In this document: positions 1-64,000 of the stretch, piece by piece
Position numbering within the stretch: position 1 is the first letter of the stretch
Layout of the letters: each line of letters begins with the position of its first letter
DNA from: Clostridia bacterium
GTDB taxonomy: Bacteria; Bacillota; Clostridia; Monoglobales; Monoglobaceae
Assembly: GCA_045579055.1 (NCBI GenBank)
Contig: JAZNLK010000136.1
Location: 10,732-74,731, forward strand
Length of the DNA: 64,000 bases
Reading direction: 5' to 3'
The notes under the pieces: generated by a model
Databases searched by the model: none
What the model saw: the letters and a program-made list of their open reading frames with translations, nothing else
Told to the model about the DNA's origin: nothing
Made by a program: the position numbers and the translations under genes

Positions 1-1
1 G

Positions 2-2164
2 CAGAAAAAATGGATTATTATGGGCGGCTGGTATCTCCAACCCGACTGTGTGATGACATCAGGTGAAAGTCTTTTGAGCCAGATTCGTTTGGGGAACGAA
101 TATTTCCAGGAAAAATTCGGAATCAAGCCTGAAACAGCAATTAATTTTGACCCCTTCGGTCATTCACGGGGCATTGTCCAGATTCTGAAAAAAACAGGAT
201 ATAAAAACTACATTTTTATGCGTCCCGAAACCATCACTCACGGAGATTTTCTTTGGGAAGGCTTTGATGGAAGCAAAATTGTTGCTCACAAACTCCTGGG
301 CAACTACGGCACGCTCAAGGGTCAGGCAAGAAAAAAAATTGAAGACTGCATCAATGAAAACAAGGGAGAAACCGACCTGATTCTTTGGGGAATCGGCAAC
401 CACGGCGGTGGTCCTTCAAAAATTGACCTTGAAAGCATAAACGATCTGATTAAAACCTCCGAAACGGAAATTATCCACTCCTCTGCCGATGACTATTTCC
501 GTGATGTCAACGCCGAAAACCTCCCCACAGTATCACACTCTCTCATTCCTTGCATGGTTGGGTGCTACACCTCAATGGCTCGGATAAAGCAGGCACACAG
601 ACATCTGGAGAACAAAATCGCCATAACCGAAAAGCTTATGAATTATTCCGAAATACTCCACGGTAGCGAATTTGACGAAAAAGAACTAAAAAAAGCAAAA
701 AAAGCCCTTGCCTTTTGCCAGTTCCACGATATCCTCCCCGGTTCAGGAATAAAGCCGGTTGAAGAAGACGGGCTCAGATATATGAATTACGGCGAAGAAA
801 TTGCCGACAAGCTATTCACAAAGGCATTTTTGAAAATGTGCGAAAATCAGAAAAAAGCAAAAGACGGCGAAATTCCCATAATGGTTTTCAATCCTCACCC
901 ATATGAAATTGATGGTGAATTCGAAGTGGGATTTATGCTCCAGAATCAGAACTGGAACGAGGATGAAATAACCCTTGCAACCGTGCACGACGACCAAGGC
1001 AACCCCTTGCCCACTCAGAACGAAAAGCCTGAATGTACATTCAATCTGGACTGGATTCAAAAGGTTTGCTTCAAGGGCAAACTTGCTCCTTCATCCATAA
1101 CAAGATTTGACTGCAGTCTGAAAGTGACAAAAAAAAGTGAGCTTTCAAAATCCGACACAGAGGATGAATTCATAAAGGTTGAAAATCCAAGAATGAAAGC
1201 ATCAATCAGCAAAAAAACAGGCTTGATTGAAACTTTTGAACTTGACGGAATCCAACGTATTCAAAACAGCGGTATCCTCGAAGTTTACAAAGACAACGAG
1301 GACCCATGGGGAATGACGGTCGACTCATTCCGGAATTTTGAAGGCAGTTTTTCGCTTATGAGCGACAGGGATGCAAACAGCTTCCTTGGCTATCCCCAAG
1401 AATCAACGCCAAATGTCCGCATTGTCGAAGACGGTGCTGTCCGTACAAAGGTTCAGGCATTTTTTCAGTACAACCGTTCGGTTGCCGTGGTTGAATACAC
1501 CCTTCCGAAATTCGGCTCATATATAGATGTTGACATCAGAATGCTGTCAAATGAACCAAACAAAATGATAAAATACAGAATCGACAGCCAGGTCTGCGGT
1601 GTGCCATACGGCGAAACCGCCTTTGGATTTGAACCGCTTTTTGATGACGAAAGAGAGTCCGTTTTCCACAAGTGGTGCGGTCTCAAAAACGAAAATGGTG
1701 GCTTGTTTGTGCTGAACAAAGGAACTTACGGAGGAAGCTTCACTCAGAATTCCATAAAACTTTCCTTGCTCAGAACCCCTGTTTATGCCACACACCCCAT
1801 AGAGCAAAGACAGCTTGCACCCCACAACAGATTTCTCAACCACATAGATATGGGCGAAAGACACTTTTCTTTCAGAATAACCAACGAGCATCAATTGGCT
1901 CGCAATGCACAAATATACAACGAAGAACCTCAGCTTCTTTCCTTCTTCCCATCAGGAGACGGCAGCAATAACAAGAGCATTGTCACAATCGACAATGACA
2001 AAATTGTTCTTTCGTCATTCAGAAAAGCCGAAGGCGGTTATGAAATGTGCCTTTATAATGCATCCGAAGACGAAACCGATGCTAAAATTCGTTGCGACGC
2101 CACAGAAAAGGAATATAAACTTCATTTCGGGAAACACGAAATAAAGTTTTTGCAGACAACTTAA
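2..2164 (+). CDS. GH38 alpha-mannosidase, 5'-truncated by the window edge
   Basis: The frame is open from nt 2 (QKKWIIMGGWYLQPDC...). GGW-x-x-PD and FDPFGHS motifs and the overall pattern are typical of cytoplasmic family 38 alpha-mannosidases. Stop at 2162-2164. Confidence 0.85.
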   Translation, partial: QKKWIIMGGWYLQPDCVMTSGESLLSQIRLGNEYFQEKFGIKPETAINFDPFGHSRGIVQILKKTGYKNYIFMRPETITHGDFLWEGFDGSKIVAHKLLGNYGTLKGQARKKIEDCINENKGETDLILWGIGNHGGGPSKIDLESINDLIKTSETEIIHSSADDYFRDVNAENLPTVSHSLIPCMVGCYTSMARIKQAHRHLENKIAITEKLMNYSEILHGSEFDEKELKKAKKALAFCQFHDILPGSGIKPVEEDGLRYMNYGEEIADKLFTKAFLKMCENQKKAKDGEIPIMVFNPHPYEIDGEFEVGFMLQNQNWNEDEITLATVHDDQGNPLPTQNEKPECTFNLDWIQKVCFKGKLAPSSITRFDCSLKVTKKSELSKSDTEDEFIKVENPRMKASISKKTGLIETFELDGIQRIQNSGILEVYKDNEDPWGMTVDSFRNFEGSFSLMSDRDANSFLGYPQESTPNVRIVEDGAVRTKVQAFFQYNRSVAVVEYTLPKFGSYIDVDIRMLSNEPNKMIKYRIDSQVCGVPYGETAFGFEPLFDDERESVFHKWCGLKNENGGLFVLNKGTYGGSFTQNSIKLSLLRTPVYATHPIEQRQLAPHNRFLNHIDMGERHFSFRITNEHQLARNAQIYNEEPQLLSFFPSGDGSNNKSIVTIDNDKIVLSSFRKAEGGYEMCLYNASEDETDAKIRCDATEKEYKLHFGKHEIKFLQTT

Positions 2165-2282
2165 ATAAAAAAGTGTTTGATTAAACACATCAACTCCCCT
2201 GCCCCTCAATCTTGAGGGGATTAAGGTACACTTTATTTGTAATTTAGGAAATATAACATTCTGTTATAATTTCCTAAAAGAT

Positions 2283-2329
2283 AAAAAAAAAATGACCGTT
2301 TTCGACACCGAAAAACGGTCATTTTTTAT
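2283..2329. terminator. Bidirectional rho-independent terminator between the GH38 gene and uxaC
   Basis: Hairpin ATGACCGTTTT...AAAACGGTCAT (2292-2322), flanked by an A-run upstream and a T-run downstream. It lies between two convergent genes. Confidence 0.7.
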
Positions 2330-2373
2330 TCATCATTGTTCAATTAATCCATGTGCCCTAGATTTTCTCGGAC

Positions 2374-2426
2374 TCGATACGATATAAATTCTCGCCCGTA
2401 AGGGCATATCGAGTTGCATCAGCAAC
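2374..2426. repeat. Partial copy of the hairpin/ATATCG element (full array at 22774-22905)
   Basis: The sequence tcgatacGATATAAATTCtcGCCCgtaaGGGCATATCGa plus hairpin GTTGCatcaGCAAC aligns to 22774-22820 (gcgatatGATATAAATTCc..GTCCCgaaGGGACATATCGc). Confidence 0.5.
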
Positions 2427-2497
2427 ATATGGAGTCTTTTTGACATATGGAAAATTCTTGCAAAGAATTCATATCAACGATTTTAATTGCTCATCAA

Positions 2498-3865
2498 TTA
2501 AAATCCAAAATATCTCTTTGCATTCTTATAGCAAACACCCTCAACAATCACCTTCAGAGAGTCCATATCCTTGGGATATTCGCCGTCATCAACCCAAGTG
2601 CCGATGAGGTTACAGAAAATTCTTCTGAAATATTCGTGTCTGGGATATGAAACAAAGCTTCTTGAGTCTGTGAGCATTCCAACAAAGTTGCCAAGGATAC
2701 CAAGGTTAGCAAGAGCCTTCATCTGTTCTTCCATACCGTCACGGTTGTCGTTGAACCACCAGCCTGAACCGAACTGAATCTTGCCTGCCGTGGGAGCCTT
2801 CTGGAAGTTACCCAGCATTGTTCCCAGAACGTAGTTATCCTTGGGATTGAGGGTATAAAGAATCGTTTTGGGAAGAATGTCAGCACACTCAAGATTGTTC
2901 ATAAATGCCGAAAGCTTTTCAGCAATACAAAGGTCATTGATTGAGTCAAAGCCCGTGTCGGGGCCAAGCTTCTCAAACATCTTGCCGTTGTTGTTGCGGA
3001 GTGCACCGATGTGAAGCTGCATTGCCCAGCCAAGCTGGGTATAGTGCTTTGCACACTCTGCAAGAACCGCTGTCTTGAATGTGTCAATTTCATCAATGTT
3101 CAGTTTTTCACCCTTAAGTCTTTTTTCAAACACAGCCTTTGCATCACCAAGAGCAAAGGGAACATATTCAAATGCGTGGTCAGAAAGGCGGCATCCGTTT
3201 TCATGGAAGAACTTAATCTTTTCTTCAACAAAGGCAAGCACCTTTTCATAGCTGTCGATACCGTTTGCTTCGATATAGGGAATAAAATCTCCTTTTTCGA
3301 TGTTCACCAGCTTGTCGGGACGGAATGTGGGGAGAACCTTTGTGGGGAATCCCTGCTCCTTCAACTGCTTGTGATATCTCAAATCGTCTGCAGGGTCGTC
3401 TGTTGTGCAGATAACCTCAACATTTGAACGCTTGATAAGATTCTGAGCCGAGAACTCAGGCTTCGCCAGACACTCGTTACACTTATCCCAAATTTCCTTG
3501 GCTGTTGCCTCGGTTAAGGGAGTGTCGATGTCAAAATATCTTTTCAGTTCAAGACTTGTCCAATGATAGATGGGGTTGCCGATGAGAAGGGGCATTGTTC
3601 TTGCAAAACCCATCCACTTTTCAAACTCATCGCCGTCACCTGTAATCATTTTTTCGTCAATGCCGTTTGAACGCATCTGACGCCACTTGTAGTGGTCACC
3701 GCCAAGGAACAAATCATAAGCATTCTTGAACTTATAGTCCTCAGCAATCATCTGTGGCGACAAATGACAGTGATAGTCAATTATCGGCAAATCCTTTGCG
3801 AACTTTTCATAAATTTCCTTTGCAGTTTCGCTTTTCAGTATAAAGCTGTCATTGATAATTCCCAT
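2498..3865 (-). CDS. uxaC: Glucuronate (uronate) isomerase
   Basis: The N-terminus MGIINDSFILKSETAKEIYEKFAKDLPIIDYHCHLSP matches the UxaC signature. The ATG at 3865 has RBS AAAGGAAG 8 nt upstream. The longer ORF start at 3883 has no RBS. Confidence 0.9.
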   Translation of the reverse strand: MGIINDSFILKSETAKEIYEKFAKDLPIIDYHCHLSPQMIAEDYKFKNAYDLFLGGDHYKWRQMRSNGIDEKMITGDGDEFEKWMGFARTMPLLIGNPIYHWTSLELKRYFDIDTPLTEATAKEIWDKCNECLAKPEFSAQNLIKRSNVEVICTTDDPADDLRYHKQLKEQGFPTKVLPTFRPDKLVNIEKGDFIPYIEANGIDSYEKVLAFVEEKIKFFHENGCRLSDHAFEYVPFALGDAKAVFEKRLKGEKLNIDEIDTFKTAVLAECAKHYTQLGWAMQLHIGALRNNNGKMFEKLGPDTGFDSINDLCIAEKLSAFMNNLECADILPKTILYTLNPKDNYVLGTMLGNFQKAPTAGKIQFGSGWWFNDNRDGMEEQMKALANLGILGNFVGMLTDSRSFVSYPRHEYFRRIFCNLIGTWVDDGEYPKDMDSLKVIVEGVCYKNAKRYFGF

Positions 3866-3889
3866 TTTGAATCTTCCTTTCATAATATG

Positions 3890-5530
3890 TTAATTTTCAT
3901 TAAACAAATTCTTCACCCGGTCATATGCCAGTTTTTCACGTCTGTAAAGGTCAACCAAACCCTTGTTGTTCTGAGTTTTGGGACGGTTGCCGTAGAGCCT
4001 TTTCTCATCCACACGACAATCGGCAAAAAGCCAGATATATATTCCGGTGAGCTTGTCATTGTTCAGATACGCATTGATGTTGCTTGCCAGAATTTCAGCC
4101 TGACGCTCCTCCGACCATTTCACGCAGGTTCTGTCACGGTAGCCGTAAATTCCACCTGCTCCGAACTCACTGATAATCATAGGCTTATCCTTGCCCTCGG
4201 TGGTCTGAATCCAGTCATACATTTTGTTCAGATCTTCCTTTTCATCAATGTCAAAATACCAGCCGTTGTAAATGTTATATGACACAATATCGGGATAGCC
4301 CAGGGAAACATCGTTATAATACTTATTTGACGCAGATGTGGTGGGACGTGTTTGGTCAAGGCTCTTTATCTGTTCATACTGCCTTTTATACATCGCCGCA
4401 CCCTCAGGCGTTTCGGATGAACACTCGTTGAGAATTCCCCAAATCACAATGGACGGATGATTGTAATGATTTTCAATCATTTCGGCAATGCAATCCTCGC
4501 ATTGCTTTTCGAAGTTGGGGTTCTGCATCTGTTCAAGGGTAAGACCTCTTGCGTGGTTTTCCTCCCAAACAAAAATTCCCCTTTCGTCACACATATCAAG
4601 GAATCTTTCGTCATTGGGATAGTGACTGGTTCTCACCGAATTTGCACCCAAATCCTGAATCAAATCAAGGTCAACCGACATAAGCTGAGGCGGTATTGCA
4701 CAGCCCACCGTTGCATAATCCTCATGACGGTTCACACCCTTTAGGAATATGGGTTCATCGTTGACAAAAAGCCTTGTTTTGTCAAGGGTCACCTTTCGGA
4801 ATCCAATGCGTTCAATCAAATCGTCTCCGTCAATTTCCGCTTTCAGCAGATAAAGCTGCGGATTTTTGCCGCTCCAGGGGGTAATCCCTTCATATTCGTT
4901 TTCAAAGGAGCAAATGGTTTCACCCTTTCCGCAAAGCTCAACCGATTTTTTATTTTCCACACCTGCAAGAGAGGTTTTCAGTTCAACCGTCTTTTTGTCG
5001 TCGGAAAGATTAACAATACAAACCTCTGTTCTTCCGCTCCATCTTCCCTTTTCAAAATCAGAAGTGAAATGGATATACTTTATGTAGCTGTCCCCAATAT
5101 ATTCCATTGTGACGGGTCGGATAATTCCGCCGTATGTATAATAATCATTGGGAATGTGGAGTGCCGAAGCTTCGCTGAAGCGATTATCAACTTCAACCGA
5201 CAGGGTATGTTCGCCCTTTTTCACATCTTTCAAAATAATCACAAAGGGTGTGAAGGCATTATAGTGATGACCAACCAATTCACCGTCAAAATAAACATCC
5301 GCCGTATGGCTGACGCCCTTGAATTCAAGACGGATATTGGAATCCTTCGCCACATTCACCACTCTTGTGTATCTGCCTTTTCCCTGATGGGTGGTGAAGT
5401 CGGGATGTTGTTCCCAACAACCGGGAACGGACATTTTGTAGGTTTTTTCAAAGCCTTCCATACAAAAATCCCACACACCGTCAAGGCTCCGCTCATCACG
5501 GATAATATGTGTATCAAAGCTTCTGTTCAT
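3890..5530 (-). CDS. GH2 family beta-glucuronidase-like hydrolase (compact, 546 aa, no signal peptide)
   Basis: GH2 sugar-binding and TIM-barrel pattern. Acid/base motif WGILNEC, nucleophile motif ISEFGAG, and a GUS-like N-x-K motif (QNNKGLVD). RBS AAGGAGG precedes the ATG at 5530. The gene sits inside the uxa operon. Confidence 0.75.
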   Translation of the reverse strand: MNRSFDTHIIRDERSLDGVWDFCMEGFEKTYKMSVPGCWEQHPDFTTHQGKGRYTRVVNVAKDSNIRLEFKGVSHTADVYFDGELVGHHYNAFTPFVIILKDVKKGEHTLSVEVDNRFSEASALHIPNDYYTYGGIIRPVTMEYIGDSYIKYIHFTSDFEKGRWSGRTEVCIVNLSDDKKTVELKTSLAGVENKKSVELCGKGETICSFENEYEGITPWSGKNPQLYLLKAEIDGDDLIERIGFRKVTLDKTRLFVNDEPIFLKGVNRHEDYATVGCAIPPQLMSVDLDLIQDLGANSVRTSHYPNDERFLDMCDERGIFVWEENHARGLTLEQMQNPNFEKQCEDCIAEMIENHYNHPSIVIWGILNECSSETPEGAAMYKRQYEQIKSLDQTRPTTSASNKYYNDVSLGYPDIVSYNIYNGWYFDIDEKEDLNKMYDWIQTTEGKDKPMIISEFGAGGIYGYRDRTCVKWSEERQAEILASNINAYLNNDKLTGIYIWLFADCRVDEKRLYGNRPKTQNNKGLVDLYRREKLAYDRVKNLFNEN

Positions 5531-5540
5531 AGCTTCCTCC

Positions 5541-6911
5541 TTACAGCACAATTCCGTCCTTGAAAATGGAAATCTCTCTGTAATCGTTCTTTTCGTTTTG
5601 TGTCTCGGTTCCTGAGGCTACATCTATTATATAATCAAAAAACTCATCCGTCAAGGGGTTTCCTTCCAAAGTTGGTGATGCATCAAAATCAATCCAGGAC
5701 TTCTTCTTTTCAGCAAGATTGTGATTTGTTGCCACCTTAACCGTGGGAACAGGTGCACCCACGGGAGTGCCTCGACCTGTTGTAAACAGAATCATATGCA
5801 CCCCTGCCGTTGTGAGGTTGGTTATTGCCACAATATCGTTTCCGGGTCCGTCAAGAAGACTGAGCCCGTTCTTTGTCAATTTATCCCCCATTTTCAGAAC
5901 GTCCACAACAGTGCTGAGACCGCCCTTCTGAACACAACCCAAAGACTTTTCCTCCAAAGTTGTAATTCCGCCCTTTTTGTTGCCGGGAGAGGGATTTTCA
6001 TAAATCACCTGATTGTGACGTGTGAAATAATCCTTGAAATCATTGATCAGCGAAACAGTTTTGTCAAATACTTCCTTTGATTCGGCACGCTTCATCAGAA
6101 GATGTTCCGCACCGAACATTTCGGGAACTTCGGTGAGAACACAGCTTCCGCCCATGGAAATCAGCTTGTCAGAAAGCCGACCCACCAACGGATTTGCTGA
6201 AATTCCGCTATAACCGTCACTGCCGCCGCATTTAAGACCGATTTTCAGCTTTGAAACTGGAATGGGAACACGTTCAAAGGTCTTTGCGTATTCCTTCAGC
6301 TCTTCAATAATCTTCACACCCTCGGCAATATCGTCATCCACATCCTGAGTATTCAGAAACTTCACTCTGTCAGGATTATATTCCCCAAGAACCTTTTTGA
6401 ATTCTTCAATATTGTTATTCTCGCATCCGAGACCAAGAACAAGAACCCCTGCCGCATTGGGATGGTTCACAAGTCCACGCAGAACAAGCTGAGTGTTCTT
6501 GTGGTCATCACCAAGCTGAGAACAGCCGAAGGGATGCTCAAAGGTGTGCGCCCCGGTGATATCTGCTAAACGTTTTGCCACCTTGTTAACACAACCAACG
6601 GTGTTGATTATCCATATTTCATTGCGGATTCCCACATCTCCGTTTTCACGGACGTAACCCATAAAGGTTCTGTCGGTTTCCACCTTTGGAATGTCATAAA
6701 ACTCAGGCTCGTAGGAATATTCCAGATTCCCCGAAAGATTTGTTTTCATATTATGAGAGTGAACGTGGTCGCCCTTTTTGATATCCTCGGTTGCGTGACC
6801 GATAGGGTTGCCGTATTTGATTATATTTTCACCGCACTTGATGTCACATATTGCATACTTGTGACCGTCTTGCAAATTCACTTCAACATTATCAAGTTTA
6901 TTTATTAACAT
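5541..6911 (-). CDS. uxaA: Altronate dehydratase (UxaA/SAF-domain hydrolyase family)
   Basis: DNVEV..GHKYA..IKYGNPIGHATEDIKKGDHVHSHNMKTNLS matches the UxaA N-terminal SAF domain, and the C-terminal GD_AH-like region is present. The start at 6911 lies 10 nt after the uxaB stop. The alternative start at 6932 would overlap uxaB. Confidence 0.85.
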   Translation of the reverse strand: MLINKLDNVEVNLQDGHKYAICDIKCGENIIKYGNPIGHATEDIKKGDHVHSHNMKTNLSGNLEYSYEPEFYDIPKVETDRTFMGYVRENGDVGIRNEIWIINTVGCVNKVAKRLADITGAHTFEHPFGCSQLGDDHKNTQLVLRGLVNHPNAAGVLVLGLGCENNNIEEFKKVLGEYNPDRVKFLNTQDVDDDIAEGVKIIEELKEYAKTFERVPIPVSKLKIGLKCGGSDGYSGISANPLVGRLSDKLISMGGSCVLTEVPEMFGAEHLLMKRAESKEVFDKTVSLINDFKDYFTRHNQVIYENPSPGNKKGGITTLEEKSLGCVQKGGLSTVVDVLKMGDKLTKNGLSLLDGPGNDIVAITNLTTAGVHMILFTTGRGTPVGAPVPTVKVATNHNLAEKKKSWIDFDASPTLEGNPLTDEFFDYIIDVASGTETQNEKNDYREISIFKDGIVL

Positions 6912-8196
6912 ATTTCTCAACCTCGTCCGCAAGGTGGCTCAAATCCTCACCCCAAAGCTTGACATTTGCAAGAATTGTCTTCACATCAGCGGTTTTCATA
7001 AATTCGCAAATATCCTTGTCATCATTTGTCATATCGGTTCTGTAGAAGTCAATGAGCTTTGCAAAGGACTGAAGAAGATGCTTTGGCATTTCTCCCGTTC
7101 TCTTTATGTATTCAAGAAGCGAGGGAAGAACTCTCACCTTGAACTTGCTCACCGAATTAAGAGAAATTGATGCACAAAGATGCTTGATATAAGGATTGCG
7201 GAATCTCTCAAATACATTGTTTGCGTAGCCAATCAATTCCTTTTCGGGAAGGTCAAGTGTTGGGATAATTTCCTCAAAAACACAAGCATTAACAAATTCA
7301 AAGAGCTTTTCATTCTCCATACAGTCCTTAACAGTTTCAACACCTTCAAGCATTGCATAGGGAATCATTGAAGTGTGAGCACCGTTGAGAATGCGAACCT
7401 TTCTTGTGCGATAACGTTCAAGATTGTCTGTGATTATAATATTGAGGCCCGTTTTGTCGAAGGGAAGTTCATCACAGATACTTTCGGGACCTTCAATAAC
7501 CCACAGATGGAACAGCTCACTTGTGTTGAGCATATTGTCTTCATAGCCAAGGTCAATATTTTCATCCTTTGGATAGCCTGTTACGATTCGGTCAACAAGT
7601 GTGTTGCAGAAGATGTTTTCATCATTGACCCAAGCCTTGAAGTCATCACCCAAAGCCCAGTCATCGGCATATTTCAGAATAATCGCTTTCAGATTTTCAC
7701 CATTTTTGTCGATAAGCTCACAGGGAAGGAAAATAAAGCCTTTGAGTCCCAGAGTGAATCTCTTGTGGAGAAGTGCCGTCACCTTTGCAGGGAATGACTT
7801 GGGCGGTGCATCGCACAAACTGTCGCTCTCAATATATTCAATTCCCGCCTCAGTGGTGTTCGAGAAGATAAATCTGAAATCGGGATTCTCGGCAAGTGCA
7901 AGATATGCGTTCCAGTCATCATATGGCTTCACGCATCTTGAAATCACGTCAATTACCTTTTTTTCAACTGTGGGTTCACCATCCTTAATACCACGCATAA
8001 TGTGAGTATAAACACAATCCTGTGCCGACAGCTTGTCGCAAAGACCGTTTGCGATGGGCTGAACCACAACCACACTACCATCGAAATCGGTTTTTTCGTT
8101 TGTTATCTGAAGAATCCAGTCCACAAAGCCACGCAAAAATCCGCCTTCGCCAAACTGAATAACTCTTTCTGTTCTTTTTGTTTTGTTAGTAATCAT
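6898..8196 (-). CDS. uxaB: Tagaturonate reductase (altronate oxidoreductase), mannitol dehydrogenase family
   Basis: RVIQFGEGGFLRGFVDW, FSNTTEAGI, CELIDKNG, LVDRIVTGYP, RKVRILNGAHT and RFRNPYIKH blocks are collinear with E. coli UxaB. RBS AAGGAGG precedes the ATG at 8196. Confidence 0.85.
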   Translation of the reverse strand: MITNKTKRTERVIQFGEGGFLRGFVDWILQITNEKTDFDGSVVVVQPIANGLCDKLSAQDCVYTHIMRGIKDGEPTVEKKVIDVISRCVKPYDDWNAYLALAENPDFRFIFSNTTEAGIEYIESDSLCDAPPKSFPAKVTALLHKRFTLGLKGFIFLPCELIDKNGENLKAIILKYADDWALGDDFKAWVNDENIFCNTLVDRIVTGYPKDENIDLGYEDNMLNTSELFHLWVIEGPESICDELPFDKTGLNIIITDNLERYRTRKVRILNGAHTSMIPYAMLEGVETVKDCMENEKLFEFVNACVFEEIIPTLDLPEKELIGYANNVFERFRNPYIKHLCASISLNSVSKFKVRVLPSLLEYIKRTGEMPKHLLQSFAKLIDFYRTDMTNDDKDICEFMKTADVKTILANVKLWGEDLSHLADEVEKYVNK

Positions 8197-8288
8197 TTTT
8201 TCATACCTCCTTGATATGTATATCATACATCAACTTTATCGTGATTTCCTTCAAAATATTGCCTTTTTTGCAAAAAACCACGAAAATA

Positions 8289-8317
8289 TTGACATACTCT
8301 TTCCAAAATGCTATAAT
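8289..8317 (+). promoter_or_regulatory. Sigma-70-type promoter of the AraC gene at 8375
   Basis: TTGACA (8289-8294), a 17-nt spacer, then TATAAT (8312-8317). The perfect palindrome TTTTTTGCAAAAAA (8264-8277) and direct repeats AAAATATTG (8253 and 8283) lie upstream in the uxaB/araC divergent region. Confidence 0.6.
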
Positions 8318-8374
8318 TCAATCGTGAAAGCTGTAATTTCACATTTCACATTTTTAATTTTCCGGAGGGATTCT

Positions 8375-9184
8375 ATGGCAATATACAGCAGTGAAAACTC
8401 CTGCTTTTTTGAACGGAAAATCCACAAAAGCCCAATGACAATGCCCCATATGCATTATCACGAAACTCACGAGCTTTATTTCCTGGAAAAAGGCAGAACA
8501 AAATATTTTATTGGCAACGAAATCTTTATGCTTGAACCGGGGGATATGGTATTCATCCCCAAATTTGTGTTTCACCAGACCGACAACGGACAAAACACAA
8601 ACGTGGAGCGTTTGCGATTCGCCTTTGACGATGACTTTGCGGGGGAAGAATACCGAAAATACATAAACGAGTTGAAAAGGAAACGGTTTATTCGAATCCC
8701 CTCTGAAAATCTCGATGAACTGAAAAGCATAATCGCCCGTCTTGAAAATGAAACAACGAAGAAGCAAAAGGGGTTTGAGGAAATGCAAAAGCTGTGCTTT
8801 ATGCAAATTCTGATTCTGATTTCACGCTACTGCACCACCAACAACACACAGCTCAGCGAAAGCCAGCAATTCGCCCAAAGCATTGCAACATACATAAGCG
8901 AAAACTGTCATCAGGATATGCGACTTGAGACCATCGCAAAAAAATATGCAATCAGCCGTGGGTATCTTTGTCGCCTTTTCAAATCAGCAATGGGCATCAC
9001 CATCTCGGAATACGTGACCATATCACGGATTTCTCTTGCGGAAAAGCTTCTGGCAACCACCGACAAAAACATAACAGAAATTGCCGACCTCTGCGGTTTC
9101 AACGACAGCAACTACTTCGCCTCGGTATTCAAAAAATATAAGGGCATAAATCCGAAGAAATATTCGATGCAGAAGGGGGTGTAG
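8375..9184 (+). CDS. AraC family transcriptional regulator (cupin N-domain plus two HTH units)
   Basis: The cupin-like N-terminus (HYHETHELYF..GDMVFIP) and the C-terminal AraC HTH (ISRGYLCRLFK..GFNDSNYFASVFKKYKGINP) are both present. RBS GGAGGG precedes the ATG at 8375. The longer ORF start at 8183 overlaps uxaB. Confidence 0.8.
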   Translation: MAIYSSENSCFFERKIHKSPMTMPHMHYHETHELYFLEKGRTKYFIGNEIFMLEPGDMVFIPKFVFHQTDNGQNTNVERLRFAFDDDFAGEEYRKYINELKRKRFIRIPSENLDELKSIIARLENETTKKQKGFEEMQKLCFMQILILISRYCTTNNTQLSESQQFAQSIATYISENCHQDMRLETIAKKYAISRGYLCRLFKSAMGITISEYVTISRISLAEKLLATTDKNITEIADLCGFNDSNYFASVFKKYKGINPKKYSMQKGV

Positions 9185-9402
9185 CAAAATACACCGAACA
9201 CGCAAAGCGTAGAAAAGGCTTAATATAGCCGTTTTCAGAGAATGCAGAGGCTAAAATAAGACTATATTTAAGGTGGAAATTCGTTGCACAACGAATTTCT
9301 GTTATAAACTCTTTGCCTTTCAGACAAACTTCACCTCTCGCAGTACCCTCTTACAGCTTCGGGATTCAGTTTGTCTAATCTGCACTATTTTGCATCCACC
9401 AC

Positions 9403-9445
9403 AAAGGAGCTGCCGCATTTTGCGACAGCTCCTTTTACTTTTTTT
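9403..9445. terminator. Hairpin terminator at the 3' end of the giant adhesin gene
   Basis: A 14-bp stem, AAAGGAGCTGCCGCA ttt TGCGACAGCTCCTTT (9403-9435). A strong T-run follows on the plus strand, and only a short U stretch on the minus strand. Confidence 0.5.
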
Positions 9446-12400
9446 AGTTCTGATATTCTGTCCAATCTCTGTTGGCTAACAAAGCAGTCCATTTTTCATA
9501 AATATTGTTCTTCATTTTGTAGTTATGGCTGTTTGTTGCTTCCTGAATCTGCAAGTAATACCATGCACCGGTATCGCTGTTATCTGACCATTTTGTCATG
9601 CTGTCCAAAAGGTCTTCAGCTGATTCGGGAATACGGTTCAGAACGCGGTTAATCATTGTGATTGCTTCTGCACGTGTAATGTGCTGATCCGGTTTAAAAG
9701 TGCCATCTTCATAGCCTCTGATCCAACCGTGAGCCGCAGCCTCATGAATTTCCTCTGCTGCCCAGTGACCGTCAACATCTGTGAAATTGTCGGCAACTTC
9801 AAACTCAGAATCGTCAAATCTTGCACAGATTACCGCAAATTCTGCACGGGTAATGAATGCATCGGGAACAAAAGCGTCTTTTGTACGTCCCTTAACAATA
9901 CCCAGCTTCGCCATTGACGAAATCGCCATATTATGCCACTGACCATTTTTAACGTCACCAAAATCATTTTCTTCTGAGAGGGATTCTGAACGAACACCTT
10001 CCTTCAACAATCTGAAGAATATGGTTGTAACCTCTGCACGGCTGATATTGTCATTGGGGCGAACCGTGTCGTCGGGATAACCGATAACATAAGCAAAATG
10101 CTCTTCACCATTCAGCGAACCCGGTGTCGAATGACCGTGGCCGGCATTTCCGTTATCCTCAACCCATGAAGCATAAACCGTGATATCCTTTGTCATCTTA
10201 ACTTCAGTTACGTGCTGAGTCAGTTCTGCATCCAGATACCAGCCCTCAAAAGCAAATCCTTTCTTAACAGGAACCTTTGTGAGAACCACTTCTTTGCCGG
10301 AATTGTGTGTTTCCTTCGCCAAAGCATTTCCGCCGTTTGTTTCGTAGGTCAAAGTATACCTTGCAACACTGGGACCACCGGTGCCGCCACCGCTGCCTTT
10401 GCGTGACCACTTGGCAACAAACATCATATTTCTTTCAACCTTCGCTGTATCACCGGGGTTGTAAACAACATCTGATTCTTCCCAACCCTTGAAGTTATAA
10501 CCGTTGCGAGTTGGTGCCGCATTAACTGTAATATCACTTCCTGCTTCCACAGCTTTTGTGCTGTAATCAACGCCTTCGGCACCTGTTCCGCCGTTCAGAT
10601 CGTAACCCACTGCATACTGTGTTACGAATCTGCCAAGGAATTCAACATTGTGATCAGGCATTGTAAACTTGTTGCTCTCAACAGATGCTGTATGTGTATA
10701 CCAACCGTCAAATGAATATCCGTCAAGCTGAGGCTTTGATTCAACATCAACAGTCGCACCATAACGTACACCTATCTTGTTCTTGTCTGCCAGAGCAGGT
10801 GCTTCAGCAGGCTGTTCACCGTAGTAACCATATGTTACATCATATATATTTCTGTCAAAGTAAATATCAAGAACCAGATTGCCGACACCGTTTTCATCAA
10901 CAGTCACATGACCGTAGGCCTTGCTGTGAGCGGGATTTACGTGGAAGCCAACGTGTTCCTTTGGTTCTGCTTCAACGTGCTGACCCGTAAGAGCAATGCG
11001 TGAATACGAAGATGCATCAAGAACGTAGTCTGCTGCATCGAATTCCGTGCCTGCGTCCACCTTCTGGAACCAATAATTAACCTTATATTCCACTTCGTTT
11101 GAAGTGAAGCTACCCTTAAATACAACATTCTTGTCGGGCATTTCAAATACACCGTTTTCGACTGTTGCATCTGCTGTTGTCCAGCCGCTGAATGTGAATC
11201 CCGGAACTATAGGTGCTGTCGCTACTGTCACATCTGTTCCGAAATGAACATCGTTTAGAGCTGCAGGAGCTGTGGGAGCACCGTTGGGAACAATACCGTC
11301 ATACTGATAAGCTACGGTGTGTCCGTTTCTGTCGTAGTAGAAATTGATAACCAGTGAACCGTTGCCAAGAACTGTTTCCGAAATCTGACCGGGTGTTCCG
11401 CCTGTGTAGTCGGTTACATCGGTAAATCCGGGGATTGTGTATGCATAAGCAGTAACCTCATCACCTGTTGTTCCCACACGTCTGTCACTTGTATAGATTT
11501 CGTAGCTGCCAAGGGTTTCTTTTTCAACCCAGTGGTTAATCACATAAGGAATACCACTATCAGCTGAGAAACGTCCTTCAAGACGAACATTGTGCATTGG
11601 CATTGTAAACTTGCCGCCATTAATTGTTACATTTGCGTCTGTATCAGACTGTGCAACGGGTTTCCAGCCCACAAAGGTTATACCCTGTGGTGCAACCGGT
11701 GTTGGGAGAACCGTTACTTCTTCACCGTGACGGTAAGAATTTGTATCAACGGGAGCTGTGTAATTTTCAGGAACACGACCTGTTACATAATATGTAACGT
11801 TGTACTTGATTCTGTCATAGAAAAGGTCAAGAACCAGTTTTCCGTCAGCTCTTACGATTCCCTTCACGGGGTCTGTTGATGCCAGAACGTAACCTGCAAA
11901 GTTTCTTGGGATTGCTGTTACCTCTGTGCCGGTTGTTCCTGCGTGTTCATTCACATAGTTGGGTTCTGCCGGATAGTTTCCGTCAGCCATCATAAGGTGA
12001 TGATGAACTTCGTACTTCGTATCACTTCTGGGATTGAAATTACCAACAAACACCACATTGCCTTCAGGCATTGTGAATGTTCCGCTTGCAGGAATTCCGA
12101 CTTTTTCGGGGTACCAGCCTTCGAATACATAACCTGTGAGTTCAGGAGCATCAGCAACCGCTACTCTTTCACCATACCTAAAGTCTTCCCGTGGAGGAAG
12201 AAGTCCATCTGCACCGGCAGGTTGTTCAGCCGGATCATACTTGTAGGTCACGGTGTACAGATTTCTCTTGTAGTGGAACTTGAGAACCGTTGAGCCGTCA
12301 GCCGCAATTGTTGAACTTTCAACGTTTGCCGCATTTTCATCAAATGTGAAGCCTACAGGATTCATACGAGCCGCACTAACTTCTTCGCCTGTTGTTCCGT

Positions 12401-15400
12401 AATGTGTCTTTTCGTAATAAACTTCTGCATCGTTATATGTTCCGTCAAGGTTCTGCAAGTAGTGAATTTCCTTGTATTCAATACCTGCCGAAGGTTCAAA
12501 ATCACCATAGAGAGTTACATATCTTGCAGGCATTGTAAATGTTGTGTGTTCAGATTCAACTGTATGACCGCTTGAATACCAACCAACAAACACATAACCT
12601 GTCATGCTGAGGTCATCTGCAATAGTAACCGTTTCACCATACTTATATTCACTATCATCTGTCGGAAGTTCGGGTGCACCGGCAGGCTGTTCGCCTTCAT
12701 AAGCATATGTCACGGTATAAGTATTTCTCTTGTAATGGAACATAAGAACTGTTGAACCATCAGCTTCGATTGTTGCCGAAACCACATTGTCAGCGTGATT
12801 TTGGTCAAATGTGAAGCCCTCTACTTCAGCAATAGGAGTTGCTGTTGCTGTATTGCCTGTTGTTCCTGTATGTGAAAATGTATACGCATCATTTATAACA
12901 TAATCACCATAAAGATCTTCAAAGTAGTGTTCTTCTGTCCAGACTACGCCGCTTGCAGGTTCAAAGTCACCATAGAGAGTTACGTCTCTTGCAGGCATTG
13001 TGAATGTTGTGTGTTCAGATTCAACTGTATGACCGCTTGAATACCAACCAGCAAACACATAACCTGTGAGTTCAAGGTCATCTGCAATAGTAACCGTTTC
13101 ACCGAACTTATATTCACTATCATCTGTCGGAAGTTCGGGTGCACCGGCAGGTTGTTCACCTTCATAAGCATATGTCACGGTATAAGTATTTCTCTTGTAA
13201 TGGAACTTAAGAACTGTTGAACCATTAGCCTCGATTGTTGCCGAAATCACATTATCAGCATGATTTTGGGCAAATGTGAAGCCCTCTACTTCAGCAATAG
13301 GGGTTGCTTCGGCTGTTTTACCGGTTGTTCCTGTGTGACTTACTGTGTAGTTGTCGTCCTTGATATAGTTGCCATCAAGGTCTTCAAAATAATGTTCTTC
13401 AACCCACTTTGTTCCTGCCGAAGGTTCAAAGTTACCAAGGAGCGTAACATTTCCTGCCGGCATCGTAAATGTTGCACCAATCTGAATTGCCAGATTTGTG
13501 GGATACCAGCCGTCAAACACATAACCTTCAAGCTCAAGAGCATCAGCTACTGTTACTGTTGCACCATACTTGTATGTATTATTGTCTGTGGGGAGTTCAG
13601 GAGCCCCTGTTGGCTGGTTGCCGTCATATGCATAAGTTACGGTATATGTGTTTCTCTTATAATACAACTTGAGAACCAAGGAGCCATCTCCTGCAATTGT
13701 GCCGCTAAGCTTGTTGTTTGCATTGTTTGCATCAAACTCAAAACCTGCAAAGGTCTTGTTTATTGCAGTTGCGGTTGAATTTGTTACACCTTCGCCTGTG
13801 TATCCGGCTTCTTCCTCAAGGTCATATCCGTCACCTTCAAGGTTTTCAAGATAATATTCAACCTTGTATAGGGTATTTGAATTTGCATTAAATTCACCAA
13901 TAAATGCAACCGGGTGAGCAGGCATTTTGAAGGTTTCTCCGGCCTGTGCAGTAACCGAAACGGATTCCCAACCACCGAATGTATATCCTTCAGCCGAGAC
14001 ATTGTTTGCAACAGTAACATCCTGACCGTATTTGTAGGTTGCCACCGTTGGTAACGTCGGAGCATTGTCGGGAATATCGCCTGCGTAATAATATGTCACA
14101 TCATATTCATCACGGTTATAGTAAAGCTTCAGAACAAGATGTGTTGATGCAGAAATTGTTCCGCTTACAACCTCATTGGGGTTGCCTTCATCATATGTAA
14201 AGCCTTCAAACTTCTTGGCAATTGCCGTCGCAGTAGTATCAGTTACACCTGTTTTCGTTTCGGTCTCGTGTTTCGTGTACTGACCGTCGGTCATGGTTTC
14301 AAGATAATGCTCAACGGTATATGAGGTATTGTCATCAGGTGCAAACACACCTCTGAGAGTTACCGAATGGTCAGGCATTGTAAATTTGCCGTCTGAAACC
14401 GTTACATCCTGTTCAAGAGGAACCCAGCCGCTGAATACGTAACCGGGAGCGCTTGCCTCAGGTGCAACAGTTACCTCTGTGCCATATGCAACATCTGTCT
14501 GATCTTGGGGAAGTGCGGATGCACCTGCCGGAGTGTTGCCGTATACATACTTCACATCGTATTTATTCACTTCAAATGTACCGATGATTTCAACATCCTC
14601 ATCAGGCATTGTGAATACGTCTTCAGGATTAATCGGTGAACCGTTGCGAGTCCAGCCGGTGAAGGTATAACCTTCCTTGGTGGGAGCCGCATCAACTGTT
14701 ACATCAGCACCGGTAAAACGGTTATATGAAACGGTTTCCTGACCGTCAACCTTATATACAACCTGATGTGCCGAAAGAACCGGAGTTTCCACATCCGCCG
14801 CTGATGTATCGTTGCTGTCCACCAATGATGCAAAGCCGCTGTTTGTGGGGAGCACACCGTCCAACAGGGTTACAGACGCCGCATCAATAACTCCATAGTC
14901 AGGAACAACCGTGAAACTTACAACCAGTCGTTTTCCGTAGAAGTCACCATTGTCGCCTCTTCCGGTTTCGGAAATATAATTCGCATCAAAGTCAAATCCG
15001 CTGACAACAAGACGATCCTCAACTATTTCGTGGGTGAGCCCTGCTTCATCAACAGGGTCTGCCCATGTGCCGTCTGCTTTTTTTGCACTTGTCTGCAGCT
15101 TCACATTGGTTGCACTTCCGTTTTGGAAATCAAAATAAGGAGAAAGAGTGTCAACCATTGTTGCTTCCTCGCCCATTGATATGGTGGGATGGTCAATTTC
15201 CTGAATGATGGACTCAAATATCATGGTAAGAGTCATATCGCCATGAGGAGTCATATAATATCCGTTTTCAATACTTCCGCCTTCACCCGCTGATGTCATG
15301 CTTGTGGCATTGGGGAAGTTTGACGTCATATAGTGCATAAACTTGTTGATATTTTCATCCAAATCTGTTGCATCGGCATCAGTATCTATGCAAACACCAT

Positions 15401-16565
15401 AAACAGTTACATCTGCTGCACTTTCCATATTTCCTGCGATTGTGATTGCATTGTTTGCAACGGTATTGCTGAAGTCGCTGGAATATGTGGGTGAACCATC
15501 CGTAAATACGATAACAACCTCGTTTCGGTCAACCGCACCTGTTGCAACAACCTCACTGCGGTTCATAAGAACCGTCTGTGCAAGGTTAAGACCGAAGTCA
15601 ACAGCTGTTGCACCACCGGGTTCAAGGGAATTTACGGCGTTCTTCAACGCCGTCGCACCTGCTGCATCAACCGGTGTAAGATTTTTTACTACCTCTGAGT
15701 AGTTGTAATCGTCCCTGCCGTCTGCACCCTTATGGTTACCTTCTGTAACTGTCGGCACGGTGCTGTTATGATAGCTGTTATCTGCAAATTTAACAATAGA
15801 GATATTATGCATCTGCGAGGTTTCAAGATCCGTATTCATCCGTGCAGTGGTATCAATAAAGGAATTAACCGCATCCTGAAGGGCTTTCATCTTTTTGACA
15901 GTCTGGCTTTCGGTTGTTGCCGTGTAGAACTGCACCACATCATATGAATTTGCACGTGTGGCTGAAACACCGCTCAAAACGGGGTATACAATCACCGCTG
16001 TATTTCCCACCGAATATTCATACATCTCAAATCCGTTTGAATCACGTCCCGTATAGGTTACGAGAGTGTATTCCGGCTTTTCTTCCGTCCCGGTGTTGAT
16101 GTAGTAATCTCTGCCGGTATCGTCCATACCATAAGCTGTACGTTGTATGGGAACAATGAAAACCCACTCTGTATATGTATACTCGCCGCCTGTTGCCGCA
16201 TTATATCCGGTTATTCTTGTGGTTGTGTAGTTTTGACCCATAGAACCGGAAACATCCAGCACAAGCACGATATCTGTGGGTGTCACGGAATTTGTCTGTT
16301 TAACCACACCTGTTGTGTGTGCCGTAAGTGTAATATCAATAGTTCCGTCAGACTTTGCGGTGGATGTTTTGGTATAAACTATTCCACCTGCCTGATTGGT
16401 GTTTTCCTTGGTGTCACTTTGAATTATGGTTGGTCCCGATGCCAGAAGCGACACGCCTGAAGTGCTTTTTTCGGCTGCAACTGTAATTCCTAAACTTGGA
16501 ACCAATGTCGCAAACATCGCAACCATCAAAAGCATCGACAAAAATCGTTTAAATTTACCTGTCAT
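9444..16565 (-). CDS. Giant cell-surface adhesin (2373 aa): signal peptide, vWA domain, about 12 Listeria-Bacteroides (Flg_new) repeats alternating with MucBP-like modules, and a C-terminal SLH triplet
   Basis: Start ATG at 16565 (MTGKFKRFLSMLLMVAMFATLVPSLGITVAA) with RBS GAAGGGG. MIDAS motif LVLDVSGSM plus FTDGSPT. Twelve G[YF]xFxGW...F[TE]MP modules. Three SLH repeats at the C-terminus (FAYVIGYPDDTVRP..., FGDVKNGQWH..., FTDVDGHWAAE...). Confidence 0.85.
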   Translation of the reverse strand: MTGKFKRFLSMLLMVAMFATLVPSLGITVAAEKSTSGVSLLASGPTIIQSDTKENTNQAGGIVYTKTSTAKSDGTIDITLTAHTTGVVKQTNSVTPTDIVLVLDVSGSMGQNYTTTRITGYNAATGGEYTYTEWVFIVPIQRTAYGMDDTGRDYYINTGTEEKPEYTLVTYTGRDSNGFEMYEYSVGNTAVIVYPVLSGVSATRANSYDVVQFYTATTESQTVKKMKALQDAVNSFIDTTARMNTDLETSQMHNISIVKFADNSYHNSTVPTVTEGNHKGADGRDDYNYSEVVKNLTPVDAAGATALKNAVNSLEPGGATAVDFGLNLAQTVLMNRSEVVATGAVDRNEVVIVFTDGSPTYSSDFSNTVANNAITIAGNMESAADVTVYGVCIDTDADATDLDENINKFMHYMTSNFPNATSMTSAGEGGSIENGYYMTPHGDMTLTMIFESIIQEIDHPTISMGEEATMVDTLSPYFDFQNGSATNVKLQTSAKKADGTWADPVDEAGLTHEIVEDRLVVSGFDFDANYISETGRGDNGDFYGKRLVVSFTVVPDYGVIDAASVTLLDGVLPTNSGFASLVDSNDTSAADVETPVLSAHQVVYKVDGQETVSYNRFTGADVTVDAAPTKEGYTFTGWTRNGSPINPEDVFTMPDEDVEIIGTFEVNKYDVKYVYGNTPAGASALPQDQTDVAYGTEVTVAPEASAPGYVFSGWVPLEQDVTVSDGKFTMPDHSVTLRGVFAPDDNTSYTVEHYLETMTDGQYTKHETETKTGVTDTTATAIAKKFEGFTYDEGNPNEVVSGTISASTHLVLKLYYNRDEYDVTYYYAGDIPDNAPTLPTVATYKYGQDVTVANNVSAEGYTFGGWESVSVTAQAGETFKMPAHPVAFIGEFNANSNTLYKVEYYLENLEGDGYDLEEEAGYTGEGVTNSTATAINKTFAGFEFDANNANNKLSGTIAGDGSLVLKLYYKRNTYTVTYAYDGNQPTGAPELPTDNNTYKYGATVTVADALELEGYVFDGWYPTNLAIQIGATFTMPAGNVTLLGNFEPSAGTKWVEEHYFEDLDGNYIKDDNYTVSHTGTTGKTAEATPIAEVEGFTFAQNHADNVISATIEANGSTVLKFHYKRNTYTVTYAYEGEQPAGAPELPTDDSEYKFGETVTIADDLELTGYVFAGWYSSGHTVESEHTTFTMPARDVTLYGDFEPASGVVWTEEHYFEDLYGDYVINDAYTFSHTGTTGNTATATPIAEVEGFTFDQNHADNVVSATIEADGSTVLMFHYKRNTYTVTYAYEGEQPAGAPELPTDDSEYKYGETVTIADDLSMTGYVFVGWYSSGHTVESEHTTFTMPARYVTLYGDFEPSAGIEYKEIHYLQNLDGTYNDAEVYYEKTHYGTTGEEVSAARMNPVGFTFDENAANVESSTIAADGSTVLKFHYKRNLYTVTYKYDPAEQPAGADGLLPPREDFRYGERVAVADAPELTGYVFEGWYPEKVGIPASGTFTMPEGNVVFVGNFNPRSDTKYEVHHHLMMADGNYPAEPNYVNEHAGTTGTEVTAIPRNFAGYVLASTDPVKGIVRADGKLVLDLFYDRIKYNVTYYVTGRVPENYTAPVDTNSYRHGEEVTVLPTPVAPQGITFVGWKPVAQSDTDANVTINGGKFTMPMHNVRLEGRFSADSGIPYVINHWVEKETLGSYEIYTSDRRVGTTGDEVTAYAYTIPGFTDVTDYTGGTPGQISETVLGNGSLVINFYYDRNGHTVAYQYDGIVPNGAPTAPAALNDVHFGTDVTVATAPIVPGFTFSGWTTADATVENGVFEMPDKNVVFKGSFTSNEVEYKVNYWFQKVDAGTEFDAADYVLDASSYSRIALTGQHVEAEPKEHVGFHVNPAHSKAYGHVTVDENGVGNLVLDIYFDRNIYDVTYGYYGEQPAEAPALADKNKIGVRYGATVDVESKPQLDGYSFDGWYTHTASVESNKFTMPDHNVEFLGRFVTQYAVGYDLNGGTGAEGVDYSTKAVEAGSDITVNAAPTRNGYNFKGWEESDVVYNPGDTAKVERNMMFVAKWSRKGSGGGTGGPSVARYTLTYETNGGNALAKETHNSGKEVVLTKVPVKKGFAFEGWYLDAELTQHVTEVKMTKDITVYASWVEDNGNAGHGHSTPGSLNGEEHFAYVIGYPDDTVRPNDNISRAEVTTIFFRLLKEGVRSESLSEENDFGDVKNGQWHNMAISSMAKLGIVKGRTKDAFVPDAFITRAEFAVICARFDDSEFEVADNFTDVDGHWAAEEIHEAAAHGWIRGYEDGTFKPDQHITRAEAITMINRVLNRIPESAEDLLDSMTKWSDNSDTGAWYYLQIQEATNSHNYKMKNNIYEKWTALLANRDWTEYQN
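12493..13422 (-). repeat. Two adjacent 465-bp (155-aa) tandem units inside the adhesin gene
   Basis: Units 12493-12957 and 12958-13422 begin with the same string, GGTTCAAA(A/G)TCACCATAGAGAGTTAC. By eye they are more than 90% identical over about the first 330 bp. More diverged units of the same period extend from about 10.6 to 14.6 kb. Confidence 0.8.
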
Positions 16566-16863
16566 TAAAAACCCCTTCTTTCGTATTTTTGTTAAGCAAT
16601 TTGTTCGTACAAATTCCGATGATGTCCTTTTCTTCCGCTTTCTGCAAATACCTGCAGCTTCCGCAGTCATCATCCTCACCTTCTGCATAAGGACAGCCTG
16701 TGCTTGTCACATTCACCCACGGGCTGCCTCGCGGTGTGTATCGGACAGAGTCTTCAAAATCCGGATAATCTCCCAAAAACTTTTTTGAAAACTCATCATA
16801 ACGGAAAACAATCTCCAATGTGTCTCCCTCAAGGGCATAAGTCCTTGTATAGGTCTCTCCCAT
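16555..16863 (-). CDS. Small hypothetical Cys-containing protein (102 aa) whose stop overlaps the adhesin start
   Basis: Strong RBS AAGGAGG precedes the ATG at 16863. There is no signal peptide. It contains a CPY...CGSC motif. Its stop (16555-16557) overlaps the adhesin ATG (16563-16565) by 11 nt. Confidence 0.5.
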   Translation of the reverse strand: MGETYTRTYALEGDTLEIVFRYDEFSKKFLGDYPDFEDSVRYTPRGSPWVNVTSTGCPYAEGEDDDCGSCRYLQKAEEKDIIGICTNKLLNKNTKEGVFNDR

Positions 16864-17016
16864 GGCTTCGCCTCCTTTGCTAAATGGTAGAATAACGAAA
16901 TTATTCCTTAATATACCTTTATTATATAAAATACTATCCGAAAATTAAAGAGTATTTTGGGGAATAAAAAGTACAATTTTTCTTCCGAAAATCCCTTTGA
17001 GGCCTCCCCAATCCTT

Positions 17017-17059
17017 GTAAATAAACAAATTCCTGCTGTTCGCCAAGCGAACAGCAGGA
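17017..17059 (-). terminator. Rho-independent terminator after the LuxR-type regulator
   Basis: Hairpin TCCTGCTGTTCGC caa GCGAACAGCAGGA (17031-17059). A T-rich tract (ATTTGTTTATTT) follows on the minus strand. Confidence 0.6.
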
Positions 17060-17062
17060 AAA

Positions 17063-18229
17063 TCAATCGTTTAAAATATTTCGTAGTTCTGACTTTTTCG
17101 AAATACCCAGTTTGTCATAAATAGTTCTGACGTAATTCTTTATGGTGCTTTCCGAAAGTTCCAGATGTGCCGCAATCTCTTTGGTTGACCAGTTCTTGTT
17201 ATAAAGTATTGTAACAATAATTTCATTTGCCGTCATAGTATGAGCAAAATCGCCCCGATTGGACTGTTCAAATCTTCTGAGACCCGTATCGGTTTCCATC
17301 GCAATTCCGGCAACCTTTTTATATTCATCAGGGTAATCTTTTTTCAAGGTAACTTCAATCAATCCCGAAAGTCTGCCGTGGTGAGTGCCGATAATTTTCA
17401 CAAATCCGTCCGGTCTCACCAGTTCCAAAATTCCCACAAAACGACGCTTTGCTTCATCATTCTTTTTCATATTCATAAGCGCCGAGGCGGCAATTGTTTC
17501 CGCAAATATGACTGCCACGGGATATTGACTGTTGCACATAGCCACAGCAATGTCGCAAATTGCAAGAGCACGTTCATCTTCACCCTCCTGCAAGGCTTCA
17601 AAAGCCAGCACATAGCAACCAAAAAGTCTGATTCCGTTGGGTAGATATTTCAAATATTCTTCAAGGGACGGAACTTCGGGTATATCCAGCTTCAAAAGAA
17701 CCTTTCCCATATATGCAGTAAGAATCCACAAAGCACGGTTTTCGGGAACTGTGTCCTCTGCAAGCTCTTTTTCAAGCTGAGAAGAAACCAGTTCAGACAC
17801 CAGCTCGCCACGTCCGGAATTTCCACTCAAAGCAGTTGCAAAAGTACATATGACACCGGCAGAAAACCTAAGAACAATATCCTTGCTGTAAAGATAGGGT
17901 TCGGTCAGTTCTTGTGCAAGCTCACTCTGACCGGTGTAATAGTAATATTCTGCAAGAGCAATGTTTCTGTCATCATCGTCCCCAAGGGTCTCTATGTATT
18001 CCAACGCCTTTCCCGGTTCAAAACTCCCACGCAGAAGCGGCCAGGGCATTCTATGGCTATTGAGTGCCGAGCTGGCTCCCACCGCTGTTTTTACAGCATC
18101 CTTTGGAATAAGCCAATCTCTGCCTTGCTTTGTGCATCCCGGGAGCATTCCGGTACTTGCCCACTTTTGTACAGCACGAGGTGTCACGCCCAATCGCTTT
18201 GCCGCATCCCTTACAGATTCATATATCAT
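17063..18229 (-). CDS. LuxR-family regulator with an N-terminal excisionase/MerR-like HTH and a helical (TPR-like) middle region
   Basis: The C-terminus is a LuxR/GerE HTH (TANEIIVTILYNKNWSTKEIAAHLELSESTIKNYVRTIYDKLGI). The N-terminus (VRDAAKRLGVTPRAVQKWAS) is HTH_17-like. The ATG at 18229 has RBS GGAAGGTGA. Confidence 0.7.
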   Translation of the reverse strand: MIYESVRDAAKRLGVTPRAVQKWASTGMLPGCTKQGRDWLIPKDAVKTAVGASSALNSHRMPWPLLRGSFEPGKALEYIETLGDDDDRNIALAEYYYYTGQSELAQELTEPYLYSKDIVLRFSAGVICTFATALSGNSGRGELVSELVSSQLEKELAEDTVPENRALWILTAYMGKVLLKLDIPEVPSLEEYLKYLPNGIRLFGCYVLAFEALQEGEDERALAICDIAVAMCNSQYPVAVIFAETIAASALMNMKKNDEAKRRFVGILELVRPDGFVKIIGTHHGRLSGLIEVTLKKDYPDEYKKVAGIAMETDTGLRRFEQSNRGDFAHTMTANEIIVTILYNKNWSTKEIAAHLELSESTIKNYVRTIYDKLGISKKSELRNILND

Positions 18230-18284
18230 TGTTGTCACCTTCCGTAATTCACGGTAATTCCCGTTTAAATATAAGGAATTATTC

Positions 18285-19250
18285 TCAGCAATCCACAAAG
18301 CTGAACTTTATCTTCATTGTCTTGCTTTCTCCCGGTTCAAGGAATTTAAGGATTCCCTTTTCACGCATAACATCTCTGCCGTCGGGGTTACAGTTGGCAG
18401 GTTCAAGACCCAGAACGTATTCATATTCACCCATCTGCTTCCATTCCGTAAAGCAATCAAGAGTGCTTCTGTCAAATGTCATCCGAAGCTCGGTATTGAT
18501 ATCAGGATTCGAAAGTGAAATTTCGGGGTCTGCATCAAAGCTGTGATAGTAGCACTGTTCAACAAAGTTCGGGTCGGGAACAAGCATCTTGTCCCAAGTG
18601 TCAATATCCTTTGCGGCATGGTCGTCACGTGGTGCAACCGAAGAAGATGAAATCTTCAGAACCGACTTCTCACTAAGCAGAGGATAACCCATATTGCAAT
18701 GATACATAATCATAAAAGGCGCAGTACGACAACCGATATTCTTCACAGTGTCAATCACTTCAAGAGTGTTGTCATTGAGACCGCAAACGTATTCACGGAT
18801 CAAAAGATACTGATTTCCGCCCAAAGAGCCGTCACGGACAACCGCCTTGATTCTGATATAGTCGTCCTCAACGGAGTATGAATGCTGTTCGCAGGGTATG
18901 TGTGCAATATTTCCGTGAAGAGGCAATTCCTCGCCGTTATCGTTGCAGGGGCTTCCCACAGCACTGAGACCGCAGGTGGTTATGAAGCCTGCCGTAAAGG
19001 ATTTCAGGAAATTGTCGCCCGTTCCTTCATAATACTGAGGTCCCACAAGACCGCAAGGGGAGATGTACGCCATACTGTTGCCCTTATAGAAAAGATAAGG
19101 GATGTCAGCGCATCTGTCAAGGGATACCGAAAATTCAAGTCCCTTTCCGTTGCGAACCTCAAGCATTCTCATTCCGTCAGCCTTTCCGCCGACCATTCTC
19201 GTTTCCTTAACTCCGCAAATCTGCGAAGGATGTCCTATGTATTTGTTCAT
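18285..19250 (-). CDS. Aldose-1-epimerase-like protein (DUF4432 family)
   Basis: The pattern (GVKETRMVGGKADGMRMLEVRNGKGLEFSV..DRCADI) resembles DUF4432 mutarotase-fold proteins. The ATG at 19250 has RBS AAGGTGGA. The ORF-track start at 19262 is a GTG lying inside that RBS. Confidence 0.65.
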   Translation of the reverse strand: MNKYIGHPSQICGVKETRMVGGKADGMRMLEVRNGKGLEFSVSLDRCADIPYLFYKGNSMAYISPCGLVGPQYYEGTGDNFLKSFTAGFITTCGLSAVGSPCNDNGEELPLHGNIAHIPCEQHSYSVEDDYIRIKAVVRDGSLGGNQYLLIREYVCGLNDNTLEVIDTVKNIGCRTAPFMIMYHCNMGYPLLSEKSVLKISSSSVAPRDDHAAKDIDTWDKMLVPDPNFVEQCYYHSFDADPEISLSNPDINTELRMTFDRSTLDCFTEWKQMGEYEYVLGLEPANCNPDGRDVMREKGILKFLEPGESKTMKIKFSFVDC

Positions 19251-19296
19251 ATTTTCATCCACCTTTTATTATTTTCTTACTCCAAAAGTATATGCT

Positions 19297-20619
19297 TTAT
19301 TTGTCGTTTTCGTCGAATTTATCGCCACATTCGGGACAGAACTTGGGCGGATTCTGAGCATCCTCGGGAACCCAGCCACACTTGTCACACTTAAAATTGA
19401 TAGCATCGGCAGGCTTCGGCTTTCCGCAGTCCTGACAGAATTTACCCTGATTCACAGCACCGCAGGAACAAGTCCAGCCCTTTGCCGCAGGCTTTGGTGC
19501 TCCGCAATTCTGACAGAACTTACCATTATTTTCGGTTCCACATTCACACGTCCAGCCCCCGGAAGCCTGACCGACTCCGCCTACCTGCTGATTTACCATC
19601 GTGTCCTGAGTATTATTTGCCCCCTGCATAAAGCCCGACATATTGCCCATCATATTTCCTGCCATTCCCATGCCCATAAAGCCCATTGCCGCACCTGCTT
19701 CGTTGGCTGCTGCGGTATTCATTGCCTGAGCTGTTGCTCCTGCCATATGTCCACGGAGCATATTTGCATCTCTGCCCATTGCCGCAGACCTCTGATACTC
19801 GGTTATTCTCGCCTCATCTTCGGGTGTTGCGTTTACCGCCGATACCCCGAATTCAACAATCTCGATTCCCCTTCTGTCTCTCCACTTGGAAGAAAGAAGC
19901 TCGTTCAGTTCCTCCGCAAGCTGCATTGTGTATGCAGGAATTGCCGCATAATAGATGTTGTTCTGTGAAATCTTGAACATTGCAGGATTAAGTGCCGTAA
20001 GCAACTCCGACTTCAACTGGCTGTCAATCTCATCTCGGGTAAAGTCGTTTTCCACATTGGCACAAACATTGGTATAAAACAGCAAGGGGTTTGTGATTTT
20101 GTAGGAATACTCACCGTGACAACGGATTTTTATATCAAGAGGGAACCCAATTGCCTGATCCATAATTCTAAAAGGAATAGGTGACGGTGTTCCGTACTTG
20201 TTACCCATTATCTCCTTGGTATTGAAGAAGTAAATTCTCTGATCCTTTGCAGGCTCTCCACCAAAAGAGAAGCGCTTTCCTATTTCAGAAAATGTCTTCT
20301 TTATGTTTTCACCCAAAGAACCGTAAAAAATACTGGGCTCCGTTCCCGTATCATAAACAAACTCACCGGGTTCGGCACAGATTTCAACAACCTTGCCCGA
20401 TTCCACAATAATCATACACTGACCGTCGTTCACATTGATAATTGAACCGTTTGAAATAATATTGTCGGTTCCCTTCTTGTTTGAAGAACGGTCGCCTGCA
20501 CGTTTTTCACCCTTGACAACAAGGGTGTCTGCATCCATACTCTCGCAGTAAAAATAATCACGCCATGAGTCAGCAAGAACGCCGCCCAATGCACCGAATC
20601 CGGCTTTAAGTAATCCCAT
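19297..20619 (-). CDS. SPFH (band-7) domain protein with C-terminal tandem zinc ribbons (COG4260-like)
   Basis: The N-terminus (MGLLKAGFGALGGVLADSWRDYFYC) and SPFH-like core are followed by a Gly/Met/Ala-rich linker and three CxxC...CxxC ribbons (WTCECG..FCQNCG, WTCSCG..FCQDCG, FKCDKCG..FCPECG). RBS GAGGAG. Confidence 0.75.
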   Translation of the reverse strand: MGLLKAGFGALGGVLADSWRDYFYCESMDADTLVVKGEKRAGDRSSNKKGTDNIISNGSIINVNDGQCMIIVESGKVVEICAEPGEFVYDTGTEPSIFYGSLGENIKKTFSEIGKRFSFGGEPAKDQRIYFFNTKEIMGNKYGTPSPIPFRIMDQAIGFPLDIKIRCHGEYSYKITNPLLFYTNVCANVENDFTRDEIDSQLKSELLTALNPAMFKISQNNIYYAAIPAYTMQLAEELNELLSSKWRDRRGIEIVEFGVSAVNATPEDEARITEYQRSAAMGRDANMLRGHMAGATAQAMNTAAANEAGAAMGFMGMGMAGNMMGNMSGFMQGANNTQDTMVNQQVGGVGQASGGWTCECGTENNGKFCQNCGAPKPAAKGWTCSCGAVNQGKFCQDCGKPKPADAINFKCDKCGWVPEDAQNPPKFCPECGDKFDENDK

Positions 20620-20834
20620 AACAATTCTCCTCTACACTATTATTTTTATCGTCGGGCTTGTAGCAAAATGATTTTTTCGGGCCGTCATAAAGGCTGTCCC
20701 CTACATATATTTTATAAATACAATTTGTATGGTTCGGCAATTTTCGACGAACCGTTCTTTTGCCACCACCCCTCAAAATTCTTCCTATGTATATAATTCG
20801 ATATTTTTCCTGAAATACCTTTTTCTTGCACCCA

Positions 20835-21611
20835 TTATATCTCAACAATCATCCCGTCATATGCAATGCACGCACTGCGTGAATAGCCTTTCACAAGGCT
20901 TTCCGCGGCTTCACGGTCATTGATTATTTCACGGCCGTGGTGGTTGAAAATAACTTTTTCAATCTTCTTCGATTCTGCATATTCCAGAATCTCCGCCACC
21001 TTTTGGTGTCCGCTTTCGATTATCAGACAGTCACAACCTGCGGCAATAAGCGGGTCAAGCTCGCAAAGTTTTCTGATATCCCCGGAATAAACCACTTTTT
21101 TGCCGCTCACTCCAATTGCAAATGAGAACGACTGCCACTGAGCATTTTCTTCGTCAAGGATATGTGCGTTGTGAACCGCCGAAACCCTTATATCCTGATT
21201 TTCAAAAACCAAGCCGTCAGAAATCAGACTGTCTCTTATGTCAAGAATATCAAAGAAGCCCTGTCCCGACGCAACGGTAATAAGCCCCTTCATATGCCTC
21301 CACAAATCCTCGTGGGGCAAAAAAAGATTCACGTGTCCGTCAATGGGTTCCCCTGACTTCCGCCACATCTGCTGACGGATAAGCTGAATCAGGTTAAAAA
21401 GTCCGCCAATATGGTCTTCGTGAGGATGTGAAATAAAAATGCTGTTTATCTTCAGCATATCCACACCTGCAAGAAAGGCGTTCCGTGAGCAATTCTCGCC
21501 TGCATCGAACCAGTATATGCGTCCACCTTCTTCAACGGTAAACGCCGTATGATGCATATTTTCAAAAGGTTCTGTTCCTGAACAAGTCCCCAAAAATCTT
21601 ATTTTTGCCAT
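20835..21611 (-). CDS. Metallo-beta-lactamase fold hydrolase
   Basis: The HxHxDH motif is present (SHPHEDHIGG), and the length is typical at 258 aa. There is no signal peptide. Confidence 0.8.
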   Translation of the reverse strand: MAKIRFLGTCSGTEPFENMHHTAFTVEEGGRIYWFDAGENCSRNAFLAGVDMLKINSIFISHPHEDHIGGLFNLIQLIRQQMWRKSGEPIDGHVNLFLPHEDLWRHMKGLITVASGQGFFDILDIRDSLISDGLVFENQDIRVSAVHNAHILDEENAQWQSFSFAIGVSGKKVVYSGDIRKLCELDPLIAAGCDCLIIESGHQKVAEILEYAESKKIEKVIFNHHGREIINDREAAESLVKGYSRSACIAYDGMIVEI

Positions 21612-21805
21612 ACTGAAACCGTCCTTTCAGCCTAAAATATAATGCACCGAACAGTTCAAAAACCATCCGATGCATTTATTATATAATATATGCCGCCTTA
21701 TGTCAAACACAAATTCCGTCTCAACACCTCATGGAAGAACCAAAACCCACAAATCCTTTTCCGTTATACCGTGACAATTTATTCTTTCAACAGCCCCACG
21801 GATTT

Positions 21806-22747
21806 TCAGGACAAGGAGAGGTCGAAAAGCTTTTCAAGATTTCTTTTTGAATAAAAAGCCGCCACATTTCTTTCAGGATAGTGCCCGTCATCCATCCTGA
21901 TTTCAAAACCGTTGGTGAGGTAAACCACAGGGCGTCTTCCGAACTGCTTTTCAAGTATATCCGCATAAAGTTTTGCCCACTGTCTGCCAACAGCAAAATC
22001 CTTGCAAGTATGCCTTGCCTCAATCACCGCAAGAGGGCTGTGTGCATCGTCATAAAGCACATAATCTGCAAAACCTGACGTTCCCGGAAGAGGAACATCC
22101 TTTATCCAGTTTTCACCTTTTGTCCAGCCTGCTTCCTGAAGCATTGTATCTATGTAAATCCTTCTTGTATCAAATTCCGAAAGCTCAAGAGGCTTTGGAA
22201 CGTAGGTCTGCTGATGCTCGGCACGGCGTGCGGTAAGTTCTTCCTTCAGTTCCTTGTTTTCAGCCATCAGGCTCTCTACATCAACCGTCTTTTCGGTGAC
22301 AAATGCCAAAGCTTCTTCGGTTGTCAATTCCAGAAGCTTTTTGTCAAAATCCTTTTGGACATAGTTCTTTCCATAACAATATGCCACATAATCCAGAAAA
22401 TAGAAGAGATTCTCAACACAGTGCTCCGCCTGCTCCATAGAGATTTCATTTCCGCCGTGAGCCGCAATGTTACCCGTCTTTCGGATAAAATCCATACGTC
22501 TGTATATGTCCTCACCCACAACATCACGAAATTTCTCTTCGCTCATCATCGCCATAAGAGTATTGTCATAGGGCATTTCCAAATCCTTGTCGACCGAATA
22601 CATCCACTTCACAGCAAACTCCATAGCTCTGCGGCAATTCAGCACAGCCGCCGAAATGTCAATATGCAAAAGCTGTTCGCTGGATGCAGCCACATCACAG
22701 AATGTGGCAAATTGCGGCTCTGACTTCAGAAAATCAAAGTTTGTCAC
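21806..22747 (-). CDS. DUF4145 plus HsdR_N (PD-(D/E)xK nuclease-like) protein; either stand-alone or a truncated N-terminal fragment of a type I R-M/helicase-like gene
   Basis: NFDFLKSEPQFATF..AVLNCRRAMEFAVKWMY is DUF4145-like. GFADYVLYDD..PLAVIEARH is HsdR N-terminal nuclease-like. No helicase motifs follow. The likely start is GTG at 22747 (RBS AGGTGA). The ORF extension to 22822 runs through a hairpin repeat array. Confidence 0.55.
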   Translation of the reverse strand: MTNFDFLKSEPQFATFCDVAASSEQLLHIDISAAVLNCRRAMEFAVKWMYSVDKDLEMPYDNTLMAMMSEEKFRDVVGEDIYRRMDFIRKTGNIAAHGGNEISMEQAEHCVENLFYFLDYVAYCYGKNYVQKDFDKKLLELTTEEALAFVTEKTVDVESLMAENKELKEELTARRAEHQQTYVPKPLELSEFDTRRIYIDTMLQEAGWTKGENWIKDVPLPGTSGFADYVLYDDAHSPLAVIEARHTCKDFAVGRQWAKLYADILEKQFGRRPVVYLTNGFEIRMDDGHYPERNVAAFYSKRNLEKLFDLSLS

Positions 22748-22773
22748 CTTATCACCTACCCCAAAATATCTTT

Positions 22774-22905
22774 GCGATATGATATAAATTCCTTTATCTC
22801 GTCCCGAAGGGACATATCGCATTACGAAGTAATATATCGCACCGCAAGGTATATCGCAAATTCCGCAAGGAATTTATATCGCTGATTTCATCTTCGATGA
22901 AATCA
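22774..22905. repeat. Array of short hairpins punctuated by the heptamer ATATCGC
   Basis: GTCCCgaaGGGAC-ATATCGC, ATTACgaaGTAAT-ATATCGC, ACCgcaaGGT-ATATCGC and AAATTCCgcaaGGAATTT-ATATCGC are followed by TGATTTCATCttcGATGAAATCA. The left end is homologous to 2374-2412. Confidence 0.6.
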
Positions 22906-22983
22906 TTATACCACACCACACCCAAATTTTCAATAAAATATATACATATAGTTTTTCCTGTTATATTCAGTTTTTTATGTTGT

Positions 22984-23012
22984 TTCCTACTGAAAAAGTT
23001 GACATATCCTAC
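22984..23012. promoter_or_regulatory. Copy (a) of the 29-bp direct-repeat motif (candidate AraC-type operator)
   Basis: The minus-strand reading is GTAGGATATGTCAACTTTTTCAGTAGGAA. It is identical to copy (d) at 54760-54788 over 27 nt. Confidence 0.45.
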
Positions 23013-23029
23013 AATCTGCACCATTTCTA

Positions 23030-23058
23030 TTGACAAACAAAAAGCCCTTTGATACAAT
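23030..23058 (+). promoter_or_regulatory. Sigma-70-type promoter of the FG-GAP gene
   Basis: TTGACA (23030-23035), a 17-nt spacer, then TACAAT (23053-23058). It lies about 55 nt upstream of the ATG at 23114. Confidence 0.55.
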
Positions 23059-23113
23059 AATTTTGTTCAAGGATAAATAGGCTAAAAACCTTGACAGAAT
23101 GGAGTTTTTTACT

Positions 23114-25909
23114 ATGAAATGGACAAAAAAAGGCTTTGAAGAATTCCAAAAAGGCACATTGGGGAACGGTGGACAAAACATCTTTATCTCCGCCAAAGGT
23201 GTCCTTCAGAGAATCTTTAATTTTGACATAAACAGCGATGGTTTCCCTGATATTCCCATAACCAACAGTCACAGTATGAACGAAAGAACCAAAATCCATA
23301 TTTATGACAGTCTGAGTCAGGAAGAACCGCTGGAATTACCTTCAAACGGCTCCTATGATGCAATATTTGCCGACCTGACCGGTGACGGAACCGAGGATTT
23401 GGTTGTTGCCTGCCAGCATAACGGCGTCAACAGCGACGTGTCGGCTGTTATATATTTCGGAAGTGAAATAGGTCTTTCCGAAAAATACAAGCTTGAGCTT
23501 CGTGTTCCCAATTCCCTTGGTGTTGCTGCCGGGGATTTCTCCGGTTGCGGAAAGAAGTCCTTGGTGTTCATCAGCAACGACAAGCTTCGTCTGTTCAATC
23601 AATGCGGCTACGGAATTGAAGCCTCAGGCTTTGAAGAGCTTGATATCAACGCCATTTCCCTTGCCGCAGGAGATTTGGACGGTGACGGTTATGACGATTT
23701 GTATGTTGTATACAAGGAAACAGGCTGCACAGCCGTATACTGGGGCGGTGAAGACGGAATAAACCCCCAGCGTAAAACGGATTTCGGCGTACAGACCATT
23801 TTCGGCGATGAACGTGCAAGTGCCACAACGGCAGGAAGAAAGTTCTTCCGTTGGCTTCCTTGGAAAAACAGCATTGTCTTTGCAAAGGGCAAGAAAATGA
23901 CCTTCAGACCCGAAGGGGATTATGCAGTTTTCGAAAGCTTCGGCAAAGACAGACAGCCAAAAGAAGAAATCAGAATTTTATGCGAATATGAACATACCGA
24001 ATCGGGTGATTGCCGTTATGAAGCCACATTCTCACGCAAAGGGGCTATGCACGCCGTTTCGGGAGATTTAAAAAACTGCGGTGACAGCGACATTGTAATT
24101 TCCGTCGCAAGCGACTTTGATACCATCGATAATTCAATCGTACTTTGGGAAAGCGAAGACTATTCCGAAGATGCGGCAACAAAGATTCCCATTCGTGCGG
24201 CAAGAATTTTGTCGGTTGGTTCAATGGAAGACGGTGGCAAAAACTATCTTTTTGTTGCTCAGTCAAGTGAGCTTCACAGATTAACCATAAAAACATCTGT
24301 TTTCTCTTTCAACGAAACAGGTGAATACAAGGAAGAACGTCAACTGACAGCCAACGAACCCGTAAAGGTTATGTCCGGAAGAACATATACCGATGGCAGA
24401 TATCAGCTTGCGGTTGTAAACTTTGAGGGTGAAAGTCTTCTTGGCTTTGAAAATGTTTATGTTTTCCTTGGGGGCGAAGACGGCTATTTGCCCGAAAGAC
24501 GCCTTGAATTCCCCGGCTGTGCGGCGGTTGACACAATCCCCTGTGATTTTAACGATGACGGCATCCCCGATGTTCTCATTATAAACTGTGCAGAGAACGC
24601 ACCCCATATGACTCCCGGCTCAGTTATCTACTGGAACAGTCCCAAGGGCTTTGACGTTGAAAACCGAAAGAACCACTTTTATTCCGAAACCTCCCACGGA
24701 GTTGCAGTTGGCGACTTCAGAAAGTGCGGATATCTGGATTTGGTTATGGGCGGCTTTTCTTGCCGTGAAATAAAGATCTTTGAAGGCGGACCCAACGGCT
24801 ATGATTTCGACAACCCGAAAATCCTGGTTCTTGGTCCCGACCCTGAAGAATATCTGAAAGAATTTATGGGAAAGCCCCGAATTGAAAAGGACTTAGAAAT
24901 GGATCCCGACATTCGCCGGGAATTCGGTCAGGTTCGCTGGATGTTTGCGGCAGATTTCAACGGGGACGGCTGGCTCGATATTTTCGTTTCGGAAATCTGT
25001 GGAAAACGGTCATTCATATTCTGGGGTGGTCCTGAAGGCTTCAGCCGTGATAATTATCAGATTATTGCAACAGACGGCATTGCATCAGCCAATGCCGCCG
25101 ACCTCAACGGCAATGGTTATCTTGATTTAGTTCTGGCTTGTCACCAATCCGTCACCTATTCCCATCCTCAGGAACTGGGCAAGTTTGAAATATACTGGGG
25201 CGGCAAAGACGGCTATAAGGAAAACCGCAAGACACAGCTTTCGACACCTTGTTGCAATGCTTTAACAATTCAGGATTTCAACGGGGACGGACGCCTTGAC
25301 ATATACGGCACAGCATACTCCAACGGAAGATGCCGCGACATCGACTCCTACCTCTACTTCCAGTCAGAGGACGGAATCTTCCATTCGGAAAACTATCAGA
25401 ACATCTTCAATCATTCAGGCTGCGGATGCATGGCAGGAGACTTCAACGGTGACGGATATATGGATTTGGCTGTTGCATCCCACAAGGCATACGGCAACCA
25501 CACCAACACATCATACATATTCTGGGGCGACAAGGATGGCATAAACGAAACACGCTACACCGAGCTTCCCTGCATCGGGCCTCACGGAATGTGCTCGGTT
25601 GACATCGGAAACATTATGGACAGAGGCGATTCCGAGTATTATTATTCCGAAGCCTATAAGTCAGAAAGCAAAGCTACAAAAGTCTGCTGGACAGCGGAAA
25701 ACGGCAAGAAAACCTGGGTAAAAATTCAGTTCAGATGTGCGGATTCCATTGAAGCACTTGAAACTGCAAAGTGGTCTGAATCCTTTGATAACAATGCCGA
25801 CATTTCCGCCCTGAATCTCCACGGCTACATCCAGTACAAGCTGGAGCTTGGTGCAACCTGCGGCACAGGCACACCAAGGGTAACAGAAGTAACGGTTGAG
25901 TTTGAGTAA
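23114..25909 (+). CDS. Cytoplasmic FG-GAP/VCBS-repeat protein (931 aa; about 13-14 blades, probably two beta-propellers, plus a C-terminal beta-sandwich)
   Basis: There are repeated Ca-loop motifs: DINSDGFPD, DLTGDGTED, DLDGDGYDD, DFNDDGIPD, DFNGDGWLD, DLNGNGYLD, DFNGDGRLD and DFNGDGYMD. There is no signal peptide. The ATG at 23114 is preceded by GGAG 9 nt upstream. Confidence 0.8.
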   Translation: MKWTKKGFEEFQKGTLGNGGQNIFISAKGVLQRIFNFDINSDGFPDIPITNSHSMNERTKIHIYDSLSQEEPLELPSNGSYDAIFADLTGDGTEDLVVACQHNGVNSDVSAVIYFGSEIGLSEKYKLELRVPNSLGVAAGDFSGCGKKSLVFISNDKLRLFNQCGYGIEASGFEELDINAISLAAGDLDGDGYDDLYVVYKETGCTAVYWGGEDGINPQRKTDFGVQTIFGDERASATTAGRKFFRWLPWKNSIVFAKGKKMTFRPEGDYAVFESFGKDRQPKEEIRILCEYEHTESGDCRYEATFSRKGAMHAVSGDLKNCGDSDIVISVASDFDTIDNSIVLWESEDYSEDAATKIPIRAARILSVGSMEDGGKNYLFVAQSSELHRLTIKTSVFSFNETGEYKEERQLTANEPVKVMSGRTYTDGRYQLAVVNFEGESLLGFENVYVFLGGEDGYLPERRLEFPGCAAVDTIPCDFNDDGIPDVLIINCAENAPHMTPGSVIYWNSPKGFDVENRKNHFYSETSHGVAVGDFRKCGYLDLVMGGFSCREIKIFEGGPNGYDFDNPKILVLGPDPEEYLKEFMGKPRIEKDLEMDPDIRREFGQVRWMFAADFNGDGWLDIFVSEICGKRSFIFWGGPEGFSRDNYQIIATDGIASANAADLNGNGYLDLVLACHQSVTYSHPQELGKFEIYWGGKDGYKENRKTQLSTPCCNALTIQDFNGDGRLDIYGTAYSNGRCRDIDSYLYFQSEDGIFHSENYQNIFNHSGCGCMAGDFNGDGYMDLAVASHKAYGNHTNTSYIFWGDKDGINETRYTELPCIGPHGMCSVDIGNIMDRGDSEYYYSEAYKSESKATKVCWTAENGKKTWVKIQFRCADSIEALETAKWSESFDNNADISALNLHGYIQYKLELGATCGTGTPRVTEVTVEFE

Positions 25910-26071
25910 GAAAGCTTATACAAAGCATAGCTTATCGTCAACGCAGGTTGCACCAAAATGAATCAGGGTTCCCACAAAAGCAGAGCTTTTGCGGGAAGAG
26001 GAGCAACCAAGCGAAAAAAGGTTGGCTTGTTTTGCAAGCCGAGCTTAAAAGCGAAAGTTGCGACGAGCGGT

Positions 26072-26116
26072 TGCGGCACTCCAAGGGTAACAGAAGTAAC
26101 AGTTGAATTTCAATAA
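26072..26116 (+). repeat. Non-coding duplicate of the last 45-50 nt of the FG-GAP gene
   Basis: TGCGGCACTCCAAGGGTAACAGAAGTAACAGTTGAATTTCAATAA aligns with the gene end, 25859-25909 (TGCGGCACAGGCACACCAAGGGTAACAGAAGTAACGGTTGAGTTTGAGTAA). Confidence 0.75.
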
Positions 26117-26136
26117 TAACAAAGGAGCACATAAAA

Positions 26137-27315
26137 ATGAGTAGAGAATATTTTGAAAACAGAATCAAAGAAGTAACCAAAAACCACCAAGATGTTATCT
26201 CAAGAAAGAACACTCCCAAATTCAGTATCAACGGCGTGTTCAACAGATACAAGTATCCTGCACTTATGCGCGAGGATATTCCCCTTAACTGGAGATTTGA
26301 TTATTCATACGAAAGAAATCCCCAATTTCTGGAACGTATTCGCGTGAATGCCATTATGAACGCAGGTGCAATCTATCACGAAGGCAAGTATCTTTTGGTT
26401 GCACGTGTTGAAGGCAACGACCGAAAATCATATTTTGCCGTGGCTGAAAGTGATAACGGTGTTGACGGATTCAAGTTCCGCGAAAAGCCCATCACAATCC
26501 CCAAGGTTTCGGAAATTGACACAAATGTGTATGATATGCGTCTCACAAAGCACGAGGACGGCTGGATTTACGGTCTGTTCTGCAGCGAGAGAAAGGATTT
26601 CTCGGTTGACGACACATCTTCTGCCGTTGCAAAATGCGGCATCGTAAGAACCAAGGATTTTGACAGTTGGGAAAGACTTCCCGACCTCGTTTCTCCCAAT
26701 CAGCAAAGAAATGTATGCGTTCATCCCGAATTTGTTGACGGCAAATATATGCTCTACACAAGACCGTCAGACGGCTTTATTGATGTGGGAAGCGGCGGCG
26801 GTATCGGCGTTGCATTTGTTGACAGTATGGAAAATGCCGTAATTACCGAAGAAAAGATTATTGATGCAAGAATTTATCATACCGTAAAGGAAGTCAAAAA
26901 CGGTGCAGGAGCTCCTCCCATCAAGACAAAAGAAGGCTGGCTTCACGTGGCACACGGTGTAAGAAACCACGCAACAGGTCTCAGATACGTTCTCTATTGC
27001 TTTATGACATCGCTTGACGACCCCACAAAGGTTATTTATCAGCCTGGAGGATACTTCCTTGCCCCCAAGGGTGCAGAGCGTGACGGTGACGTTTCAGGCT
27101 GCGTATTTTCAAATGGTTTGATTGTTGACCCTGATGACAATATGTTTATTTACTATGCATCGGCAGACACAAGACTTCAGGTTGTCTCAACAACGGTTGA
27201 CAAGATGGTGGATTACTGCAAGAACACCCCCGAAGACGGATACACAACCCACACAAGCGTTGAAAACATCTGCAACCTGATTGATGCAAACAAAGACTAC
27301 TACAAAGAGGACTAG
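26137..27315 (+). CDS. GH130 beta-1,4-mannoside phosphorylase (mannosylglucose phosphorylase-like subfamily)
   Basis: FNRYKYPALMREDIPLNWRFDY..NAGAIYHEGKYLLVARVEGNDRKSYFAVAES..DGFKF is typical of GH130_1 enzymes. The length is 392 aa. RBS AAAGGAG. Confidence 0.85.
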   Translation: MSREYFENRIKEVTKNHQDVISRKNTPKFSINGVFNRYKYPALMREDIPLNWRFDYSYERNPQFLERIRVNAIMNAGAIYHEGKYLLVARVEGNDRKSYFAVAESDNGVDGFKFREKPITIPKVSEIDTNVYDMRLTKHEDGWIYGLFCSERKDFSVDDTSSAVAKCGIVRTKDFDSWERLPDLVSPNQQRNVCVHPEFVDGKYMLYTRPSDGFIDVGSGGGIGVAFVDSMENAVITEEKIIDARIYHTVKEVKNGAGAPPIKTKEGWLHVAHGVRNHATGLRYVLYCFMTSLDDPTKVIYQPGGYFLAPKGAERDGDVSGCVFSNGLIVDPDDNMFIYYASADTRLQVVSTTVDKMVDYCKNTPEDGYTTHTSVENICNLIDANKDYYKED

Positions 27316-27319
27316 AATT

Positions 27320-28273
27320 ATGCTTAAAGCACACAATACCAAATCCGAAATTATTATAAACAGCTTTGACGATATGGAAATCACCTACGCCTTCCACGAT
27401 ATTGACGGAACACACTCGCTGATTCGTGAATGGCCGCCGGTTATGAGCATCTGCCTTTATGATGTTATTGCAAACGGCGTCCCCGAAGACTTTGACAGCA
27501 AGGAAAACGAAAAAAGGCTCATTGAGGAATGCGGCAGCAAGGCTTTGCCCGAAACCGACAGATTTTGCATAGAATCCGCAGGACTTTCGGCACTTACCCA
27601 GATGGAATGGGCAATCCGCCGTGCCGTTGAGGAAGGAACAGTTAAAATCAACTGCGATATGGCAACCAACTCCGAGATTATACAGCGAATTTGGAACGGT
27701 GAGGAGATATTTGACGACCTTCCCGAAACAGAGGAAATGAACAAAATGCTTGAAGAAAAAACTCCAAGACTATTCAAGCTCTATGAGGCTGTGCTCAACG
27801 GCTACTGCCGCGACAAAAACCTTGAAAAGGCAAAAAAAGACCCCAAAAGCTTCCAGGTTCCCGGCTCGGTTGAGTTTATGAAGTTTCTCAAGGATAACGG
27901 TGTGAAAAACTACTTTGTTACCGGTGCTGTTGTGGAAAAGGGCATGGGTATGCACGAAGAAGTGGAAGGTCTTGGCTACAAAATCGGTGAAGGTGAGCTT
28001 GTTGAGGACATCTTGGGCTCAACCTGGACCGAAAAGATGCCCAAGGAAATGGTTATGGAAAAACTCCGCAAGGATTTGAACATTGAGGGCAAAAACGTCC
28101 TTGTTGTAGGCGACGGCAGAGCTGAAATTCTTGCAGGTGCAGAAATGGGTGCTCTTGTTATCAGCAGACTTCCAAAGGCGGCAGAATATCAACGCAAGCT
28201 TCACAACGACCTTGGTGCACACATCATTGTGGAAGATTATTTGAGCGAAGAATTATTTAAAATCTTCAAGTGA
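27320..28273 (+). CDS. HAD-superfamily enzyme with a large cap (phosphatase or phosphomutase)
   Basis: Motif I is DIDGTH, motif II is VTGA, and motif IV is VVGDGRAE. The ATG at 27320 has RBS AAGAGG and lies 2 nt after the GH130 stop. The longer ORF start at 27281 overlaps GH130. Confidence 0.65.
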   Translation: MLKAHNTKSEIIINSFDDMEITYAFHDIDGTHSLIREWPPVMSICLYDVIANGVPEDFDSKENEKRLIEECGSKALPETDRFCIESAGLSALTQMEWAIRRAVEEGTVKINCDMATNSEIIQRIWNGEEIFDDLPETEEMNKMLEEKTPRLFKLYEAVLNGYCRDKNLEKAKKDPKSFQVPGSVEFMKFLKDNGVKNYFVTGAVVEKGMGMHEEVEGLGYKIGEGELVEDILGSTWTEKMPKEMVMEKLRKDLNIEGKNVLVVGDGRAEILAGAEMGALVISRLPKAAEYQRKLHNDLGAHIIVEDYLSEELFKIFK

Positions 28274-28280
28274 GGTAATT

Positions 28281-28877
28281 ATGTTAAACGAACTCTTGAT
28301 GCGTTATCCCGTTCTGGATAAATGTAAAGAAGAAATAGAAAATGCTTTAAAACTGATTATTGATACATACAAAAACGGTGGCAAGGTGCTTGTTTGCGGA
28401 AACGGCGGCAGCGCTGCAGACAGCGAGCATATTGTGGGTGAACTGATGAAGGGCTTTATGCTTAAACGAGAAGTCAGGGACGAGAGGATTCCCGAAGATT
28501 TGAGAAAGAATCTTCAAGGTGCTCTGCCTGCAATTTCTCTACCCAGCCAGAGTGCAATACTTTCGGCATTCATAAACGATGTTGAGCCTGATATGATGTA
28601 TGCACAGCTGGTTTACGGATATGCAACCGAAAACGACCTACTCATCTGCCTTTCAACGTCGGGCAATTCAAAAAACTGCGTAAATGCGGCACAGGTTGCA
28701 AAATCCGTCGGTTCAAAGGTATTGTCCCTCACAGGGCAAAACAAAAGTAAGCTGTCTGATATTTCAGATTGCACAGTAAGGGTTCCCGAAACCGAAACCT
28801 TCAAGGTTCAGGAATATCACCTGCCGATTTATCATTACCTTTGTGCAATGACGGAAAAGTATTTTTTCGATAGATAA
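28281..28877 (+). CDS. SIS-domain sugar-phosphate isomerase, GmhA (phosphoheptose isomerase)-like
   Basis: GGKVLVCGNGGSAADSEHIVGEL and LICLSTSGNSKNCVNAAQVAKSVGSKVLSLTG are collinear with GmhA. The length is 198 aa. Confidence 0.8.
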   Translation: MLNELLMRYPVLDKCKEEIENALKLIIDTYKNGGKVLVCGNGGSAADSEHIVGELMKGFMLKREVRDERIPEDLRKNLQGALPAISLPSQSAILSAFINDVEPDMMYAQLVYGYATENDLLICLSTSGNSKNCVNAAQVAKSVGSKVLSLTGQNKSKLSDISDCTVRVPETETFKVQEYHLPIYHYLCAMTEKYFFDR

Positions 28878-28914
28878 ACAGACTAAGGGGGTTGCAGACT
28901 TTGTATACAAACTA

Positions 28915-28977
28915 TCACCCTGAGCATGCCGAAGGGACTTGAAGTCACATGGGCTTCTTCACTGCGTTCAGAATGAC
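28915..28977 (-). repeat. Dispersed imperfect palindromic element, copy 1
   Basis: The minus-strand reading GTCATTCTGAACGCAGTGAAGAAGC...CCCTTCGGCATGCTCAGGGTGA is related to 52886-52975. The arms pair with G-U wobbles only in this orientation. Confidence 0.5.
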
Positions 28978-28988
28978 AAATAGGGTAG

Positions 28989-29024
28989 AAAAAAACCTTG
29001 CAACGTATGGTGCAAGGTTTTTTC
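28989..29024. terminator. Bidirectional terminator between the SIS gene and the DUF4965-like gene
   Basis: Hairpin ACCTTGCA acgtatgg TGCAAGGT (28995-29018), with an A-run before it and a T-run after it. Confidence 0.7.
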
Positions 29025-29027
29025 ATT

Positions 29028-30938
29028 TTATTTATCCAACAAGTTGATAAACAGTCCGCCCACAACCGAACGGCAGAACATTGCACGCAAATATGCGGTT
29101 TTTGTTTCGTACCAGTCCGCAAGGGGAACGCGATCCGTGGTTTCATTTATCATATTCACGATGCTTTCACATATCATATCAAAATATTCTTTGTCATCAT
29201 AAATCCTTGTTGACCACATTTCCCAGTCAATCTTGGTGTAGTCCTTTCTGGAATCCAGCGGAACACCGTAACGGTTGAACTTAGTTTTGTAAAGCTCAAC
29301 TTCACGTTTCTTCACATCTTCCGAGAAGAGATTGAACCCAAGAAGGTTATCCCAAACCATATTATACTTGAGGCTCCATGTGTCAGGCTGGTCAAAGGTA
29401 AGACGAGTTGCAGAATCGTTCTTTGCATCCTCTTCCCACTTCTTTGCATATTCCTTTGCAATCTTCATATAGGATTCATCACCCGACAAAAGAGAATACG
29501 ATGCAATTCCCATAATTGCCTTTACGCTCAGATTACAATTGTGGGGGAAGTGACCTGCAAAGTCGTCGGTACAAAGCTGATTTTCAGGGTTATATCCGTT
29601 TTCAACAAGATAGTCCGCCCACTTTTTCATAAGTGGTGCCGCTTCTTCAAAAAGCTCCTTGTTGCCGCCTGAATATTTCATCACAGCCGCAAGACAAACG
29701 AGCATATTCCCCGCTTCCTCAACGGGCATATGGAGAAGTCCGAAAGCATTTCCGTAGACCTGACCGTTTGCCTTTGGATACTGTCCCACATCATGAGGAG
29801 TGAAATCACTTGTCCACTCGTCTGAAAGGGCGTATTTTATTATAGGTCTCAGCATTCCCAGAACAAGTTCGGGGTTATATTTCAGGAACAACGGAATTGA
29901 AGGATATGTCACGTCCATTGTTCCGATGCAACCGTTTGAGTCGTTCTCCTTTGAGAAGAACAGCAGATTTCCGTCCTCATCCTCAACAAGCTTGTGTGCG
30001 GCAATTGCCTGACGGTATGCGATGGTCAGAATGTTGCGGTAGTTTTCGCCGCCAACCTTTTCTGCCTCAGCCATAAGCTCACCGTCAAATTTGTCACAAA
30101 GAGCCTTGATTTCGTCATATTCCGAAACAGCCGCCCTTGCCATTTCCTCAAAGCTTCCGAAAAACTTTGTGTAATACTCATCAAGAGGTTTATGGAAATA
30201 TTCAATGGGATGAATTTCGTCATATGCAAGGGTTATAACTCCCGAAAGCTCGTTTCCGCAAATCTCCTTTTCAACCGCTACGTATGGCATATCAAGATAT
30301 GCGTTGTATGCCTGATTCATAGGCACAGGGAACACTTTGTCAAGATATTTCGTTCGTTTCAAGATTGCCGGAAACGCATCCTTGTCGCAAAGATGCAGAT
30401 ATCCCCAGTCAATGACCGCATTGTCTCCGGTTTCTGAAAGAGGTTCCTGCTTTGTGTTTCCACAACAAACGGAATAACCGGTCTTTTTGAATTCCACTTC
30501 CCGACAACCGTTGTTGACACAGCCTCTTGAGTTGATACCAAAAACAAATCTGAGCCGTTTTCCTTCAATTGTCGTCTTTCGTTCAATCTTGTATCTCACA
30601 TAGCTGACCGGTCGTGTCATAATGTCAAGTCTGTCAAGCAAAAGAGGAGTTGTGAACTCAAGCTCGGCTTTCACAAAGTCATCTTCGAACTTATACAAGG
30701 AGCTGAGAGGTGTAACCGTCAAACCGGTCTGATAAACCCTCTTTCTTGTTTGCATAAACTCCTGATTTGTGCCAACCATAGCATAGAACATCTCATCAAT
30801 TAAAACCCCCGCCATAATGGGTATGGGTTTTTGCGACCAATGGGTGGTGGGACGGTCGCAAAGACAATCCGCCCCTGACCACACCGAGAAAAATGGGTCA
30901 ACTGTTATAAGTGGAACTGATGTAGGTCTGAATTTCAT
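29028..30938 (-). CDS. Glutaminase-A-like (DUF4964/DUF5127/DUF4965/DUF1793) putative (alpha/alpha)6 glycoside hydrolase, cytoplasmic
   Basis: The N-terminus (FRPTSVPLITVDPFFSVWSGAD) and the overall length and pattern match the glutaminase-like family. There is no signal peptide. RBS GGAG. Confidence 0.65.
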   Translation of the reverse strand: MKFRPTSVPLITVDPFFSVWSGADCLCDRPTTHWSQKPIPIMAGVLIDEMFYAMVGTNQEFMQTRKRVYQTGLTVTPLSSLYKFEDDFVKAELEFTTPLLLDRLDIMTRPVSYVRYKIERKTTIEGKRLRFVFGINSRGCVNNGCREVEFKKTGYSVCCGNTKQEPLSETGDNAVIDWGYLHLCDKDAFPAILKRTKYLDKVFPVPMNQAYNAYLDMPYVAVEKEICGNELSGVITLAYDEIHPIEYFHKPLDEYYTKFFGSFEEMARAAVSEYDEIKALCDKFDGELMAEAEKVGGENYRNILTIAYRQAIAAHKLVEDEDGNLLFFSKENDSNGCIGTMDVTYPSIPLFLKYNPELVLGMLRPIIKYALSDEWTSDFTPHDVGQYPKANGQVYGNAFGLLHMPVEEAGNMLVCLAAVMKYSGGNKELFEEAAPLMKKWADYLVENGYNPENQLCTDDFAGHFPHNCNLSVKAIMGIASYSLLSGDESYMKIAKEYAKKWEEDAKNDSATRLTFDQPDTWSLKYNMVWDNLLGFNLFSEDVKKREVELYKTKFNRYGVPLDSRKDYTKIDWEMWSTRIYDDKEYFDMICESIVNMINETTDRVPLADWYETKTAYLRAMFCRSVVGGLFINLLDK

Positions 30939-31051
30939 ATAATTTCTCCATTTTAAAAAATTTCATTAATAATACATTTACAAAAATTTGAAAGATAAAT
31001 CTCAACCGGCTTTTTACACTTTTCCTGCCGAAAACTCCTTTTTTTATGGCT

Positions 31052-31096
31052 TTATCAAAAAGAGACCAAGGGATTGTACTTGCAAAGTACAATCCC
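31052..31096 (-). terminator. Terminator after the solute-binding protein gene (end of the locus A operon)
   Basis: A 12-bp stem, GGGATTGTACTT gca AAGTACAATCCC (31070-31096), followed on the minus strand by TTGGTCTCTTTTTGAT. Confidence 0.6.
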
Positions 31097-31196
31097 CCAC
31101 CGGCTCTGCCGGATTCCTTTTTTCCGGAAAGATCCTTTGAAATTACCCGTAGCTTTTCATTTTAAACTCTAAAGTCACAGTTCAACAAAAACTGCA

Positions 31197-32810
31197 TTAT
31201 TTGCCTTTGGTAATTTCATCAACAGTTTTCTGATAAACATCATATGTTCTCTGGTTAATTTCCTGCAACTCATCTGCACCAAGATCGTTCAGCTTTTTGA
31301 TGTAACCGTCCCAATCCTTTTCAACATCCGATCTGCCCATAATCCAGTTTGCCTTGTTTCTTTCAACATAGTTGAAAATATCTGTTTGAAGGACAGACAA
31401 TCTGCTGGAATCCTCCGGATCGTAATAGGGTCTGGGCCATGTTTCCTTGTCAATGAACGGTTCATAGAGTGCCCAGAGTTCATCATAAGTACGGAATGCA
31501 TCGCAGTCCTCAATAACCGTGCCACGATCATCTTCCAGACTCAAATAGCCTATCATATGAGGACCGTGTGGTGAATTGTTGTAGTACATTTCGCTGATTG
31601 ATTCATAGCCCTGTTCAGTGGGGTCATTCCACATAAACATATCGCCTTCTTTGTGGAATGTCTCTTTAATCTTTCCGTCTGTGTCAACTTCGCCGTACCA
31701 GTTAGTGATGGTTGCTTCTTTTGAATAGAAGGTATCAAGCCATGCCATTGCAGCCTTGGGGTCATCACAAGCAGATGTGACGTGAGCCATATTTCTTGTG
31801 CCGATTGAACCCGGGTGGATATGCACAATAGGTTTAATCTGACCATCTGCACTTATGGGAGCAATAACTTCATACTGGTCAGCATTAATGCTAAAGGGAT
31901 TTTCCTTGGCAAATGTAACACCAACAACCGGAACTTCTGATGAAAGTCTTGAGTTAAATGTGTTTGACTCAAATGTAAAGCATTCTATATCAAGAAGTCC
32001 TTCTTTGTAAATATCCGCATAGAACTTAATCATTTCTTTCCATTCATCCATCATGGGAGTGAAGTTGACTTTTCCGTTCTGAACATTCAGGTATGAATCA
32101 TACATACCGAATTTTGTTGAAACACCCCAGCATGAAAGAAGTGTTTCGGGATAGTTATATGCACCTTCGTTATAGAAGGTCATAGGGATTTCATCAGCTT
32201 TGCCGTTGCCGTTGGGGTCGCCTGTTTTGAAGGCTTTGAGAACTTCCTTAAGTTCAGGAAGAGTTGTGGGAGCATCAAGCCCAAGCTTGTCAAGCCATGC
32301 TCTGTTTATCCACCAGAAGGTTTCAATAGCTGCCCCCCGTCCGCCGCTATATGAGGGAAGAGCATAAATATGTCCGTCAGGTGATGTTGCAATAGCCTTT
32401 GTTGTGGGTCTTTCCTGGAACATTCTCCAGATATTGGGAGTGTTTTCTTCTGTGATGTAATCTTCCAGAGGAATGAGAACTTCCTGTGCCGCATACTTTG
32501 CAACATCCACATTCTGGAACTGATTTTTTGCGATAATATCGGGATAATCGCCTGATGCCATAATCATCTGAATATCGCCGCCAATCCACTCGATTTCGTA
32601 TTCAGTGTTTGCATCCCATTTGTTCTGATAAAACTCAAAAACATCTTTTGCCTCCGGCTTAGAAGAATAATCGTATCCATAAACCGTAAACTTCTTTACA
32701 CCGCCGTTTGTATTGTTAGATGCGGTTTTCTCTTCGCCGCATCCGCCGAACATAACAGCGATACCTGCTAGCATTGCAACTGCCAGAATTAATGAGATAA
32801 TTCTTTTCAT
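31197..32810 (-). CDS. Extracellular solute-binding lipoprotein (ABC family-1, LplA-like, about 537 aa)
   Basis: Lipobox MFGGC follows the signal peptide MKRIISLILAVAMLAGIAV. The size and pattern match large sugar-binding lipoproteins. An alternative start lies at 32822. Confidence 0.8.
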   Translation of the reverse strand: MKRIISLILAVAMLAGIAVMFGGCGEEKTASNNTNGGVKKFTVYGYDYSSKPEAKDVFEFYQNKWDANTEYEIEWIGGDIQMIMASGDYPDIIAKNQFQNVDVAKYAAQEVLIPLEDYITEENTPNIWRMFQERPTTKAIATSPDGHIYALPSYSGGRGAAIETFWWINRAWLDKLGLDAPTTLPELKEVLKAFKTGDPNGNGKADEIPMTFYNEGAYNYPETLLSCWGVSTKFGMYDSYLNVQNGKVNFTPMMDEWKEMIKFYADIYKEGLLDIECFTFESNTFNSRLSSEVPVVGVTFAKENPFSINADQYEVIAPISADGQIKPIVHIHPGSIGTRNMAHVTSACDDPKAAMAWLDTFYSKEATITNWYGEVDTDGKIKETFHKEGDMFMWNDPTEQGYESISEMYYNNSPHGPHMIGYLSLEDDRGTVIEDCDAFRTYDELWALYEPFIDKETWPRPYYDPEDSSRLSVLQTDIFNYVERNKANWIMGRSDVEKDWDGYIKKLNDLGADELQEINQRTYDVYQKTVDEITKGK

Positions 32811-32841
32811 AACCGTTACCATCCTTTTTTATTTCATATTT

Positions 32842-35800
32842 TTAATTATTTATTTCATTCATATAAACATCTGCTAAAGGAGCATTGTACCAAACAATAT
32901 AGCTGTTCTCCGTTTCGGAAAATTCCTTGCCAAAAGCTTCTGCACAGGCCTTGATGTTGAAATATCCGTTCTTCAGGCAAGCTTCGTCAAAGGTTTTTGT
33001 CTCACCGTTCACGGTGTAACTTGCCGAACCCTCGGTGAACGTCACAACAGCATTACCCATCTTGAAGGTTCCGTTGCCTGCAAATTCTGCTCCGAATACC
33101 TTTGCGATTGTCTCTGCATCATATCCGTCCTGAACGTCAACCGCAGTATTCACGCCGTAAATCACAGCAGTTCCCGATGTTTTGGGCAGAACGCAGCTTG
33201 TTGCCATATGGCTACCTGAGCTTATGCCCCAATTGTATCTGGGATGAATTTCCTCAAAACGTTTCTGGCTTCTTACCTTGTTCTTGTCAATTGCGTAGGT
33301 GATTGAACGTCTTGGTGTGTGCAGGTTGTTCCACTGGATGTAAACCGTATCGCCAAAAACTCTAAGAACGTGGTTACAAGCATCGTAGCTGGGACATTCT
33401 GTTGTTTCATTGAGAGTTGCAACATATTCCCAGGACTGCATTCCGTCATAGCTGACAACAAGAGCAAAACGGTTACGGGGTCTGTGGATATAACGATAGT
33501 CATAAGTTACAGCATCATTCTGCATAATTGCCCAGTAGGTGTTGGGGTCTTCGTTATCACGTTCCACTGCATAAGTACAAAGAGGAGCAATGAGCTGTGA
33601 AGGTCTCCATTCACCAAAGGTCACGCCGTTATCCTTCGAATCAGCATACATAACAAAACCATCGCCCGAACGTGCATACCAACGGATTGTTCCGTCAGGA
33701 AGCTCCACGTGTGAGCTTTCCTGGAAGTTCTGTTCTGTTATCTTTGCATCATTTACCGTTTCGGTAAGATACCAATCCTTGAGGTTGTCTGAATACCATG
33801 TTGTTATCATACCATTGGTTCCGTATTCCGAAATTCCGTAGTCAATACCCAGGAAGACTCTGCCGTTCTTTGCCTGAGTCATACTACCTGTCAACAGAAC
33901 ACGACGACGCCCGTCATCTGCTGATGTATAGCCCATAAACTGCCAGTTTTCGCCGTCATCCTCTGAAACCCAGGCTTCCTGAGGCTTTGACAAATCTCCC
34001 ACACGGATTTCAAGGAGTCTGCCGTCATAGAGACGAAGTCTGTTTTCCGCATATGGTTTTCTTTCTGCCACAAATTCTGACCATGTTTCACCGTTATCTG
34101 TGGTCTTTCTGTAGCCTGTATTTGACTGCCATACGTAAACCGAACCGTCAGCCCTATCACTGATTTCACAAATACCAACCTGGTCAGAAATCACAGCACT
34201 CTTAACTGCTCCGGTCACAGCACAGCGTCCTGTGTATTCAACATTGTCAATAATGGCACTTCCCTCAACGAGACCAATGCCTGTGTAACCATTGAAGGGG
34301 AATACAACATTTTCCTTCTTCACAACGGTTTCGCCATCGCACTTAAGTTCAAAATAGCCTTCCTTTGTCACGAGCTCAAAGTCGTGCCATTCGTCCGGGC
34401 TCAGTGCCTTTCCTTCATAATCAGTACGCGTATTCTGGGGGTAGAAGCCGTATGCGCTCCATTCCTTCAGATACCACTTGCCCTTTACGAAGTCATAGCC
34501 TGCTTTCATATTATACCAGTTCTTGAAGAGGCGTGTTGTCACATAAAAATCCTTGGTGTCGCTTACCTTTGCCTGCCACTTCATAACAACATCGTTGCTC
34601 TGACCGTTCAGCAAATATGTACCGGTTCCCGACAATTCCATTGCACCGCTCTTAATCTTTGCATCAATGCCGCTTTCTTCATCAGGAAGCCAGAAGTCAA
34701 GAGCATCAAGTTCGGTTGTTCCTTCAAAATTCTCGTTATGAGTGAATTTGTCGTTTGTGTTCTTGATTGCAATAAGTGTGGATGCCGAAGGATTGGACAT
34801 TTCTCTTATAAGCCTTGCAGGAGTTGCACTTGTGGGTGCCGCAAAGGAATCCACATACACATTATCGCACCAAACCTGAACAAGACCCTTTGCAACTGTT
34901 ATTCTCCAGTAGCCCGGCTTCACCTCACCGTTGAGTGTGAATTCAGGCTTACCTTTTGCCAACAAAGTCTGAGTGTTGGTCGTGATTTTTCCGTCCTTCA
35001 TAACCAGTTCCACTTTGTAGAAGCCGTCATAGAAGGTGATTGTCTCATCCGATGCGTCAAGCTTGTCGAATTCAATTGAATAGTTGTGCGTAAGATTTGC
35101 AACTGTTCTGCTGTATGCAGGTATCTTTGCCCATCTTTCAGCCATAACTGTTGTCTTCACACCTGTTCCGCCAAGAGCGAAGTTCTGAACTCCGTCGTAT
35201 TTAATCAGGTTTGCAACCTCTGTTTTGGGGAGAAGTGCCGTGAATGCAAGGTGTCCGTTGTAATAAACAATGGCATATCCCGATGTCACATCAACCTTGT
35301 AGTTACCTTTTCCGAGAGCAAATTCTTCTGTGCCATCTTTTGTTACAACAGTAGTTTTGCCGCCGGAATGGTTCAATTTCAGACCAAAGTATCCGTCAGC
35401 AATCTCAACATTGGCATTTTCCGCTGTCACATCATATCCAATGCTGTATTCACGGTCGAATACCGCATTTTGATTGCCGTCGGTCTTTACATTTATGTAT
35501 ACACTGTCGGCTTTGAACTGAGCACCGTTGTTGTTCTTTATAATTGCATAAACCTCAGCAGTTCCTGCCTTAAGAAGCGGGGTGCTGAACACAAAGGGAG
35601 CAACGCTTGCTTCACCGATTTTTTGACCGTCTGTATAATATTCGACAGAAGTCGGCATAACTCCTTCATTTAAAATATCAGTTTCTATACTGAAATTTAC
35701 ATTTTCGCCATAAGTTACCTGGGTTTTGTCTGCTTGTACTTTTGCTTCAAAGCCCTTTACCACGTTTATAATATGTTCAACAGACTTTTTGTCGCCTATA

Positions 35801-37110
35801 CCTGCAGAAACACGGTATGTGCCCATCTTGGCATTTTCAAGAACGTATTCATAACCGGGTGCATAACCTCTGCCAACATTCAGACCGTTCACGAAGTAGT
35901 CAACATATTCAACATCTTCCGCTACTTCTGCCTTGAAAGTGATGTTTGAGCTTTCAGCATATTCCGAGCCGTTGGGAGGTGTTGTGAGGTTAACCTCAGG
36001 GAAATATGGCTTATAGTGTATATTTCCCAACTCAACGTGGTAGTGGTCAAGCTGGTTTGCCTGAATCAAAAAGCGAAGAAGGGGCGTCTGTGCCGGATTC
36101 TTCATCATTTTATAACGGGCAATCTCGCCACCATCCATATAAAGCGTCATATATTCTCCGCGAACCTCTATTTTCCAATTGTGCCATTCATGACCGATGT
36201 CCACCTGAATTCCCATACCGCCAATGGGGTTTGAGTCAGCACAAGCGGTACGGATACGATCAGGGCTGATATACTGATAGTTGTTGTATCCTGTTGTTGC
36301 AGCCTTGAACTGCATTTCCTCGGAGCTGTAGTCATGAACCTGAAGTCCGAATTCCATATCATAGTTTTCGGTGGTTTTCGGAGCACGTTCAACCTGATAG
36401 TTTCCTGCCCTGCCTGTTGTATTGATTTCAATATTTCCTTTTTCGTTTACAAAAAGGTTGTCGCAGTCGGTTATCGTCCAGCCATCAAAGGATTCCGCCC
36501 AGTTGGTTGTAAATTCGGGTGTGTATTCAGTTTCCAAAGGTGCAACCAGAAACGGAGGTGCAAAATCCTTGCCGTCCACAGTTGTCAGGGAGAAGTTTTC
36601 AATCAGAACATTACCCGAAGCAGAAGATGCAAAGAAAAGAGCCCTTGGATTCCAGTTATTCTCCTGGGTGGTTCCGGTGTGCACCAGATTATTATCTATA
36701 AAAATACGCAATACATCTCCCGAAGCCTCAAGACGATAGTCATGCCAGGAGGTGTTGGTTGTGTATCTTGTGCTGCCGCCGTTGTAATCGTTTATGTAGT
36801 TCTGATATACATAAATGCCCGCTCTGCGGCTTCCGTTACAGAGATAAAAGCCCTGATAGGAGTTGCTTCCCCAACTTTCAATCTTCATTGAAAACTTAAT
36901 AATATATTCAGAGGGAACAGAAGGTGTCATATCCGCACCTCCGCCGCTCCCTGCGGGTATTATAAGCAAGTCGCCGTCTATTTTTGAAGTTATAAGATTC
37001 CATGTACTCCAAGGAGAGGCTTCTGCCGCTGAAACCTTCAAGGATGTGAAGATTGGCAGAATGCAGCTTGCCAGCATAATTATTGAACAAATTAAAGCTA
37101 ACTTTTTCAT
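32842..37110 (-). CDS. Giant secreted protein A5 (1422 aa): several concanavalin/LamG-like jelly rolls, Ig-like domains, a BNR/Asp-box propeller and a C-terminal stalk-like domain; no recognisable anchor
   Basis: Signal peptide MKKLALICSIIMLASCILPIFTSLKVSAA. Asp-boxes TTDNGETW, SEDDGENW, SKDNGVTF and SYDGMQSW. It is a paralog of 47186-52777. RBS GGGAGG. Confidence 0.8.
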   Translation of the reverse strand: MKKLALICSIIMLASCILPIFTSLKVSAAEASPWSTWNLITSKIDGDLLIIPAGSGGGADMTPSVPSEYIIKFSMKIESWGSNSYQGFYLCNGSRRAGIYVYQNYINDYNGGSTRYTTNTSWHDYRLEASGDVLRIFIDNNLVHTGTTQENNWNPRALFFASSASGNVLIENFSLTTVDGKDFAPPFLVAPLETEYTPEFTTNWAESFDGWTITDCDNLFVNEKGNIEINTTGRAGNYQVERAPKTTENYDMEFGLQVHDYSSEEMQFKAATTGYNNYQYISPDRIRTACADSNPIGGMGIQVDIGHEWHNWKIEVRGEYMTLYMDGGEIARYKMMKNPAQTPLLRFLIQANQLDHYHVELGNIHYKPYFPEVNLTTPPNGSEYAESSNITFKAEVAEDVEYVDYFVNGLNVGRGYAPGYEYVLENAKMGTYRVSAGIGDKKSVEHIINVVKGFEAKVQADKTQVTYGENVNFSIETDILNEGVMPTSVEYYTDGQKIGEASVAPFVFSTPLLKAGTAEVYAIIKNNNGAQFKADSVYINVKTDGNQNAVFDREYSIGYDVTAENANVEIADGYFGLKLNHSGGKTTVVTKDGTEEFALGKGNYKVDVTSGYAIVYYNGHLAFTALLPKTEVANLIKYDGVQNFALGGTGVKTTVMAERWAKIPAYSRTVANLTHNYSIEFDKLDASDETITFYDGFYKVELVMKDGKITTNTQTLLAKGKPEFTLNGEVKPGYWRITVAKGLVQVWCDNVYVDSFAAPTSATPARLIREMSNPSASTLIAIKNTNDKFTHNENFEGTTELDALDFWLPDEESGIDAKIKSGAMELSGTGTYLLNGQSNDVVMKWQAKVSDTKDFYVTTRLFKNWYNMKAGYDFVKGKWYLKEWSAYGFYPQNTRTDYEGKALSPDEWHDFELVTKEGYFELKCDGETVVKKENVVFPFNGYTGIGLVEGSAIIDNVEYTGRCAVTGAVKSAVISDQVGICEISDRADGSVYVWQSNTGYRKTTDNGETWSEFVAERKPYAENRLRLYDGRLLEIRVGDLSKPQEAWVSEDDGENWQFMGYTSADDGRRRVLLTGSMTQAKNGRVFLGIDYGISEYGTNGMITTWYSDNLKDWYLTETVNDAKITEQNFQESSHVELPDGTIRWYARSGDGFVMYADSKDNGVTFGEWRPSQLIAPLCTYAVERDNEDPNTYWAIMQNDAVTYDYRYIHRPRNRFALVVSYDGMQSWEYVATLNETTECPSYDACNHVLRVFGDTVYIQWNNLHTPRRSITYAIDKNKVRSQKRFEEIHPRYNWGISSGSHMATSCVLPKTSGTAVIYGVNTAVDVQDGYDAETIAKVFGAEFAGNGTFKMGNAVVTFTEGSASYTVNGETKTFDEACLKNGYFNIKACAEAFGKEFSETENSYIVWYNAPLADVYMNEINN

Positions 37111-37124
37111 ATCATCAAACCTCC

Positions 37125-39785
37125 CTATTTCTCTTCAAGAACAAATACTGTTCTCACCGTGCTGCCCGAAATATAAACCACTACCACAGAGGCATTTTCG
37201 GGGTCATCAGCATACGTTTTAAGATCCTCAACGCTTCCTTCCGTAAAGCTTATATTGCCTCTCAGGTCTTCCATAATCATCACCTTTGCCGAAGAAAGGG
37301 GCAAAGAATCTCGTCCAACAGTTTCATCAAACTCACCGGGATCGCTTTCCAGACAGGTTGTCAGCAATAACTTACCCGATGATGCATCGAGTACTGTTCC
37401 CACAACCATACATTCGCCGTCGGCATACGGAGGATTTGTTGTACCGTGATTTCCGCCTCCAAGCTTGAAAACACGTTTTGCAGATGGATTTACAAGGCTT
37501 GGCATTGCATCGGTGGATGGGTCTGAAATTCCGATTACTTCACTCTTGATATTTGTTGTTATTCTGATGAAGTCACCGGGATTCAGCTTTTCATAAGCCG
37601 CATAGGCAGCCTCATTTATCACTTGTGTCTTGAGATTGCCGTTTCCTGCATCAATAACCTCAAGTGTCTTTACCACATCTCCGTCATCATTGAGAGCCTG
37701 CGTTTTGTCCTGAACAATAAACGACCCCCAGGTTCCGTGATTAAATACCAATCTGTATACATACGCAAAATCCGCCACACGGCTGTCAGGGTCTACGTTA
37801 CATACGTCAATGTAGTCATAATCCCATGTGTTCAGACTCATACCTTCAGCAAGATTGTAGTATTCATAATCAAGCTCCGAATATACATCCTTGAAGGGAA
37901 CACGGTATGCCCTGTTGTCCTTTGTTGCAGCAACAAACGCACCTGTGTCTCTGTTATAAAAGCTGCTGCTTGTTCTTGAATATTTATAGGATTCGGTTTC
38001 CAGGCGTCTGAGACTTGTTTCCGCATCCTCGTGGTCTGCATCGAAATAGAGTGTATCAAGTGCAATAAGCTTGCCTTCACTGTTAAGTGTATATTTAACA
38101 GGCTGTGCAACCTCACCTTCGTCATAAGGCTTTACCGAAAGCTTTGCAGATTCCAGAAGACGAGCTTTGATGTCAGCAGCCTTGCAGGCAACACCGTCAA
38201 TCTTCACATTCTTGTTCATATCAAAAGTTGCCGCCTTCAGGTCTGTCTGCATCAGACGGAACTGAATTGTGTCGCCGAAAATTTCAGGCTCACTTACGCT
38301 CACAAGGTAGCCGTAGCTGTTCATTGAACCTGCAACTTCCACAATGACAATCATATCCTCGTATGTATAGAGTGTTACTGTTGCACCTGCTTTGATTTCC
38401 GACCTGGAGTCTTCGTCCATGCCGTCCCAGAGCTTGTAGGTAACCTCACCCACCGTCACTCTTTCATCAGTCACACTGCCAAGACGTGAATTTGCTTTTG
38501 CATCCTTGAGAACCTCAATCACAACCTTGTCGTAGCCCGAATCCACTTTGGTGCGGCGTACTGCAAGAAGATCACGGTTGATTATTCTGTCGAAGTCATA
38601 TGCCTTGCCGTCCTTTGTGACACTAACCTCATCTGAATTTTCAAGCTCAAGGTCTTTTCCGTCCTGAACCGCAAAAATCGTCATTTTGCTTGGATTCGTT
38701 GACTCTGCAAGAATAAATTCCACACTATCAATCAAAACAACATCAAAAGTTTTGTCGTTGTTGTTATCAACAAGCGTAACCTTGCCGTACGCAGGCACCA
38801 TCTCTTCCGGGTCAAGTGCCGGATATGCTCCACCGTTGAAAATAATTGAAGCAGATTTGGAAATCTTGACCTCTTTGTCCTTGTTGTTCTGTTCATAAGT
38901 ATAAGTAAAATCAGAATAGCTGATAATTTCATCATAGTTCAAAATAAGCTCATTGTTTTTCTCGTCCTTAGTCATAAAAACAACATCTTTGCCATCTGCG
39001 TCTGCTTTATAATAATACTTAACCCTGTAACCAAGGAAAGCCGATGCGTCGCCGTCATAGTTATGAACTGTGCCACCGATTGAAACTGTATTGTCGTTTA
39101 TTGTATCCAGAATTTCATCAAGTCCCGTATCGGAGGTTGCATCAAGAACCGCACGGTCTGAAACCACACCGCGGAGATGCTCCGCACCCAGATAATCCTG
39201 ACTGATTTCATAGCTTATTCCGTCACCGAAGCCCACAATTTTGCAGGCAGGAGCATGAAGTGCATTGTAAATCATCTTCAGAAACTCACCGCAAGTCACT
39301 GCATCACGGATTTTAACTCCGTCCATAATTCCTGTTTTGAGCATTACGGCATCAAAGCTTGTCACCGCAATATAGTCCTTGAAACCGAGAATATTCGCAA
39401 GAACTCTTGCGGCTTCTTTGGTTGAAATGTTCTGAACAGGACGAAAACGACCGTCAGGATATCCAATCATATAACCCATATCAGAAACCGCCTTGATATA
39501 ACCAAAGTACGGAGTTTCGGTTGTTACATCGTAATAAACGCTGTCATATCCAGAAGCCGTTGCCGCCGAGATGTCCGTCAGCTTGCAGAAATACTCCGCT
39601 GCCTGAGCTCTTGTGAGACTCTTTTCAAGGTCAACCGAGTCCGCATCTTCAATAATATCGAATGCTGCAAGAAGTGCCAGTTGCTTGGCTGTCACAGCTT
39701 CAGATTCCGCCTCAGAAAAGGCAGGAATATAAAGAGCTGATACAACCAGAACCAATGACAAAATAAGTGCTGATATTTTTTTCAT
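37125..39785 (-). CDS. SLH-domain surface protein A4 (886 aa; N-terminal SLH repeats plus a long beta-rich region)
   Basis: The ATG at 39785 (MKKISALILSLVLVVSALYIPAFS) has RBS GGAAGGAA. SLH-like repeats are present (TRAQAAEYFCKL; FGYIKAVSDMGYMIGYPDGRFRPVQNISTKEAARVLANIL). It is a paralog of 56978-60250. Confidence 0.8.
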   Translation of the reverse strand: MKKISALILSLVLVVSALYIPAFSEAESEAVTAKQLALLAAFDIIEDADSVDLEKSLTRAQAAEYFCKLTDISAATASGYDSVYYDVTTETPYFGYIKAVSDMGYMIGYPDGRFRPVQNISTKEAARVLANILGFKDYIAVTSFDAVMLKTGIMDGVKIRDAVTCGEFLKMIYNALHAPACKIVGFGDGISYEISQDYLGAEHLRGVVSDRAVLDATSDTGLDEILDTINDNTVSIGGTVHNYDGDASAFLGYRVKYYYKADADGKDVVFMTKDEKNNELILNYDEIISYSDFTYTYEQNNKDKEVKISKSASIIFNGGAYPALDPEEMVPAYGKVTLVDNNNDKTFDVVLIDSVEFILAESTNPSKMTIFAVQDGKDLELENSDEVSVTKDGKAYDFDRIINRDLLAVRRTKVDSGYDKVVIEVLKDAKANSRLGSVTDERVTVGEVTYKLWDGMDEDSRSEIKAGATVTLYTYEDMIVIVEVAGSMNSYGYLVSVSEPEIFGDTIQFRLMQTDLKAATFDMNKNVKIDGVACKAADIKARLLESAKLSVKPYDEGEVAQPVKYTLNSEGKLIALDTLYFDADHEDAETSLRRLETESYKYSRTSSSFYNRDTGAFVAATKDNRAYRVPFKDVYSELDYEYYNLAEGMSLNTWDYDYIDVCNVDPDSRVADFAYVYRLVFNHGTWGSFIVQDKTQALNDDGDVVKTLEVIDAGNGNLKTQVINEAAYAAYEKLNPGDFIRITTNIKSEVIGISDPSTDAMPSLVNPSAKRVFKLGGGNHGTTNPPYADGECMVVGTVLDASSGKLLLTTCLESDPGEFDETVGRDSLPLSSAKVMIMEDLRGNISFTEGSVEDLKTYADDPENASVVVVYISGSTVRTVFVLEEK

Positions 39786-39804
39786 AATATTTCCTTCCTT
39801 TCTG

Positions 39805-42168
39805 TTAAATCTGACCTTCAATATATTTGAATATGTTGTGGAAGAACACAGCCGCTTCCGCACGGGTTACGGGGTTATTGGGGTTGAAGTTGCCCAAATC
39901 ATCACCCTGAACAATTCCCGCCTGCTGGAATGTCACCACGTCATTGTATGCATATTCAGGAATTTCGATATAGTCACCAAACACCTTTGCAGGGGTCTTT
40001 TCTTCAATAAGAAATCCCTTTGAACGAATGAGACGTGCCGCCATTGCCACCATATCAGCACGGGTAACATTTTCACCGATACCGAATGTTCCGTCACCCT
40101 TGCCCTTTGTAACCCCAAGGGCATAAGCCGTGCAAATCGTGTCAAAATACCATTCGCCGTTCTTCACATCGGCAAAAACATTTGTCCCGCCTGATTTTGC
40201 GTCAATATAACAGGTCTTGAGGAGCATTGAAAGCAGTTCTTCACGGGTCACACTGTCTCCAGGACGGTAATTTCCCTTTCCGTCACCCTGAACAACGCTG
40301 ATATTACGCAATGCATTGATTGCCTTCTCTGCCCATTCATAACCTTCAAGGTCTTTGAAAGCTTCAACGGGCTTTCTTTCTTCTTCAAGAGGAGTTTTTT
40401 CGGGTTCGATAACAATATCGGGAGCGATTTCAACATTTGTTGAACCGCCGGAGAAGCCTCCTCCGCCGCCACCGCCGCCTGAAGGTCTGGATACCTTGTC
40501 TTCTTCTGCCTCTTCTTCAAATTCCTTCTGTTCTTCATACGCAATCTTATAGGCATCAATAATATCCTGAACACATTCAAAGGTCTTTCCAACCATTCTC
40601 AAATATACGCCCTTGCTGCTGACTTTTTTGTTGTCTTCCGAAAGCTCTTTCAGTTCTTCATAGGTTGATGAAACCTCCGCAAGGTCTGCAAAATCGTCTT
40701 CGATTGCCTTTTCCATTTTCGCCCACAGCTCACGTTCTGAATAATCATTCATCTTGTCGATGAAGGTCTTCACATTATTTGCAATTTCATCAAGCACAAT
40801 TATTTCTGTCGCAACCTCTTCGGGAACTGTGATGCTGTCATAATCCTTTTCCGCAAACAGTTCACAAAGAATTTTTGTCTTTGCTTCGCTGTAGCCTGCA
40901 CCAACCGCAAGAATTTCGCTGTATTCATCAAGGAACGCCTTTGCCTCGGTCGTATCGGTGATTGTCTTGAATTCATCGGTCATTTCGGTGAGAACCGCCT
41001 CGGAATAAAGAGGAATTATGAACTGATATGTATTCACATCAAAGCCCGAAACACGAATTCTTCCCTCATCCCGATCGCCGTAAAGACTTGGGTCAACAGC
41101 AAAGGTTGCCGAAAATGCACCTTCCTGGTCAGTCTTAACCTGATAGATTGTCAGAAGTGCAGGACCTGCCGCATTGGAGTCAATTGCGTGGAATACAATA
41201 TTTCTCACAGCAAAATCATCAACTCTGCCTGATATTGTAATACGGTTTCCGTTTATTGAAATCTTCCATTCATCCGCAAAATCAAATGCACGGTCATCTG
41301 TCACCTTGCCGTATATGGTTTCCGCATCCAGCTGAGCTTCTCTTGCCGCCACAAAAGCCGCTTCCACATCCGCAAATGTGGTATATGCCTCGGTGTAACT
41401 TTCAGCCAGTTTTTTATACATTTCAGTCTCGTTCTGAATGAGGGGAACCGCTGTGCTGAAGGGGAGTATATGTGCATAAGTAACCGTCAAAAGATTCTTC
41501 AGAGCACCAATATCGCCGTTTTCACCCGCTTCATTAATTGCATCGAAAAAGGCTCTGTATTCTGTTATGTATTCCAACAAGCCGTTAATCGTTGTGGCAA
41601 CCGAAGTACAGTCTTCAACCTCCGTCGGGGGATTATTCTCATAACTCTGATACATCAGTTCAAGCTCGTCCTGAGAATATGTTTCGGAAATTCCCAGCAT
41701 CTCGTTGTATGATGCAAAAAACTCACCCAAAGCCTGTGCACTTGTTATTGCCCCGAATGCCTCAACACAAGCATCAATCTCCGCCTGTGAATAAAGAGGA
41801 ATGCCGATTATTTTTCTTGAATTGTAACCCAATGCCCCCACCGTAATTGAGGCAGTGGCATCCGCATCATATCTTTCAGGGTTCAGAACAAGCATAAATT
41901 CGAACGTGCCTGCCGCATCGGAGAACACCTGACGTGATGCAATGTTTGTGGTGCCGTCTGTTACATAAAATGAAACACTTGTCTTTTTTGCAGTTGCCAC
42001 CGAACCGCTGACTGTCACTGTATTCGCAACTGTTCTGACTGTAAGATTTTTGAAATCACCCTTAGTACTGTCGGAGGTTACCGCATCGCCCATAAGTGCC
42101 GCCGAAACCGAAGCCGTCAGCATACAAACTGTCAAAGCAAGGGCAACCAAGATTCTTGATATTTTCAT
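39805..42168 (-). CDS. SLH-domain surface protein A3 (787 aa; two Ig-like-plus-helical modules, a poly-Gly linker and a C-terminal SLH triplet)
   Basis: A signal peptide is followed by an internal duplication (TVSGSV..SFYVTDG.. and ITISGRV..VFHAIDS..). The linker is PSGGGGGGGGFSGGS. Three SLH repeats are present (FKDLEGYEWAEKAI.., FADVKNGEWYFD.., FGDYIEIPEYAY..). Confidence 0.8.
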   Translation of the reverse strand: MKISRILVALALTVCMLTASVSAALMGDAVTSDSTKGDFKNLTVRTVANTVTVSGSVATAKKTSVSFYVTDGTTNIASRQVFSDAAGTFEFMLVLNPERYDADATASITVGALGYNSRKIIGIPLYSQAEIDACVEAFGAITSAQALGEFFASYNEMLGISETYSQDELELMYQSYENNPPTEVEDCTSVATTINGLLEYITEYRAFFDAINEAGENGDIGALKNLLTVTYAHILPFSTAVPLIQNETEMYKKLAESYTEAYTTFADVEAAFVAAREAQLDAETIYGKVTDDRAFDFADEWKISINGNRITISGRVDDFAVRNIVFHAIDSNAAGPALLTIYQVKTDQEGAFSATFAVDPSLYGDRDEGRIRVSGFDVNTYQFIIPLYSEAVLTEMTDEFKTITDTTEAKAFLDEYSEILAVGAGYSEAKTKILCELFAEKDYDSITVPEEVATEIIVLDEIANNVKTFIDKMNDYSERELWAKMEKAIEDDFADLAEVSSTYEELKELSEDNKKVSSKGVYLRMVGKTFECVQDIIDAYKIAYEEQKEFEEEAEEDKVSRPSGGGGGGGGFSGGSTNVEIAPDIVIEPEKTPLEEERKPVEAFKDLEGYEWAEKAINALRNISVVQGDGKGNYRPGDSVTREELLSMLLKTCYIDAKSGGTNVFADVKNGEWYFDTICTAYALGVTKGKGDGTFGIGENVTRADMVAMAARLIRSKGFLIEEKTPAKVFGDYIEIPEYAYNDVVTFQQAGIVQGDDLGNFNPNNPVTRAEAAVFFHNIFKYIEGQI

Positions 42169-42181
42169 ATTTTTGCCCTCC

Positions 42182-43147
42182 TTATCTTAATTCCACTGCA
42201 TCCGAAAGCGGTCTGATATTCATCATATCATCCAGAACATAAAGCCCTGCAAAACCGCCCTCCAACTTGTCTGCAAAATCTGTTGTGTCAACTTCAATTG
42301 TAACATCATTGTCGCCCACAGCCAGGTCTTTCACAACCTGTGTACAGTTGACCATTCTCATATTCTTATCAAAGAACACCATAACGGGAGTTGCTGTTGA
42401 ACCCTTGGCATAATAGGTTACACCATTATCGGTTGCCTTTGTCACATCACCGCAGACGATTTTCATATCCGCTGCGAGAGTTCCTGCTGTAACATCTTCA
42501 ATTCCCGAAACCTCGCTTCCGTCCATACTGAACAGAACGGCCTTAGCATAAACGCCTTCGAAAATTCTTATATTATCAAAATAACTGCTATGCTTCAGAC
42601 AATACATTCTCCACATGGCACTGGCTTCACCGGTATTGGCAATAGATGTGTTTACAACAAATCCAAAAGGTTCATTCACATCTCTCTTTTTGCGGTAAAC
42701 CGTACCTCCGCTGACATCCTCGTTCATTACCATAACATAAGTATACCAAGTATCCGCTTCATGAGAAAGTGCCGATATTTGCAAAACACACTTGGGTCTG
42801 TCACCATCAATGGTACCACCGTTCAACTCAACATATATATATCCACCGTCAACCTTCTGCCCGATTTTGAAGTCAAACATCATAACACCGCCATTGGGAA
42901 GGCTCGAAACAGATGAGTTGATTCTGTTAAGTAGAGTTTCACCGGTGCTGTTGTCAAAATGCACAACAGTATTGTCCCCTTCAGTCACTTCAACTCTTGC
43001 CGCACCCTTGGGTGGATCGTTTGCCTCAAACACATCCACTCCGTTTTCGAAGTCCACATTCAGATATTCCGCCGCAGACACACCAACTGTCAGCAATAGG
43101 CAGACAATTGCCGTCATCAAAGCCACTTTTAAAATCTTTTTTAGCAT
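42182..43147 (-). CDS. Small secreted lectin-like protein A2 (321 aa; jelly-roll plus a C-terminal beta-sandwich module)
   Basis: The ATG at 43147 (MLKKILKVALMTAIVCLLLTVGVSAA) has RBS GGGAGGG. It belongs to the same family as 43161-44213 and 53105-54622. Confidence 0.7.
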   Translation of the reverse strand: MLKKILKVALMTAIVCLLLTVGVSAAEYLNVDFENGVDVFEANDPPKGAARVEVTEGDNTVVHFDNSTGETLLNRINSSVSSLPNGGVMMFDFKIGQKVDGGYIYVELNGGTIDGDRPKCVLQISALSHEADTWYTYVMVMNEDVSGGTVYRKKRDVNEPFGFVVNTSIANTGEASAMWRMYCLKHSSYFDNIRIFEGVYAKAVLFSMDGSEVSGIEDVTAGTLAADMKIVCGDVTKATDNGVTYYAKGSTATPVMVFFDKNMRMVNCTQVVKDLAVGDNDVTIEVDTTDFADKLEGGFAGLYVLDDMMNIRPLSDAVELR

Positions 43148-43160
43148 TGTTATCCCTCCC

Positions 43161-44213
43161 TTAGTAAAGCTCAACAGCATCCATCAAAGGCTCTGCCGTG
43201 ACGAAGTCCTTCCACATATAGTAGCCGATGTAGCCACCGTCCAGCTTGTCATAAAATCCCGATGTATCAATATCCAAAGATATGGTCTGCTTGCCGGCTT
43301 TCACCGTAACACCCTCAAGGGTAACGCAATCAATCATCTTGCCTGACGCATCATAAACAACCGCAAAGGGAAAAACCTCTCCACCGTCGGTAACTATTGT
43401 CTGACCGCCCGACACCGTTGTCTTAACATCTCCGCTGATAAAATCCGTTGTGGCAGTGAGTGTTCCGTTTGTGACCTGACTCAGCTCAGTGATTGCTTCG
43501 CCGTCCATTTCAAAGTGTCCGCCGGTTCCCACACCGCCCTGACAAAAGCAGATGTTGTCAATCATATAGTCAACCTGACCGCCATAAATACGGAAGTCAC
43601 CATTGACAGTTCCGGTCACATTTCCTCTTGCCTGGTTTCTCACAAAAGTATAAGGCTCATCAGAGTCTCTTTCCTTGCGGTAAAGTGCCAAGGATGAAAA
43701 ATCGCTGTTCACGTGAGCAATATATGAATACCAAACATCATTCTCGGGAGTGAGACGGAAGCCGTCAGCATAATTCATCATTGTCAGACCGATTCTGGGA
43801 CGGTTGCCCGAAGGACCACCCTTGCTAAGCTCAATCATAACATATTTTATAGCATTGCTTGCCGTCAGATCACCGGTTGTTGAAAGCTGTATAAAGTCAA
43901 AAGCAAACATACATTCGCCATCAATAACGCTTGATGCCGCCATATGGCTGTCAATTACACCTGCACCGCTTGCACCTGATTTTCGGTTCACAAACTTCAC
44001 AACCGTGTTGCCCGGCTTATAGGGATCCTCAATTACTTCGCGCATCAAAAGCTCCGAATTGGAAGTGCCGCTGGAAAATCCGCTTTTGTTGTCGTTTTCC
44101 GAAACATTCTCAAAGTCCTGATAAAAAGGCTGTACTCCTGCCGCAGATACATTCACCGCAAAAAGCGACAAAAGCATCACACACACAAGCATCATTGTTA
44201 AAACTTTTTTCAT
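43161..44213 (-). CDS. Small secreted lectin-like protein A1 (350 aa); first gene of the locus A operon
   Basis: Signal peptide MKKVLTMMLVCVMLLSLFAVNVSAA. RBS AAGGAGG. The C-terminal module ends GYYMWKDFVTAEPLMDAVELY. Confidence 0.7.
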   Translation of the reverse strand: MKKVLTMMLVCVMLLSLFAVNVSAAGVQPFYQDFENVSENDNKSGFSSGTSNSELLMREVIEDPYKPGNTVVKFVNRKSGASGAGVIDSHMAASSVIDGECMFAFDFIQLSTTGDLTASNAIKYVMIELSKGGPSGNRPRIGLTMMNYADGFRLTPENDVWYSYIAHVNSDFSSLALYRKERDSDEPYTFVRNQARGNVTGTVNGDFRIYGGQVDYMIDNICFCQGGVGTGGHFEMDGEAITELSQVTNGTLTATTDFISGDVKTTVSGGQTIVTDGGEVFPFAVVYDASGKMIDCVTLEGVTVKAGKQTISLDIDTSGFYDKLDGGYIGYYMWKDFVTAEPLMDAVELY

Positions 44214-44259
44214 TTCCTTTCCTCCTTGGATAAATTGAAATTTATACCTTTATGATAAA

Positions 44260-44288
44260 ATTATATATATAATACAGTCAAAAGTAAA
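44260..44288 (-). promoter_or_regulatory. Putative promoter of the locus A operon
   Basis: On the minus strand, TTTACT (44288-44283), a 17-nt spacer, then TATAAT (44265-44260). It lies 7 nt downstream of motif copy (b). Confidence 0.5.
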
Positions 44289-44295
44289 TGCAACT

Positions 44296-44325
44296 TTCTA
44301 CTTTTTTTATTGATATATCCTACTG
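44296..44325 (-). promoter_or_regulatory. Copy (b) of the 29-bp direct-repeat motif
   Basis: The minus-strand reading is CAGTAGGATATATCAATAAAAAAAGTAGAA. A flanking block of about 55 nt is homologous to 46216-46270. Confidence 0.5.
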
Positions 44326-44329
44326 TTTG

Positions 44330-44389
44330 ATATAAAAAAGCCGTTTTAGAGAAAGTATATGGTAATTAATCCATTATTTTCTCCAAAAC
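44330..44389 (-). terminator. Terminator of the GH2 gene (44407-46161)
   Basis: Stem GTTTTAGAGAAA / TTTCTCCAAAAC (44343-44354 and 44378-44389) with an inner ATGG/CCAT pairing. On the minus strand it is followed by GGCTTTTTTATATC. Confidence 0.55.
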
Positions 44390-44406
44390 AGCTTGAAAAT
44401 GCCCTG

Positions 44407-46161
44407 TTAGTCTTCGATTGCCGCTTTCCTTGAATTTATCTCATGAAACACATTCGGGTCAAACTTATGACGTCTGTCATAATACAAAAGTCCGTTTTCT
44501 TCCTGCTCGATGTCATAAAGCTGAGTGTAACAGAATCCCATTATTGATTTATTATCCAGAAGAACATCTGTGAGAGCTTTGTACCTTGCAATAAACTCTT
44601 CTTCCGTCTTGGGAGCATTTCCATAGCCCCAGGATTTTTCATTATATGCCTTTGGCGCCCACTTGATTCCGCCGTATTCGCTGATGAACAAGGGAAGCTT
44701 GCCATCCCAATCGCTTGTTTTATAGGCTTGAAGCCAGTCGGTATAGTCAACATAATCAACGATTTCACCCTCAGCCGCTTTTTCATAATGCTTTGCCAGC
44801 TTTTCGGAATCCTGCTCATAATTGTGAAGGTCATAGATATCTGTCACGGTATGGAACCAACCGCTTGTGTCGATTACAGGACGGGTTGGGTCAAGTGCCT
44901 TTGTAACACGATATGTCATCTCAATCACCATATTACACTGACGTCTGTTCTTCAAATCCTTTGTTTCGTTAAAGGGACACCAGCCGATAATCGAAGGATG
45001 GCTGAAGTCACGTTCAACCGCTTCCATCCATTCGGGAAGAAAGTACTGCAGCTGTTCCATTGTGGAAATGTTCAGATTCCAGTTTGCGTGTTCTTCCCAC
45101 ACAAGATATCCTAACTTGTCCGCCCAGTAAAGGAATCGGGGTTCAAAAATCTTTTCGTGAAGTCTTGCACCATTGAAGCCAAGCTCCAGACCGAAAATAA
45201 CATCATTTTTCAAATCCTCGTCGGTGGGAGCTGTATAAAGTCCGTCAGGATAGAAACCCTGGTCAAGAACCCATCTGCCGAATACGGTTCTGCCGTTGAT
45301 TTTGAATTTTTTGCCCTCAAGTGCAACTGTACGAAGTCCGAAATAGCTGTCAACTTCGTCAAGAAGATTACCGTCCTTTGAAACGGTAATCTTCAGGTCA
45401 TAAAGATTACCCTGACCAACATCCCAAAGATGCTTTTCGGAAACCGCAACGGTGAGGCTTGCCACATTGGACATTGCGGTTACTTCTGCCTTGCCCACAC
45501 TCTTGCCTTCCCAAAAGGCTTCGGCTGTTACAACCGCTCCCACAAATTCACCCATCATCTTTGCTTCAATGTGAACTGATGGATTTTCAATCTCGGTTGT
45601 CATTTTCAGGTTTTGGATGTAACACTTGTCAACACATTCCATCCAAACTGTTTGCCAGATGCCTGTTGTTCTGGTATAGAAGCAGCCGTAGGAATCCTTC
45701 TTTGCACACTGCTTGCCCGCGGGCTGATTTTCGCTGCGTACATCATCATAGGCACAAAGGGTTATGTAGTTGCCGCTTTCCTTCAGATATTCGGTTATGT
45801 CAAAGCTAAAGGAAGTATAGCCGCCCTTATGTTCACCAACTCTTTCACCGTTGACAAAAACTATTGCATGATAGTCAACCGCACCGAAATGAAGAATAAC
45901 ATTCTTGCCTTCCCAGTTTTTGGGGATTTCAACGTCCTTTCTGTACCACACGCAATTCATAAAATCAGTGTGTCCTATGCCCGAAAGACGACTTTCTGGA
46001 CAGAAGGGAACGGTAATCTTGCAATCCAAGCTGTCGCGGTTTGCAAATCCTCCCTCTTCACCAATTTTCGCATTGTCTATTTCAAAGTCCCATTCGCCGT
46101 TGAGATTGAGCCATTCTCCTCTCACCATCTGGGGTCTTGGATATTCATTCCTTGGTATCAT
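44407..46161 (-). CDS. GH2 family glycoside hydrolase (584 aa, cytoplasmic)
   Basis: The N-terminus (RNEYPRPQMVRGEWLNLNGEWDFE), sugar-binding, Ig-like and TIM-barrel pattern fit GH2. Catalytic motifs are WCPFNE and ISEYGG. RBS AGGAGGG. Confidence 0.8.
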   Translation of the reverse strand: MIPRNEYPRPQMVRGEWLNLNGEWDFEIDNAKIGEEGGFANRDSLDCKITVPFCPESRLSGIGHTDFMNCVWYRKDVEIPKNWEGKNVILHFGAVDYHAIVFVNGERVGEHKGGYTSFSFDITEYLKESGNYITLCAYDDVRSENQPAGKQCAKKDSYGCFYTRTTGIWQTVWMECVDKCYIQNLKMTTEIENPSVHIEAKMMGEFVGAVVTAEAFWEGKSVGKAEVTAMSNVASLTVAVSEKHLWDVGQGNLYDLKITVSKDGNLLDEVDSYFGLRTVALEGKKFKINGRTVFGRWVLDQGFYPDGLYTAPTDEDLKNDVIFGLELGFNGARLHEKIFEPRFLYWADKLGYLVWEEHANWNLNISTMEQLQYFLPEWMEAVERDFSHPSIIGWCPFNETKDLKNRRQCNMVIEMTYRVTKALDPTRPVIDTSGWFHTVTDIYDLHNYEQDSEKLAKHYEKAAEGEIVDYVDYTDWLQAYKTSDWDGKLPLFISEYGGIKWAPKAYNEKSWGYGNAPKTEEEFIARYKALTDVLLDNKSIMGFCYTQLYDIEQEENGLLYYDRRHKFDPNVFHEINSRKAAIED

Positions 46162-46192
46162 TTTACAGCCCTCCTATCATATATTACTCATA

Positions 46193-46221
46193 AGTATAGC
46201 TACAACACTTCAGAAAGTCAA
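46193..46221 (-). promoter_or_regulatory. Promoter of the GH2 gene
   Basis: On the minus strand, TTGACT (46221-46216), a 17-nt spacer, then TATACT (46198-46193). It lies 7 nt downstream of motif copy (c). Confidence 0.55.
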
Positions 46222-46228
46222 TGCAAAA

Positions 46229-46257
46229 TTCTACTTTTTTATTGACATATTCTACTG
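46229..46257. promoter_or_regulatory. Copy (c) of the 29-bp direct-repeat motif in the GH2/AraC divergent region
   Basis: The minus-strand reading is CAGTAGAATATGTCAATAAAAAAGTAGAA. It overlaps the -35 box of the plus-strand AraC promoter. Confidence 0.55.
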
Positions 46258-46270
46258 TTTGCTGTAAAAT
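46242..46270 (+). promoter_or_regulatory. Promoter of the AraC regulator gene at 46294
   Basis: TTGACA (46242-46247), a 17-nt spacer, then TAAAAT (46265-46270). RBS GAGGAG precedes the ATG at 46294. Confidence 0.65.
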
Positions 46271-46293
46271 AAAACTACAGAGGAGATGATTTT

Positions 46294-47070
46294 ATGAATT
46301 TTCTGACTATCCAGCCATTATTTCCCGAACGCAAGATGTTCAGCATAAACCGACCCGACTTGGGCGAAACCGCAATCTGTTGTCATTTTCTCGCACCTGT
46401 AACAGTATGGTTCGGCGAAACAGAAATAAAGCTTCAACCCGGTGCCTGTATTTTTTGGGACTTTCACGCTCATCAACATTATGCCTGGACGGACCGTGTT
46501 TTTCTGCACAATTGGTTCCACGCAGATGACTCAATGCATTCTCTTATGGAAAAATACAAATTGGAATACGAAACCGTCTACTATCCCCGGGACAACGACG
46601 CAATAACCAAGATATTCCAGCAAATCAACATTGAATTAACCCAAAAATCTGCATTTTATCAGGATGCAGTTGATGCCCTTGCAGAAAGCTTCTTTATCGA
46701 AGTTGCCCGCTCCGACAAGATGGAAAAAATAACCTCACCGATTAATTCCGAGCAAAAAGAGCATTTTTTATCTGTGCGTTCACAGATTCATATGGAAATT
46801 CATAAGCCCTGGACGGTTGAGGATATGGCAAAATATGCCAATATGAGCCCCTCAAGATTTTATGAGCTTTACAAGAAATTCTTCGGTATTTCACCCCAAA
46901 AAGACTTGATTATCCGAAGAATTCACGCCGCACAAGCGATGCTTGAACGTGGAGATATGACCATCGCAAAGGTTGCAGAGTTGACGGGCTACACCAACCA
47001 GTATCACTTCATCCGTCAGTTCAAGCAGATAACCGGAAAAACCCCGGGACAAACAAAAGCGAAAAAATAA
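46294..47070 (+). CDS. AraC family transcriptional regulator
   Basis: The C-terminus holds a double HTH (WTVEDMAKYANMSPSRFYELYKKFFGISP...ELTGYTNQYHFIRQFKQITGKTP), and the N-terminus is a cupin-like sensor domain. Confidence 0.85.
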   Translation: MNFLTIQPLFPERKMFSINRPDLGETAICCHFLAPVTVWFGETEIKLQPGACIFWDFHAHQHYAWTDRVFLHNWFHADDSMHSLMEKYKLEYETVYYPRDNDAITKIFQQINIELTQKSAFYQDAVDALAESFFIEVARSDKMEKITSPINSEQKEHFLSVRSQIHMEIHKPWTVEDMAKYANMSPSRFYELYKKFFGISPQKDLIIRRIHAAQAMLERGDMTIAKVAELTGYTNQYHFIRQFKQITGKTPGQTKAKK

Positions 47071-47115
47071 ATCGTTTCAGTTTTTGTTTTTTTAATATAA
47101 ATTAAACAAAACGGT

Positions 47116-47170
47116 TAAAAAAACCTCAACCCCTTCAAGGAAGAAACCTTTGAAGGGGTTGAATTTATAT
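47116..47170. terminator. Bidirectional terminator between the AraC gene and giant gene B5
   Basis: Stem TCAACCCCTTCAAGG aagaaa CCTTTGAAGGGGTTGA (47126-47162), with an A7 run before it and a T-rich tract after it. Confidence 0.7.
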
Positions 47171-47185
47171 CATTTTCATATTAAT

Positions 47186-50100
47186 TTAAAATGTGTCGGT
47201 CAAATCAATATCTTTCGATATCGGCTCACCGTCCGCCGTCCAGAAAAATGCACGCATTTTACCGTTTTCTTCCTTTACCTTGTTGTAAAGTGCACTTCCT
47301 GCATACATCACAAACTGTTGACTTTCACCCTTTCCGAAATCCAGCTCAGCACTGCCTTCAAAATCAGTGGAAATAAGCTTGCCTTCCGCATCAAAATATC
47401 CGATAATTGGCATAAACTCACTTTGTTCAACATCTGTCGCCAGCACATTCAGCTTATTGTACACCTTGTCGTCCTCGCTGAAGTATTCCACCTCAGCGGC
47501 ACCAAGTTGCGACACCAACGCATTGTCAATTGCCCACTTTGAGCCAAGCCCCGTAAGGCTGGCGCCCGTTGACGTGGGGTCATTGCCCACCTGACTCTGA
47601 GTTGCCTCAATCGCGAAAGCAAAATGCTTTGTCCAACTGCTGCTTATGGGCAAAGTCTGGGACTTTACAACAGGAGCCTCGTGATTGTCGGGATTATCGG
47701 TTACAACCATAATTTCAGTATATTCCGAATCTGTTTTTAGCTTTCTGTAAGCCTTCTTTACTCCATTTTCCTCAACAAGCTTATAGGTATACCAAGTTCC
47801 GATTTCAACATCGTTTGCCGGTATAATCCATCCGTCATTGTTGGCTGAATACATCTGAACAGAAAGAGAATGTCCAAGTGCCAGCTTGCATATATCAACC
47901 GTCAGCTGATAATTGTCGGTAGGCATTGTTTGAACATCGCCGTTGAGTTCATATCTTCCCCAAGTATGTCCCGATTCAACGGTTCTTTCCATAATCCAAT
48001 GAGTGTTACAATCTTTAGTGCAGTATTCGGGAGTAAAGGTTCCCCAGACTCCGTCCTGACCTTCAAAATCCTTGCGGAAAACAACCCCCGATGTGAGCTT
48101 TGCCGTCTGATTATAAACCTTTACATTATCCAGCCAATAATGGGTAGTAAATGCATTCTTACCGTTTTCCGTTGTGATATTACCAGTGAAGGCTGCATAA
48201 CGTGGGTCACTGACAATTCTCACTCTGTTGTAGTTGCTGCTTCCTATTATGTTTGCCGAAGCAGTAGCCGCAGCCGCCTTTCCCATTCCCGTTTCAGGGT
48301 CTGTAACAATCACCAGAGGAGTTTTGCCGTCAACATACCTTGTTTCAACAGTATACCACTTGTCCTTTTTCGGTATTGCAGAGGCAGGAATCACAATAAT
48401 CCTTCCGCTGCCGTCATCATTGTCGGCAAGCTCCACACCGATTGCAACCCCTTCATCCTTTTTCAGAATATCATAGGTCACAACAACACCGTTTTTTAGG
48501 TCTATGTCAAATCCGTTTTGGCTTCCTGTGGCCTGAGAAGTGGCAAAGCCGTCAAAGGAGTAGGTTGAGCCTGATGTGTTGTTGGTTATGGTGATATCCA
48601 GAACCTTGTTGCCTGTTCCGTCATCAACCACCTTTAATATATCATCATAAGCATCCGAACTTGAACCCGGAGCCGCATCAACGGTCACACCACTTTTGCC
48701 GCTGTCATAATCCTGAACAAAAATCAGATGCTTGTCACCGAACATTGTTCCTGTCAGGTCTTCCACGCCTGTTCCCGATTTCGGAGCATAGTTCAGATAT
48801 TCATTAAGATAAGATGCCGATGCAACCTCACCGCTCCAGAGAACGAAGCTATCCTCCATATCCGAAATATTCTTACCGAAGGCTTCCGCACAGGCATCAA
48901 TGTCAAGATACCCCTTTGACAGGCAGACTTCACCAAAAGTCTTTGTTGCACCGTTCACGGAATATGTGTTTGCACCTTCTGTGAACACAACTTCACCGTC
49001 ACCGATGCTGAAAACAAGATTGTTTCCGCTGACCTTTGATGTCGCACCGAAAATCTTTCCGATTACTGTCGCATCATACTTTCCGTCAATAACCGTCACA
49101 TCAACGCTTTCGCCGTAAATCATTGCCGTTCCCGACATCTTGGGAACAAAACATAAGGTATCGGAAACAGAACCTGAACTTTCACCCCAGTTATATCTTT
49201 CGTGCACTTCTTCAAATCGTTTCTGACTTCTCACCTTGCTCTTGTCAATTGCATAAGTGATTGAACGTCTTGGTGTGTGAAGATTATTCCACTGGATATA
49301 AACCGTGTCGCCGAACACACGCAGAACGTGGTTGCAGGCATCGTAGGATGGGAACTGGCTCTGTTCATTGAGCGTTGCCACAAACTCCCAGGACTCCATT
49401 CCGTCATAGCTGACCATAAGTGCAAAGCGGTTGCGGGGGCGGTGCTGATACCGATAATCATAGGTCACCGCATCATACTGCATAATTGCCCAGTAGGTGT
49501 TGAGATCCTCGCTGTCACGTTCCACCGCATAAGTACAAAGAGGTGAAATCAGCTGAGACGGTCTCCACTCATCAAAGCTCACACCATTATCCCTTGAGTC
49601 ACAATACATAACAAAACCCTCGCCGGAACGTGCGAACCAGCGGATTGTGCCGTCAGGGAGCTCAACGTGAGAACCTTCCTGAAGATTCATTCCATCCTCA
49701 CCGCTGTTGTAGGTGGTTTCCGATCTATACCAGTTTTTCAGGTCATCGGAATAAAAAGTGTCCATTTCATTGATTGTTCCGTATTCACTGAATCCATAGC
49801 CGGGACTGATGAAAACACGTCCGTTCTTCGCCTGAGTTATGCTGCCTGTCAGAACAACACGTCTCTGGTCATCATCCTCGTTCATATATCCCACTCGTGT
49901 CCAGGTTTTCGCATCATCGGATGAAACCCATATCTCCACCGGATTGGTAAGTTCTCCGGTACGCAGCTCCATAAGTCTTCCGTCATTGAGACGGATTCGG
50001 TTTTCGGTGGCAGAGCTTGCGGTATATTCCGACCAGGTTTCACCGCCGTCGGTGGTCTTTATGTGTCCGTTTGCCTGAATATAAACCGCACCTGTCTTAT

Positions 50101-52777
50101 CTTCCCAGATTTCCGCAATTCCCACTTTATCGCTGATTGTTGCAGTCTTCACCGCCGCCGTAACCGCACAGCGACCCTCATATTCCAGATTGTCAATTGC
50201 GGCTGAACCGTCGGTTACTCCAAATCCTATATATCCATTGAGAGGGAAGTTGAGATTTTCCTTTTTTGCAACGGTCACTCCGTCACAAATCAGTTCAATG
50301 TATGAATCCTTGAGCTTGAGTTCAAAATCATGCCAAGCATTCATTGTAGGTGCCGCTCCCGAAAAATCAGTACGACTGTCGGCTTTGAAAGAACCGAACT
50401 GGCTCCACTCATCAATATACCATTTGCCGCTTGTGAAATCGTAACCCGCTTTCAGGTCATACCAGTTTTTAAAACGTCTTGCTGTCACATAGAAGTTACT
50501 TGTGCCGTTGAGCTTTGCTGACCACTTTGCATTCACGTCATAGCTCTGCCCGTTGAGAAGATATGCACCACCGCTGATTGTCATTACACCGCCTTCAACC
50601 ACGGCATTTCCGCCGTCAGAAAGCCAGAAATCAAGGGGTTCAAACTCAGTGTTGCCTTCAAAATCCTCCCTGTGATAAAACAAATCGTCCGTATTCTTTA
50701 TCGAAACAATTGTTGAAGCCTCCGGATTTTCCATTGTGCGGATAAGCTCCGCAGGTCTGGGATTTGAAGGCATCGCAAATGAACCCTTGTAAATATTGTC
50801 GCACCATACCTGTGCAAGACCCTTGGCAACCGTAATTCGCCAGTAACCTTTCGCAACATCCCCCTCAAGAACAATTTCATCCTCGCCGCCCAGAGTATTC
50901 TGCATCATTGCAAGAAGAACTCCGTTCTTCATTGAAAGGTCAATCTTATAAAATCCGTCATAAAAAACTATACTTTCATCAGACGCATCCGTTTTATCGA
51001 ACTCAATTGAATAATTATGACCGATATTTTCAATTCTCTTTCTGTATTCGTCCTTTTGTAGCCATTCTTCTTCAAAAACAAGGTTTTTCACCCCTGTTTC
51101 CGACTTCGTAAAGCCCGAAATACCGCTATATTCAACATTTACCTCACTTGTCCTCGGCATCAGGAAGGAACCGGCAAAATGTCCGTTATAATAAATCATT
51201 CCATAGCCCGAGGTTGTCACAATACGATAGTCGCCCTGCCCAAGAGGAAAGCTTTCCGCCCCGTCAATGGTTTTCACAACAACAGAATTGTCGGAATGTG
51301 TCATATTCAGTTCAAAATAGCCGTCAGCCACATTCACCTCACCCTGACCGCCCTCAAAGGAGTAGTCAAGCATATATTCACGAGCCGAGTTAATTCCCAC
51401 ACTTTCGCTTTCGTTTTGTGCAGATTTCACGGTTATGATGCTTTCAACGTCGCCTGCCTGTCCCACACCTGCAGACACACGGTATGTTCCTATCTTTGCA
51501 TTCTTCAGCACATATTCATAGTTCGGAGCATAGCCCCTGCCCACATTAAGACCGTTCACAAAGAAATCAACATAATCAACAGAATTTGTCACCGTTGCCT
51601 TGAAGGTTATGTTGCCTCCTTCGGCAAATTCTCCGCCGTTTGCAGGTGTTGAAAGACTGATTTCGGGGAAATAGGGCTTGTAGTGAATATTTCCCAGTTC
51701 AAGGTGACAGTCTTCGTTGCCCACAGCTTCAACCATAATGCGGAAAAGCGGTTTCATTCCTGCGGATGCGGGCATACGGTATCTTGTGACCTGACCGCCA
51801 TCCATATAGATTGTGACGTATTCTCCTCTGATTTCGAACTTCCAATGGTGCAGGTCGTTTCCGATGTCGGTAAGGATTCCGTAGTCACCGGTGGATGATG
51901 TTTCGGCAGAAACACATCTGATTCTGTCAGGGCTAAGGTAATGATAGTTGTTGTAGCCATTAGTTGCCGCCTTCAACACAATTGATTCCGAACCGTAATT
52001 GTGAATCTGAAGGTCAAAGTCCATATCAAAATTATCAGGGGTCTTGGGGGCACGTTCCACCTGAAAATACCCCGACTTGTCCTTGATTTTGAACTCAATA
52101 TTACCATTACTATTCACAAAAATCTCATCACAGTCAGTGATTGTCCAGCCCTCTGTGGACGTTGCCCAGTTGGTTGTGAATTCTGAGGCATATTCTGTTT
52201 CAGCAGGAGCTGTGAGAATCATTGGCGACAAATCGCTTCCGTCAGGCTTGGTGATTGAAAAATCCTTCACCTGAACTGCACCGTCAGGAGTTGCCCCGGA
52301 TGTGCAGAAATAAGCAAATTTACCCCATGAATTGTCCTGAGCCGTTCCCGTTGCGAAATAGGTATCATCAATATAGATATCAAAAGCTTCGTTTCTCACT
52401 TTAAGCTTGTATGTATGCCAATTTGTGTCGGTGGTGTGCATCCAGTATTTGCCGTTGAAATCCCAGATTCTGTCCTTATATACATAGATTCCGGCACGGT
52501 GCTTGCCTGTGCAGAAGTAAGCAGCCTGAAAGGCATTTGTTCCCCACTCCGACACACGCATTGAAAAGCTGACATCAAAGCTGTCGGGAATATTCAGGGT
52601 CTTTCTCGCCTCAGAAGCTGTATTCATCGTGAGAGTTGACCCGGAATAGGATATGTTTTTTGTTTGCCAGCCTGACCAGGGATAAGTGGTTGCCGCAGAT
52701 GCATCAATGGGTGTAAACACCGGAGCGATGCAAGTTAATATCATAACCAAAGTCATCAAAAACGCAATTTTTTTCAT
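47186..52777 (-). CDS. Giant secreted protein B5 (1863 aa): paralog of A5 with about 480 extra C-terminal residues carrying further jelly-roll modules and the shared C-terminal beta-sandwich module
   Basis: Signal peptide MKKIAFLMTLVMILTCIAPVFTPIDASAA. Asp-boxes TTDGGETW, SSDDAKTW, SRDNGVSF and SYDGMESW. It shares a 35-aa identical block with A5. No SLH or LPXTG motif is present. Confidence 0.8.
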   Translation of the reverse strand: MKKIAFLMTLVMILTCIAPVFTPIDASAATTYPWSGWQTKNISYSGSTLTMNTASEARKTLNIPDSFDVSFSMRVSEWGTNAFQAAYFCTGKHRAGIYVYKDRIWDFNGKYWMHTTDTNWHTYKLKVRNEAFDIYIDDTYFATGTAQDNSWGKFAYFCTSGATPDGAVQVKDFSITKPDGSDLSPMILTAPAETEYASEFTTNWATSTEGWTITDCDEIFVNSNGNIEFKIKDKSGYFQVERAPKTPDNFDMDFDLQIHNYGSESIVLKAATNGYNNYHYLSPDRIRCVSAETSSTGDYGILTDIGNDLHHWKFEIRGEYVTIYMDGGQVTRYRMPASAGMKPLFRIMVEAVGNEDCHLELGNIHYKPYFPEISLSTPANGGEFAEGGNITFKATVTNSVDYVDFFVNGLNVGRGYAPNYEYVLKNAKIGTYRVSAGVGQAGDVESIITVKSAQNESESVGINSAREYMLDYSFEGGQGEVNVADGYFELNMTHSDNSVVVKTIDGAESFPLGQGDYRIVTTSGYGMIYYNGHFAGSFLMPRTSEVNVEYSGISGFTKSETGVKNLVFEEEWLQKDEYRKRIENIGHNYSIEFDKTDASDESIVFYDGFYKIDLSMKNGVLLAMMQNTLGGEDEIVLEGDVAKGYWRITVAKGLAQVWCDNIYKGSFAMPSNPRPAELIRTMENPEASTIVSIKNTDDLFYHREDFEGNTEFEPLDFWLSDGGNAVVEGGVMTISGGAYLLNGQSYDVNAKWSAKLNGTSNFYVTARRFKNWYDLKAGYDFTSGKWYIDEWSQFGSFKADSRTDFSGAAPTMNAWHDFELKLKDSYIELICDGVTVAKKENLNFPLNGYIGFGVTDGSAAIDNLEYEGRCAVTAAVKTATISDKVGIAEIWEDKTGAVYIQANGHIKTTDGGETWSEYTASSATENRIRLNDGRLMELRTGELTNPVEIWVSSDDAKTWTRVGYMNEDDDQRRVVLTGSITQAKNGRVFISPGYGFSEYGTINEMDTFYSDDLKNWYRSETTYNSGEDGMNLQEGSHVELPDGTIRWFARSGEGFVMYCDSRDNGVSFDEWRPSQLISPLCTYAVERDSEDLNTYWAIMQYDAVTYDYRYQHRPRNRFALMVSYDGMESWEFVATLNEQSQFPSYDACNHVLRVFGDTVYIQWNNLHTPRRSITYAIDKSKVRSQKRFEEVHERYNWGESSGSVSDTLCFVPKMSGTAMIYGESVDVTVIDGKYDATVIGKIFGATSKVSGNNLVFSIGDGEVVFTEGANTYSVNGATKTFGEVCLSKGYLDIDACAEAFGKNISDMEDSFVLWSGEVASASYLNEYLNYAPKSGTGVEDLTGTMFGDKHLIFVQDYDSGKSGVTVDAAPGSSSDAYDDILKVVDDGTGNKVLDITITNNTSGSTYSFDGFATSQATGSQNGFDIDLKNGVVVTYDILKKDEGVAIGVELADNDDGSGRIIVIPASAIPKKDKWYTVETRYVDGKTPLVIVTDPETGMGKAAAATASANIIGSSNYNRVRIVSDPRYAAFTGNITTENGKNAFTTHYWLDNVKVYNQTAKLTSGVVFRKDFEGQDGVWGTFTPEYCTKDCNTHWIMERTVESGHTWGRYELNGDVQTMPTDNYQLTVDICKLALGHSLSVQMYSANNDGWIIPANDVEIGTWYTYKLVEENGVKKAYRKLKTDSEYTEIMVVTDNPDNHEAPVVKSQTLPISSSWTKHFAFAIEATQSQVGNDPTSTGASLTGLGSKWAIDNALVSQLGAAEVEYFSEDDKVYNKLNVLATDVEQSEFMPIIGYFDAEGKLISTDFEGSAELDFGKGESQQFVMYAGSALYNKVKEENGKMRAFFWTADGEPISKDIDLTDTF

Positions 52778-52885
52778 AATTGTCCCCCTGTTCTTTTGGG
52801 TTAATAGAATTACTGTATATTTAATCAGAATTCTTCTGTTTTTTTCGGAATTAAAATGTTCTGTCGCAAATTTTTATGTCAAAAA

Positions 52886-52975
52886 GCTCCTTCGACCCGC
52901 ATACGCTCCGCTCAGGATGACCGCAAGCAGTCACTTTTACCGTCATTCCGAGCCCGTCGAGGAATCTTTCTGCAA
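52886..52975 (+). repeat. Dispersed imperfect palindromic element, copy 2
   Basis: Arms GCTCAGGATGAC (52910-52921) and GTCATTCCGAGC (52942-52953), with an inner hairpin TGACcgcaagcaGTCA. It is related to the minus-strand reading of 28915-28977. Confidence 0.5.
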
Positions 52976-52991
52976 AAGATCCAACATTTAC

Positions 52992-53037
52992 AAAAAAACT
53001 GTTTTAAAAAGGGAACCCACAATTTCTGCGGGTTCCC
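52992..53037 (-). terminator. Terminator of gene B4
   Basis: Stem GGGAACCCAC aatttct GCGGGTTCCC (53011-53037), followed on the minus strand by TTTTTAAAACAGTTTTTTT. Confidence 0.65.
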
Positions 53038-53104
53038 TCCCTTGGGAGCAAATTCATCAAGTCGTTTTGTCCCGTAAAATCTAATTTTTCAATTTCGGAT
53101 TAAA

Positions 53105-54622
53105 TTATTTAACAATCATTTCAGCAACATTCATTACGTCACGGATCGGAACAAGTGTTCCCATTGAATCCAAAAGGAATACCTTCGCAACAAGGTTTTC
53201 TGCACGTGAATCAGTTTCAAGGTTCACATCAACTGTGCCTTCAACACTGATATCAGCCGCTGCAGCGCCCTTGAACACATCGCCGTCATAAAACGCAACG
53301 ATTGCTGTGTAGTTTCCGTTGGGTTTTGTGATACCAAGTTCACCAACAATACCTGTCTCGGTCTGTTCAAAAGCTCCTGTTATAGCTACATCCAATGAGT
53401 TTGTAACCTGAATATTGTCAACAGTCCAGACTGTGTTTGCATCAACTACATCTTTGCTGGCACCATAAACGTGTGCATTACCACCTGACAAATAAACCAA
53501 ACGAATACTATCTGTATTACTACCTGTAATTTGACCAGTTGTATAGTCAACATCAACAGTCAATTCTTCCCATTCGGTTTCGCCTTCAGCTTTTCTAAAA
53601 AGGGTCATCACTGGGGCAAACCCAGATGAACGCCAAGGTTCTGCATTACCCTTGTAGGTATACTTCACGTCTTTTTCACCAACGTCACCAAGATGAATTG
53701 TACATGATTTATTGCTGGTAGCACCTTTTGAATGAAGAATAAAGCTAATGGGCTGGTCACCGCCTGTTCTCACAGCATCAAATGTAATGCTGTAATAGCT
53801 GGCATTGAGGTCTGTAAAATTAATACCTGTATTTCTCAACCAGGTATCAGCACCGCCAACCGATGTAATGGAAGACTCTGTGTTGGTATAAACAACATTT
53901 CTTTGATTGGGATAATATTTTGTAATAACCGCGTTATCCAGATAATAGTGAGCATTAAAGAGATTTGCCGTATCAACTGAAGCTGCACCCAGATTTATAT
54001 ATCTGGTGTCAAGCCCCAAATGAAATGTTGCTCCGCCACGACCGCCTGTTATATGACAAGTTGTTCCCGGAACAAGCTTTGTGTAGGCTGAATCGGGAGC
54101 ATCGGTCATCTTAACATAATAGTTCTTAACACCATTGTCCACATCAACCTTAACTGTGTTCCACATTCCATCTACAAGCGCCGAAGGATAAATGTGAACA
54201 CCTTCATAGTTGGAAAAGACAAGCGAAAAGCCGGTTGTGTTTACCACAGGATACAAATCAAAGGTAAATGTATACTTTGAACCAACAGCTGAAACACTCG
54301 AAAGGAATCCGCTTTCATATACCTGTGCCATAACATGCTTTGCAGCCTTGGTATAATCAACGTTTGCATCATACGCGGAACCGTCATATTTGAATTCCAT
54401 AACATTGTTGCCGTCAACATCTACAATACCCCATGTGCCACCTGTAGCACCATCTACCGTTTTCAGCTGTGATGAAGTACTTTCGTCTGCCCCGCCATCA
54501 AAATTTCTGACAAAGATATCAGCAGTCTTACCATAATATGCGGGAATTGCAGCATTTGTGTTGATTGCCATGAAACTTAAAAGCATCATCAGGCAAAGAG
54601 CCAAACTTATTACTTTTTTCAT
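53105..54622 (-). CDS. Secreted lectin-like protein B4 (505 aa; two jelly-roll-like modules plus the shared C-terminal module)
   Basis: Signal peptide MKKVISLALCLMMLLSFMAINTNAA. RBS AAGGAGG. The C-terminal module reads ..AIVAFYDGDVFKG..KVFLLDSMGTLVPIRDV. Confidence 0.7.
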   Translation of the reverse strand: MKKVISLALCLMMLLSFMAINTNAAIPAYYGKTADIFVRNFDGGADESTSSQLKTVDGATGGTWGIVDVDGNNVMEFKYDGSAYDANVDYTKAAKHVMAQVYESGFLSSVSAVGSKYTFTFDLYPVVNTTGFSLVFSNYEGVHIYPSALVDGMWNTVKVDVDNGVKNYYVKMTDAPDSAYTKLVPGTTCHITGGRGGATFHLGLDTRYINLGAASVDTANLFNAHYYLDNAVITKYYPNQRNVVYTNTESSITSVGGADTWLRNTGINFTDLNASYYSITFDAVRTGGDQPISFILHSKGATSNKSCTIHLGDVGEKDVKYTYKGNAEPWRSSGFAPVMTLFRKAEGETEWEELTVDVDYTTGQITGSNTDSIRLVYLSGGNAHVYGASKDVVDANTVWTVDNIQVTNSLDVAITGAFEQTETGIVGELGITKPNGNYTAIVAFYDGDVFKGAAAADISVEGTVDVNLETDSRAENLVAKVFLLDSMGTLVPIRDVMNVAEMIVK

Positions 54623-54724
54623 AAATTTTCCTCCTTAAATTAGAGTTTTGCATTCTTCTGAAAACCAAAGATTCATCCTTTGGTGGCCGGATTCAGAAAG
54701 AATAATTTAATTCTTTGTAGTTTC

Positions 54725-54753
54725 ATCTTAACCCAATTATGCTCAATTGTAAA
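54725..54753 (-). promoter_or_regulatory. Putative promoter of B4
   Basis: On the minus strand, TTTACA (54753-54748), a 17-nt spacer, then TAAGAT (54730-54725). It lies 6 nt downstream of motif copy (d). Confidence 0.45.
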
Positions 54754-54759
54754 TGTTTT

Positions 54760-54788
54760 TTCCTACTGAAAAAGTTGACATATCCTCC
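54760..54788 (-). promoter_or_regulatory. Copy (d) of the 29-bp direct-repeat motif
   Basis: The minus-strand reading is GGAGGATATGTCAACTTTTTCAGTAGGAA. Confidence 0.5.
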
Positions 54789-54815
54789 GACCCAAAATTT
54801 CCCTACCCATAAAAT

Positions 54816-54868
54816 AATGCCACTCTGTACGGAGGCAAAGAACATTCAAGCCTCAACAGAATGGCATT
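54816..54868 (-). terminator. Structured hairpin after the GH109-like gene (probable end of the B0-B3 transcription unit)
   Basis: Outer stem AATGCCACTCTG / CAGAATGGCATT (54816-54827 and 54857-54868) with an inner GAGGC/GCCTC stem. On the minus strand it is followed by ATTATTTTATGGG. Confidence 0.45.
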
Positions 54869-54895
54869 TTTCATTTTTCAAGAAATCATCAATAA

Positions 54896-56152
54896 TTAAT
54901 AAATTTCAACGCTATCATCAATACATACTTTGTCAAGACAGTATTTCCCCTCTGTGATGGGTTCACGATTAAGCCATTTTCCCTTGGTGAAATCGGGAAC
55001 CTCAATGGGCATACCGCCTCTTGCTATGGAAGCCTCAGACAAGGGAGCAATCGACATCCACAAAGCCGTGTCATAAGCATCAATGGGGGTGTTTGTGCCG
55101 TTTTTAACAGCTTCAACAAAAGCTCGTCCAACAAGCCAATCCATGCCGCCGTGACCGCCCTTTTCGCCCAAAGCCACATATTCCTTGTGAAGGGGATGGT
55201 CATATTCCTTGAACATTTCCTCTTCGTTATTCTTGTTCTTGGGACCTTCCTCCATTCCGTCAAAGAACACCACATTACCTTCCTCACTGCTGAGTCCTTT
55301 GGTTCCGCGAACAGTAAAGTTTCGGCTGTAATATGCACGGGGAGCGGTTGTGTCCAGACGGAGGTGTATTGTCTCTCCGTTTATGCAGGTGATTATGGTG
55401 TCTATTATATCGCCCTGCTTGTATTCTATGTTGGCATAAGGACTGTCCTCACCAAAGTGATCCTTGGCATATTGCTTCAACCCACCGCTTTTGGAAGCAA
55501 ATGAACTGAGTGTCAGCATCTTGTTTCCACGGTTCAGCTTGAGCACCTTGGATATGGGGCCCAGTTCATGTGTGGGGTACTGTTCGCAGTTTCTCTGTAC
55601 GTAGGAATGGATTCTGTAATGTCTGTCTATGGGTTCTTCTTTGAAAAGCTCCTCTTTTGGAAGATGATGTCCGTAAGCTCCGTCACAATGGACAATTTCG
55701 CCGTAAAGACCTTTGTCAGCAATGTTCAGTGCCATCATTTCACGTCTGCCGTAGCAGCAGTTCTCCATCATCATCACAGGAACGCCTGTTTCCTCATATG
55801 CATCAATCAAATCATAACATTCCTTGAGGTCAAATGCACAACCAACCTCAATTCCAACATACTTTCCTGCACGCATTGCCTTTATTGCCATTTCGGCACG
55901 TCCCGCCCAGGGTGTCATTATCATAACAGCATCTATTTCAGGATTATTCAGAATATCGTCATACTCTGTTGTGGTTACCGGTTCAGCACAGCCTGCCTCA
56001 CGAAGAATTTCAAGACCTTCCTCCATGGCAGGCTCGTATTTCTCACATAACATAGCAATTTCCACATCTTTAAATTGTGCAAAAACATATCTGAGCATAC
56101 CTCTGCCACGTCTACCAACGCCTACCCAACCTATTTTGATTTTTTCTTTCAT
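54896..56152 (-). CDS. Gfo/Idh/MocA NAD-dependent enzyme, GH109-like (putative alpha-N-acetylgalactosaminidase-type glycosidase), cytoplasmic
   Basis: Rossmann motif GWVGVGRRG. The ENCCYGRREMMALNIADKGLYGEIVHCDGAYGHHL block resembles GH109. There is no signal peptide. Confidence 0.7.
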   Translation of the reverse strand: MKEKIKIGWVGVGRRGRGMLRYVFAQFKDVEIAMLCEKYEPAMEEGLEILREAGCAEPVTTTEYDDILNNPEIDAVMIMTPWAGRAEMAIKAMRAGKYVGIEVGCAFDLKECYDLIDAYEETGVPVMMMENCCYGRREMMALNIADKGLYGEIVHCDGAYGHHLPKEELFKEEPIDRHYRIHSYVQRNCEQYPTHELGPISKVLKLNRGNKMLTLSSFASKSGGLKQYAKDHFGEDSPYANIEYKQGDIIDTIITCINGETIHLRLDTTAPRAYYSRNFTVRGTKGLSSEEGNVVFFDGMEEGPKNKNNEEEMFKEYDHPLHKEYVALGEKGGHGGMDWLVGRAFVEAVKNGTNTPIDAYDTALWMSIAPLSEASIARGGMPIEVPDFTKGKWLNREPITEGKYCLDKVCIDDSVEIY

Positions 56153-56166
56153 AATGTCATATCTCC

Positions 56167-56952
56167 CTATATTTCAAAAGTTGCCAAAAGCGGACAATGA
56201 TCCGATGAATCCAAAGCCTTTTGAGTTGTAAGAATTTCAAACTTCTTCGCCTTTATTTCTGAATCACCATATGTAAAAATGTAATCAAGATTGCGTTCAG
56301 GCATTGCACCGTCAACATAAATTCCTTCATCATTCAGAATGGGATATTCATGATGTGTGAAGGAGTCGGTTGTTTCCTCGGCTGTATGTCTTACGTCACA
56401 AAAACCTTCCTGAATCATCTTGTTGTACGGTTCTTCGCCCTGTTCGGAATTTATTCCGTTGTTGAAGTCGCCTCCGATTATTGCAGGGACATTATATTCT
56501 TTGGTCATTTTCTCACAGAAAGCCTTGAGCTCTGCTACATTCTGAAGCCTTTGAAGGTTATCCTCCTCACCCCTGAACATCCACCAGAAATGAGTGGAAC
56601 CGACCAACACTCTTTTTTGTGTGGTTTTATCCTCAATAACAGCCCATGCCACAGATTTTGAATTTGCGTCGTTCAATCCCGTGTAAAGAAAATATCCGCT
56701 GTCAATGAGATTATATTTTTCAGTCTTATAAAAAAGACCGGTATAATTTCTGTCAGCAAACTCCGGACAAACCTCCGAATAGGTTGCCTCAATCAGCTTG
56801 GGAAGGGGTGCAGCCCCGGCACGATTGGTGCCGGGCCCACATTCCTGAAAACAGCAAACATCTGCATCAAAATCACTGATTAGAGACGCAATCAAGGTGT
56901 TTCGATATTCACTTGGATTGAAATTCCATACATTTTGACAATATACTTTCAT
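56167..56952 (-). CDS. Endonuclease/exonuclease/phosphatase (EEP) family protein, cytoplasmic
   Basis: The pattern is typical of EEP proteins (VYCQNVWNF...CFQE...GSTHFWW...GGDFN...SDHCPL). The ATG at 56952 has RBS AAGGAG. The longer start at 56970 has no RBS. Confidence 0.75.
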   Translation of the reverse strand: MKVYCQNVWNFNPSEYRNTLIASLISDFDADVCCFQECGPGTNRAGAAPLPKLIEATYSEVCPEFADRNYTGLFYKTEKYNLIDSGYFLYTGLNDANSKSVAWAVIEDKTTQKRVLVGSTHFWWMFRGEEDNLQRLQNVAELKAFCEKMTKEYNVPAIIGGDFNNGINSEQGEEPYNKMIQEGFCDVRHTAEETTDSFTHHEYPILNDEGIYVDGAMPERNLDYIFTYGDSEIKAKKFEILTTQKALDSSDHCPLLATFEI

Positions 56953-56977
56953 ATGTCTGTCTCCTTTCAAATGTCAA

Positions 56978-59900
56978 TTATTCATATGCATAAACCAATA
57001 TCACCTGAGGATTACCGGTGTTTGAATACACCATAGCTTTATAGCGGTCAATTCCTGCAAACTGATGGGCATCAGCAACCGCCGTGATTGATGTTCCTCT
57101 GTTGGTTTCCTCAACAAGGAAAATCTTTTCAAAGGCTTCCTTTAGATAGGTTTCACCATTTCCTGCAATTGTAGTAACAGTCAGGGTGTTTTTGGTTGCT
57201 GAGCTTATGCTGCCAAACTGATATCTGTAATAGCCGTTATAATAGTCAGGATAATTTCCGCCCACAGTATACCATGTGTCGCCCATTGGTGCATCGCCGC
57301 CCACAGGTTCAACAGCCGGGTCAAAGTCAAAGATACGTTCTGCGGCTCTGACCGTGGTTCCCTGAGTCTGATAACGGATAATATCGCCAAAGCCGATGTC
57401 TGTAACAGGTTTTGCATATTTAATCTTTTCCGCATCCGACAATGCAATGAAAGCACTCATATCAACCCAGTTTTTGCTTGAAGAATTAGTGCTGAGACAT
57501 TCGGGTTTTTCCTGATACAAAAGTCCTGTTTCAATTATGCTAAGGTCTTCCTTCGCCATAAATGATGCTTCCTTCTGTGTTTCAATGTTCAAGCCCTTGA
57601 CCTGAATCACAATATCGCCGTCAGCAGACATTGTCTTTGTAACCTCCTGCACAACCAGCTGAGGTGCTGACGTGTTTGTTACGGTTGTTAGCATACCGCC
57701 TGTTGGTGCCATGGCAGAAGCACTGTATGAATTTGTTGTCACAAAAACCGTGGGATAGCCTTCCTCGTCGGGCATATATCCCTGAAGATTCTGAGTTTTG
57801 TTGGAACGATTTCCGGCAATATTCAGAACCGTTGACACGCTGTACAGCTCGTCAAAATCAGGGTCGGTGGTGAATGAACCTGCAACAACAGGCAACACAA
57901 AGGTTGCTGTGTCAGCCTTCGCCTGACCAATCATCAGGTGCTTGCTCCAGAAAGCTGACGAATCTTTTGTAAACATACCTTCTGTGATTTTCGTATCCAT
58001 TTTGCTGAATGTAATGCCATCATCCGCTTCAGCATCGCTTTGAACAATTGTGTCAATTGCTCTCAGCTCTCCATTGCCGTTGAGCTTGAATCTGATAAGC
58101 TCCTTGTCATAAATATTCTGACCTGCCGCTCTTGTCAAAGCAGAGGCAAATTCAGCTTTTTTCATGGTTACGCCGTCAACGGTAATTTTGTCTGCAACGG
58201 AATATACCTCCCATTTTTCGTCCTGAGTGAACATCTTGAATCTGATGTCGGTTGAAATAAGCTGTTCTATTCCGTATGTCTGAGAAAATGCAAACTTCCA
58301 GTCGCTCATTGCCGCCTCTTCATCTCTCTGAATCCAGAGGATTTCACCGGCTTCGTCAATATAAGCTGTAACCGCATCACCGCTCTTCACGCCTGAGCTG
58401 TCAAAATTGCTGCCGAATGCAATGGAATATTTCACGTTGTCAATCACTGCCGTTTCATCCGACAAAGCCGACAGCTTGCCGGAAATCGGCTCATTGTAAA
58501 GAATCATCCTGCAATTCTTGCCGTCAGGTGTGGAATAGAGCTTAACAACACTATCTTTTGCAACCTTGCGCATAGCCTGATTCTTGCCATATCCGTCGGT
58601 TACCGAAAGATTTTCAAGTTTCATTGTCTTGCGAACACCTTCTGTGTCAACAATTGTCATTTCTTCCTCGTCAGAAAAGGCACTTGCCAGATAATGAAGG
58701 GTATATTCTTCGATGAAAACAACGTCATATCCGCTTTTGCCGTCGTTGTTGACCAATCGAAGCTGACCGTTTTTGATGAGTAAATCGGATTTTTGGTAAA
58801 AGGGGTCAGCAACTCCGTTTTTAACAACATAGAAATTATCCGAAAGCCCGTATTTTTTCTCTTTACCTTCAGCATTTTCGGCAATTATCACGCCTGATGA
58901 AATATCCGATTCCGAAGACATAAGATATGCCGCAGGCAGAACTGCTTCAACATTATCCTCTGTCTGCCAAGCATAGAACAGTTCTCCGCTGTCAATATAA
59001 GATGCCGCAATAACCGACTTTCCCAGATATGCATCAAGAACACCTTTTGAGTCCGTAAACTCTCTGCCGCCGATTACAGCATTTCTTTCATCCCTCTTTT
59101 CGTTTCCGTCAAGGGTACTGATTCGGTTTTCCTCAACGATGCCTTCGGTGAGAACAACATTATAACGGCTTCTGAGCAAATCCTCGCCCTTCTCGTAACG
59201 CACCGACTCCGGCTCAATTGCCGCTATTCTGTATTCCGGTGCAAGAAGTGCGTTATAAAACACCGTTGCAATGTCGCCACGGCTTATGGGCTCATCATAG
59301 GATTCCATGGGAACATCCTTGAATAAGTCCATATCCTCAACAAGCTTCAAAAGCCTTGCGGTCATATTCATTTGAGAGAATACGTTTATAACATCGCTGT
59401 AGCCTATTGCACGAAGGGTCATATACATAATTTCACGCTTTGTCACATAGTCATTGGGGCGGAAATAAGCTGTTCCGTCACCTGTGATGTACCCTGAATT
59501 GTATGCTCCACATACAGCATCATAATTCTTGTGGCTTTGGGGAACATCCGCAAATGGCATTTCACCGCCTGTTGCACCGCCGAATGCATCAACAACCGCC
59601 TGTGCGGCTTCGGCGCGGGTCATAAGATGGTCAACACCATAAATATTTTCGTTAATAGGCTGTGTGAGACCCAAGTAAGACAAAAGTGTAATTACGTTCT
59701 CCTGTCTTGAGCCTGCAACGTCATCGCCAAGCACGATGGCATTGGGGTCAACAAGCTCACCGTAGATTTCCATTTCCGCCAACACGAAGATAAAAAGGTC
59801 AGTCTTTACGGCACGAACATATCGGTAAGGTGTTTTGAGTGTAATGGGAATCTCAACAGGCTCCTTGAAAGGTGCCGGAATTTCACCAAGTGCCATTACA

Positions 59901-60250
59901 CGTTCTTTTTGCGAAAAATCCGGTGTGTTTGAAAACTCAAGTGCAACTCTCATTCTGTATTCGTTCTGGTCAATATCAGGACGGGTATGAAGAATAACCG
60001 AGTTGATTCTGTAAGCCTCTCCCAAATCTATCATTATATTTTCTGCAGCTCTCAATTCTCCACGCACCCAAAGTGTTCCGGGATTTCCGTCATTGATATG
60101 CTCCACTTTGTAAGCTGTATGGGTTGAGCTTGCCACAGCAGGCTTGCCGAGAGCAAGGTTATCACCGCTTGCCGAAACAGAAACGGGTTGAAAAAATAAT
60201 GTACTTACAACAAGAGTAAGACTTAATAATAATGTAACTATTCTTTTCAA
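56978..60250 (-). CDS. Surface protein B1 (1090 aa): F5/8 type C (discoidin/CBM32-like) domain, SLH repeats and a long beta-rich region; paralog of A4
   Basis: It uses a TTG start at 60250 with RBS GAGGAGGA 6 nt upstream. Signal peptide (M)KRIVTLLLSLTLVVSTLFF. Discoidin motif NLALGKPAVASS..INDGNPGTLW. SLH repeats (MTRAEAAQAVVDAF; FADVPQSHKNYDAV..). Confidence 0.8.
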   Translation of the reverse strand: MKRIVTLLLSLTLVVSTLFFQPVSVSASGDNLALGKPAVASSTHTAYKVEHINDGNPGTLWVRGELRAAENIMIDLGEAYRINSVILHTRPDIDQNEYRMRVALEFSNTPDFSQKERVMALGEIPAPFKEPVEIPITLKTPYRYVRAVKTDLFIFVLAEMEIYGELVDPNAIVLGDDVAGSRQENVITLLSYLGLTQPINENIYGVDHLMTRAEAAQAVVDAFGGATGGEMPFADVPQSHKNYDAVCGAYNSGYITGDGTAYFRPNDYVTKREIMYMTLRAIGYSDVINVFSQMNMTARLLKLVEDMDLFKDVPMESYDEPISRGDIATVFYNALLAPEYRIAAIEPESVRYEKGEDLLRSRYNVVLTEGIVEENRISTLDGNEKRDERNAVIGGREFTDSKGVLDAYLGKSVIAASYIDSGELFYAWQTEDNVEAVLPAAYLMSSESDISSGVIIAENAEGKEKKYGLSDNFYVVKNGVADPFYQKSDLLIKNGQLRLVNNDGKSGYDVVFIEEYTLHYLASAFSDEEEMTIVDTEGVRKTMKLENLSVTDGYGKNQAMRKVAKDSVVKLYSTPDGKNCRMILYNEPISGKLSALSDETAVIDNVKYSIAFGSNFDSSGVKSGDAVTAYIDEAGEILWIQRDEEAAMSDWKFAFSQTYGIEQLISTDIRFKMFTQDEKWEVYSVADKITVDGVTMKKAEFASALTRAAGQNIYDKELIRFKLNGNGELRAIDTIVQSDAEADDGITFSKMDTKITEGMFTKDSSAFWSKHLMIGQAKADTATFVLPVVAGSFTTDPDFDELYSVSTVLNIAGNRSNKTQNLQGYMPDEEGYPTVFVTTNSYSASAMAPTGGMLTTVTNTSAPQLVVQEVTKTMSADGDIVIQVKGLNIETQKEASFMAKEDLSIIETGLLYQEKPECLSTNSSSKNWVDMSAFIALSDAEKIKYAKPVTDIGFGDIIRYQTQGTTVRAAERIFDFDPAVEPVGGDAPMGDTWYTVGGNYPDYYNGYYRYQFGSISSATKNTLTVTTIAGNGETYLKEAFEKIFLVEETNRGTSITAVADAHQFAGIDRYKAMVYSNTGNPQVILVYAYE

Positions 60251-60265
60251 ATTTCGTCCTCCTCT

Positions 60266-63200
60266 CTACTTTTCGATTATATTTAAAAATCTGTGGAATA
60301 TAACTGCCGCCTCGGCACGGGTTGCGTTGCCCATTGGCTTGAAGCTTCCGTCTGTGTAGCCGTTGATGATTCCAAGTCCGTTCAGTGTGTTCACCGCATC
60401 CTTTGCATAATCCGAAATATTTGCCGAATCCGCAAATTCTGATGTTTCACCGTCATATTCTATTCCCATCTTCGCAATGGCACGGTTGAGCATAACAGCA
60501 AGATCCTGTCTGGTCACCTTCATACCAACACCAAAATCCTGTTTTGAAACGCCGTAAACAAGCTCATTGACCTTTGCCGCCGTAACAAAGGGATAATACC
60601 ATTCGCCAACCTTGCAGTCGGAATAGTTGTTTTCGCCAAGCCCGTCGGTGGTAAGCTCCATTGCAAGGATAAGCAACTTCACCGTTTCTTCACGGGTCAG
60701 AGTTCCTGAGGGGTCAAACAATCCGTTGCCCTTTCCGGCAATGATTCCTCTTTGACTAAGTTCTGTGATGGCAGCTTCTGCCCAGCTATATGCACCGATG
60801 TCAGAAAATCCCGACTGTGGCTTTTGGGTAACCGCATCAACATTTACCTGCGGAATAACAACAGGAGAAACTCCACCGAGGTTCATTCCGCCACCACCGC
60901 CGCCACCGGAAGAGGAATGTCCTTTTTCCGTTGCTGTGACCTTGTCTTTGCTTTTCAGTTCATCCAGAATGTCAGAAACTTCCTTATCCATTCCGTCAGC
61001 ATAATCAGCCTTCACAATTGACATATTCTTTGAAAGCTTCTTTGCAATGTCAAGCATTGAATATTTTGTTTCAAGTGTGCTTTCTTCAATGCCCAGCTGC
61101 TCACTGTAATTCTCCAGTGCATACACAATGTCTTCCTGGCTTCCGTTTGCAACAAGGCAAAGTGCCGAAGCACGTCCAATTGCCTTTGCCGCAGCTTTTG
61201 CCGTTGTGGGAGCCGACTTCTGAACAGCCCCAAGGATTTCCATAAACTCTTCCTCGTCATAGCTATCAGTGAACACATCGGGCATTGAGCCGATATAAGG
61301 TGTTATGTCAGCATCACTATCAAAAAATGCACCGTCAATCACGATTGCAGCCTTTGCCGCCGCTGTAATGGCTTCAACGCTGTTCCAGTTTTCGATATTT
61401 TCATCAAACAAGCCTTTTTCAATGCCGTCTTTTGCCAGCATAAAGCTCTTTGCCATGGTTTCGGAAGCAAGAAGCTCATCCGAAACAGTTCCGAAGAATC
61501 CGCTGTTTTCCCGAACCAGTTCAGCAAAGTTTTCTTCCGTAACATTTTCAAAGTCACTAACAACAGCAGATGTATCGGTATTTGCAAACACATAACTGCT
61601 TTCCGAAAGAACCGAGTCCGGGTTATCAGTCGCAAAAACAACGCCATATTCACCCTCTGCCGCATCTGATGGCATGGTATAGTCGAATGTATACTTCCAC
61701 TCTGAATTGTCGTTTTTGGGCGACTTTGCAATAATATGTGCAAAAATGTCATCAGCACCAAAGCTTTCCGCATCTGCACCGGGCTTCAGAATAACCATTG
61801 CCATAACCGAACAATCGGCGCTGATGCTGGCACTGATGCTTGTTCCAATCTGATTATATTCAATGGCGCCTTCGTTATCGCCCTCGTATGCCGGACGTTC
61901 TGTTTGTCTGCGAAGATTTTCATAATATTTTATGATTTCTCTGCCCTTGATGAGAGCCGCTTCCCATGTGCCGCTTGTTCCGTTTTCAACTTCTGCCGTT
62001 ATTTCAAGGCTGTTGGGAGCACCAGCATGAGCCACGGTACTCTCGGCATAAAGAGTTTCCGCTCCGTCAGCTGTGTTGCGAACAAAGATACCAATGAGCT
62101 TGTGAGCATCTTCGCCGTTTAATAATTGGGTTTTGATCCGGAGTTCAGTATCACTTACCGATGCATTAATGTCGGATATTATGTAACTGTCGCCTGTTTC
62201 CGCAACCAAATCACAGATATCCGAGCTGTTGGCATACGCCTGCAAGGTGCTTATTTCAAGGCGGTTAAAGTTGTTTGCCGCTCCTGTCAGATTTGTTGCG
62301 TGGGGCTTGATTACGCCCACATAGCGATATTTGTTATCCTTTAATGCATCAGGAACTTCAACAACCACAAGTCCGCTGTCCTTCGCCGAATCACGGTTGA
62401 GGGTGTCAACCACGGCAATAACGTCATAATGACCTTCATTGAAGTTATCCTTTGCACTTGAATAGCTGTCGGTTGCAACAATTTTGAATGCATTGCCGTA
62501 GTCAGCACTGCTGTTCTTCACCTGAACCGCAACATGACTGAGCTTCACATCCATTCCCATATCCGTAATTATACGCATAGGTGCTGTTTCAGATGTTGCA
62601 TCACCTGCAGAGGTTGTTGGGTTATCGTCATTGAAGCCCGCCTTTTTGGACTCATTATACTTACTTGTATTATCATGTGAATTTGCAAGGTTTGACATAA
62701 AAATAGGCTTGTTCAAGGTCATAAGGGACACAGAGCCCGATGTCGCATCATTTTCCGCTTCAGCATTGGGAACATATACCGCAACCTCTGCAATTGCAAA
62801 GTCTGTGTCCTCAGCCGCCGCTGAACGTTCAAAAATAATGTATCTGAACTCACCTGATGTTGCTTCTTCAACGTACAGTTCTTCGCTGTCAATTGTTCCA
62901 ACATTCAATATTGCGGTTTTGTCCTTGAAAAGAAGGTCAGATACGCCATACACCGTCATATTATCGGCAGAACCCGAAAATGCAGGCAAAATGCCGATTC
63001 CTTTTACCGTATATGTATCACCCAAATCAACAATCAACTGTTCCGAATTGGATTCAAAGTTCTTTGCCTTCCAGTAGGTTTCGGCATTGCCGTCGAGGGC
63101 TTGTCTCGGAGCTGTTCCTTCATCGGAGCTCAATGCAAAAGAAGGCTTGCCTGCCGCAACATCCGAATACTGGCTCAAATCAAAGCCATCATCGGGAATG

Positions 63201-64000
63201 ATCTCGCCACCGCCTTCACCTTCGCCGCCTTCGCCGCCTTCACCGCCTTCGTCAGCAGCTTTTGGAGCATACGCCTGGAATGTGCTGACAGACAGACGAG
63301 TGTACTTCTGTTCGGGGGATGCACAAGGCTTAATAATGCCAACCCATGAATACAAATTATCCTTAAATTCATCGGGAACATCAAAAACAATCAAGCCTGA
63401 ATTACTCTGACCGTCCAAAGGAGTTACCGTCACTTCGGCAAGAACATCATAATCCGCTTCCGAATAGATGTTTTTTGCTGAGGTATAGCTATCAGTTGCA
63501 ACAATTTTGAAATAGTTAATATAGTCCTGAGAAGGAGGTGCACTCTGATACGCCACATGACTGAGCTTTGTGGGGGTGCCAAGGTTCACCATCATTCTGA
63601 TTGGAGACTCCTTTGCGGCAGTGGTTCCCGTAGATGTACTCTTGTCTCCATCAAGGAGATTTGCTCCAATTACGCCTCTGCTTTCAAGATATCTCGTATA
63701 ATCCATACTATCCGCAAGACTGCTGATGAGTATGCTCTTGTCGGAAGTTGTAGCAAGTGCCACATTTTGTGCATCTGTATAAGCTTCGTCTGATGAATAT
63801 ACTTCAATCTCCGCAAACCCGAAGGCTGTTTCGGTTTCCTCTGCCGCACGTTCAAAAACAAGATAGCGGTATGCTGTTTCAGAATCCTCAACCGTCACAT
63901 TGCCGTCACCAATTGTCTCAACAGCCGCAATCTGACTTTTGCCTTTATACACGTTGACTTCTGCACCGTAAATTGTAATATTATCCGCAGAACCGTCCTC
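60266..64000 (-). CDS. Surface protein B0 (more than 1244 aa, 5' end outside the window): repeated discoidin-like modules, Ig-like/helical region, poly-Gly linker and a C-terminal SLH triplet
   Basis: The reading frame stays open from 63952 to the window end (..EDGSADNITIYGAEVNVYKGK..), so the GTG at 63952 is internal. It contains (EGG)n and G7 linkers. SLH repeats are present (FSDIGAYSWAEAAI.., YSDCKVGEWYYPFV.., FADSANISDYAKDAV..). Confidence 0.8.
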   Translation of the reverse strand, partial: EDGSADNITIYGAEVNVYKGKSQIAAVETIGDGNVTVEDSETAYRYLVFERAAEETETAFGFAEIEVYSSDEAYTDAQNVALATTSDKSILISSLADSMDYTRYLESRGVIGANLLDGDKSTSTGTTAAKESPIRMMVNLGTPTKLSHVAYQSAPPSQDYINYFKIVATDSYTSAKNIYSEADYDVLAEVTVTPLDGQSNSGLIVFDVPDEFKDNLYSWVGIIKPCASPEQKYTRLSVSTFQAYAPKAADEGGEGGEGGEGEGGGEIIPDDGFDLSQYSDVAAGKPSFALSSDEGTAPRQALDGNAETYWKAKNFESNSEQLIVDLGDTYTVKGIGILPAFSGSADNMTVYGVSDLLFKDKTAILNVGTIDSEELYVEEATSGEFRYIIFERSAAAEDTDFAIAEVAVYVPNAEAENDATSGSVSLMTLNKPIFMSNLANSHDNTSKYNESKKAGFNDDNPTTSAGDATSETAPMRIITDMGMDVKLSHVAVQVKNSSADYGNAFKIVATDSYSSAKDNFNEGHYDVIAVVDTLNRDSAKDSGLVVVEVPDALKDNKYRYVGVIKPHATNLTGAANNFNRLEISTLQAYANSSDICDLVAETGDSYIISDINASVSDTELRIKTQLLNGEDAHKLIGIFVRNTADGAETLYAESTVAHAGAPNSLEITAEVENGTSGTWEAALIKGREIIKYYENLRRQTERPAYEGDNEGAIEYNQIGTSISASISADCSVMAMVILKPGADAESFGADDIFAHIIAKSPKNDNSEWKYTFDYTMPSDAAEGEYGVVFATDNPDSVLSESSYVFANTDTSAVVSDFENVTEENFAELVRENSGFFGTVSDELLASETMAKSFMLAKDGIEKGLFDENIENWNSVEAITAAAKAAIVIDGAFFDSDADITPYIGSMPDVFTDSYDEEEFMEILGAVQKSAPTTAKAAAKAIGRASALCLVANGSQEDIVYALENYSEQLGIEESTLETKYSMLDIAKKLSKNMSIVKADYADGMDKEVSDILDELKSKDKVTATEKGHSSSGGGGGGGMNLGGVSPVVIPQVNVDAVTQKPQSGFSDIGAYSWAEAAITELSQRGIIAGKGNGLFDPSGTLTREETVKLLILAMELTTDGLGENNYSDCKVGEWYYPFVTAAKVNELVYGVSKQDFGVGMKVTRQDLAVMLNRAIAKMGIEYDGETSEFADSANISDYAKDAVNTLNGLGIINGYTDGSFKPMGNATRAEAAVIFHRFLNIIEK

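Follow-up and report, generated by a model that had tools for sequence, protein, structure and literature searches.

Gene content of the two loci

The sequence analysed comprised 64,000 nt from a gut-type Clostridia bacterium (Monoglobaceae; assembly GCA_045579055.1, contig JAZNLK010000136.1, positions 10,732–74,731), and this whole stretch is referred to here as the window. All ORFs of two loci, A and B, delimited in a preliminary description of this DNA, were recovered on the minus strand at the same coordinates. They are presented in Table 1 together with neighbouring features.

Table 1. Genes and sequence features of loci A and B (window coordinates)
Feature	Coordinates	Strand	Description
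Terminator-like hairpin after A6	31067..31099	-	15-bp stem followed by a T-run; consensus match only
A6	31197..32822	-	541-aa lipoprotein, lipobox-like FGGC; ABC transporter oligosaccharide-binding protein
A5	32842..37110	-	1,422 aa; signal peptide, two DUF1080/ConA-like modules, two Big_7, further ConA-like/DUF1080 modules, BNR_2 propeller (nt 33181-34248), C-terminal domain (nt 32845-33180)
A4	37125..39785	-	886 aa with signal peptide; SLH triplet at the N-terminus (nt 39222-39695), then a 700-aa small-β-barrel body (nt 37134-39215)
A3	39805..42168	-	787 aa with signal peptide; two modules, each Ig-like plus helical, then a poly-Gly linker; SLH triplet at the C-terminus (nt 39823-40380)
A2	42182..43147	-	321 aa; A1 paralogue, 31 % identity, E 2e-42 (BLASTP); matches both domain HMMs
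A1	43161..44213	-	350 aa, secreted; N-terminal ConA-like jelly roll and C-terminal β-sandwich
Promoter-like sites upstream of A1	44252..44288	-	Two overlapping σ70-type matches, 10/12 each; consensus match only
GH2 enzyme between loci A and B	44407..46161	-	Pfam GH2 N, middle and TIM-barrel domains; no signal peptide
AraC-family regulator	46294..47070	+	Pfam HTH_AraC, HTH_18; divergent from GH2 gene
B5	47186..52777	-	1,863 aa; A5 paralogue, one Big_7 fewer; ConA-like modules in a C-terminal extension of 534 aa (nt 47189-48790)
B4	53105..54622	-	505 aa, secreted; stands alone here, its counterpart in second giants elsewhere being an N-terminal extension
B3	54896..56152	-	GH109-like NAD-dependent enzyme; Pfam Glyco_hydro_109_C (E 7e-49), GFO_IDH_MocA; no signal peptide
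B2	56167..56952	-	Endonuclease/exonuclease/phosphatase (EEP) family; Pfam Exo_endo_phos (E 1.6e-8); no signal peptide
B1	56978..60250	-	1,090 aa with signal peptide; F5/8 type C domain and SLH triplet (Pfam), then a body of the A4 family
B0	60266..64000	-	5' end beyond window; duplicated F5/8C-containing module, Ig-like + helical region and poly-Gly linker; SLH triplet at the C-terminus

Genes A1–A5 form a tight, conserved and undescribed operon encoding, in order, two small ConA-like secreted proteins, a C-terminal-SLH protein, an N-terminal-SLH protein and a giant of 1,400 aa, and they are followed by A6. The gaps between the six genes were 13, 13, 19, 14 and 19 nt, in line with the 13–19 nt first described, and the single promoter and single terminator proposed for the locus were both present, as consensus matches only. 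Signal-peptide-like N-termini were found on nine of the nine proteins whose start falls inside the window; the initial claim that every protein carries one stands for these nine, but not for B2 and B3.

The two loci had been described as paralogous cassettes with the same protein set. This was true of A5 and B5, which are clear paralogues, and of A4 and B1, which are distant ones, but not of the remainder, and locus B is no copy of locus A. Nor is locus B a single compact cassette, and B0–B3 are a separate unit: B0, B1, B2 and B3 lie 14–25 nt apart, the next two gaps are 273 and 327 nt, and B4–B5 were present without B0–B3 in a related genome (locus L012). In both loci, however, the gene for a C-terminal-SLH protein precedes that for an A4-family protein (A3–A4 and B0–B1).

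The GH2 enzyme between the loci was β-glucuronidase/β-galactosidase-like, its best NCBIfam match, a β-glucuronidase, being under the cut-off; the gene was in the same place in L003 and L012. The AraC regulator was also retained in L003 and L012, and was located upstream of the cassette in L004, L005 and L010. A6 matched PDB 5g5y (E 1e-54), which we take to be the fructo-oligosaccharide solute-binding protein (SBP) FusA, as well as AlgQ1/2, presumably alginate SBPs, and Smon0123-type SBPs. These matches identified A6 as an ABC solute-binding lipoprotein and ruled it out as a surface lectin. As in Gram-positive polysaccharide-utilization loci (PULs) with ABC importers, A6 is homologous to large oligosaccharide SBPs (E 1e-54 to 1e-30) and is adjacent to an AraC regulator and cytoplasmic GHs; unlike in those loci, no ABC permease genes were found near A6 within the window, and the extracellular part is much more complex than usual. 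A6 orthologues adjoined ABC permease genes in L010, and the orthologue in L001 adjoined two ORFs of permease size (by size alone).

SLH proteins

Three tandem SLH motifs were detected in A3, A4, B0 and B1 (Pfam SLH; an SLH3 HMM matched all four), to which proteins the SLH motifs were confined, as first described. SLH domains bind pyruvylated secondary cell-wall polymer, a property associated with TRAE-type motifs and csaB. TRAE/TRxE-like motifs were visible, for instance VTRAEAAVF in A3 (which has three Pfam SLH matches, E 9e-33) and ATRAEAAVI in B0, and no csaB gene was present within the window. By analogy with known SLH behaviour, A3 and A4 would be anchored to the pyruvylated polymer of the wall.

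A3 contained an internal duplication (23 % over 211 aa, E 4e-14), and its N-terminal part had just eight close homologues, every one from cassettes of the A1–A5 type. B0, whose reading frame is open to the window edge, matched Pfam F5_F8_type_C and SLH and was also internally duplicated (43 % over 251 aa). A3 and B0 had been said to share Ig-like and helical modules, a poly-Gly linker and an SLH triplet; the linker and triplet were indeed common to both, but homology was undetectable elsewhere (BLASTP; hhalign probability 0.2 %).

A4 and B1, described as sharing SLH repeats and a β-rich region of about 700 aa, are on sequence comparison distant homologues (23 % over about 600 aa, E 1e-21, BLASTP). 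An A4-body HMM built without B1 matched B1 residues 358–1029 (E 3e-58), whilst residues 184–342 matched the SLH3 HMM; the same architecture recurred in proteins P0101 and P0172. The A4-body family is large (1,997 representatives at E≤1e-3, about 2,000 clusters), and the body had no Pfam model.

The N-terminal SLH triplet of A4 resembles those of the S-layer proteins Sap and EA1 (Bacillus anthracis), SbsB (Geobacillus stearothermophilus) and SpaA (Paenibacillus alvei), with a profile E of 1e-17. In the AF2 model (pLDDT 87.6), residues about 30–190 matched SpaA-SLH (Foldseek TMt 0.65–0.74). The A4 family profile, which covers SpaA-SLH residues 5–165, matched only the SLH parts of SbsB, Sap and SpaA. 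An N-terminal SLH triplet followed by a body of roughly 700 aa rich in β-structure recalls the layout of Sap, EA1 and SbsB, and A3/A4 and B0/B1 could be structural S-layer or envelope proteins (lattice or pore) functionally unrelated to the neighbouring enzymes. We consider this very improbable, as the A4 body, a chain of small OB/SH3-like barrels, matched no S-layer lattice protein and none of their Ig-like crystallization domains in sequence or fold; Foldseek of the model gave no global PDB match for it, only OB/CSD/HIN-like barrels. A single genome also carries several pairs, each in a different CAZyme operon (two in the window; GCA_054282905.1 carries two cassettes), and the cassette-specific N-terminal part of A3 fits poorly with a housekeeping lattice.

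Giant proteins A5 and B5

The claim that A5 and B5 are homologous along their shared length was confirmed by BLASTP (52 % identity over residues 1–450, and 57 % over A5 489–1422/B5 403–1329). Both peptides quoted from them were present, and the identical block, given as 35 aa, is 37 aa long. The DNA of this block was only 91/105 identical, indicating purifying selection and not recent conversion. Pfam matches in A5 were Big_7, BNR_2 and 3keto-disac_hyd. Within B5, residues 1353–1477 and 1658–1698 matched the N-domain HMM of the small secreted proteins (E 1.5e-5 in a 46-sequence database), and the C-terminal extension was homologous to modules of L004 and L005 proteins. The close family of the giants comprised only 17 proteins.

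No SLH, dockerin, cohesin or transmembrane segment was detected in the giants or the small proteins (Pfam, hydropathy), and none contained a hydrophobic stretch past the signal peptide (maximum KD19 ≤1.22). Only one string resembled LPXTG, namely LPKTS at A5 1308, and what comes after it is a folded domain of 110 aa and no sorting tail, so the description of these proteins as having no known anchor holds. That C-terminal domain of A5 resembled Cu_amine_oxidN1 (PF07833; 20.2 bits, under the cut-off of 24.2; E 6e-4; profile positions 23–102/108), which was matched at the C-terminus by four of 10 giant family members (best E 1.6e-5). Homodimerization of a secreted Paenibacillus SOD is mediated by a domain of this family (PMC10432803). 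The C-terminal domain of the giants, weakly similar to this family, is a candidate interaction module.

GH33 sialidases possess a six-bladed β-propeller with Asp-box (S-x-D-x-G-x-T-W) repeats. The giants share with those of known structure (Clostridium perfringens NanI, 2bf6/2vk5; Ruminococcus gnavus IT-sialidase, 4x47) a BNR_2 propeller, Asp-box-like motifs and lectin-like accessory domains, but are 3–4 times larger, have a unique array of ConA-like modules and end in the weakly Cu_amine_oxidN1-like domain. The BNR_2 match was 35.8 bits for A5 (cut-off 31.4) and borderline for B5 (31.3), five Asp-box-like motifs were visible in the sequence, and the giant family profile matched GH33 sialidases including NanI (E 2e-17); by profile and Asp-boxes, the propeller is GH33-like. 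The HMM alignment to PDB GH33 sialidases covered blades 3–4 only. In this part A5 E1131 and R1147, invariant in 15 homologues, aligned with E297 and R313 of the 2vk5 chain, which we take to be the catalytic residues E539 and R555 of NanI (offset +242); the Glu is presumably the partner of the Tyr nucleophile and the Arg the second of the arginine triad. There were 55 invariant columns out of 356 in the propeller. Blade 1 contained no RIP motif, and the first Arg (RIP motif), acid/base Asp and Tyr nucleophile were not located, the HMM alignments ending outside blades 3–4. PRNR (A5 1211–1214) and Y1257 are invariant, and are candidates only for the remaining catalytic residues, the third Arg among them.

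The RIP arginine and Tyr nucleophile that could not be aligned, the many lectin-like ConA/DUF1080 modules and the lectin-like fold of A1 (see below) would fit giants that are non-catalytic adhesins or lectins, in which the propeller has lost sialidase chemistry and serves attachment to host or plant glycans with no degradation. This appears improbable, given the invariance of the Glu and Arg aligning with NanI catalytic residues and the position of the 37-aa block, the most conserved stretch of the entire protein, within the propeller. Product release and uptake are also implied by the oligosaccharide SBP in the operon and by an N-acetylneuraminate lyase gene beside a distant cassette in L010, although no nanA was present in the window. 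We infer that the propeller would act on a complex glycan, removing from it a sugar of the sialic-acid type or another acidic ulosonic sugar.

Small secreted proteins

A1 had no match in Pfam or NCBIfam, and only 15 homologues were found. Foldseek searches with its AF2 model (pLDDT 83, pTM 0.78) gave legume lectins and GH131 as best matches (probability 1.0, TMt about 0.45); the top 50 were mostly legume lectins, plus GH131 and GH2 accessory domains, with TM values of only 0.3–0.48. From the model, A1 and A2 are predicted to adopt the jelly roll of the ConA-like superfamily.

A1, A2 and B4 had been grouped as one family. This held for A1 and A2, but B4 was not demonstrably a member: with the signal peptide removed, HMM E-values were 0.36 (N domain) and 0.31 (C domain), and the 94 % hhalign match spans the signal peptide. 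B4 was instead homologous to a 491-aa protein in L006 (33 % identity, E 3e-66) and to the N-terminus of the second giants of L006 and L004 (32 % identity to residues 1–480 of the 1,766-aa L006 giant, E 7e-43). A B4-like/B5-like pair was retained in L012. The small-protein domain was found by HMM inside B5, P0014 and P0016.

Conservation and gene fusions

Neighbourhood conservation of the giant homologues, a point raised in the preliminary description, was evident in six other loci: they were syntenic with SLH and small-protein genes, with A1–A5 gene order retained in L001 (from a Monoglobaceae MAG), L003, L004, L005 and L006 at 32–85 % identity, and more loosely in L008. The conserved order was small, small, C-terminal-SLH, N-terminal-SLH and giant, at times with a second giant. 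Of 12 assessable loci, 10 encoded a C-terminal-SLH protein immediately upstream of the A4-family protein, compared with one of 19 controls with other N-terminal-SLH proteins (Fisher p = 1.5e-5, for loci that are not phylogenetically independent). The exceptions were L009, where it lies downstream, and L010, where an A3-like part is joined to an A4-like part in a 1,427-aa protein. Small-protein and B4-type modules were fused to giants in other genomes. A4-family SLH proteins also adjoined other SLH-less CAZymes: in L009, GH141-like and β-helix proteins; in L013, a rhamnogalacturonase-like enzyme bearing a strong Cu_amine_oxidN1 domain (hhalign E 0.0024, probability 12 %, against the C-terminal domain of the giants); and RGI-lyase-like proteins in L014, the enzymes of which contained no Cu_amine_oxidN1 domain. 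The conserved order, the SLH-protein fusion, the module fusions and these CAZyme neighbours support the original reading of a functionally linked, surface-located glycan apparatus.

An ordinary Gram-positive polysaccharide-utilization operon would involve no complex: the SLH proteins would sit on the wall independently, as envelope proteins or glycan binders, the giants and small proteins would be shed into the medium to work unattached, and co-location would reflect only co-regulation on one substrate. The AraC regulator, ABC SBP and cytoplasmic GHs are typical for such loci, B0 and B1 bear discoidin lectin domains of their own, and Pfam searches (E≤0.01) detected neither cohesins nor dockerins nor any other known docking module in these proteins. 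We nevertheless think this explanation rather unlikely. The strict C-SLH/N-SLH pairing and the A3–A4 fusion indicate that at least that pair acts as a unit; moreover, the giants always lack SLH yet are always adjacent to the pair, at identities down to 25 %, and the small modules switch between free and fused states.

A proposed surface glycan-processing system

The reading that we propose, which we hold with even confidence, is a surface glycan-processing system in which the SLH pair holds SLH-less giants and accessory proteins and is linked to ABC uptake. Gene content, domain and fold assignments, conserved order, fusions and the pairing of SLH genes are observed, whereas complex formation, substrate and catalysis belong to the proposal. 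The conserved operon A1–A5 would be the core of this system in an SLH-bearing Clostridia bacterium. A3, with its C-terminal SLH triplet, and A4, with an N-terminal triplet and a rod of small β-barrels, would pair up on the cell wall, and B0–B1 may be a second SLH pair of like design, bearing discoidin lectin domains. The giant secreted A5 and its paralogue B5, each combining several ConA-like/DUF1080 modules with Ig modules and a six-bladed propeller of GH33-like type, would be the catalytic parts, served by A1, A2 and the B4 module as putative accessory binding subunits. The SLH pair probably tethers the SLH-less glycan enzymes; we infer docking, by which giants and small proteins would be retained non-covalently at the surface, the conserved Cu_amine_oxidN1-like domain of the giants being a possible docking or dimerization module. 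Freed oligosaccharides would be imported by an ABC importer with A6 as binding protein, and the cytoplasmic GH2, GH109-like and other enzymes may process the imported sugars under AraC-type control.

In cellulosomes, SLH-bearing scaffoldins (SdbA, OlpB and Orf2p of Clostridium thermocellum) hold enzymes via cohesin–dockerin pairs. The present loci similarly combine genes for non-catalytic proteins anchored by SLH with genes for large, secreted, unanchored carbohydrate-active enzymes, but here no cohesin or dockerin was detectable and the Cu_amine_oxidN1-like domain is only a candidate docking module; the SLH proteins are always paired, and the enzymes are GH33-like multi-lectin giants. Monoglobus pectinilyticus and Caldicellulosiruptor are likewise Clostridia that put glycan-degrading machinery on the wall through SLH, but there the surface CAZymes reportedly bear SLH themselves, whereas in the present loci SLH is absent from the enzymes and found on separate proteins encoded alongside them. 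If the proposed reading is true, this looks like a new way to keep sugar-degrading machinery at the cell surface.

Gene organization of the two loci

All of the genes that a preliminary description had named were present on the minus strand, with the boundaries assigned to them there. The tight spacing reported for locus A (13–19 nt) was borne out by measured gaps of 13, 13, 19, 14 and 19 nt, and the single promoter and single terminator proposed for it have candidates in promoter-like sites at 44288–44252 and a terminator with a 15-bp stem at 31099–31067, both of them matches to consensus only. In locus B, gaps of 14–25 nt within B0–B3 are followed by gaps of 273 and 327 nt before B4 and B5, respectively, and the locus runs past position 64000, as had been described. 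A signal peptide had been attributed to every protein, which does not hold for B2 and B3.

Coordinates of the genes of loci A and B and of the two genes upstream of locus A
Gene	Position	Strand	Product or remark
A1	43161–44213	-	350 aa
A2	42182–43147	-	321 aa
A3	39805–42168	-	787 aa
A4	37125–39785	-	886 aa
A5	32842–37110	-	1,422 aa
A6	31197–32822	-	541 aa
GH2 gene	44407–46161		Cytoplasmic; upstream of locus A
AraC regulator	46294–47070		Divergent; upstream of locus A
B5	47186–52777	-	1,863 aa
B4	53105–54622	-	505 aa
B3	54896–56152	-	GH109-like, without signal peptide
B2	56167–56952	-	EEP family, without signal peptide
B1	56978–60250	-	1,090 aa
B0	60266 to beyond 64000	-	Frame open at window edge

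Elsewhere in the window, positions 20–8226 encode a GH38 α-mannosidase, UxaC, a second GH2, an altronate dehydratase and a mannitol-dehydrogenase-family oxidoreductase (hexuronate catabolism), with an AraC/cupin regulator at 8183–9184. On the minus strand at 9444–16688, a giant of 2,414 aa combines a VWA domain with about nine Listeria-Bacteroides repeats and ends in an SLH anchor; this further SLH surface protein has no relation to the cassette. The non-carbohydrate genes at 17063–22822 (minus strand; double-HTH, DUF4432, SPFH/Band 7, metallo-β-lactamase-fold and DUF4145) may form a small accessory or defence islet.

Relationship between loci A and B

The giant proteins A5 and B5 are true paralogues, as had been proposed, sharing 52% identity over residues 1–450 and 57% over A5 489–1422 and B5 403–1329; A5 possesses one extra Ig module and B5 a 534-aa C-terminal extension. 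An identical block reported as 35 aa is present, its measured length being 37 aa (A5 1240–1276, window 33295–33405; B5 1143–1179, window 49241–49351). Because the DNA encoding it is identical at only 91 of the 105 positions compared (14 differ), selection rather than recent gene conversion is likely to lie behind this identity. The block holds invariant N-H, Y and N residues and sits in the last propeller blade, which is where GH33 enzymes place their Tyr nucleophile.

The other pairings were of unequal strength. A4 and B1 are distant homologues (23% over 600 aa, E 1e-21), and an HMM of the A4 body built without B1 matched B1 at E 3e-58. A1 and A2 are paralogues (31%, E 2e-42); B4, which had been assigned to the same family, was rejected from it at the sequence level, since the 94% obtained with hhalign came from an alignment that included the signal peptide and HMMs without the signal peptide gave E about 0.3. 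A3 and B0 share a poly-Gly linker and the SLH (wall-anchoring) triplet, but outside the SLH both BLASTP and hhalign were negative, with 0.2% probability for the A3-family profile against the Ig/helical region of B0. The preliminary observation is therefore largely real, whilst its framing as two paralogous cassettes was overstated, the more so as B0–B3 form a separate unit.

Conserved gene order in other genomes

Synteny of the giants with SLH and small genes extends to other genomes. The order small, small, C-terminal-SLH, N-terminal-SLH, giant, in some cases plus a second giant, recurs in five loci, namely L003 and L005, which are two copies in one genome (GCA_054282905.1), L004 (GCA_052834725.1), L006 (GCA_054288445.1) and L001, from a Monoglobaceae MAG (32% identity), the closest relative with a name; L008 has a looser version. 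Database proteins 100% identical to A1, A3, A4 and B5 also exist, those for A1, A3 and B5 on an NCBI contig of 85,121 bp. A second giant of the B5 type directly follows the A5-type giant in the loci L001, L004, L006 and L007, and a GH2–AraC pair separates the two in the window and in L003. In L012 (GCA_964410155.1), a B4-like/B5-like pair abuts a block of FG-GAP (936 aa), GH130, HAD and SIS genes (34–5030; window 23099–28877, plus strand) and B0–B3 are absent, indicating that B4–B5 belong with cassette A. The direct abutment of this block on B4–B5 in GCA_964410155.1 also marks B0–B3 as a block inserted or deleted between related genomes.

Modules that are free in some loci are fused in others. 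A free 491-aa protein of L006 shares 33% identity with B4, and the first 480 aa of that locus's second giant share 32% (E 7e-43). The HMM of the A1/A2 N-domain matched the C-terminal extension of B5 and the N-terminal regions of two proteins from other genomes (P0014 and P0016), and the B5 extension also matched modules in proteins of L004 and L005. In L010 and L011, a single protein of 1,427 aa combines the helical region and SLH of an A3-like part with the SLH and body of an A4-like part; further genes of L010 encode an A5-like giant of full length (25%), an A2-like protein, two ABC permeases and an A6-like binding protein (47%).

Positions 3391–4269 and 8994–9992 of L010 encode an N-acetylneuraminate lyase (344.7 bits, above the NCBIfam cut-off of 281) and a neuraminidase-like BNR_3/BNR_2 protein of only 332 aa. 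Their presence beside this distant, fusion-bearing cassette is the best hint that systems of this type handle sialic-acid-type sugars. The context in the window (GH2, GH109-like, GH38, GH130 and uronate catabolism) is compatible with host N-/O-glycans or complex plant pectins.

The giant proteins

From the N-terminus, A5 and B5 comprise a signal peptide, a pair of DUF1080/ConA-like domains, one or more Big_7 Ig domains, additional ConA-like/DUF1080 domains, a BNR_2 propeller (A5 955–1310) and a 112-aa C-terminal domain (A5 1311–1422). Close relatives of A5 numbered 17 among 5.8 billion proteins in a search whose word prefilter limits sensitivity. A profile of 15 members of the giant family matched GH33 sialidases (NanI 2bf6/2vk5, E 2e-17) in blades 3–4 only. 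Within this region, the invariant A5 residues E1131 and R1147 align with E297 and R313 of the 2vk5 chain, which from the construct offset we take to be, in NanI, the glutamate that partners the nucleophile (E539) and the second arginine (R555). The propeller as a whole has 55 invariant columns out of 356. The RIP arginine, the acid/base Asp and the Tyr nucleophile were not located by HMMER alignments to PDB sialidases, which span blades 3–4 only, and the giants might alternatively be non-catalytic adhesins. The propeller is a candidate member of GH33 and may act as an exo-glycosidase on a sialic-acid-type or other ulosonic acid.

The C-terminal domain scored 20.2 bits against Cu_amine_oxidN1, below the cut-off of 24.2; a match was obtained in four of 10 giant-family members (best E 1.6e-5), and hhalign to a bona fide Cu_amine_oxidN1 domain was weak (12%). 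In the sole characterized bacterial example found, a domain of this family mediates homodimerization of a secreted Paenibacillus superoxide dismutase (PMC10432803).

Neither the giants nor the small proteins contain a dockerin, a sortase signal or a transmembrane segment, in agreement with the preliminary description, nor do they contain a cohesin. A conserved LPKTS motif was rejected as a sortase signal because the sorting-signal context is absent.

Small proteins, SLH proteins and A6

The A1 model (pLDDT 83) shows a ConA-like jelly roll followed by a β-sandwich. The TM scores of its best Foldseek matches, to legume lectins and GH131, were low, so that A1 is assignable to a fold class only. 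The A1 family has 15 members and that of the A3 N-terminal part eight. In A3, two (Ig-like plus helical) modules (internal repeat E 4e-14) precede the poly-Gly linker, after which come three SLH motifs. B0 and B1 additionally bear F5/8 type C discoidin domains; in B0, a module containing this domain is internally duplicated (43% over 251 aa), the two copies being separated by an acidic linker rich in Gly and Glu.

A6 is a lipoprotein and an oligosaccharide-binding protein of ABC type: although Pfam and NCBIfam gave no match at E 0.01, it is clearly homologous to solved proteins of this kind (5g5y, E 1e-54; AlgQ-type binding proteins). No permease genes adjoin it within the window; BPD_transp_1 permease genes adjoin the A6-like gene of L010 and probably also the A6 orthologue of L001.

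In the A4 model (pLDDT 87.6), small OB/SH3-like barrels strung in a chain come after an N-terminal SLH trimer (SpaA-SLH, TMt 0.65–0.74). The SLH part aside, PDB sequence and Foldseek searches returned no global match for the body among solved structures, and the A4-family profile matched SbsB, Sap and SpaA in their SLH parts only. An S-layer lattice or other known fold for the body was rejected, as the matches stop at the SLH.

The A4 family and its C-terminal-SLH partner

Used as query in an exhaustive HMMER search, the A4 body retrieved 1,997 representatives (50% clusters) at E ≤ 1e-3, of which 765 were at E ≤ 1e-10. Among the 150 matches listed, nearly all were 850–930 aa long, with the body starting near residue 190–220. 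Only SLH, in some cases with F5/8C or a weak DUF5666, was found in the nine members scanned, and no model thus covers the body.

In every assessable locus (n=12), a gene for a C-terminal-SLH protein adjoins or is fused to the A4-family gene. It lies immediately upstream in 10 (A3–A4, B0–B1, L001, L003, L004, L005, L006, L008, L013 and L014), downstream in L009 and is fused in L010. The genome scan for A4-family neighbourhoods yielded only two loci because its patterns were narrow; the metagenome scan responded mainly to the SLH motif and gave only three loci with a true A4 body, the rest serving as the control set. Only one of 19 other N-terminal-SLH proteins from metagenome loci had a C-terminal-SLH neighbour (Fisher p = 1.5e-5, the loci being not fully independent).

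The pair is followed by large SLH-less CAZymes of differing kinds: GH33-like giants in the window, GH141-like and β-helix proteins in L009, and RGI-lyase-like fn3/Big_5 proteins, with an ABC importer alongside, in L014. In L013, a rhamnogalacturonase-like β-helix enzyme without SLH is encoded two genes downstream of the pair (7405–10929); it carries F5/8C and a strong Cu_amine_oxidN1 domain (E 7e-22), paralleling the weak domain that ends A5 and B5.

Interpretation and relation to known systems

We consider it established that a conserved operon encodes secreted proteins, that its two SLH proteins are an evolutionarily coupled pair, that it carries SLH-less giant GH33-like proteins with ConA-like accessory modules either free or fused to the giants, and that an AraC regulator and an oligosaccharide-binding protein of ABC type are associated with it. 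The earlier idea that the SLH proteins hold the unanchored ones as a scaffold is plausible, and is better grounded given the synteny, the fusions and the pair rule. The pair would keep giants and small proteins attached to the wall, the contact perhaps being mediated by the Cu_amine_oxidN1-like domain or the ConA-like proteins. The same proteins might instead act independently, with no complex, in which case this would be an elaborate but ordinary glycan-utilization region; or the pair might have a purely structural role.

The pair could turn out to be a docking platform of a genuinely new kind. A broader proposal, which we advance tentatively and think somewhat unlikely, is that C-terminal-SLH adaptor and A4-family protein form a widespread, unrecognized wall-anchoring platform of Clostridia that holds large SLH-less carbohydrate-active enzymes without cohesin–dockerin, the variable N-terminal part of A3 giving specificity and the Cu_amine_oxidN1-like domain or ConA-like small proteins making the connection: a second, independent solution to the problem of the cellulosome.

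The locus falls within the already known SLH-based surface display of glycan-degrading machinery. Its nearest relative in working principle is cellulosome anchoring via SLH scaffoldins, but the defining cohesin–dockerin pair is absent here, so the locus is not a cellulosome member. Monoglobus and Caldicellulosiruptor have CAZymes that bear the SLH anchor themselves, unlike the present case, in which anchor and enzyme are distinct polypeptides. In the literature searched, of which coverage was incomplete, there was no description of the gene set or the A4 family.

Clostridia of the gut and rumen rank among the main degraders of complex glycans, and to our knowledge the surface retention of very large enzymes in those that are cellulosome-free is poorly understood. 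The candidate is a two-protein SLH module with thousands of protein clusters, co-encoded with SLH-less enzymes. The giant GH33-like proteins would stand as a strongly divergent new branch among sialidase-like enzymes. If the pair docks enzymes, this would be a new surface-display architecture, would provide a function for a large unannotated protein family and would give many Cu_amine_oxidN1-like and ConA-like modules of Firmicutes secretomes their first role.

Follow-up and report, generated by a model that had tools for sequence, protein, structure and literature searches.

Short repeated motifs placed before several promoters of one gene cluster raise the question of which protein reads them and with what effect on the genes next to them. 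Such a case is presented by a window of 64,000 nt, the whole stretch of DNA analysed here, from a Clostridia bacterium of the Monoglobaceae (assembly GCA_045579055.1, contig JAZNLK010000136.1), in which a two-part motif occurs in four copies, designated a to d. We sought to establish whether these copies represent operators, and, if so, for which regulator. As detailed below, the repeated motif is very probably the site bound by the AraC-type regulator encoded next to copy c, through which genes for glycan-degrading and surface proteins would be switched on. The coordinates of the motif copies, predicted promoters and adjacent genes are collected in Table 1, and all positions are 1-based within the window.

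Table 1. Putative operator copies, predicted promoters and neighbouring genes in the window
Feature	Position	Strand	Sequence elements and remarks
Putative operator copy a	22985-23012	minus	GTAGGATATGTCAAC-TTTTTCA-GTAGGA
Putative operator copy b	44296-44323	minus	GTAGGATATATCAAT-AAAAAAA-GTAGAA
Putative operator copy c	46229-46255	minus	GTAGAATATGTCAAT-AAAAAA-GTAGAA; in GH2/AraC divergent region
Putative operator copy d	54761-54788	minus	GGAGGATATGTCAAC-TTTTTCA-GTAGGA
Distal half-site H1 of copy c	46241-46255	minus	GTAGAATATGTCAAT
Proximal half-site H2 of copy c	46229-46234	minus	GTAGAA
Predicted FG-GAP-gene promoter	23030-23058	plus	TTGACA-17-TACAAT, TG-extended
Predicted promoter of ~13-kb operon (copy b)	44260-44288	minus	TTTACT-17-TATAAT
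Predicted sigma-A promoter of GH2 gene	46193-46221	minus	-35 TTGACT 46216-46221, -10 TATACT 46193-46198; 10/12 matches
Predicted AraC-gene promoter	46242-46270	plus	TTGACA-17-TAAAAT; 11/12 matches
Predicted promoter at copy d	54725-54753	minus	TTTACA-17-TAAGAT
FG-GAP protein gene, 936 aa	23099-25909	plus	copy a lies between it and DUF4145 gene (minus)
~13-kb operon after copy b	31197-44213	minus	350-aa, 332-aa, SLH 787, 912-aa, BNR 1422, 541-aa lipoprotein
GH2 glycosidase gene, 584 aa	44407-46161	minus	best NCBIfam match beta-glucuronidase, below cut-off
AraC/XylS-family regulator gene, 258 aa	46294-47070	plus	Pfam HTH_18, HTH_AraC
BNR 1863 gene (BNR paralogue)	47186-52777	minus	follows 505-aa gene
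505-aa secreted-protein gene	53105-54622	minus	copy d upstream

All four copies were confirmed on the minus strand where the first-pass annotation had placed them, and each falls into intergenic DNA, which constitutes 5.5% of the window (p ~9e-6). A 15-mer search allowing up to two mismatches returned six matches against 0.65 expected, with copies a-d matching at zero or one mismatch, and the paired pattern GTAGRA-N14-18-GTAGRA was matched three times against 0.11 expected. When the window was scanned with a two-block weight matrix trained solely on 10 sites of other genomes, with the -35 hexamer left out, the same four copies emerged as its top four matches (32.4 bits for c, 27.3 for a, 26.4 for b and 24.9 for d), far above a null distribution composed of the maxima of 30 simulated windows (mean 13.7, largest 20.2 bits). 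The fifth match, at 35683-35709 within the BNR-1422 ORF, scored 20.9 bits, which borders on the null distribution, and we set it aside as a chance occurrence. Copy c has its half-sites 21 bp apart and the other three copies 22 bp, in agreement with the 21-22 bp given earlier. The accompanying consensus had to be corrected: its spacer before AGTAGRAA had been miscounted as N7 where it is N5-6, and the literal pattern therefore has no matches even at three mismatches. Copy d further departs from the shared GTAG in that it starts with GGAG.

The promoter scan recovered the hexamers that had been named for copies b (TTTACT/TATAAT), c (TTGACT/TATACT) and d (TTTACA/TAAGAT). At each of these three predicted promoters, the proximal GTAGRA is located exactly 7 nt from the -35 hexamer; a fixed distance had been proposed for four promoters, and copy a falls outside the rule, having no minus-strand -35 at this offset. 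If the target -35 hexamer is taken to span -35 to -30, the proximal half-site (H2) hexamer extends from -48 to -43, or from about -48 to -34 when its second box (B-box) is included, and the distal half-site (H1) from about -70 to -55. Overlap of copy c with the plus-strand TTGACA of the AraC gene, also noted earlier, is likewise present: the -35 of this predicted promoter is the reverse complement of the GTCAA box of H1, and the GTAGAA of H1 sits in the promoter spacer.

In the operon that follows copy b, the 350- and 332-aa proteins are secreted paralogues, the 1422-aa protein is of the Big_7/BNR type, and the 541-aa lipoprotein resembles a sugar-binding protein. Neither Pfam nor NCBIfam gave a family match for the 350-, 332- and 505-aa proteins, and the structure model of the 350-aa protein, built from a two-sequence alignment, was unusable (pLDDT 38). 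No promoter or terminator was predicted in the interval between the 505-aa gene and BNR 1863, and copy d probably controls the latter gene as well. An Rfam scan of the whole window yielded no match, and a hairpin in the conserved 5' leader of the 505-aa gene was no better than those in shuffled sequences (z = -0.93).

The 258-aa protein encoded beside copy c is a member of the AraC/XylS family, being positive for both defining domains. Its C-terminal region contains two helix-turn-helix (HTH) stretches recognised by Pfam HTH_18 (1.4e-18) and HTH_AraC (2.1e-19), and a PDB sequence search retrieved the DNA-binding domains of AraC, AdpA and YesN. Its N-terminal domain has no match in Pfam. The AlphaFold2 model (pLDDT 89) shows eight strands, two helices at residues 101-117 and 122-138, and seven helices within residues 152-247; Foldseek related the modelled N-terminal domain to that of AraC (2arc, 1xja; TMt 0.6-0.68) and to BgaR, and also matched the regulator with full-length Rns, ToxT and CsvR and with the AraC structure 2k9s. 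As modelled, the N-terminal domain would thus resemble the dimerisation domain of AraC in placing two long helices after a cupin. The protein is not an orthologue of AraC proper (56.2 bits with NCBIfam NF007860, against a cut-off of 208) or of any other named member, as all 24 NCBIfam equivalogs scored far under their cut-offs. Its subfamily comprises 37 protein clusters, those with names coming from Clostridiales/Ruminococcaceae metagenome-assembled genomes (MAGs), and occurs exclusively in gut and rumen Clostridia that have not been cultured (Ornithomonoglobus-like and Ruminococcaceae-labelled MAGs). Over 34 sequences that extend down to 30% identity, neither recognition helix (residues 185-193 and 237-243) shows any variation, in line with the conservation of the operator described below.

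Nine homologue loci were fetched on the basis of the regulator protein, at 82% to 36% identity, and in eight of them the motif is found in the divergent intergenic region of the regulator gene (L001, L004, L006, L008, L010, L011, L021 and L023). Sites orthologous to copy c were identified in L001, L004, L010, L011, L012, L019, L020, L021 and L023. The aligned sites have a common layout, RTAGRA-WAWGTCAAT-N6/7-RTAGRA-N7-TTTAC(A/T) or TTGAYT-N16-18-TAnnnT, in which one RTAGRA begins 21 or 22 bp from the other at 17 sites out of 17, and the gap from H2 to the -35 of the predicted promoter is 7 nt, followed by a 16-18-nt spacer to the -10, across all sites but window copy a. On the opposite strand, TTGAC(A/T)-N17-TAnnnT overlaps the distal half-site at every one of the 12 regulator-adjacent sites. 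Information content, calculated over eleven independent lineages, peaks solely at H1, H2, the -35 and the regulator-side -10, and the flanks and spacers around the motif are not conserved between loci. In most lineages, the -35 hexamer of the target promoters is TTTAC(A/T), and that of the regulator gene itself is TTGACA in 11 cases out of 12; this difference suggests that the target -35 is under a second constraint, imposed by the protein.

As divergent partner of the regulator gene, 10 further distinct loci have a GH2 orthologue (55-92% identity), L008 has the secreted-protein/SLH/BNR operon itself, and L006 has a ResB/CcsA cytochrome-c biogenesis cluster. Since the partner genes vary between loci, the regulator gene and the motif form the constant pair. 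In L008, both sites have in common a lineage-specific ATAG...ATAG form. The exception is the homologue P0007 (L002/L003), encoded beside a LarC-like gene, which lacks a canonical upstream site despite its invariant recognition helices; the same assembly also holds a canonical regulator-GH2 locus (L018). Metatranscriptome contigs aligned with the related locus L012, which are few, of low depth and possibly contaminated with DNA, cover the GH2 5' end up to position 1961 and the regulator gene from position 2026, with none extending over the operator.

A strict form of the motif, GTAGRAWATRTCAAY-N5-6-AGTAGRA, which includes no promoter or gene information, was used to scan 596 Gb of sequence representing one genome each of 185,579 species. 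This search yielded nine matches, six of them in MAGs of gut and rumen Clostridia. All six are intergenic. Five are flanked by a regulator homologue (44-47% identity) on one side and by its GH2 gene on the other; the remaining one, in L013, precedes a lipoprotein gene, has no regulator gene within 6 kb of it and is followed after N7 by TTGATT-N16-TATAAT. The other three matches, in Pedobacter, SR1 and Thioalkalispiraceae, are intragenic and have no -35 at the corresponding offset, and they are consistent with chance, because base composition predicts about 4-22 chance matches. A pattern including the -35, applied to JGI metagenome contigs, gave two matches, namely one more AraC/GH2 locus (L026) and an intragenic chance match. 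The genome-wide search proposed in the first-pass annotation as a check for enrichment upstream of genes has come out in favour of an operator, and the underlying suggestion of an operator for the local AraC regulator, with the geometry of AraC/XylS sites and with autoregulation, is supported by the eight homologue loci, by the motif-only scan, by the constant offset from the predicted -35, by the overlap of H1 with the predicted regulator-gene promoter, and by the predicted fold of the protein with its invariant recognition helices.

It should be considered whether the GTCAA element of H1 is kept merely as the -35 of the regulator gene. RTCAAY is retained in window copies a, b and d, as well as at L001 18306-18333 (the orthologous site of copy d), in L013 and at L008 12971-12998, all of which are sites without an adjacent regulator gene or an opposing -10. 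Because it is kept at such sites, GTCAA must be more than a part of the regulator promoter.

The mechanism proposed below takes as its starting point what could be observed directly, i.e. a conserved motif that is linked to the regulator gene, the geometry of this motif with respect to consensus hexamers, and the predicted protein fold. From these we infer binding by the regulator, the stoichiometry of the dimer, the direction of regulation, the transcription starts and the inducer. Taken as a whole, the findings are probably best explained by an operator of the 258-aa regulator, at which a dimer would activate target promoters in class II fashion and repress its own gene through H1. The dimer would occupy two direct-repeat half-sites with starts 21-22 bp apart, each half-site accommodating one DNA-binding domain with its two HTH motifs. 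The half-site itself may be bipartite, GTAGRA-N5-YAWY, with two boxes one helical turn apart, each contacted by one HTH motif; H1 (GTAGRAWATGTCAAY) would represent a strong match to this consensus, and H2 (RTAGRA-N5-CATT) would run into the -35 hexamer. The two half-sites have in common G1-T2-A3-G4-R5-A6 and C12-A13, and RTAGRA-N5-YAWY is matched 12 times in the window against 3.45 expected, six of these matches being inside operators. The bipartite model is a tentative reading drawn from few independent sites, since the GTCAAT of H1 at regulator-adjacent sites and the B-box of H2 are each confounded with a -35 hexamer.

In this arrangement, H1 and H2 would be at a class II position, as AraC is at araI1-I2 and XylS at Pm, and activation would presumably be brought about by the regulator carrying a sugar that is set free when the regulon's enzymes act on their substrate. 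Three units would be activated: the GH2 gene from copy c, the ~13-kb surface-protein/BNR/solute-binding operon from copy b, and the 505-aa/BNR-1863 genes from copy d. H1 would act as the strong anchor and H2 as a weaker and possibly inducer-dependent contact, by analogy with araI1 and araI2. The near-consensus promoter of the regulator gene has its -35 and spacer overlaid by H1, so that occupancy of H1 would repress synthesis of the regulator; such autorepression is to be expected, as H1 overlaps that promoter in all twelve regulator-adjacent sites.

The position of copy a can be understood by comparison with the relative L001. The nearest minus-strand promoter to copy a (TTGAAA-17-TATAAT, of the DUF4145 gene) starts 51 nt further on, and the plus-strand -35 of the FG-GAP gene lies 17 nt beyond H1 of copy a, with the operator inverted relative to it. 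In L001, the FG-GAP promoter is likewise found at 17 nt from the operator, and copy a thus appears to belong to the plus-strand FG-GAP promoter and not to the minus-strand one. L001 has a single intergenic region between a 501-aa gene and the FG-GAP gene; its left flank aligns with the left flank of copy a, and its right flank aligns with the promoter and leader at copy d. In the window, copies a and d have only the operator in common, with 28 consecutive identical positions in a stretch of about 36 nt that contains two mismatches, and the 31.7 kb between them is circularly permuted relative to L001. What L001 has as one bidirectional control region is thus split and duplicated in the window. 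Copy a would be the FG-GAP-side half of this ancestral divergent region, and its location at about -80 to -53, in reversed orientation, could make it a class I site.

Copies b and c are homologous to each other over about 60 nt. Only 32 nt separate the GH2 gene from the 346-aa gene in L001, with no operator between them, and copy b is accordingly a lineage-specific duplicate of the copy c module inserted between the GH2 and 350-aa genes. Duplication of promoter modules, which had been proposed in the first pass from about 55 nt of flanking homology between b and c and 27 nt of identity between a and d, is thus borne out by slightly longer stretches in both cases and by the comparison with L001.

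Several other interpretations of the motif have to be weighed against an activator site of the AraC-type protein. The same protein could use the same operator mainly as a repressor, or in a dual capacity with repression when inducer is absent, for instance by linking H1 with H2 or sites farther apart. At most targets the promoter is close to consensus (TTTACA-17-TATAAT), which is unusual for strictly activator-dependent promoters and would leave room for such a role; H1 lies over the -35 and spacer of the regulator's own promoter, which is a repressive position, and E. coli AraC is a dual regulator. At the targets, however, the site is wholly upstream of the -35 and merely abuts it, and a 7-nt offset that is invariant down to 36% regulator identity is what would be expected for contact with RNA polymerase rather than for occlusion, so that we regard a predominantly repressive or dual function as unlikely. 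Recognition of the motif by some other factor, either a transcription factor or an alternative sigma factor reading GTAGRA-N16-GTAGRA, with the AraC gene nearby only incidentally, appears highly improbable. The window does encode a second AraC protein (8183-9184) and an HTH/sigma-r4 protein (17063-18298), but no copy of the motif is found near them, ordinary -35 and -10 boxes are present downstream of the motif, and, among regulator genes, that of the 258-aa AraC homologue alone accompanies the motif through otherwise differing loci.

We give even less credence to the view that the copies are remnants left by duplication of promoter DNA, or an att-like recombination site, devoid of a sequence-specific regulatory role, with a and d marking the junctions of an inserted or rearranged 31.7-kb segment. 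Their arrangement lends itself to such a reading, inasmuch as 23013-54760 is bounded by a and d as direct repeats with those 28 identical nt, the sequences on their outer sides are unrelated, the relative has one undivided region, and b and c are homologous beyond the motif. Nevertheless, the motif is kept at non-homologous promoters, to the same 36% regulator identity, when the surrounding DNA is not, and rearrangement at operator copies would be compatible with operator function and secondary to it. The candidate of a mobile-element attachment site was rejected, as no integrase or recombinase domain was detected beside a or d or within 23013-54760. An operator read by the AraC-type protein thus remains the preferred interpretation, to which a further possibility may be added, although we consider it rather doubtful: operator-bearing promoter modules could duplicate or recombine, for instance by Campbell-type integration or permutation of an island at the operator, and in this way reshape the regulon. 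The direct repeats a and d bound a 31.7-kb block that holds the regulator and all its targets, and copy b would represent a recent insertion of the copy c promoter module before an operon that is directly fused to the GH2 gene in the relative. Four gut metagenomes were examined for structural variants at the copy d junction, and the operator region was without coverage in them. If recombination at operators does take place, genes would be moved into and out of the regulon.

The system outlined here has evident counterparts among known regulators. As in E. coli AraC, the protein combines an N-terminal domain of cupin and helices with a two-HTH C-terminal domain; as at araI1-araI2 of pBAD, two bipartite direct repeats are about 21 bp apart, with the proximal one reaching the predicted -35; and, as at PC, the regulator gene is divergent and its promoter is overlapped by the site. 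It differs from AraC in the sequence of the half-site (GTAGRA-N5-YAWY) and in not being its orthologue, in having one compact site for activation and autoregulation, with no distal O2-type looping site seen, and in residing in a Gram-positive host with sigma-A promoters. In XylS, the proximal repeat abuts or overlaps the -35. The XylS site at Pm consists of two 15-bp direct repeats, TGCA-N6-GGNTA, with 6 bp between them and a period of 21 bp, and XylS, MekR and AraC dimers follow the general format A-box-N5-7-B-box-N6-A-box-N5-7-B-box (PMC4514859). The operator described here fits this format, with a 15-bp H1, 6-7 bp and then H2, but its sequence is unrelated to that of the XylS site; moreover, XylS senses benzoates, and Pm is neither divergent nor autoregulatory.

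Among Firmicutes, bgaR-PbgaL is the closest analogue in layout. BgaR of Clostridium perfringens is an AraC-family lactose sensor that is used with the adjacent PbgaL as one cassette (PMC10312008, citing Hartman 2011). The BgaR sensor structures 6nwh, 6nwo and 6nx3 match the N-terminal domain of the regulator model at a TM-score of about 0.6, with 11-13% identity. Unlike BgaR, the regulator in the window would control not one gene but several dispersed promoters for large SLH/BNR surface proteins. A parallel for copy a, and for the single operator of L001 between the 501-aa and FG-GAP genes, is provided by MarA, SoxS and Rob, for which the same asymmetric site acts over the -35 in one orientation or further upstream when reversed. 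Those proteins, however, are monomers acting at one site, whereas two half-sites and an N-terminal sensor domain are found here. A literature search on Monoglobus regulators returned nothing relevant.

The mechanism is a textbook one, and the finding leaves the understanding of AraC-type regulation unchanged. What it supplies is a concrete and testable set of predicted target genes, a regulon for this small branch of AraC-type regulators in uncultured Clostridia of gut and rumen. The candidate operator links a GH2 enzyme, large SLH/BNR surface proteins, secreted proteins of unknown fold and solute-binding lipoproteins into what would be one glycan-response unit. In addition, the compact 130-bp cassette of regulator plus promoter is a candidate inducible switch for anaerobic Firmicutes, in the manner of bgaR-PbgaL.

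Copies a and d of the candidate AraC operator form direct repeats of the operator alone, extending over about 36 nt with two mismatches and including an identical run of 28 nt, and the 31.7-kb block between them holds the regulator, a 258-aa AraC/XylS-family protein, together with all of its targets. In L001, a locus from another genome, there is a single undivided region whose left flank is that of copy a and whose right flank is that of copy d, indicating that the arrangement in the window is a circular permutation of that in L001. The breakpoints of this permutation fall at the operator edges, and no recombinase gene was found near either copy. Between the gene for the SLH giant protein and copy a lies a block of glycan-unrelated genes, coding for an HTH_17/sigma-r4 protein, DUF4432, SPFH, a metallo-beta-lactamase-fold protein and DUF4145, which may represent an insertion.

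The leader of the 505-aa gene downstream of copy d, about 100 nt long, is kept in L001 ahead of the 501-aa gene. It holds a hairpin (CUGAA...CCAAAG...CUUUGG...UUCAG), the folding energy of which is no better than that of shuffled sequences (z = -0.93), and the leader has no match in Rfam. The operators of both genes, and that between the regulator and GH2 genes in an Ornithomonoglobus MAG (L020), have ATTTTCA or TTTTTCA between the half-sites and share the spacer AAAAACA between the proximal half-site and the -35 box; in other lineages an A-tract replaces these spacers. The matching spacers could reflect either transfer of the module or a bending requirement.

The operator matrix, trained on sites from other genomes, had a further match in the window, which barely exceeds 20.2, the highest score under the null, and probably arose by chance. 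The window also codes for a second AraC regulator, one whose cupin is recognised by Pfam; its neighbours, a cluster of uxaC, altronate dehydratase, mannitol-dehydrogenase-like and second GH2 genes, look like a hexuronate pathway, and no copy of the operator motif is present there.

Coordinates of the candidate operators, genes and regions discussed
Feature	Locus	Position	Strand	Remark
uxaC cluster	window	2498-8226		
Second AraC gene	window	8183-9184		
Glycan-unrelated block	window	17063-22822		
Operator copy a	window	22985-23012	-	
Matrix match GGCGAAAATGTAAAT...ATAGAA	window	35683-35709	-	20.9 bits; inside BNR-1422 ORF
505-aa gene leader	window	54623-54722	-	
Operator copy d	window	54761-54788	-	
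Leader counterpart	L001	18180-18290		
Undivided region	L001	18180-18435		
501-aa gene operator	L001	18306-18333		
Regulator-GH2 operator	L020	6400-6427		
GH2-adjoining paralogue operator	L018	4604-4630		canonical
Second operator	L008	12971-12998		
Regulator homologue, site GTAGAAAATGTCAAT...GCAGGA	L006	8859-10000		42% identical

Assembly JAQXZB carries two paralogues of the regulator, in L018 and in L002 (also L003). The paralogue adjoining GH2 has a canonical operator, while P0007 (51% identity), located beside a LarC-like gene, has none at L002 7346-7486 (also L003), despite its invariant recognition helices. In L008, a second operator lies upstream of the 600-aa gene found downstream of the regulator, and both it and the regulator-adjacent operator contain the same lineage-specific ATAG...ATAG half-sites; the resulting order, operator, regulator (+), gene (-), operator, is that of the window. 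In L006 the divergent partner of the homologue is a ResB/CcsA cytochrome-c biogenesis cluster, with large HZS_alpha/Tricorn_N-like proteins encoded after it, indicating that this regulator family is not confined to glycosidase loci.
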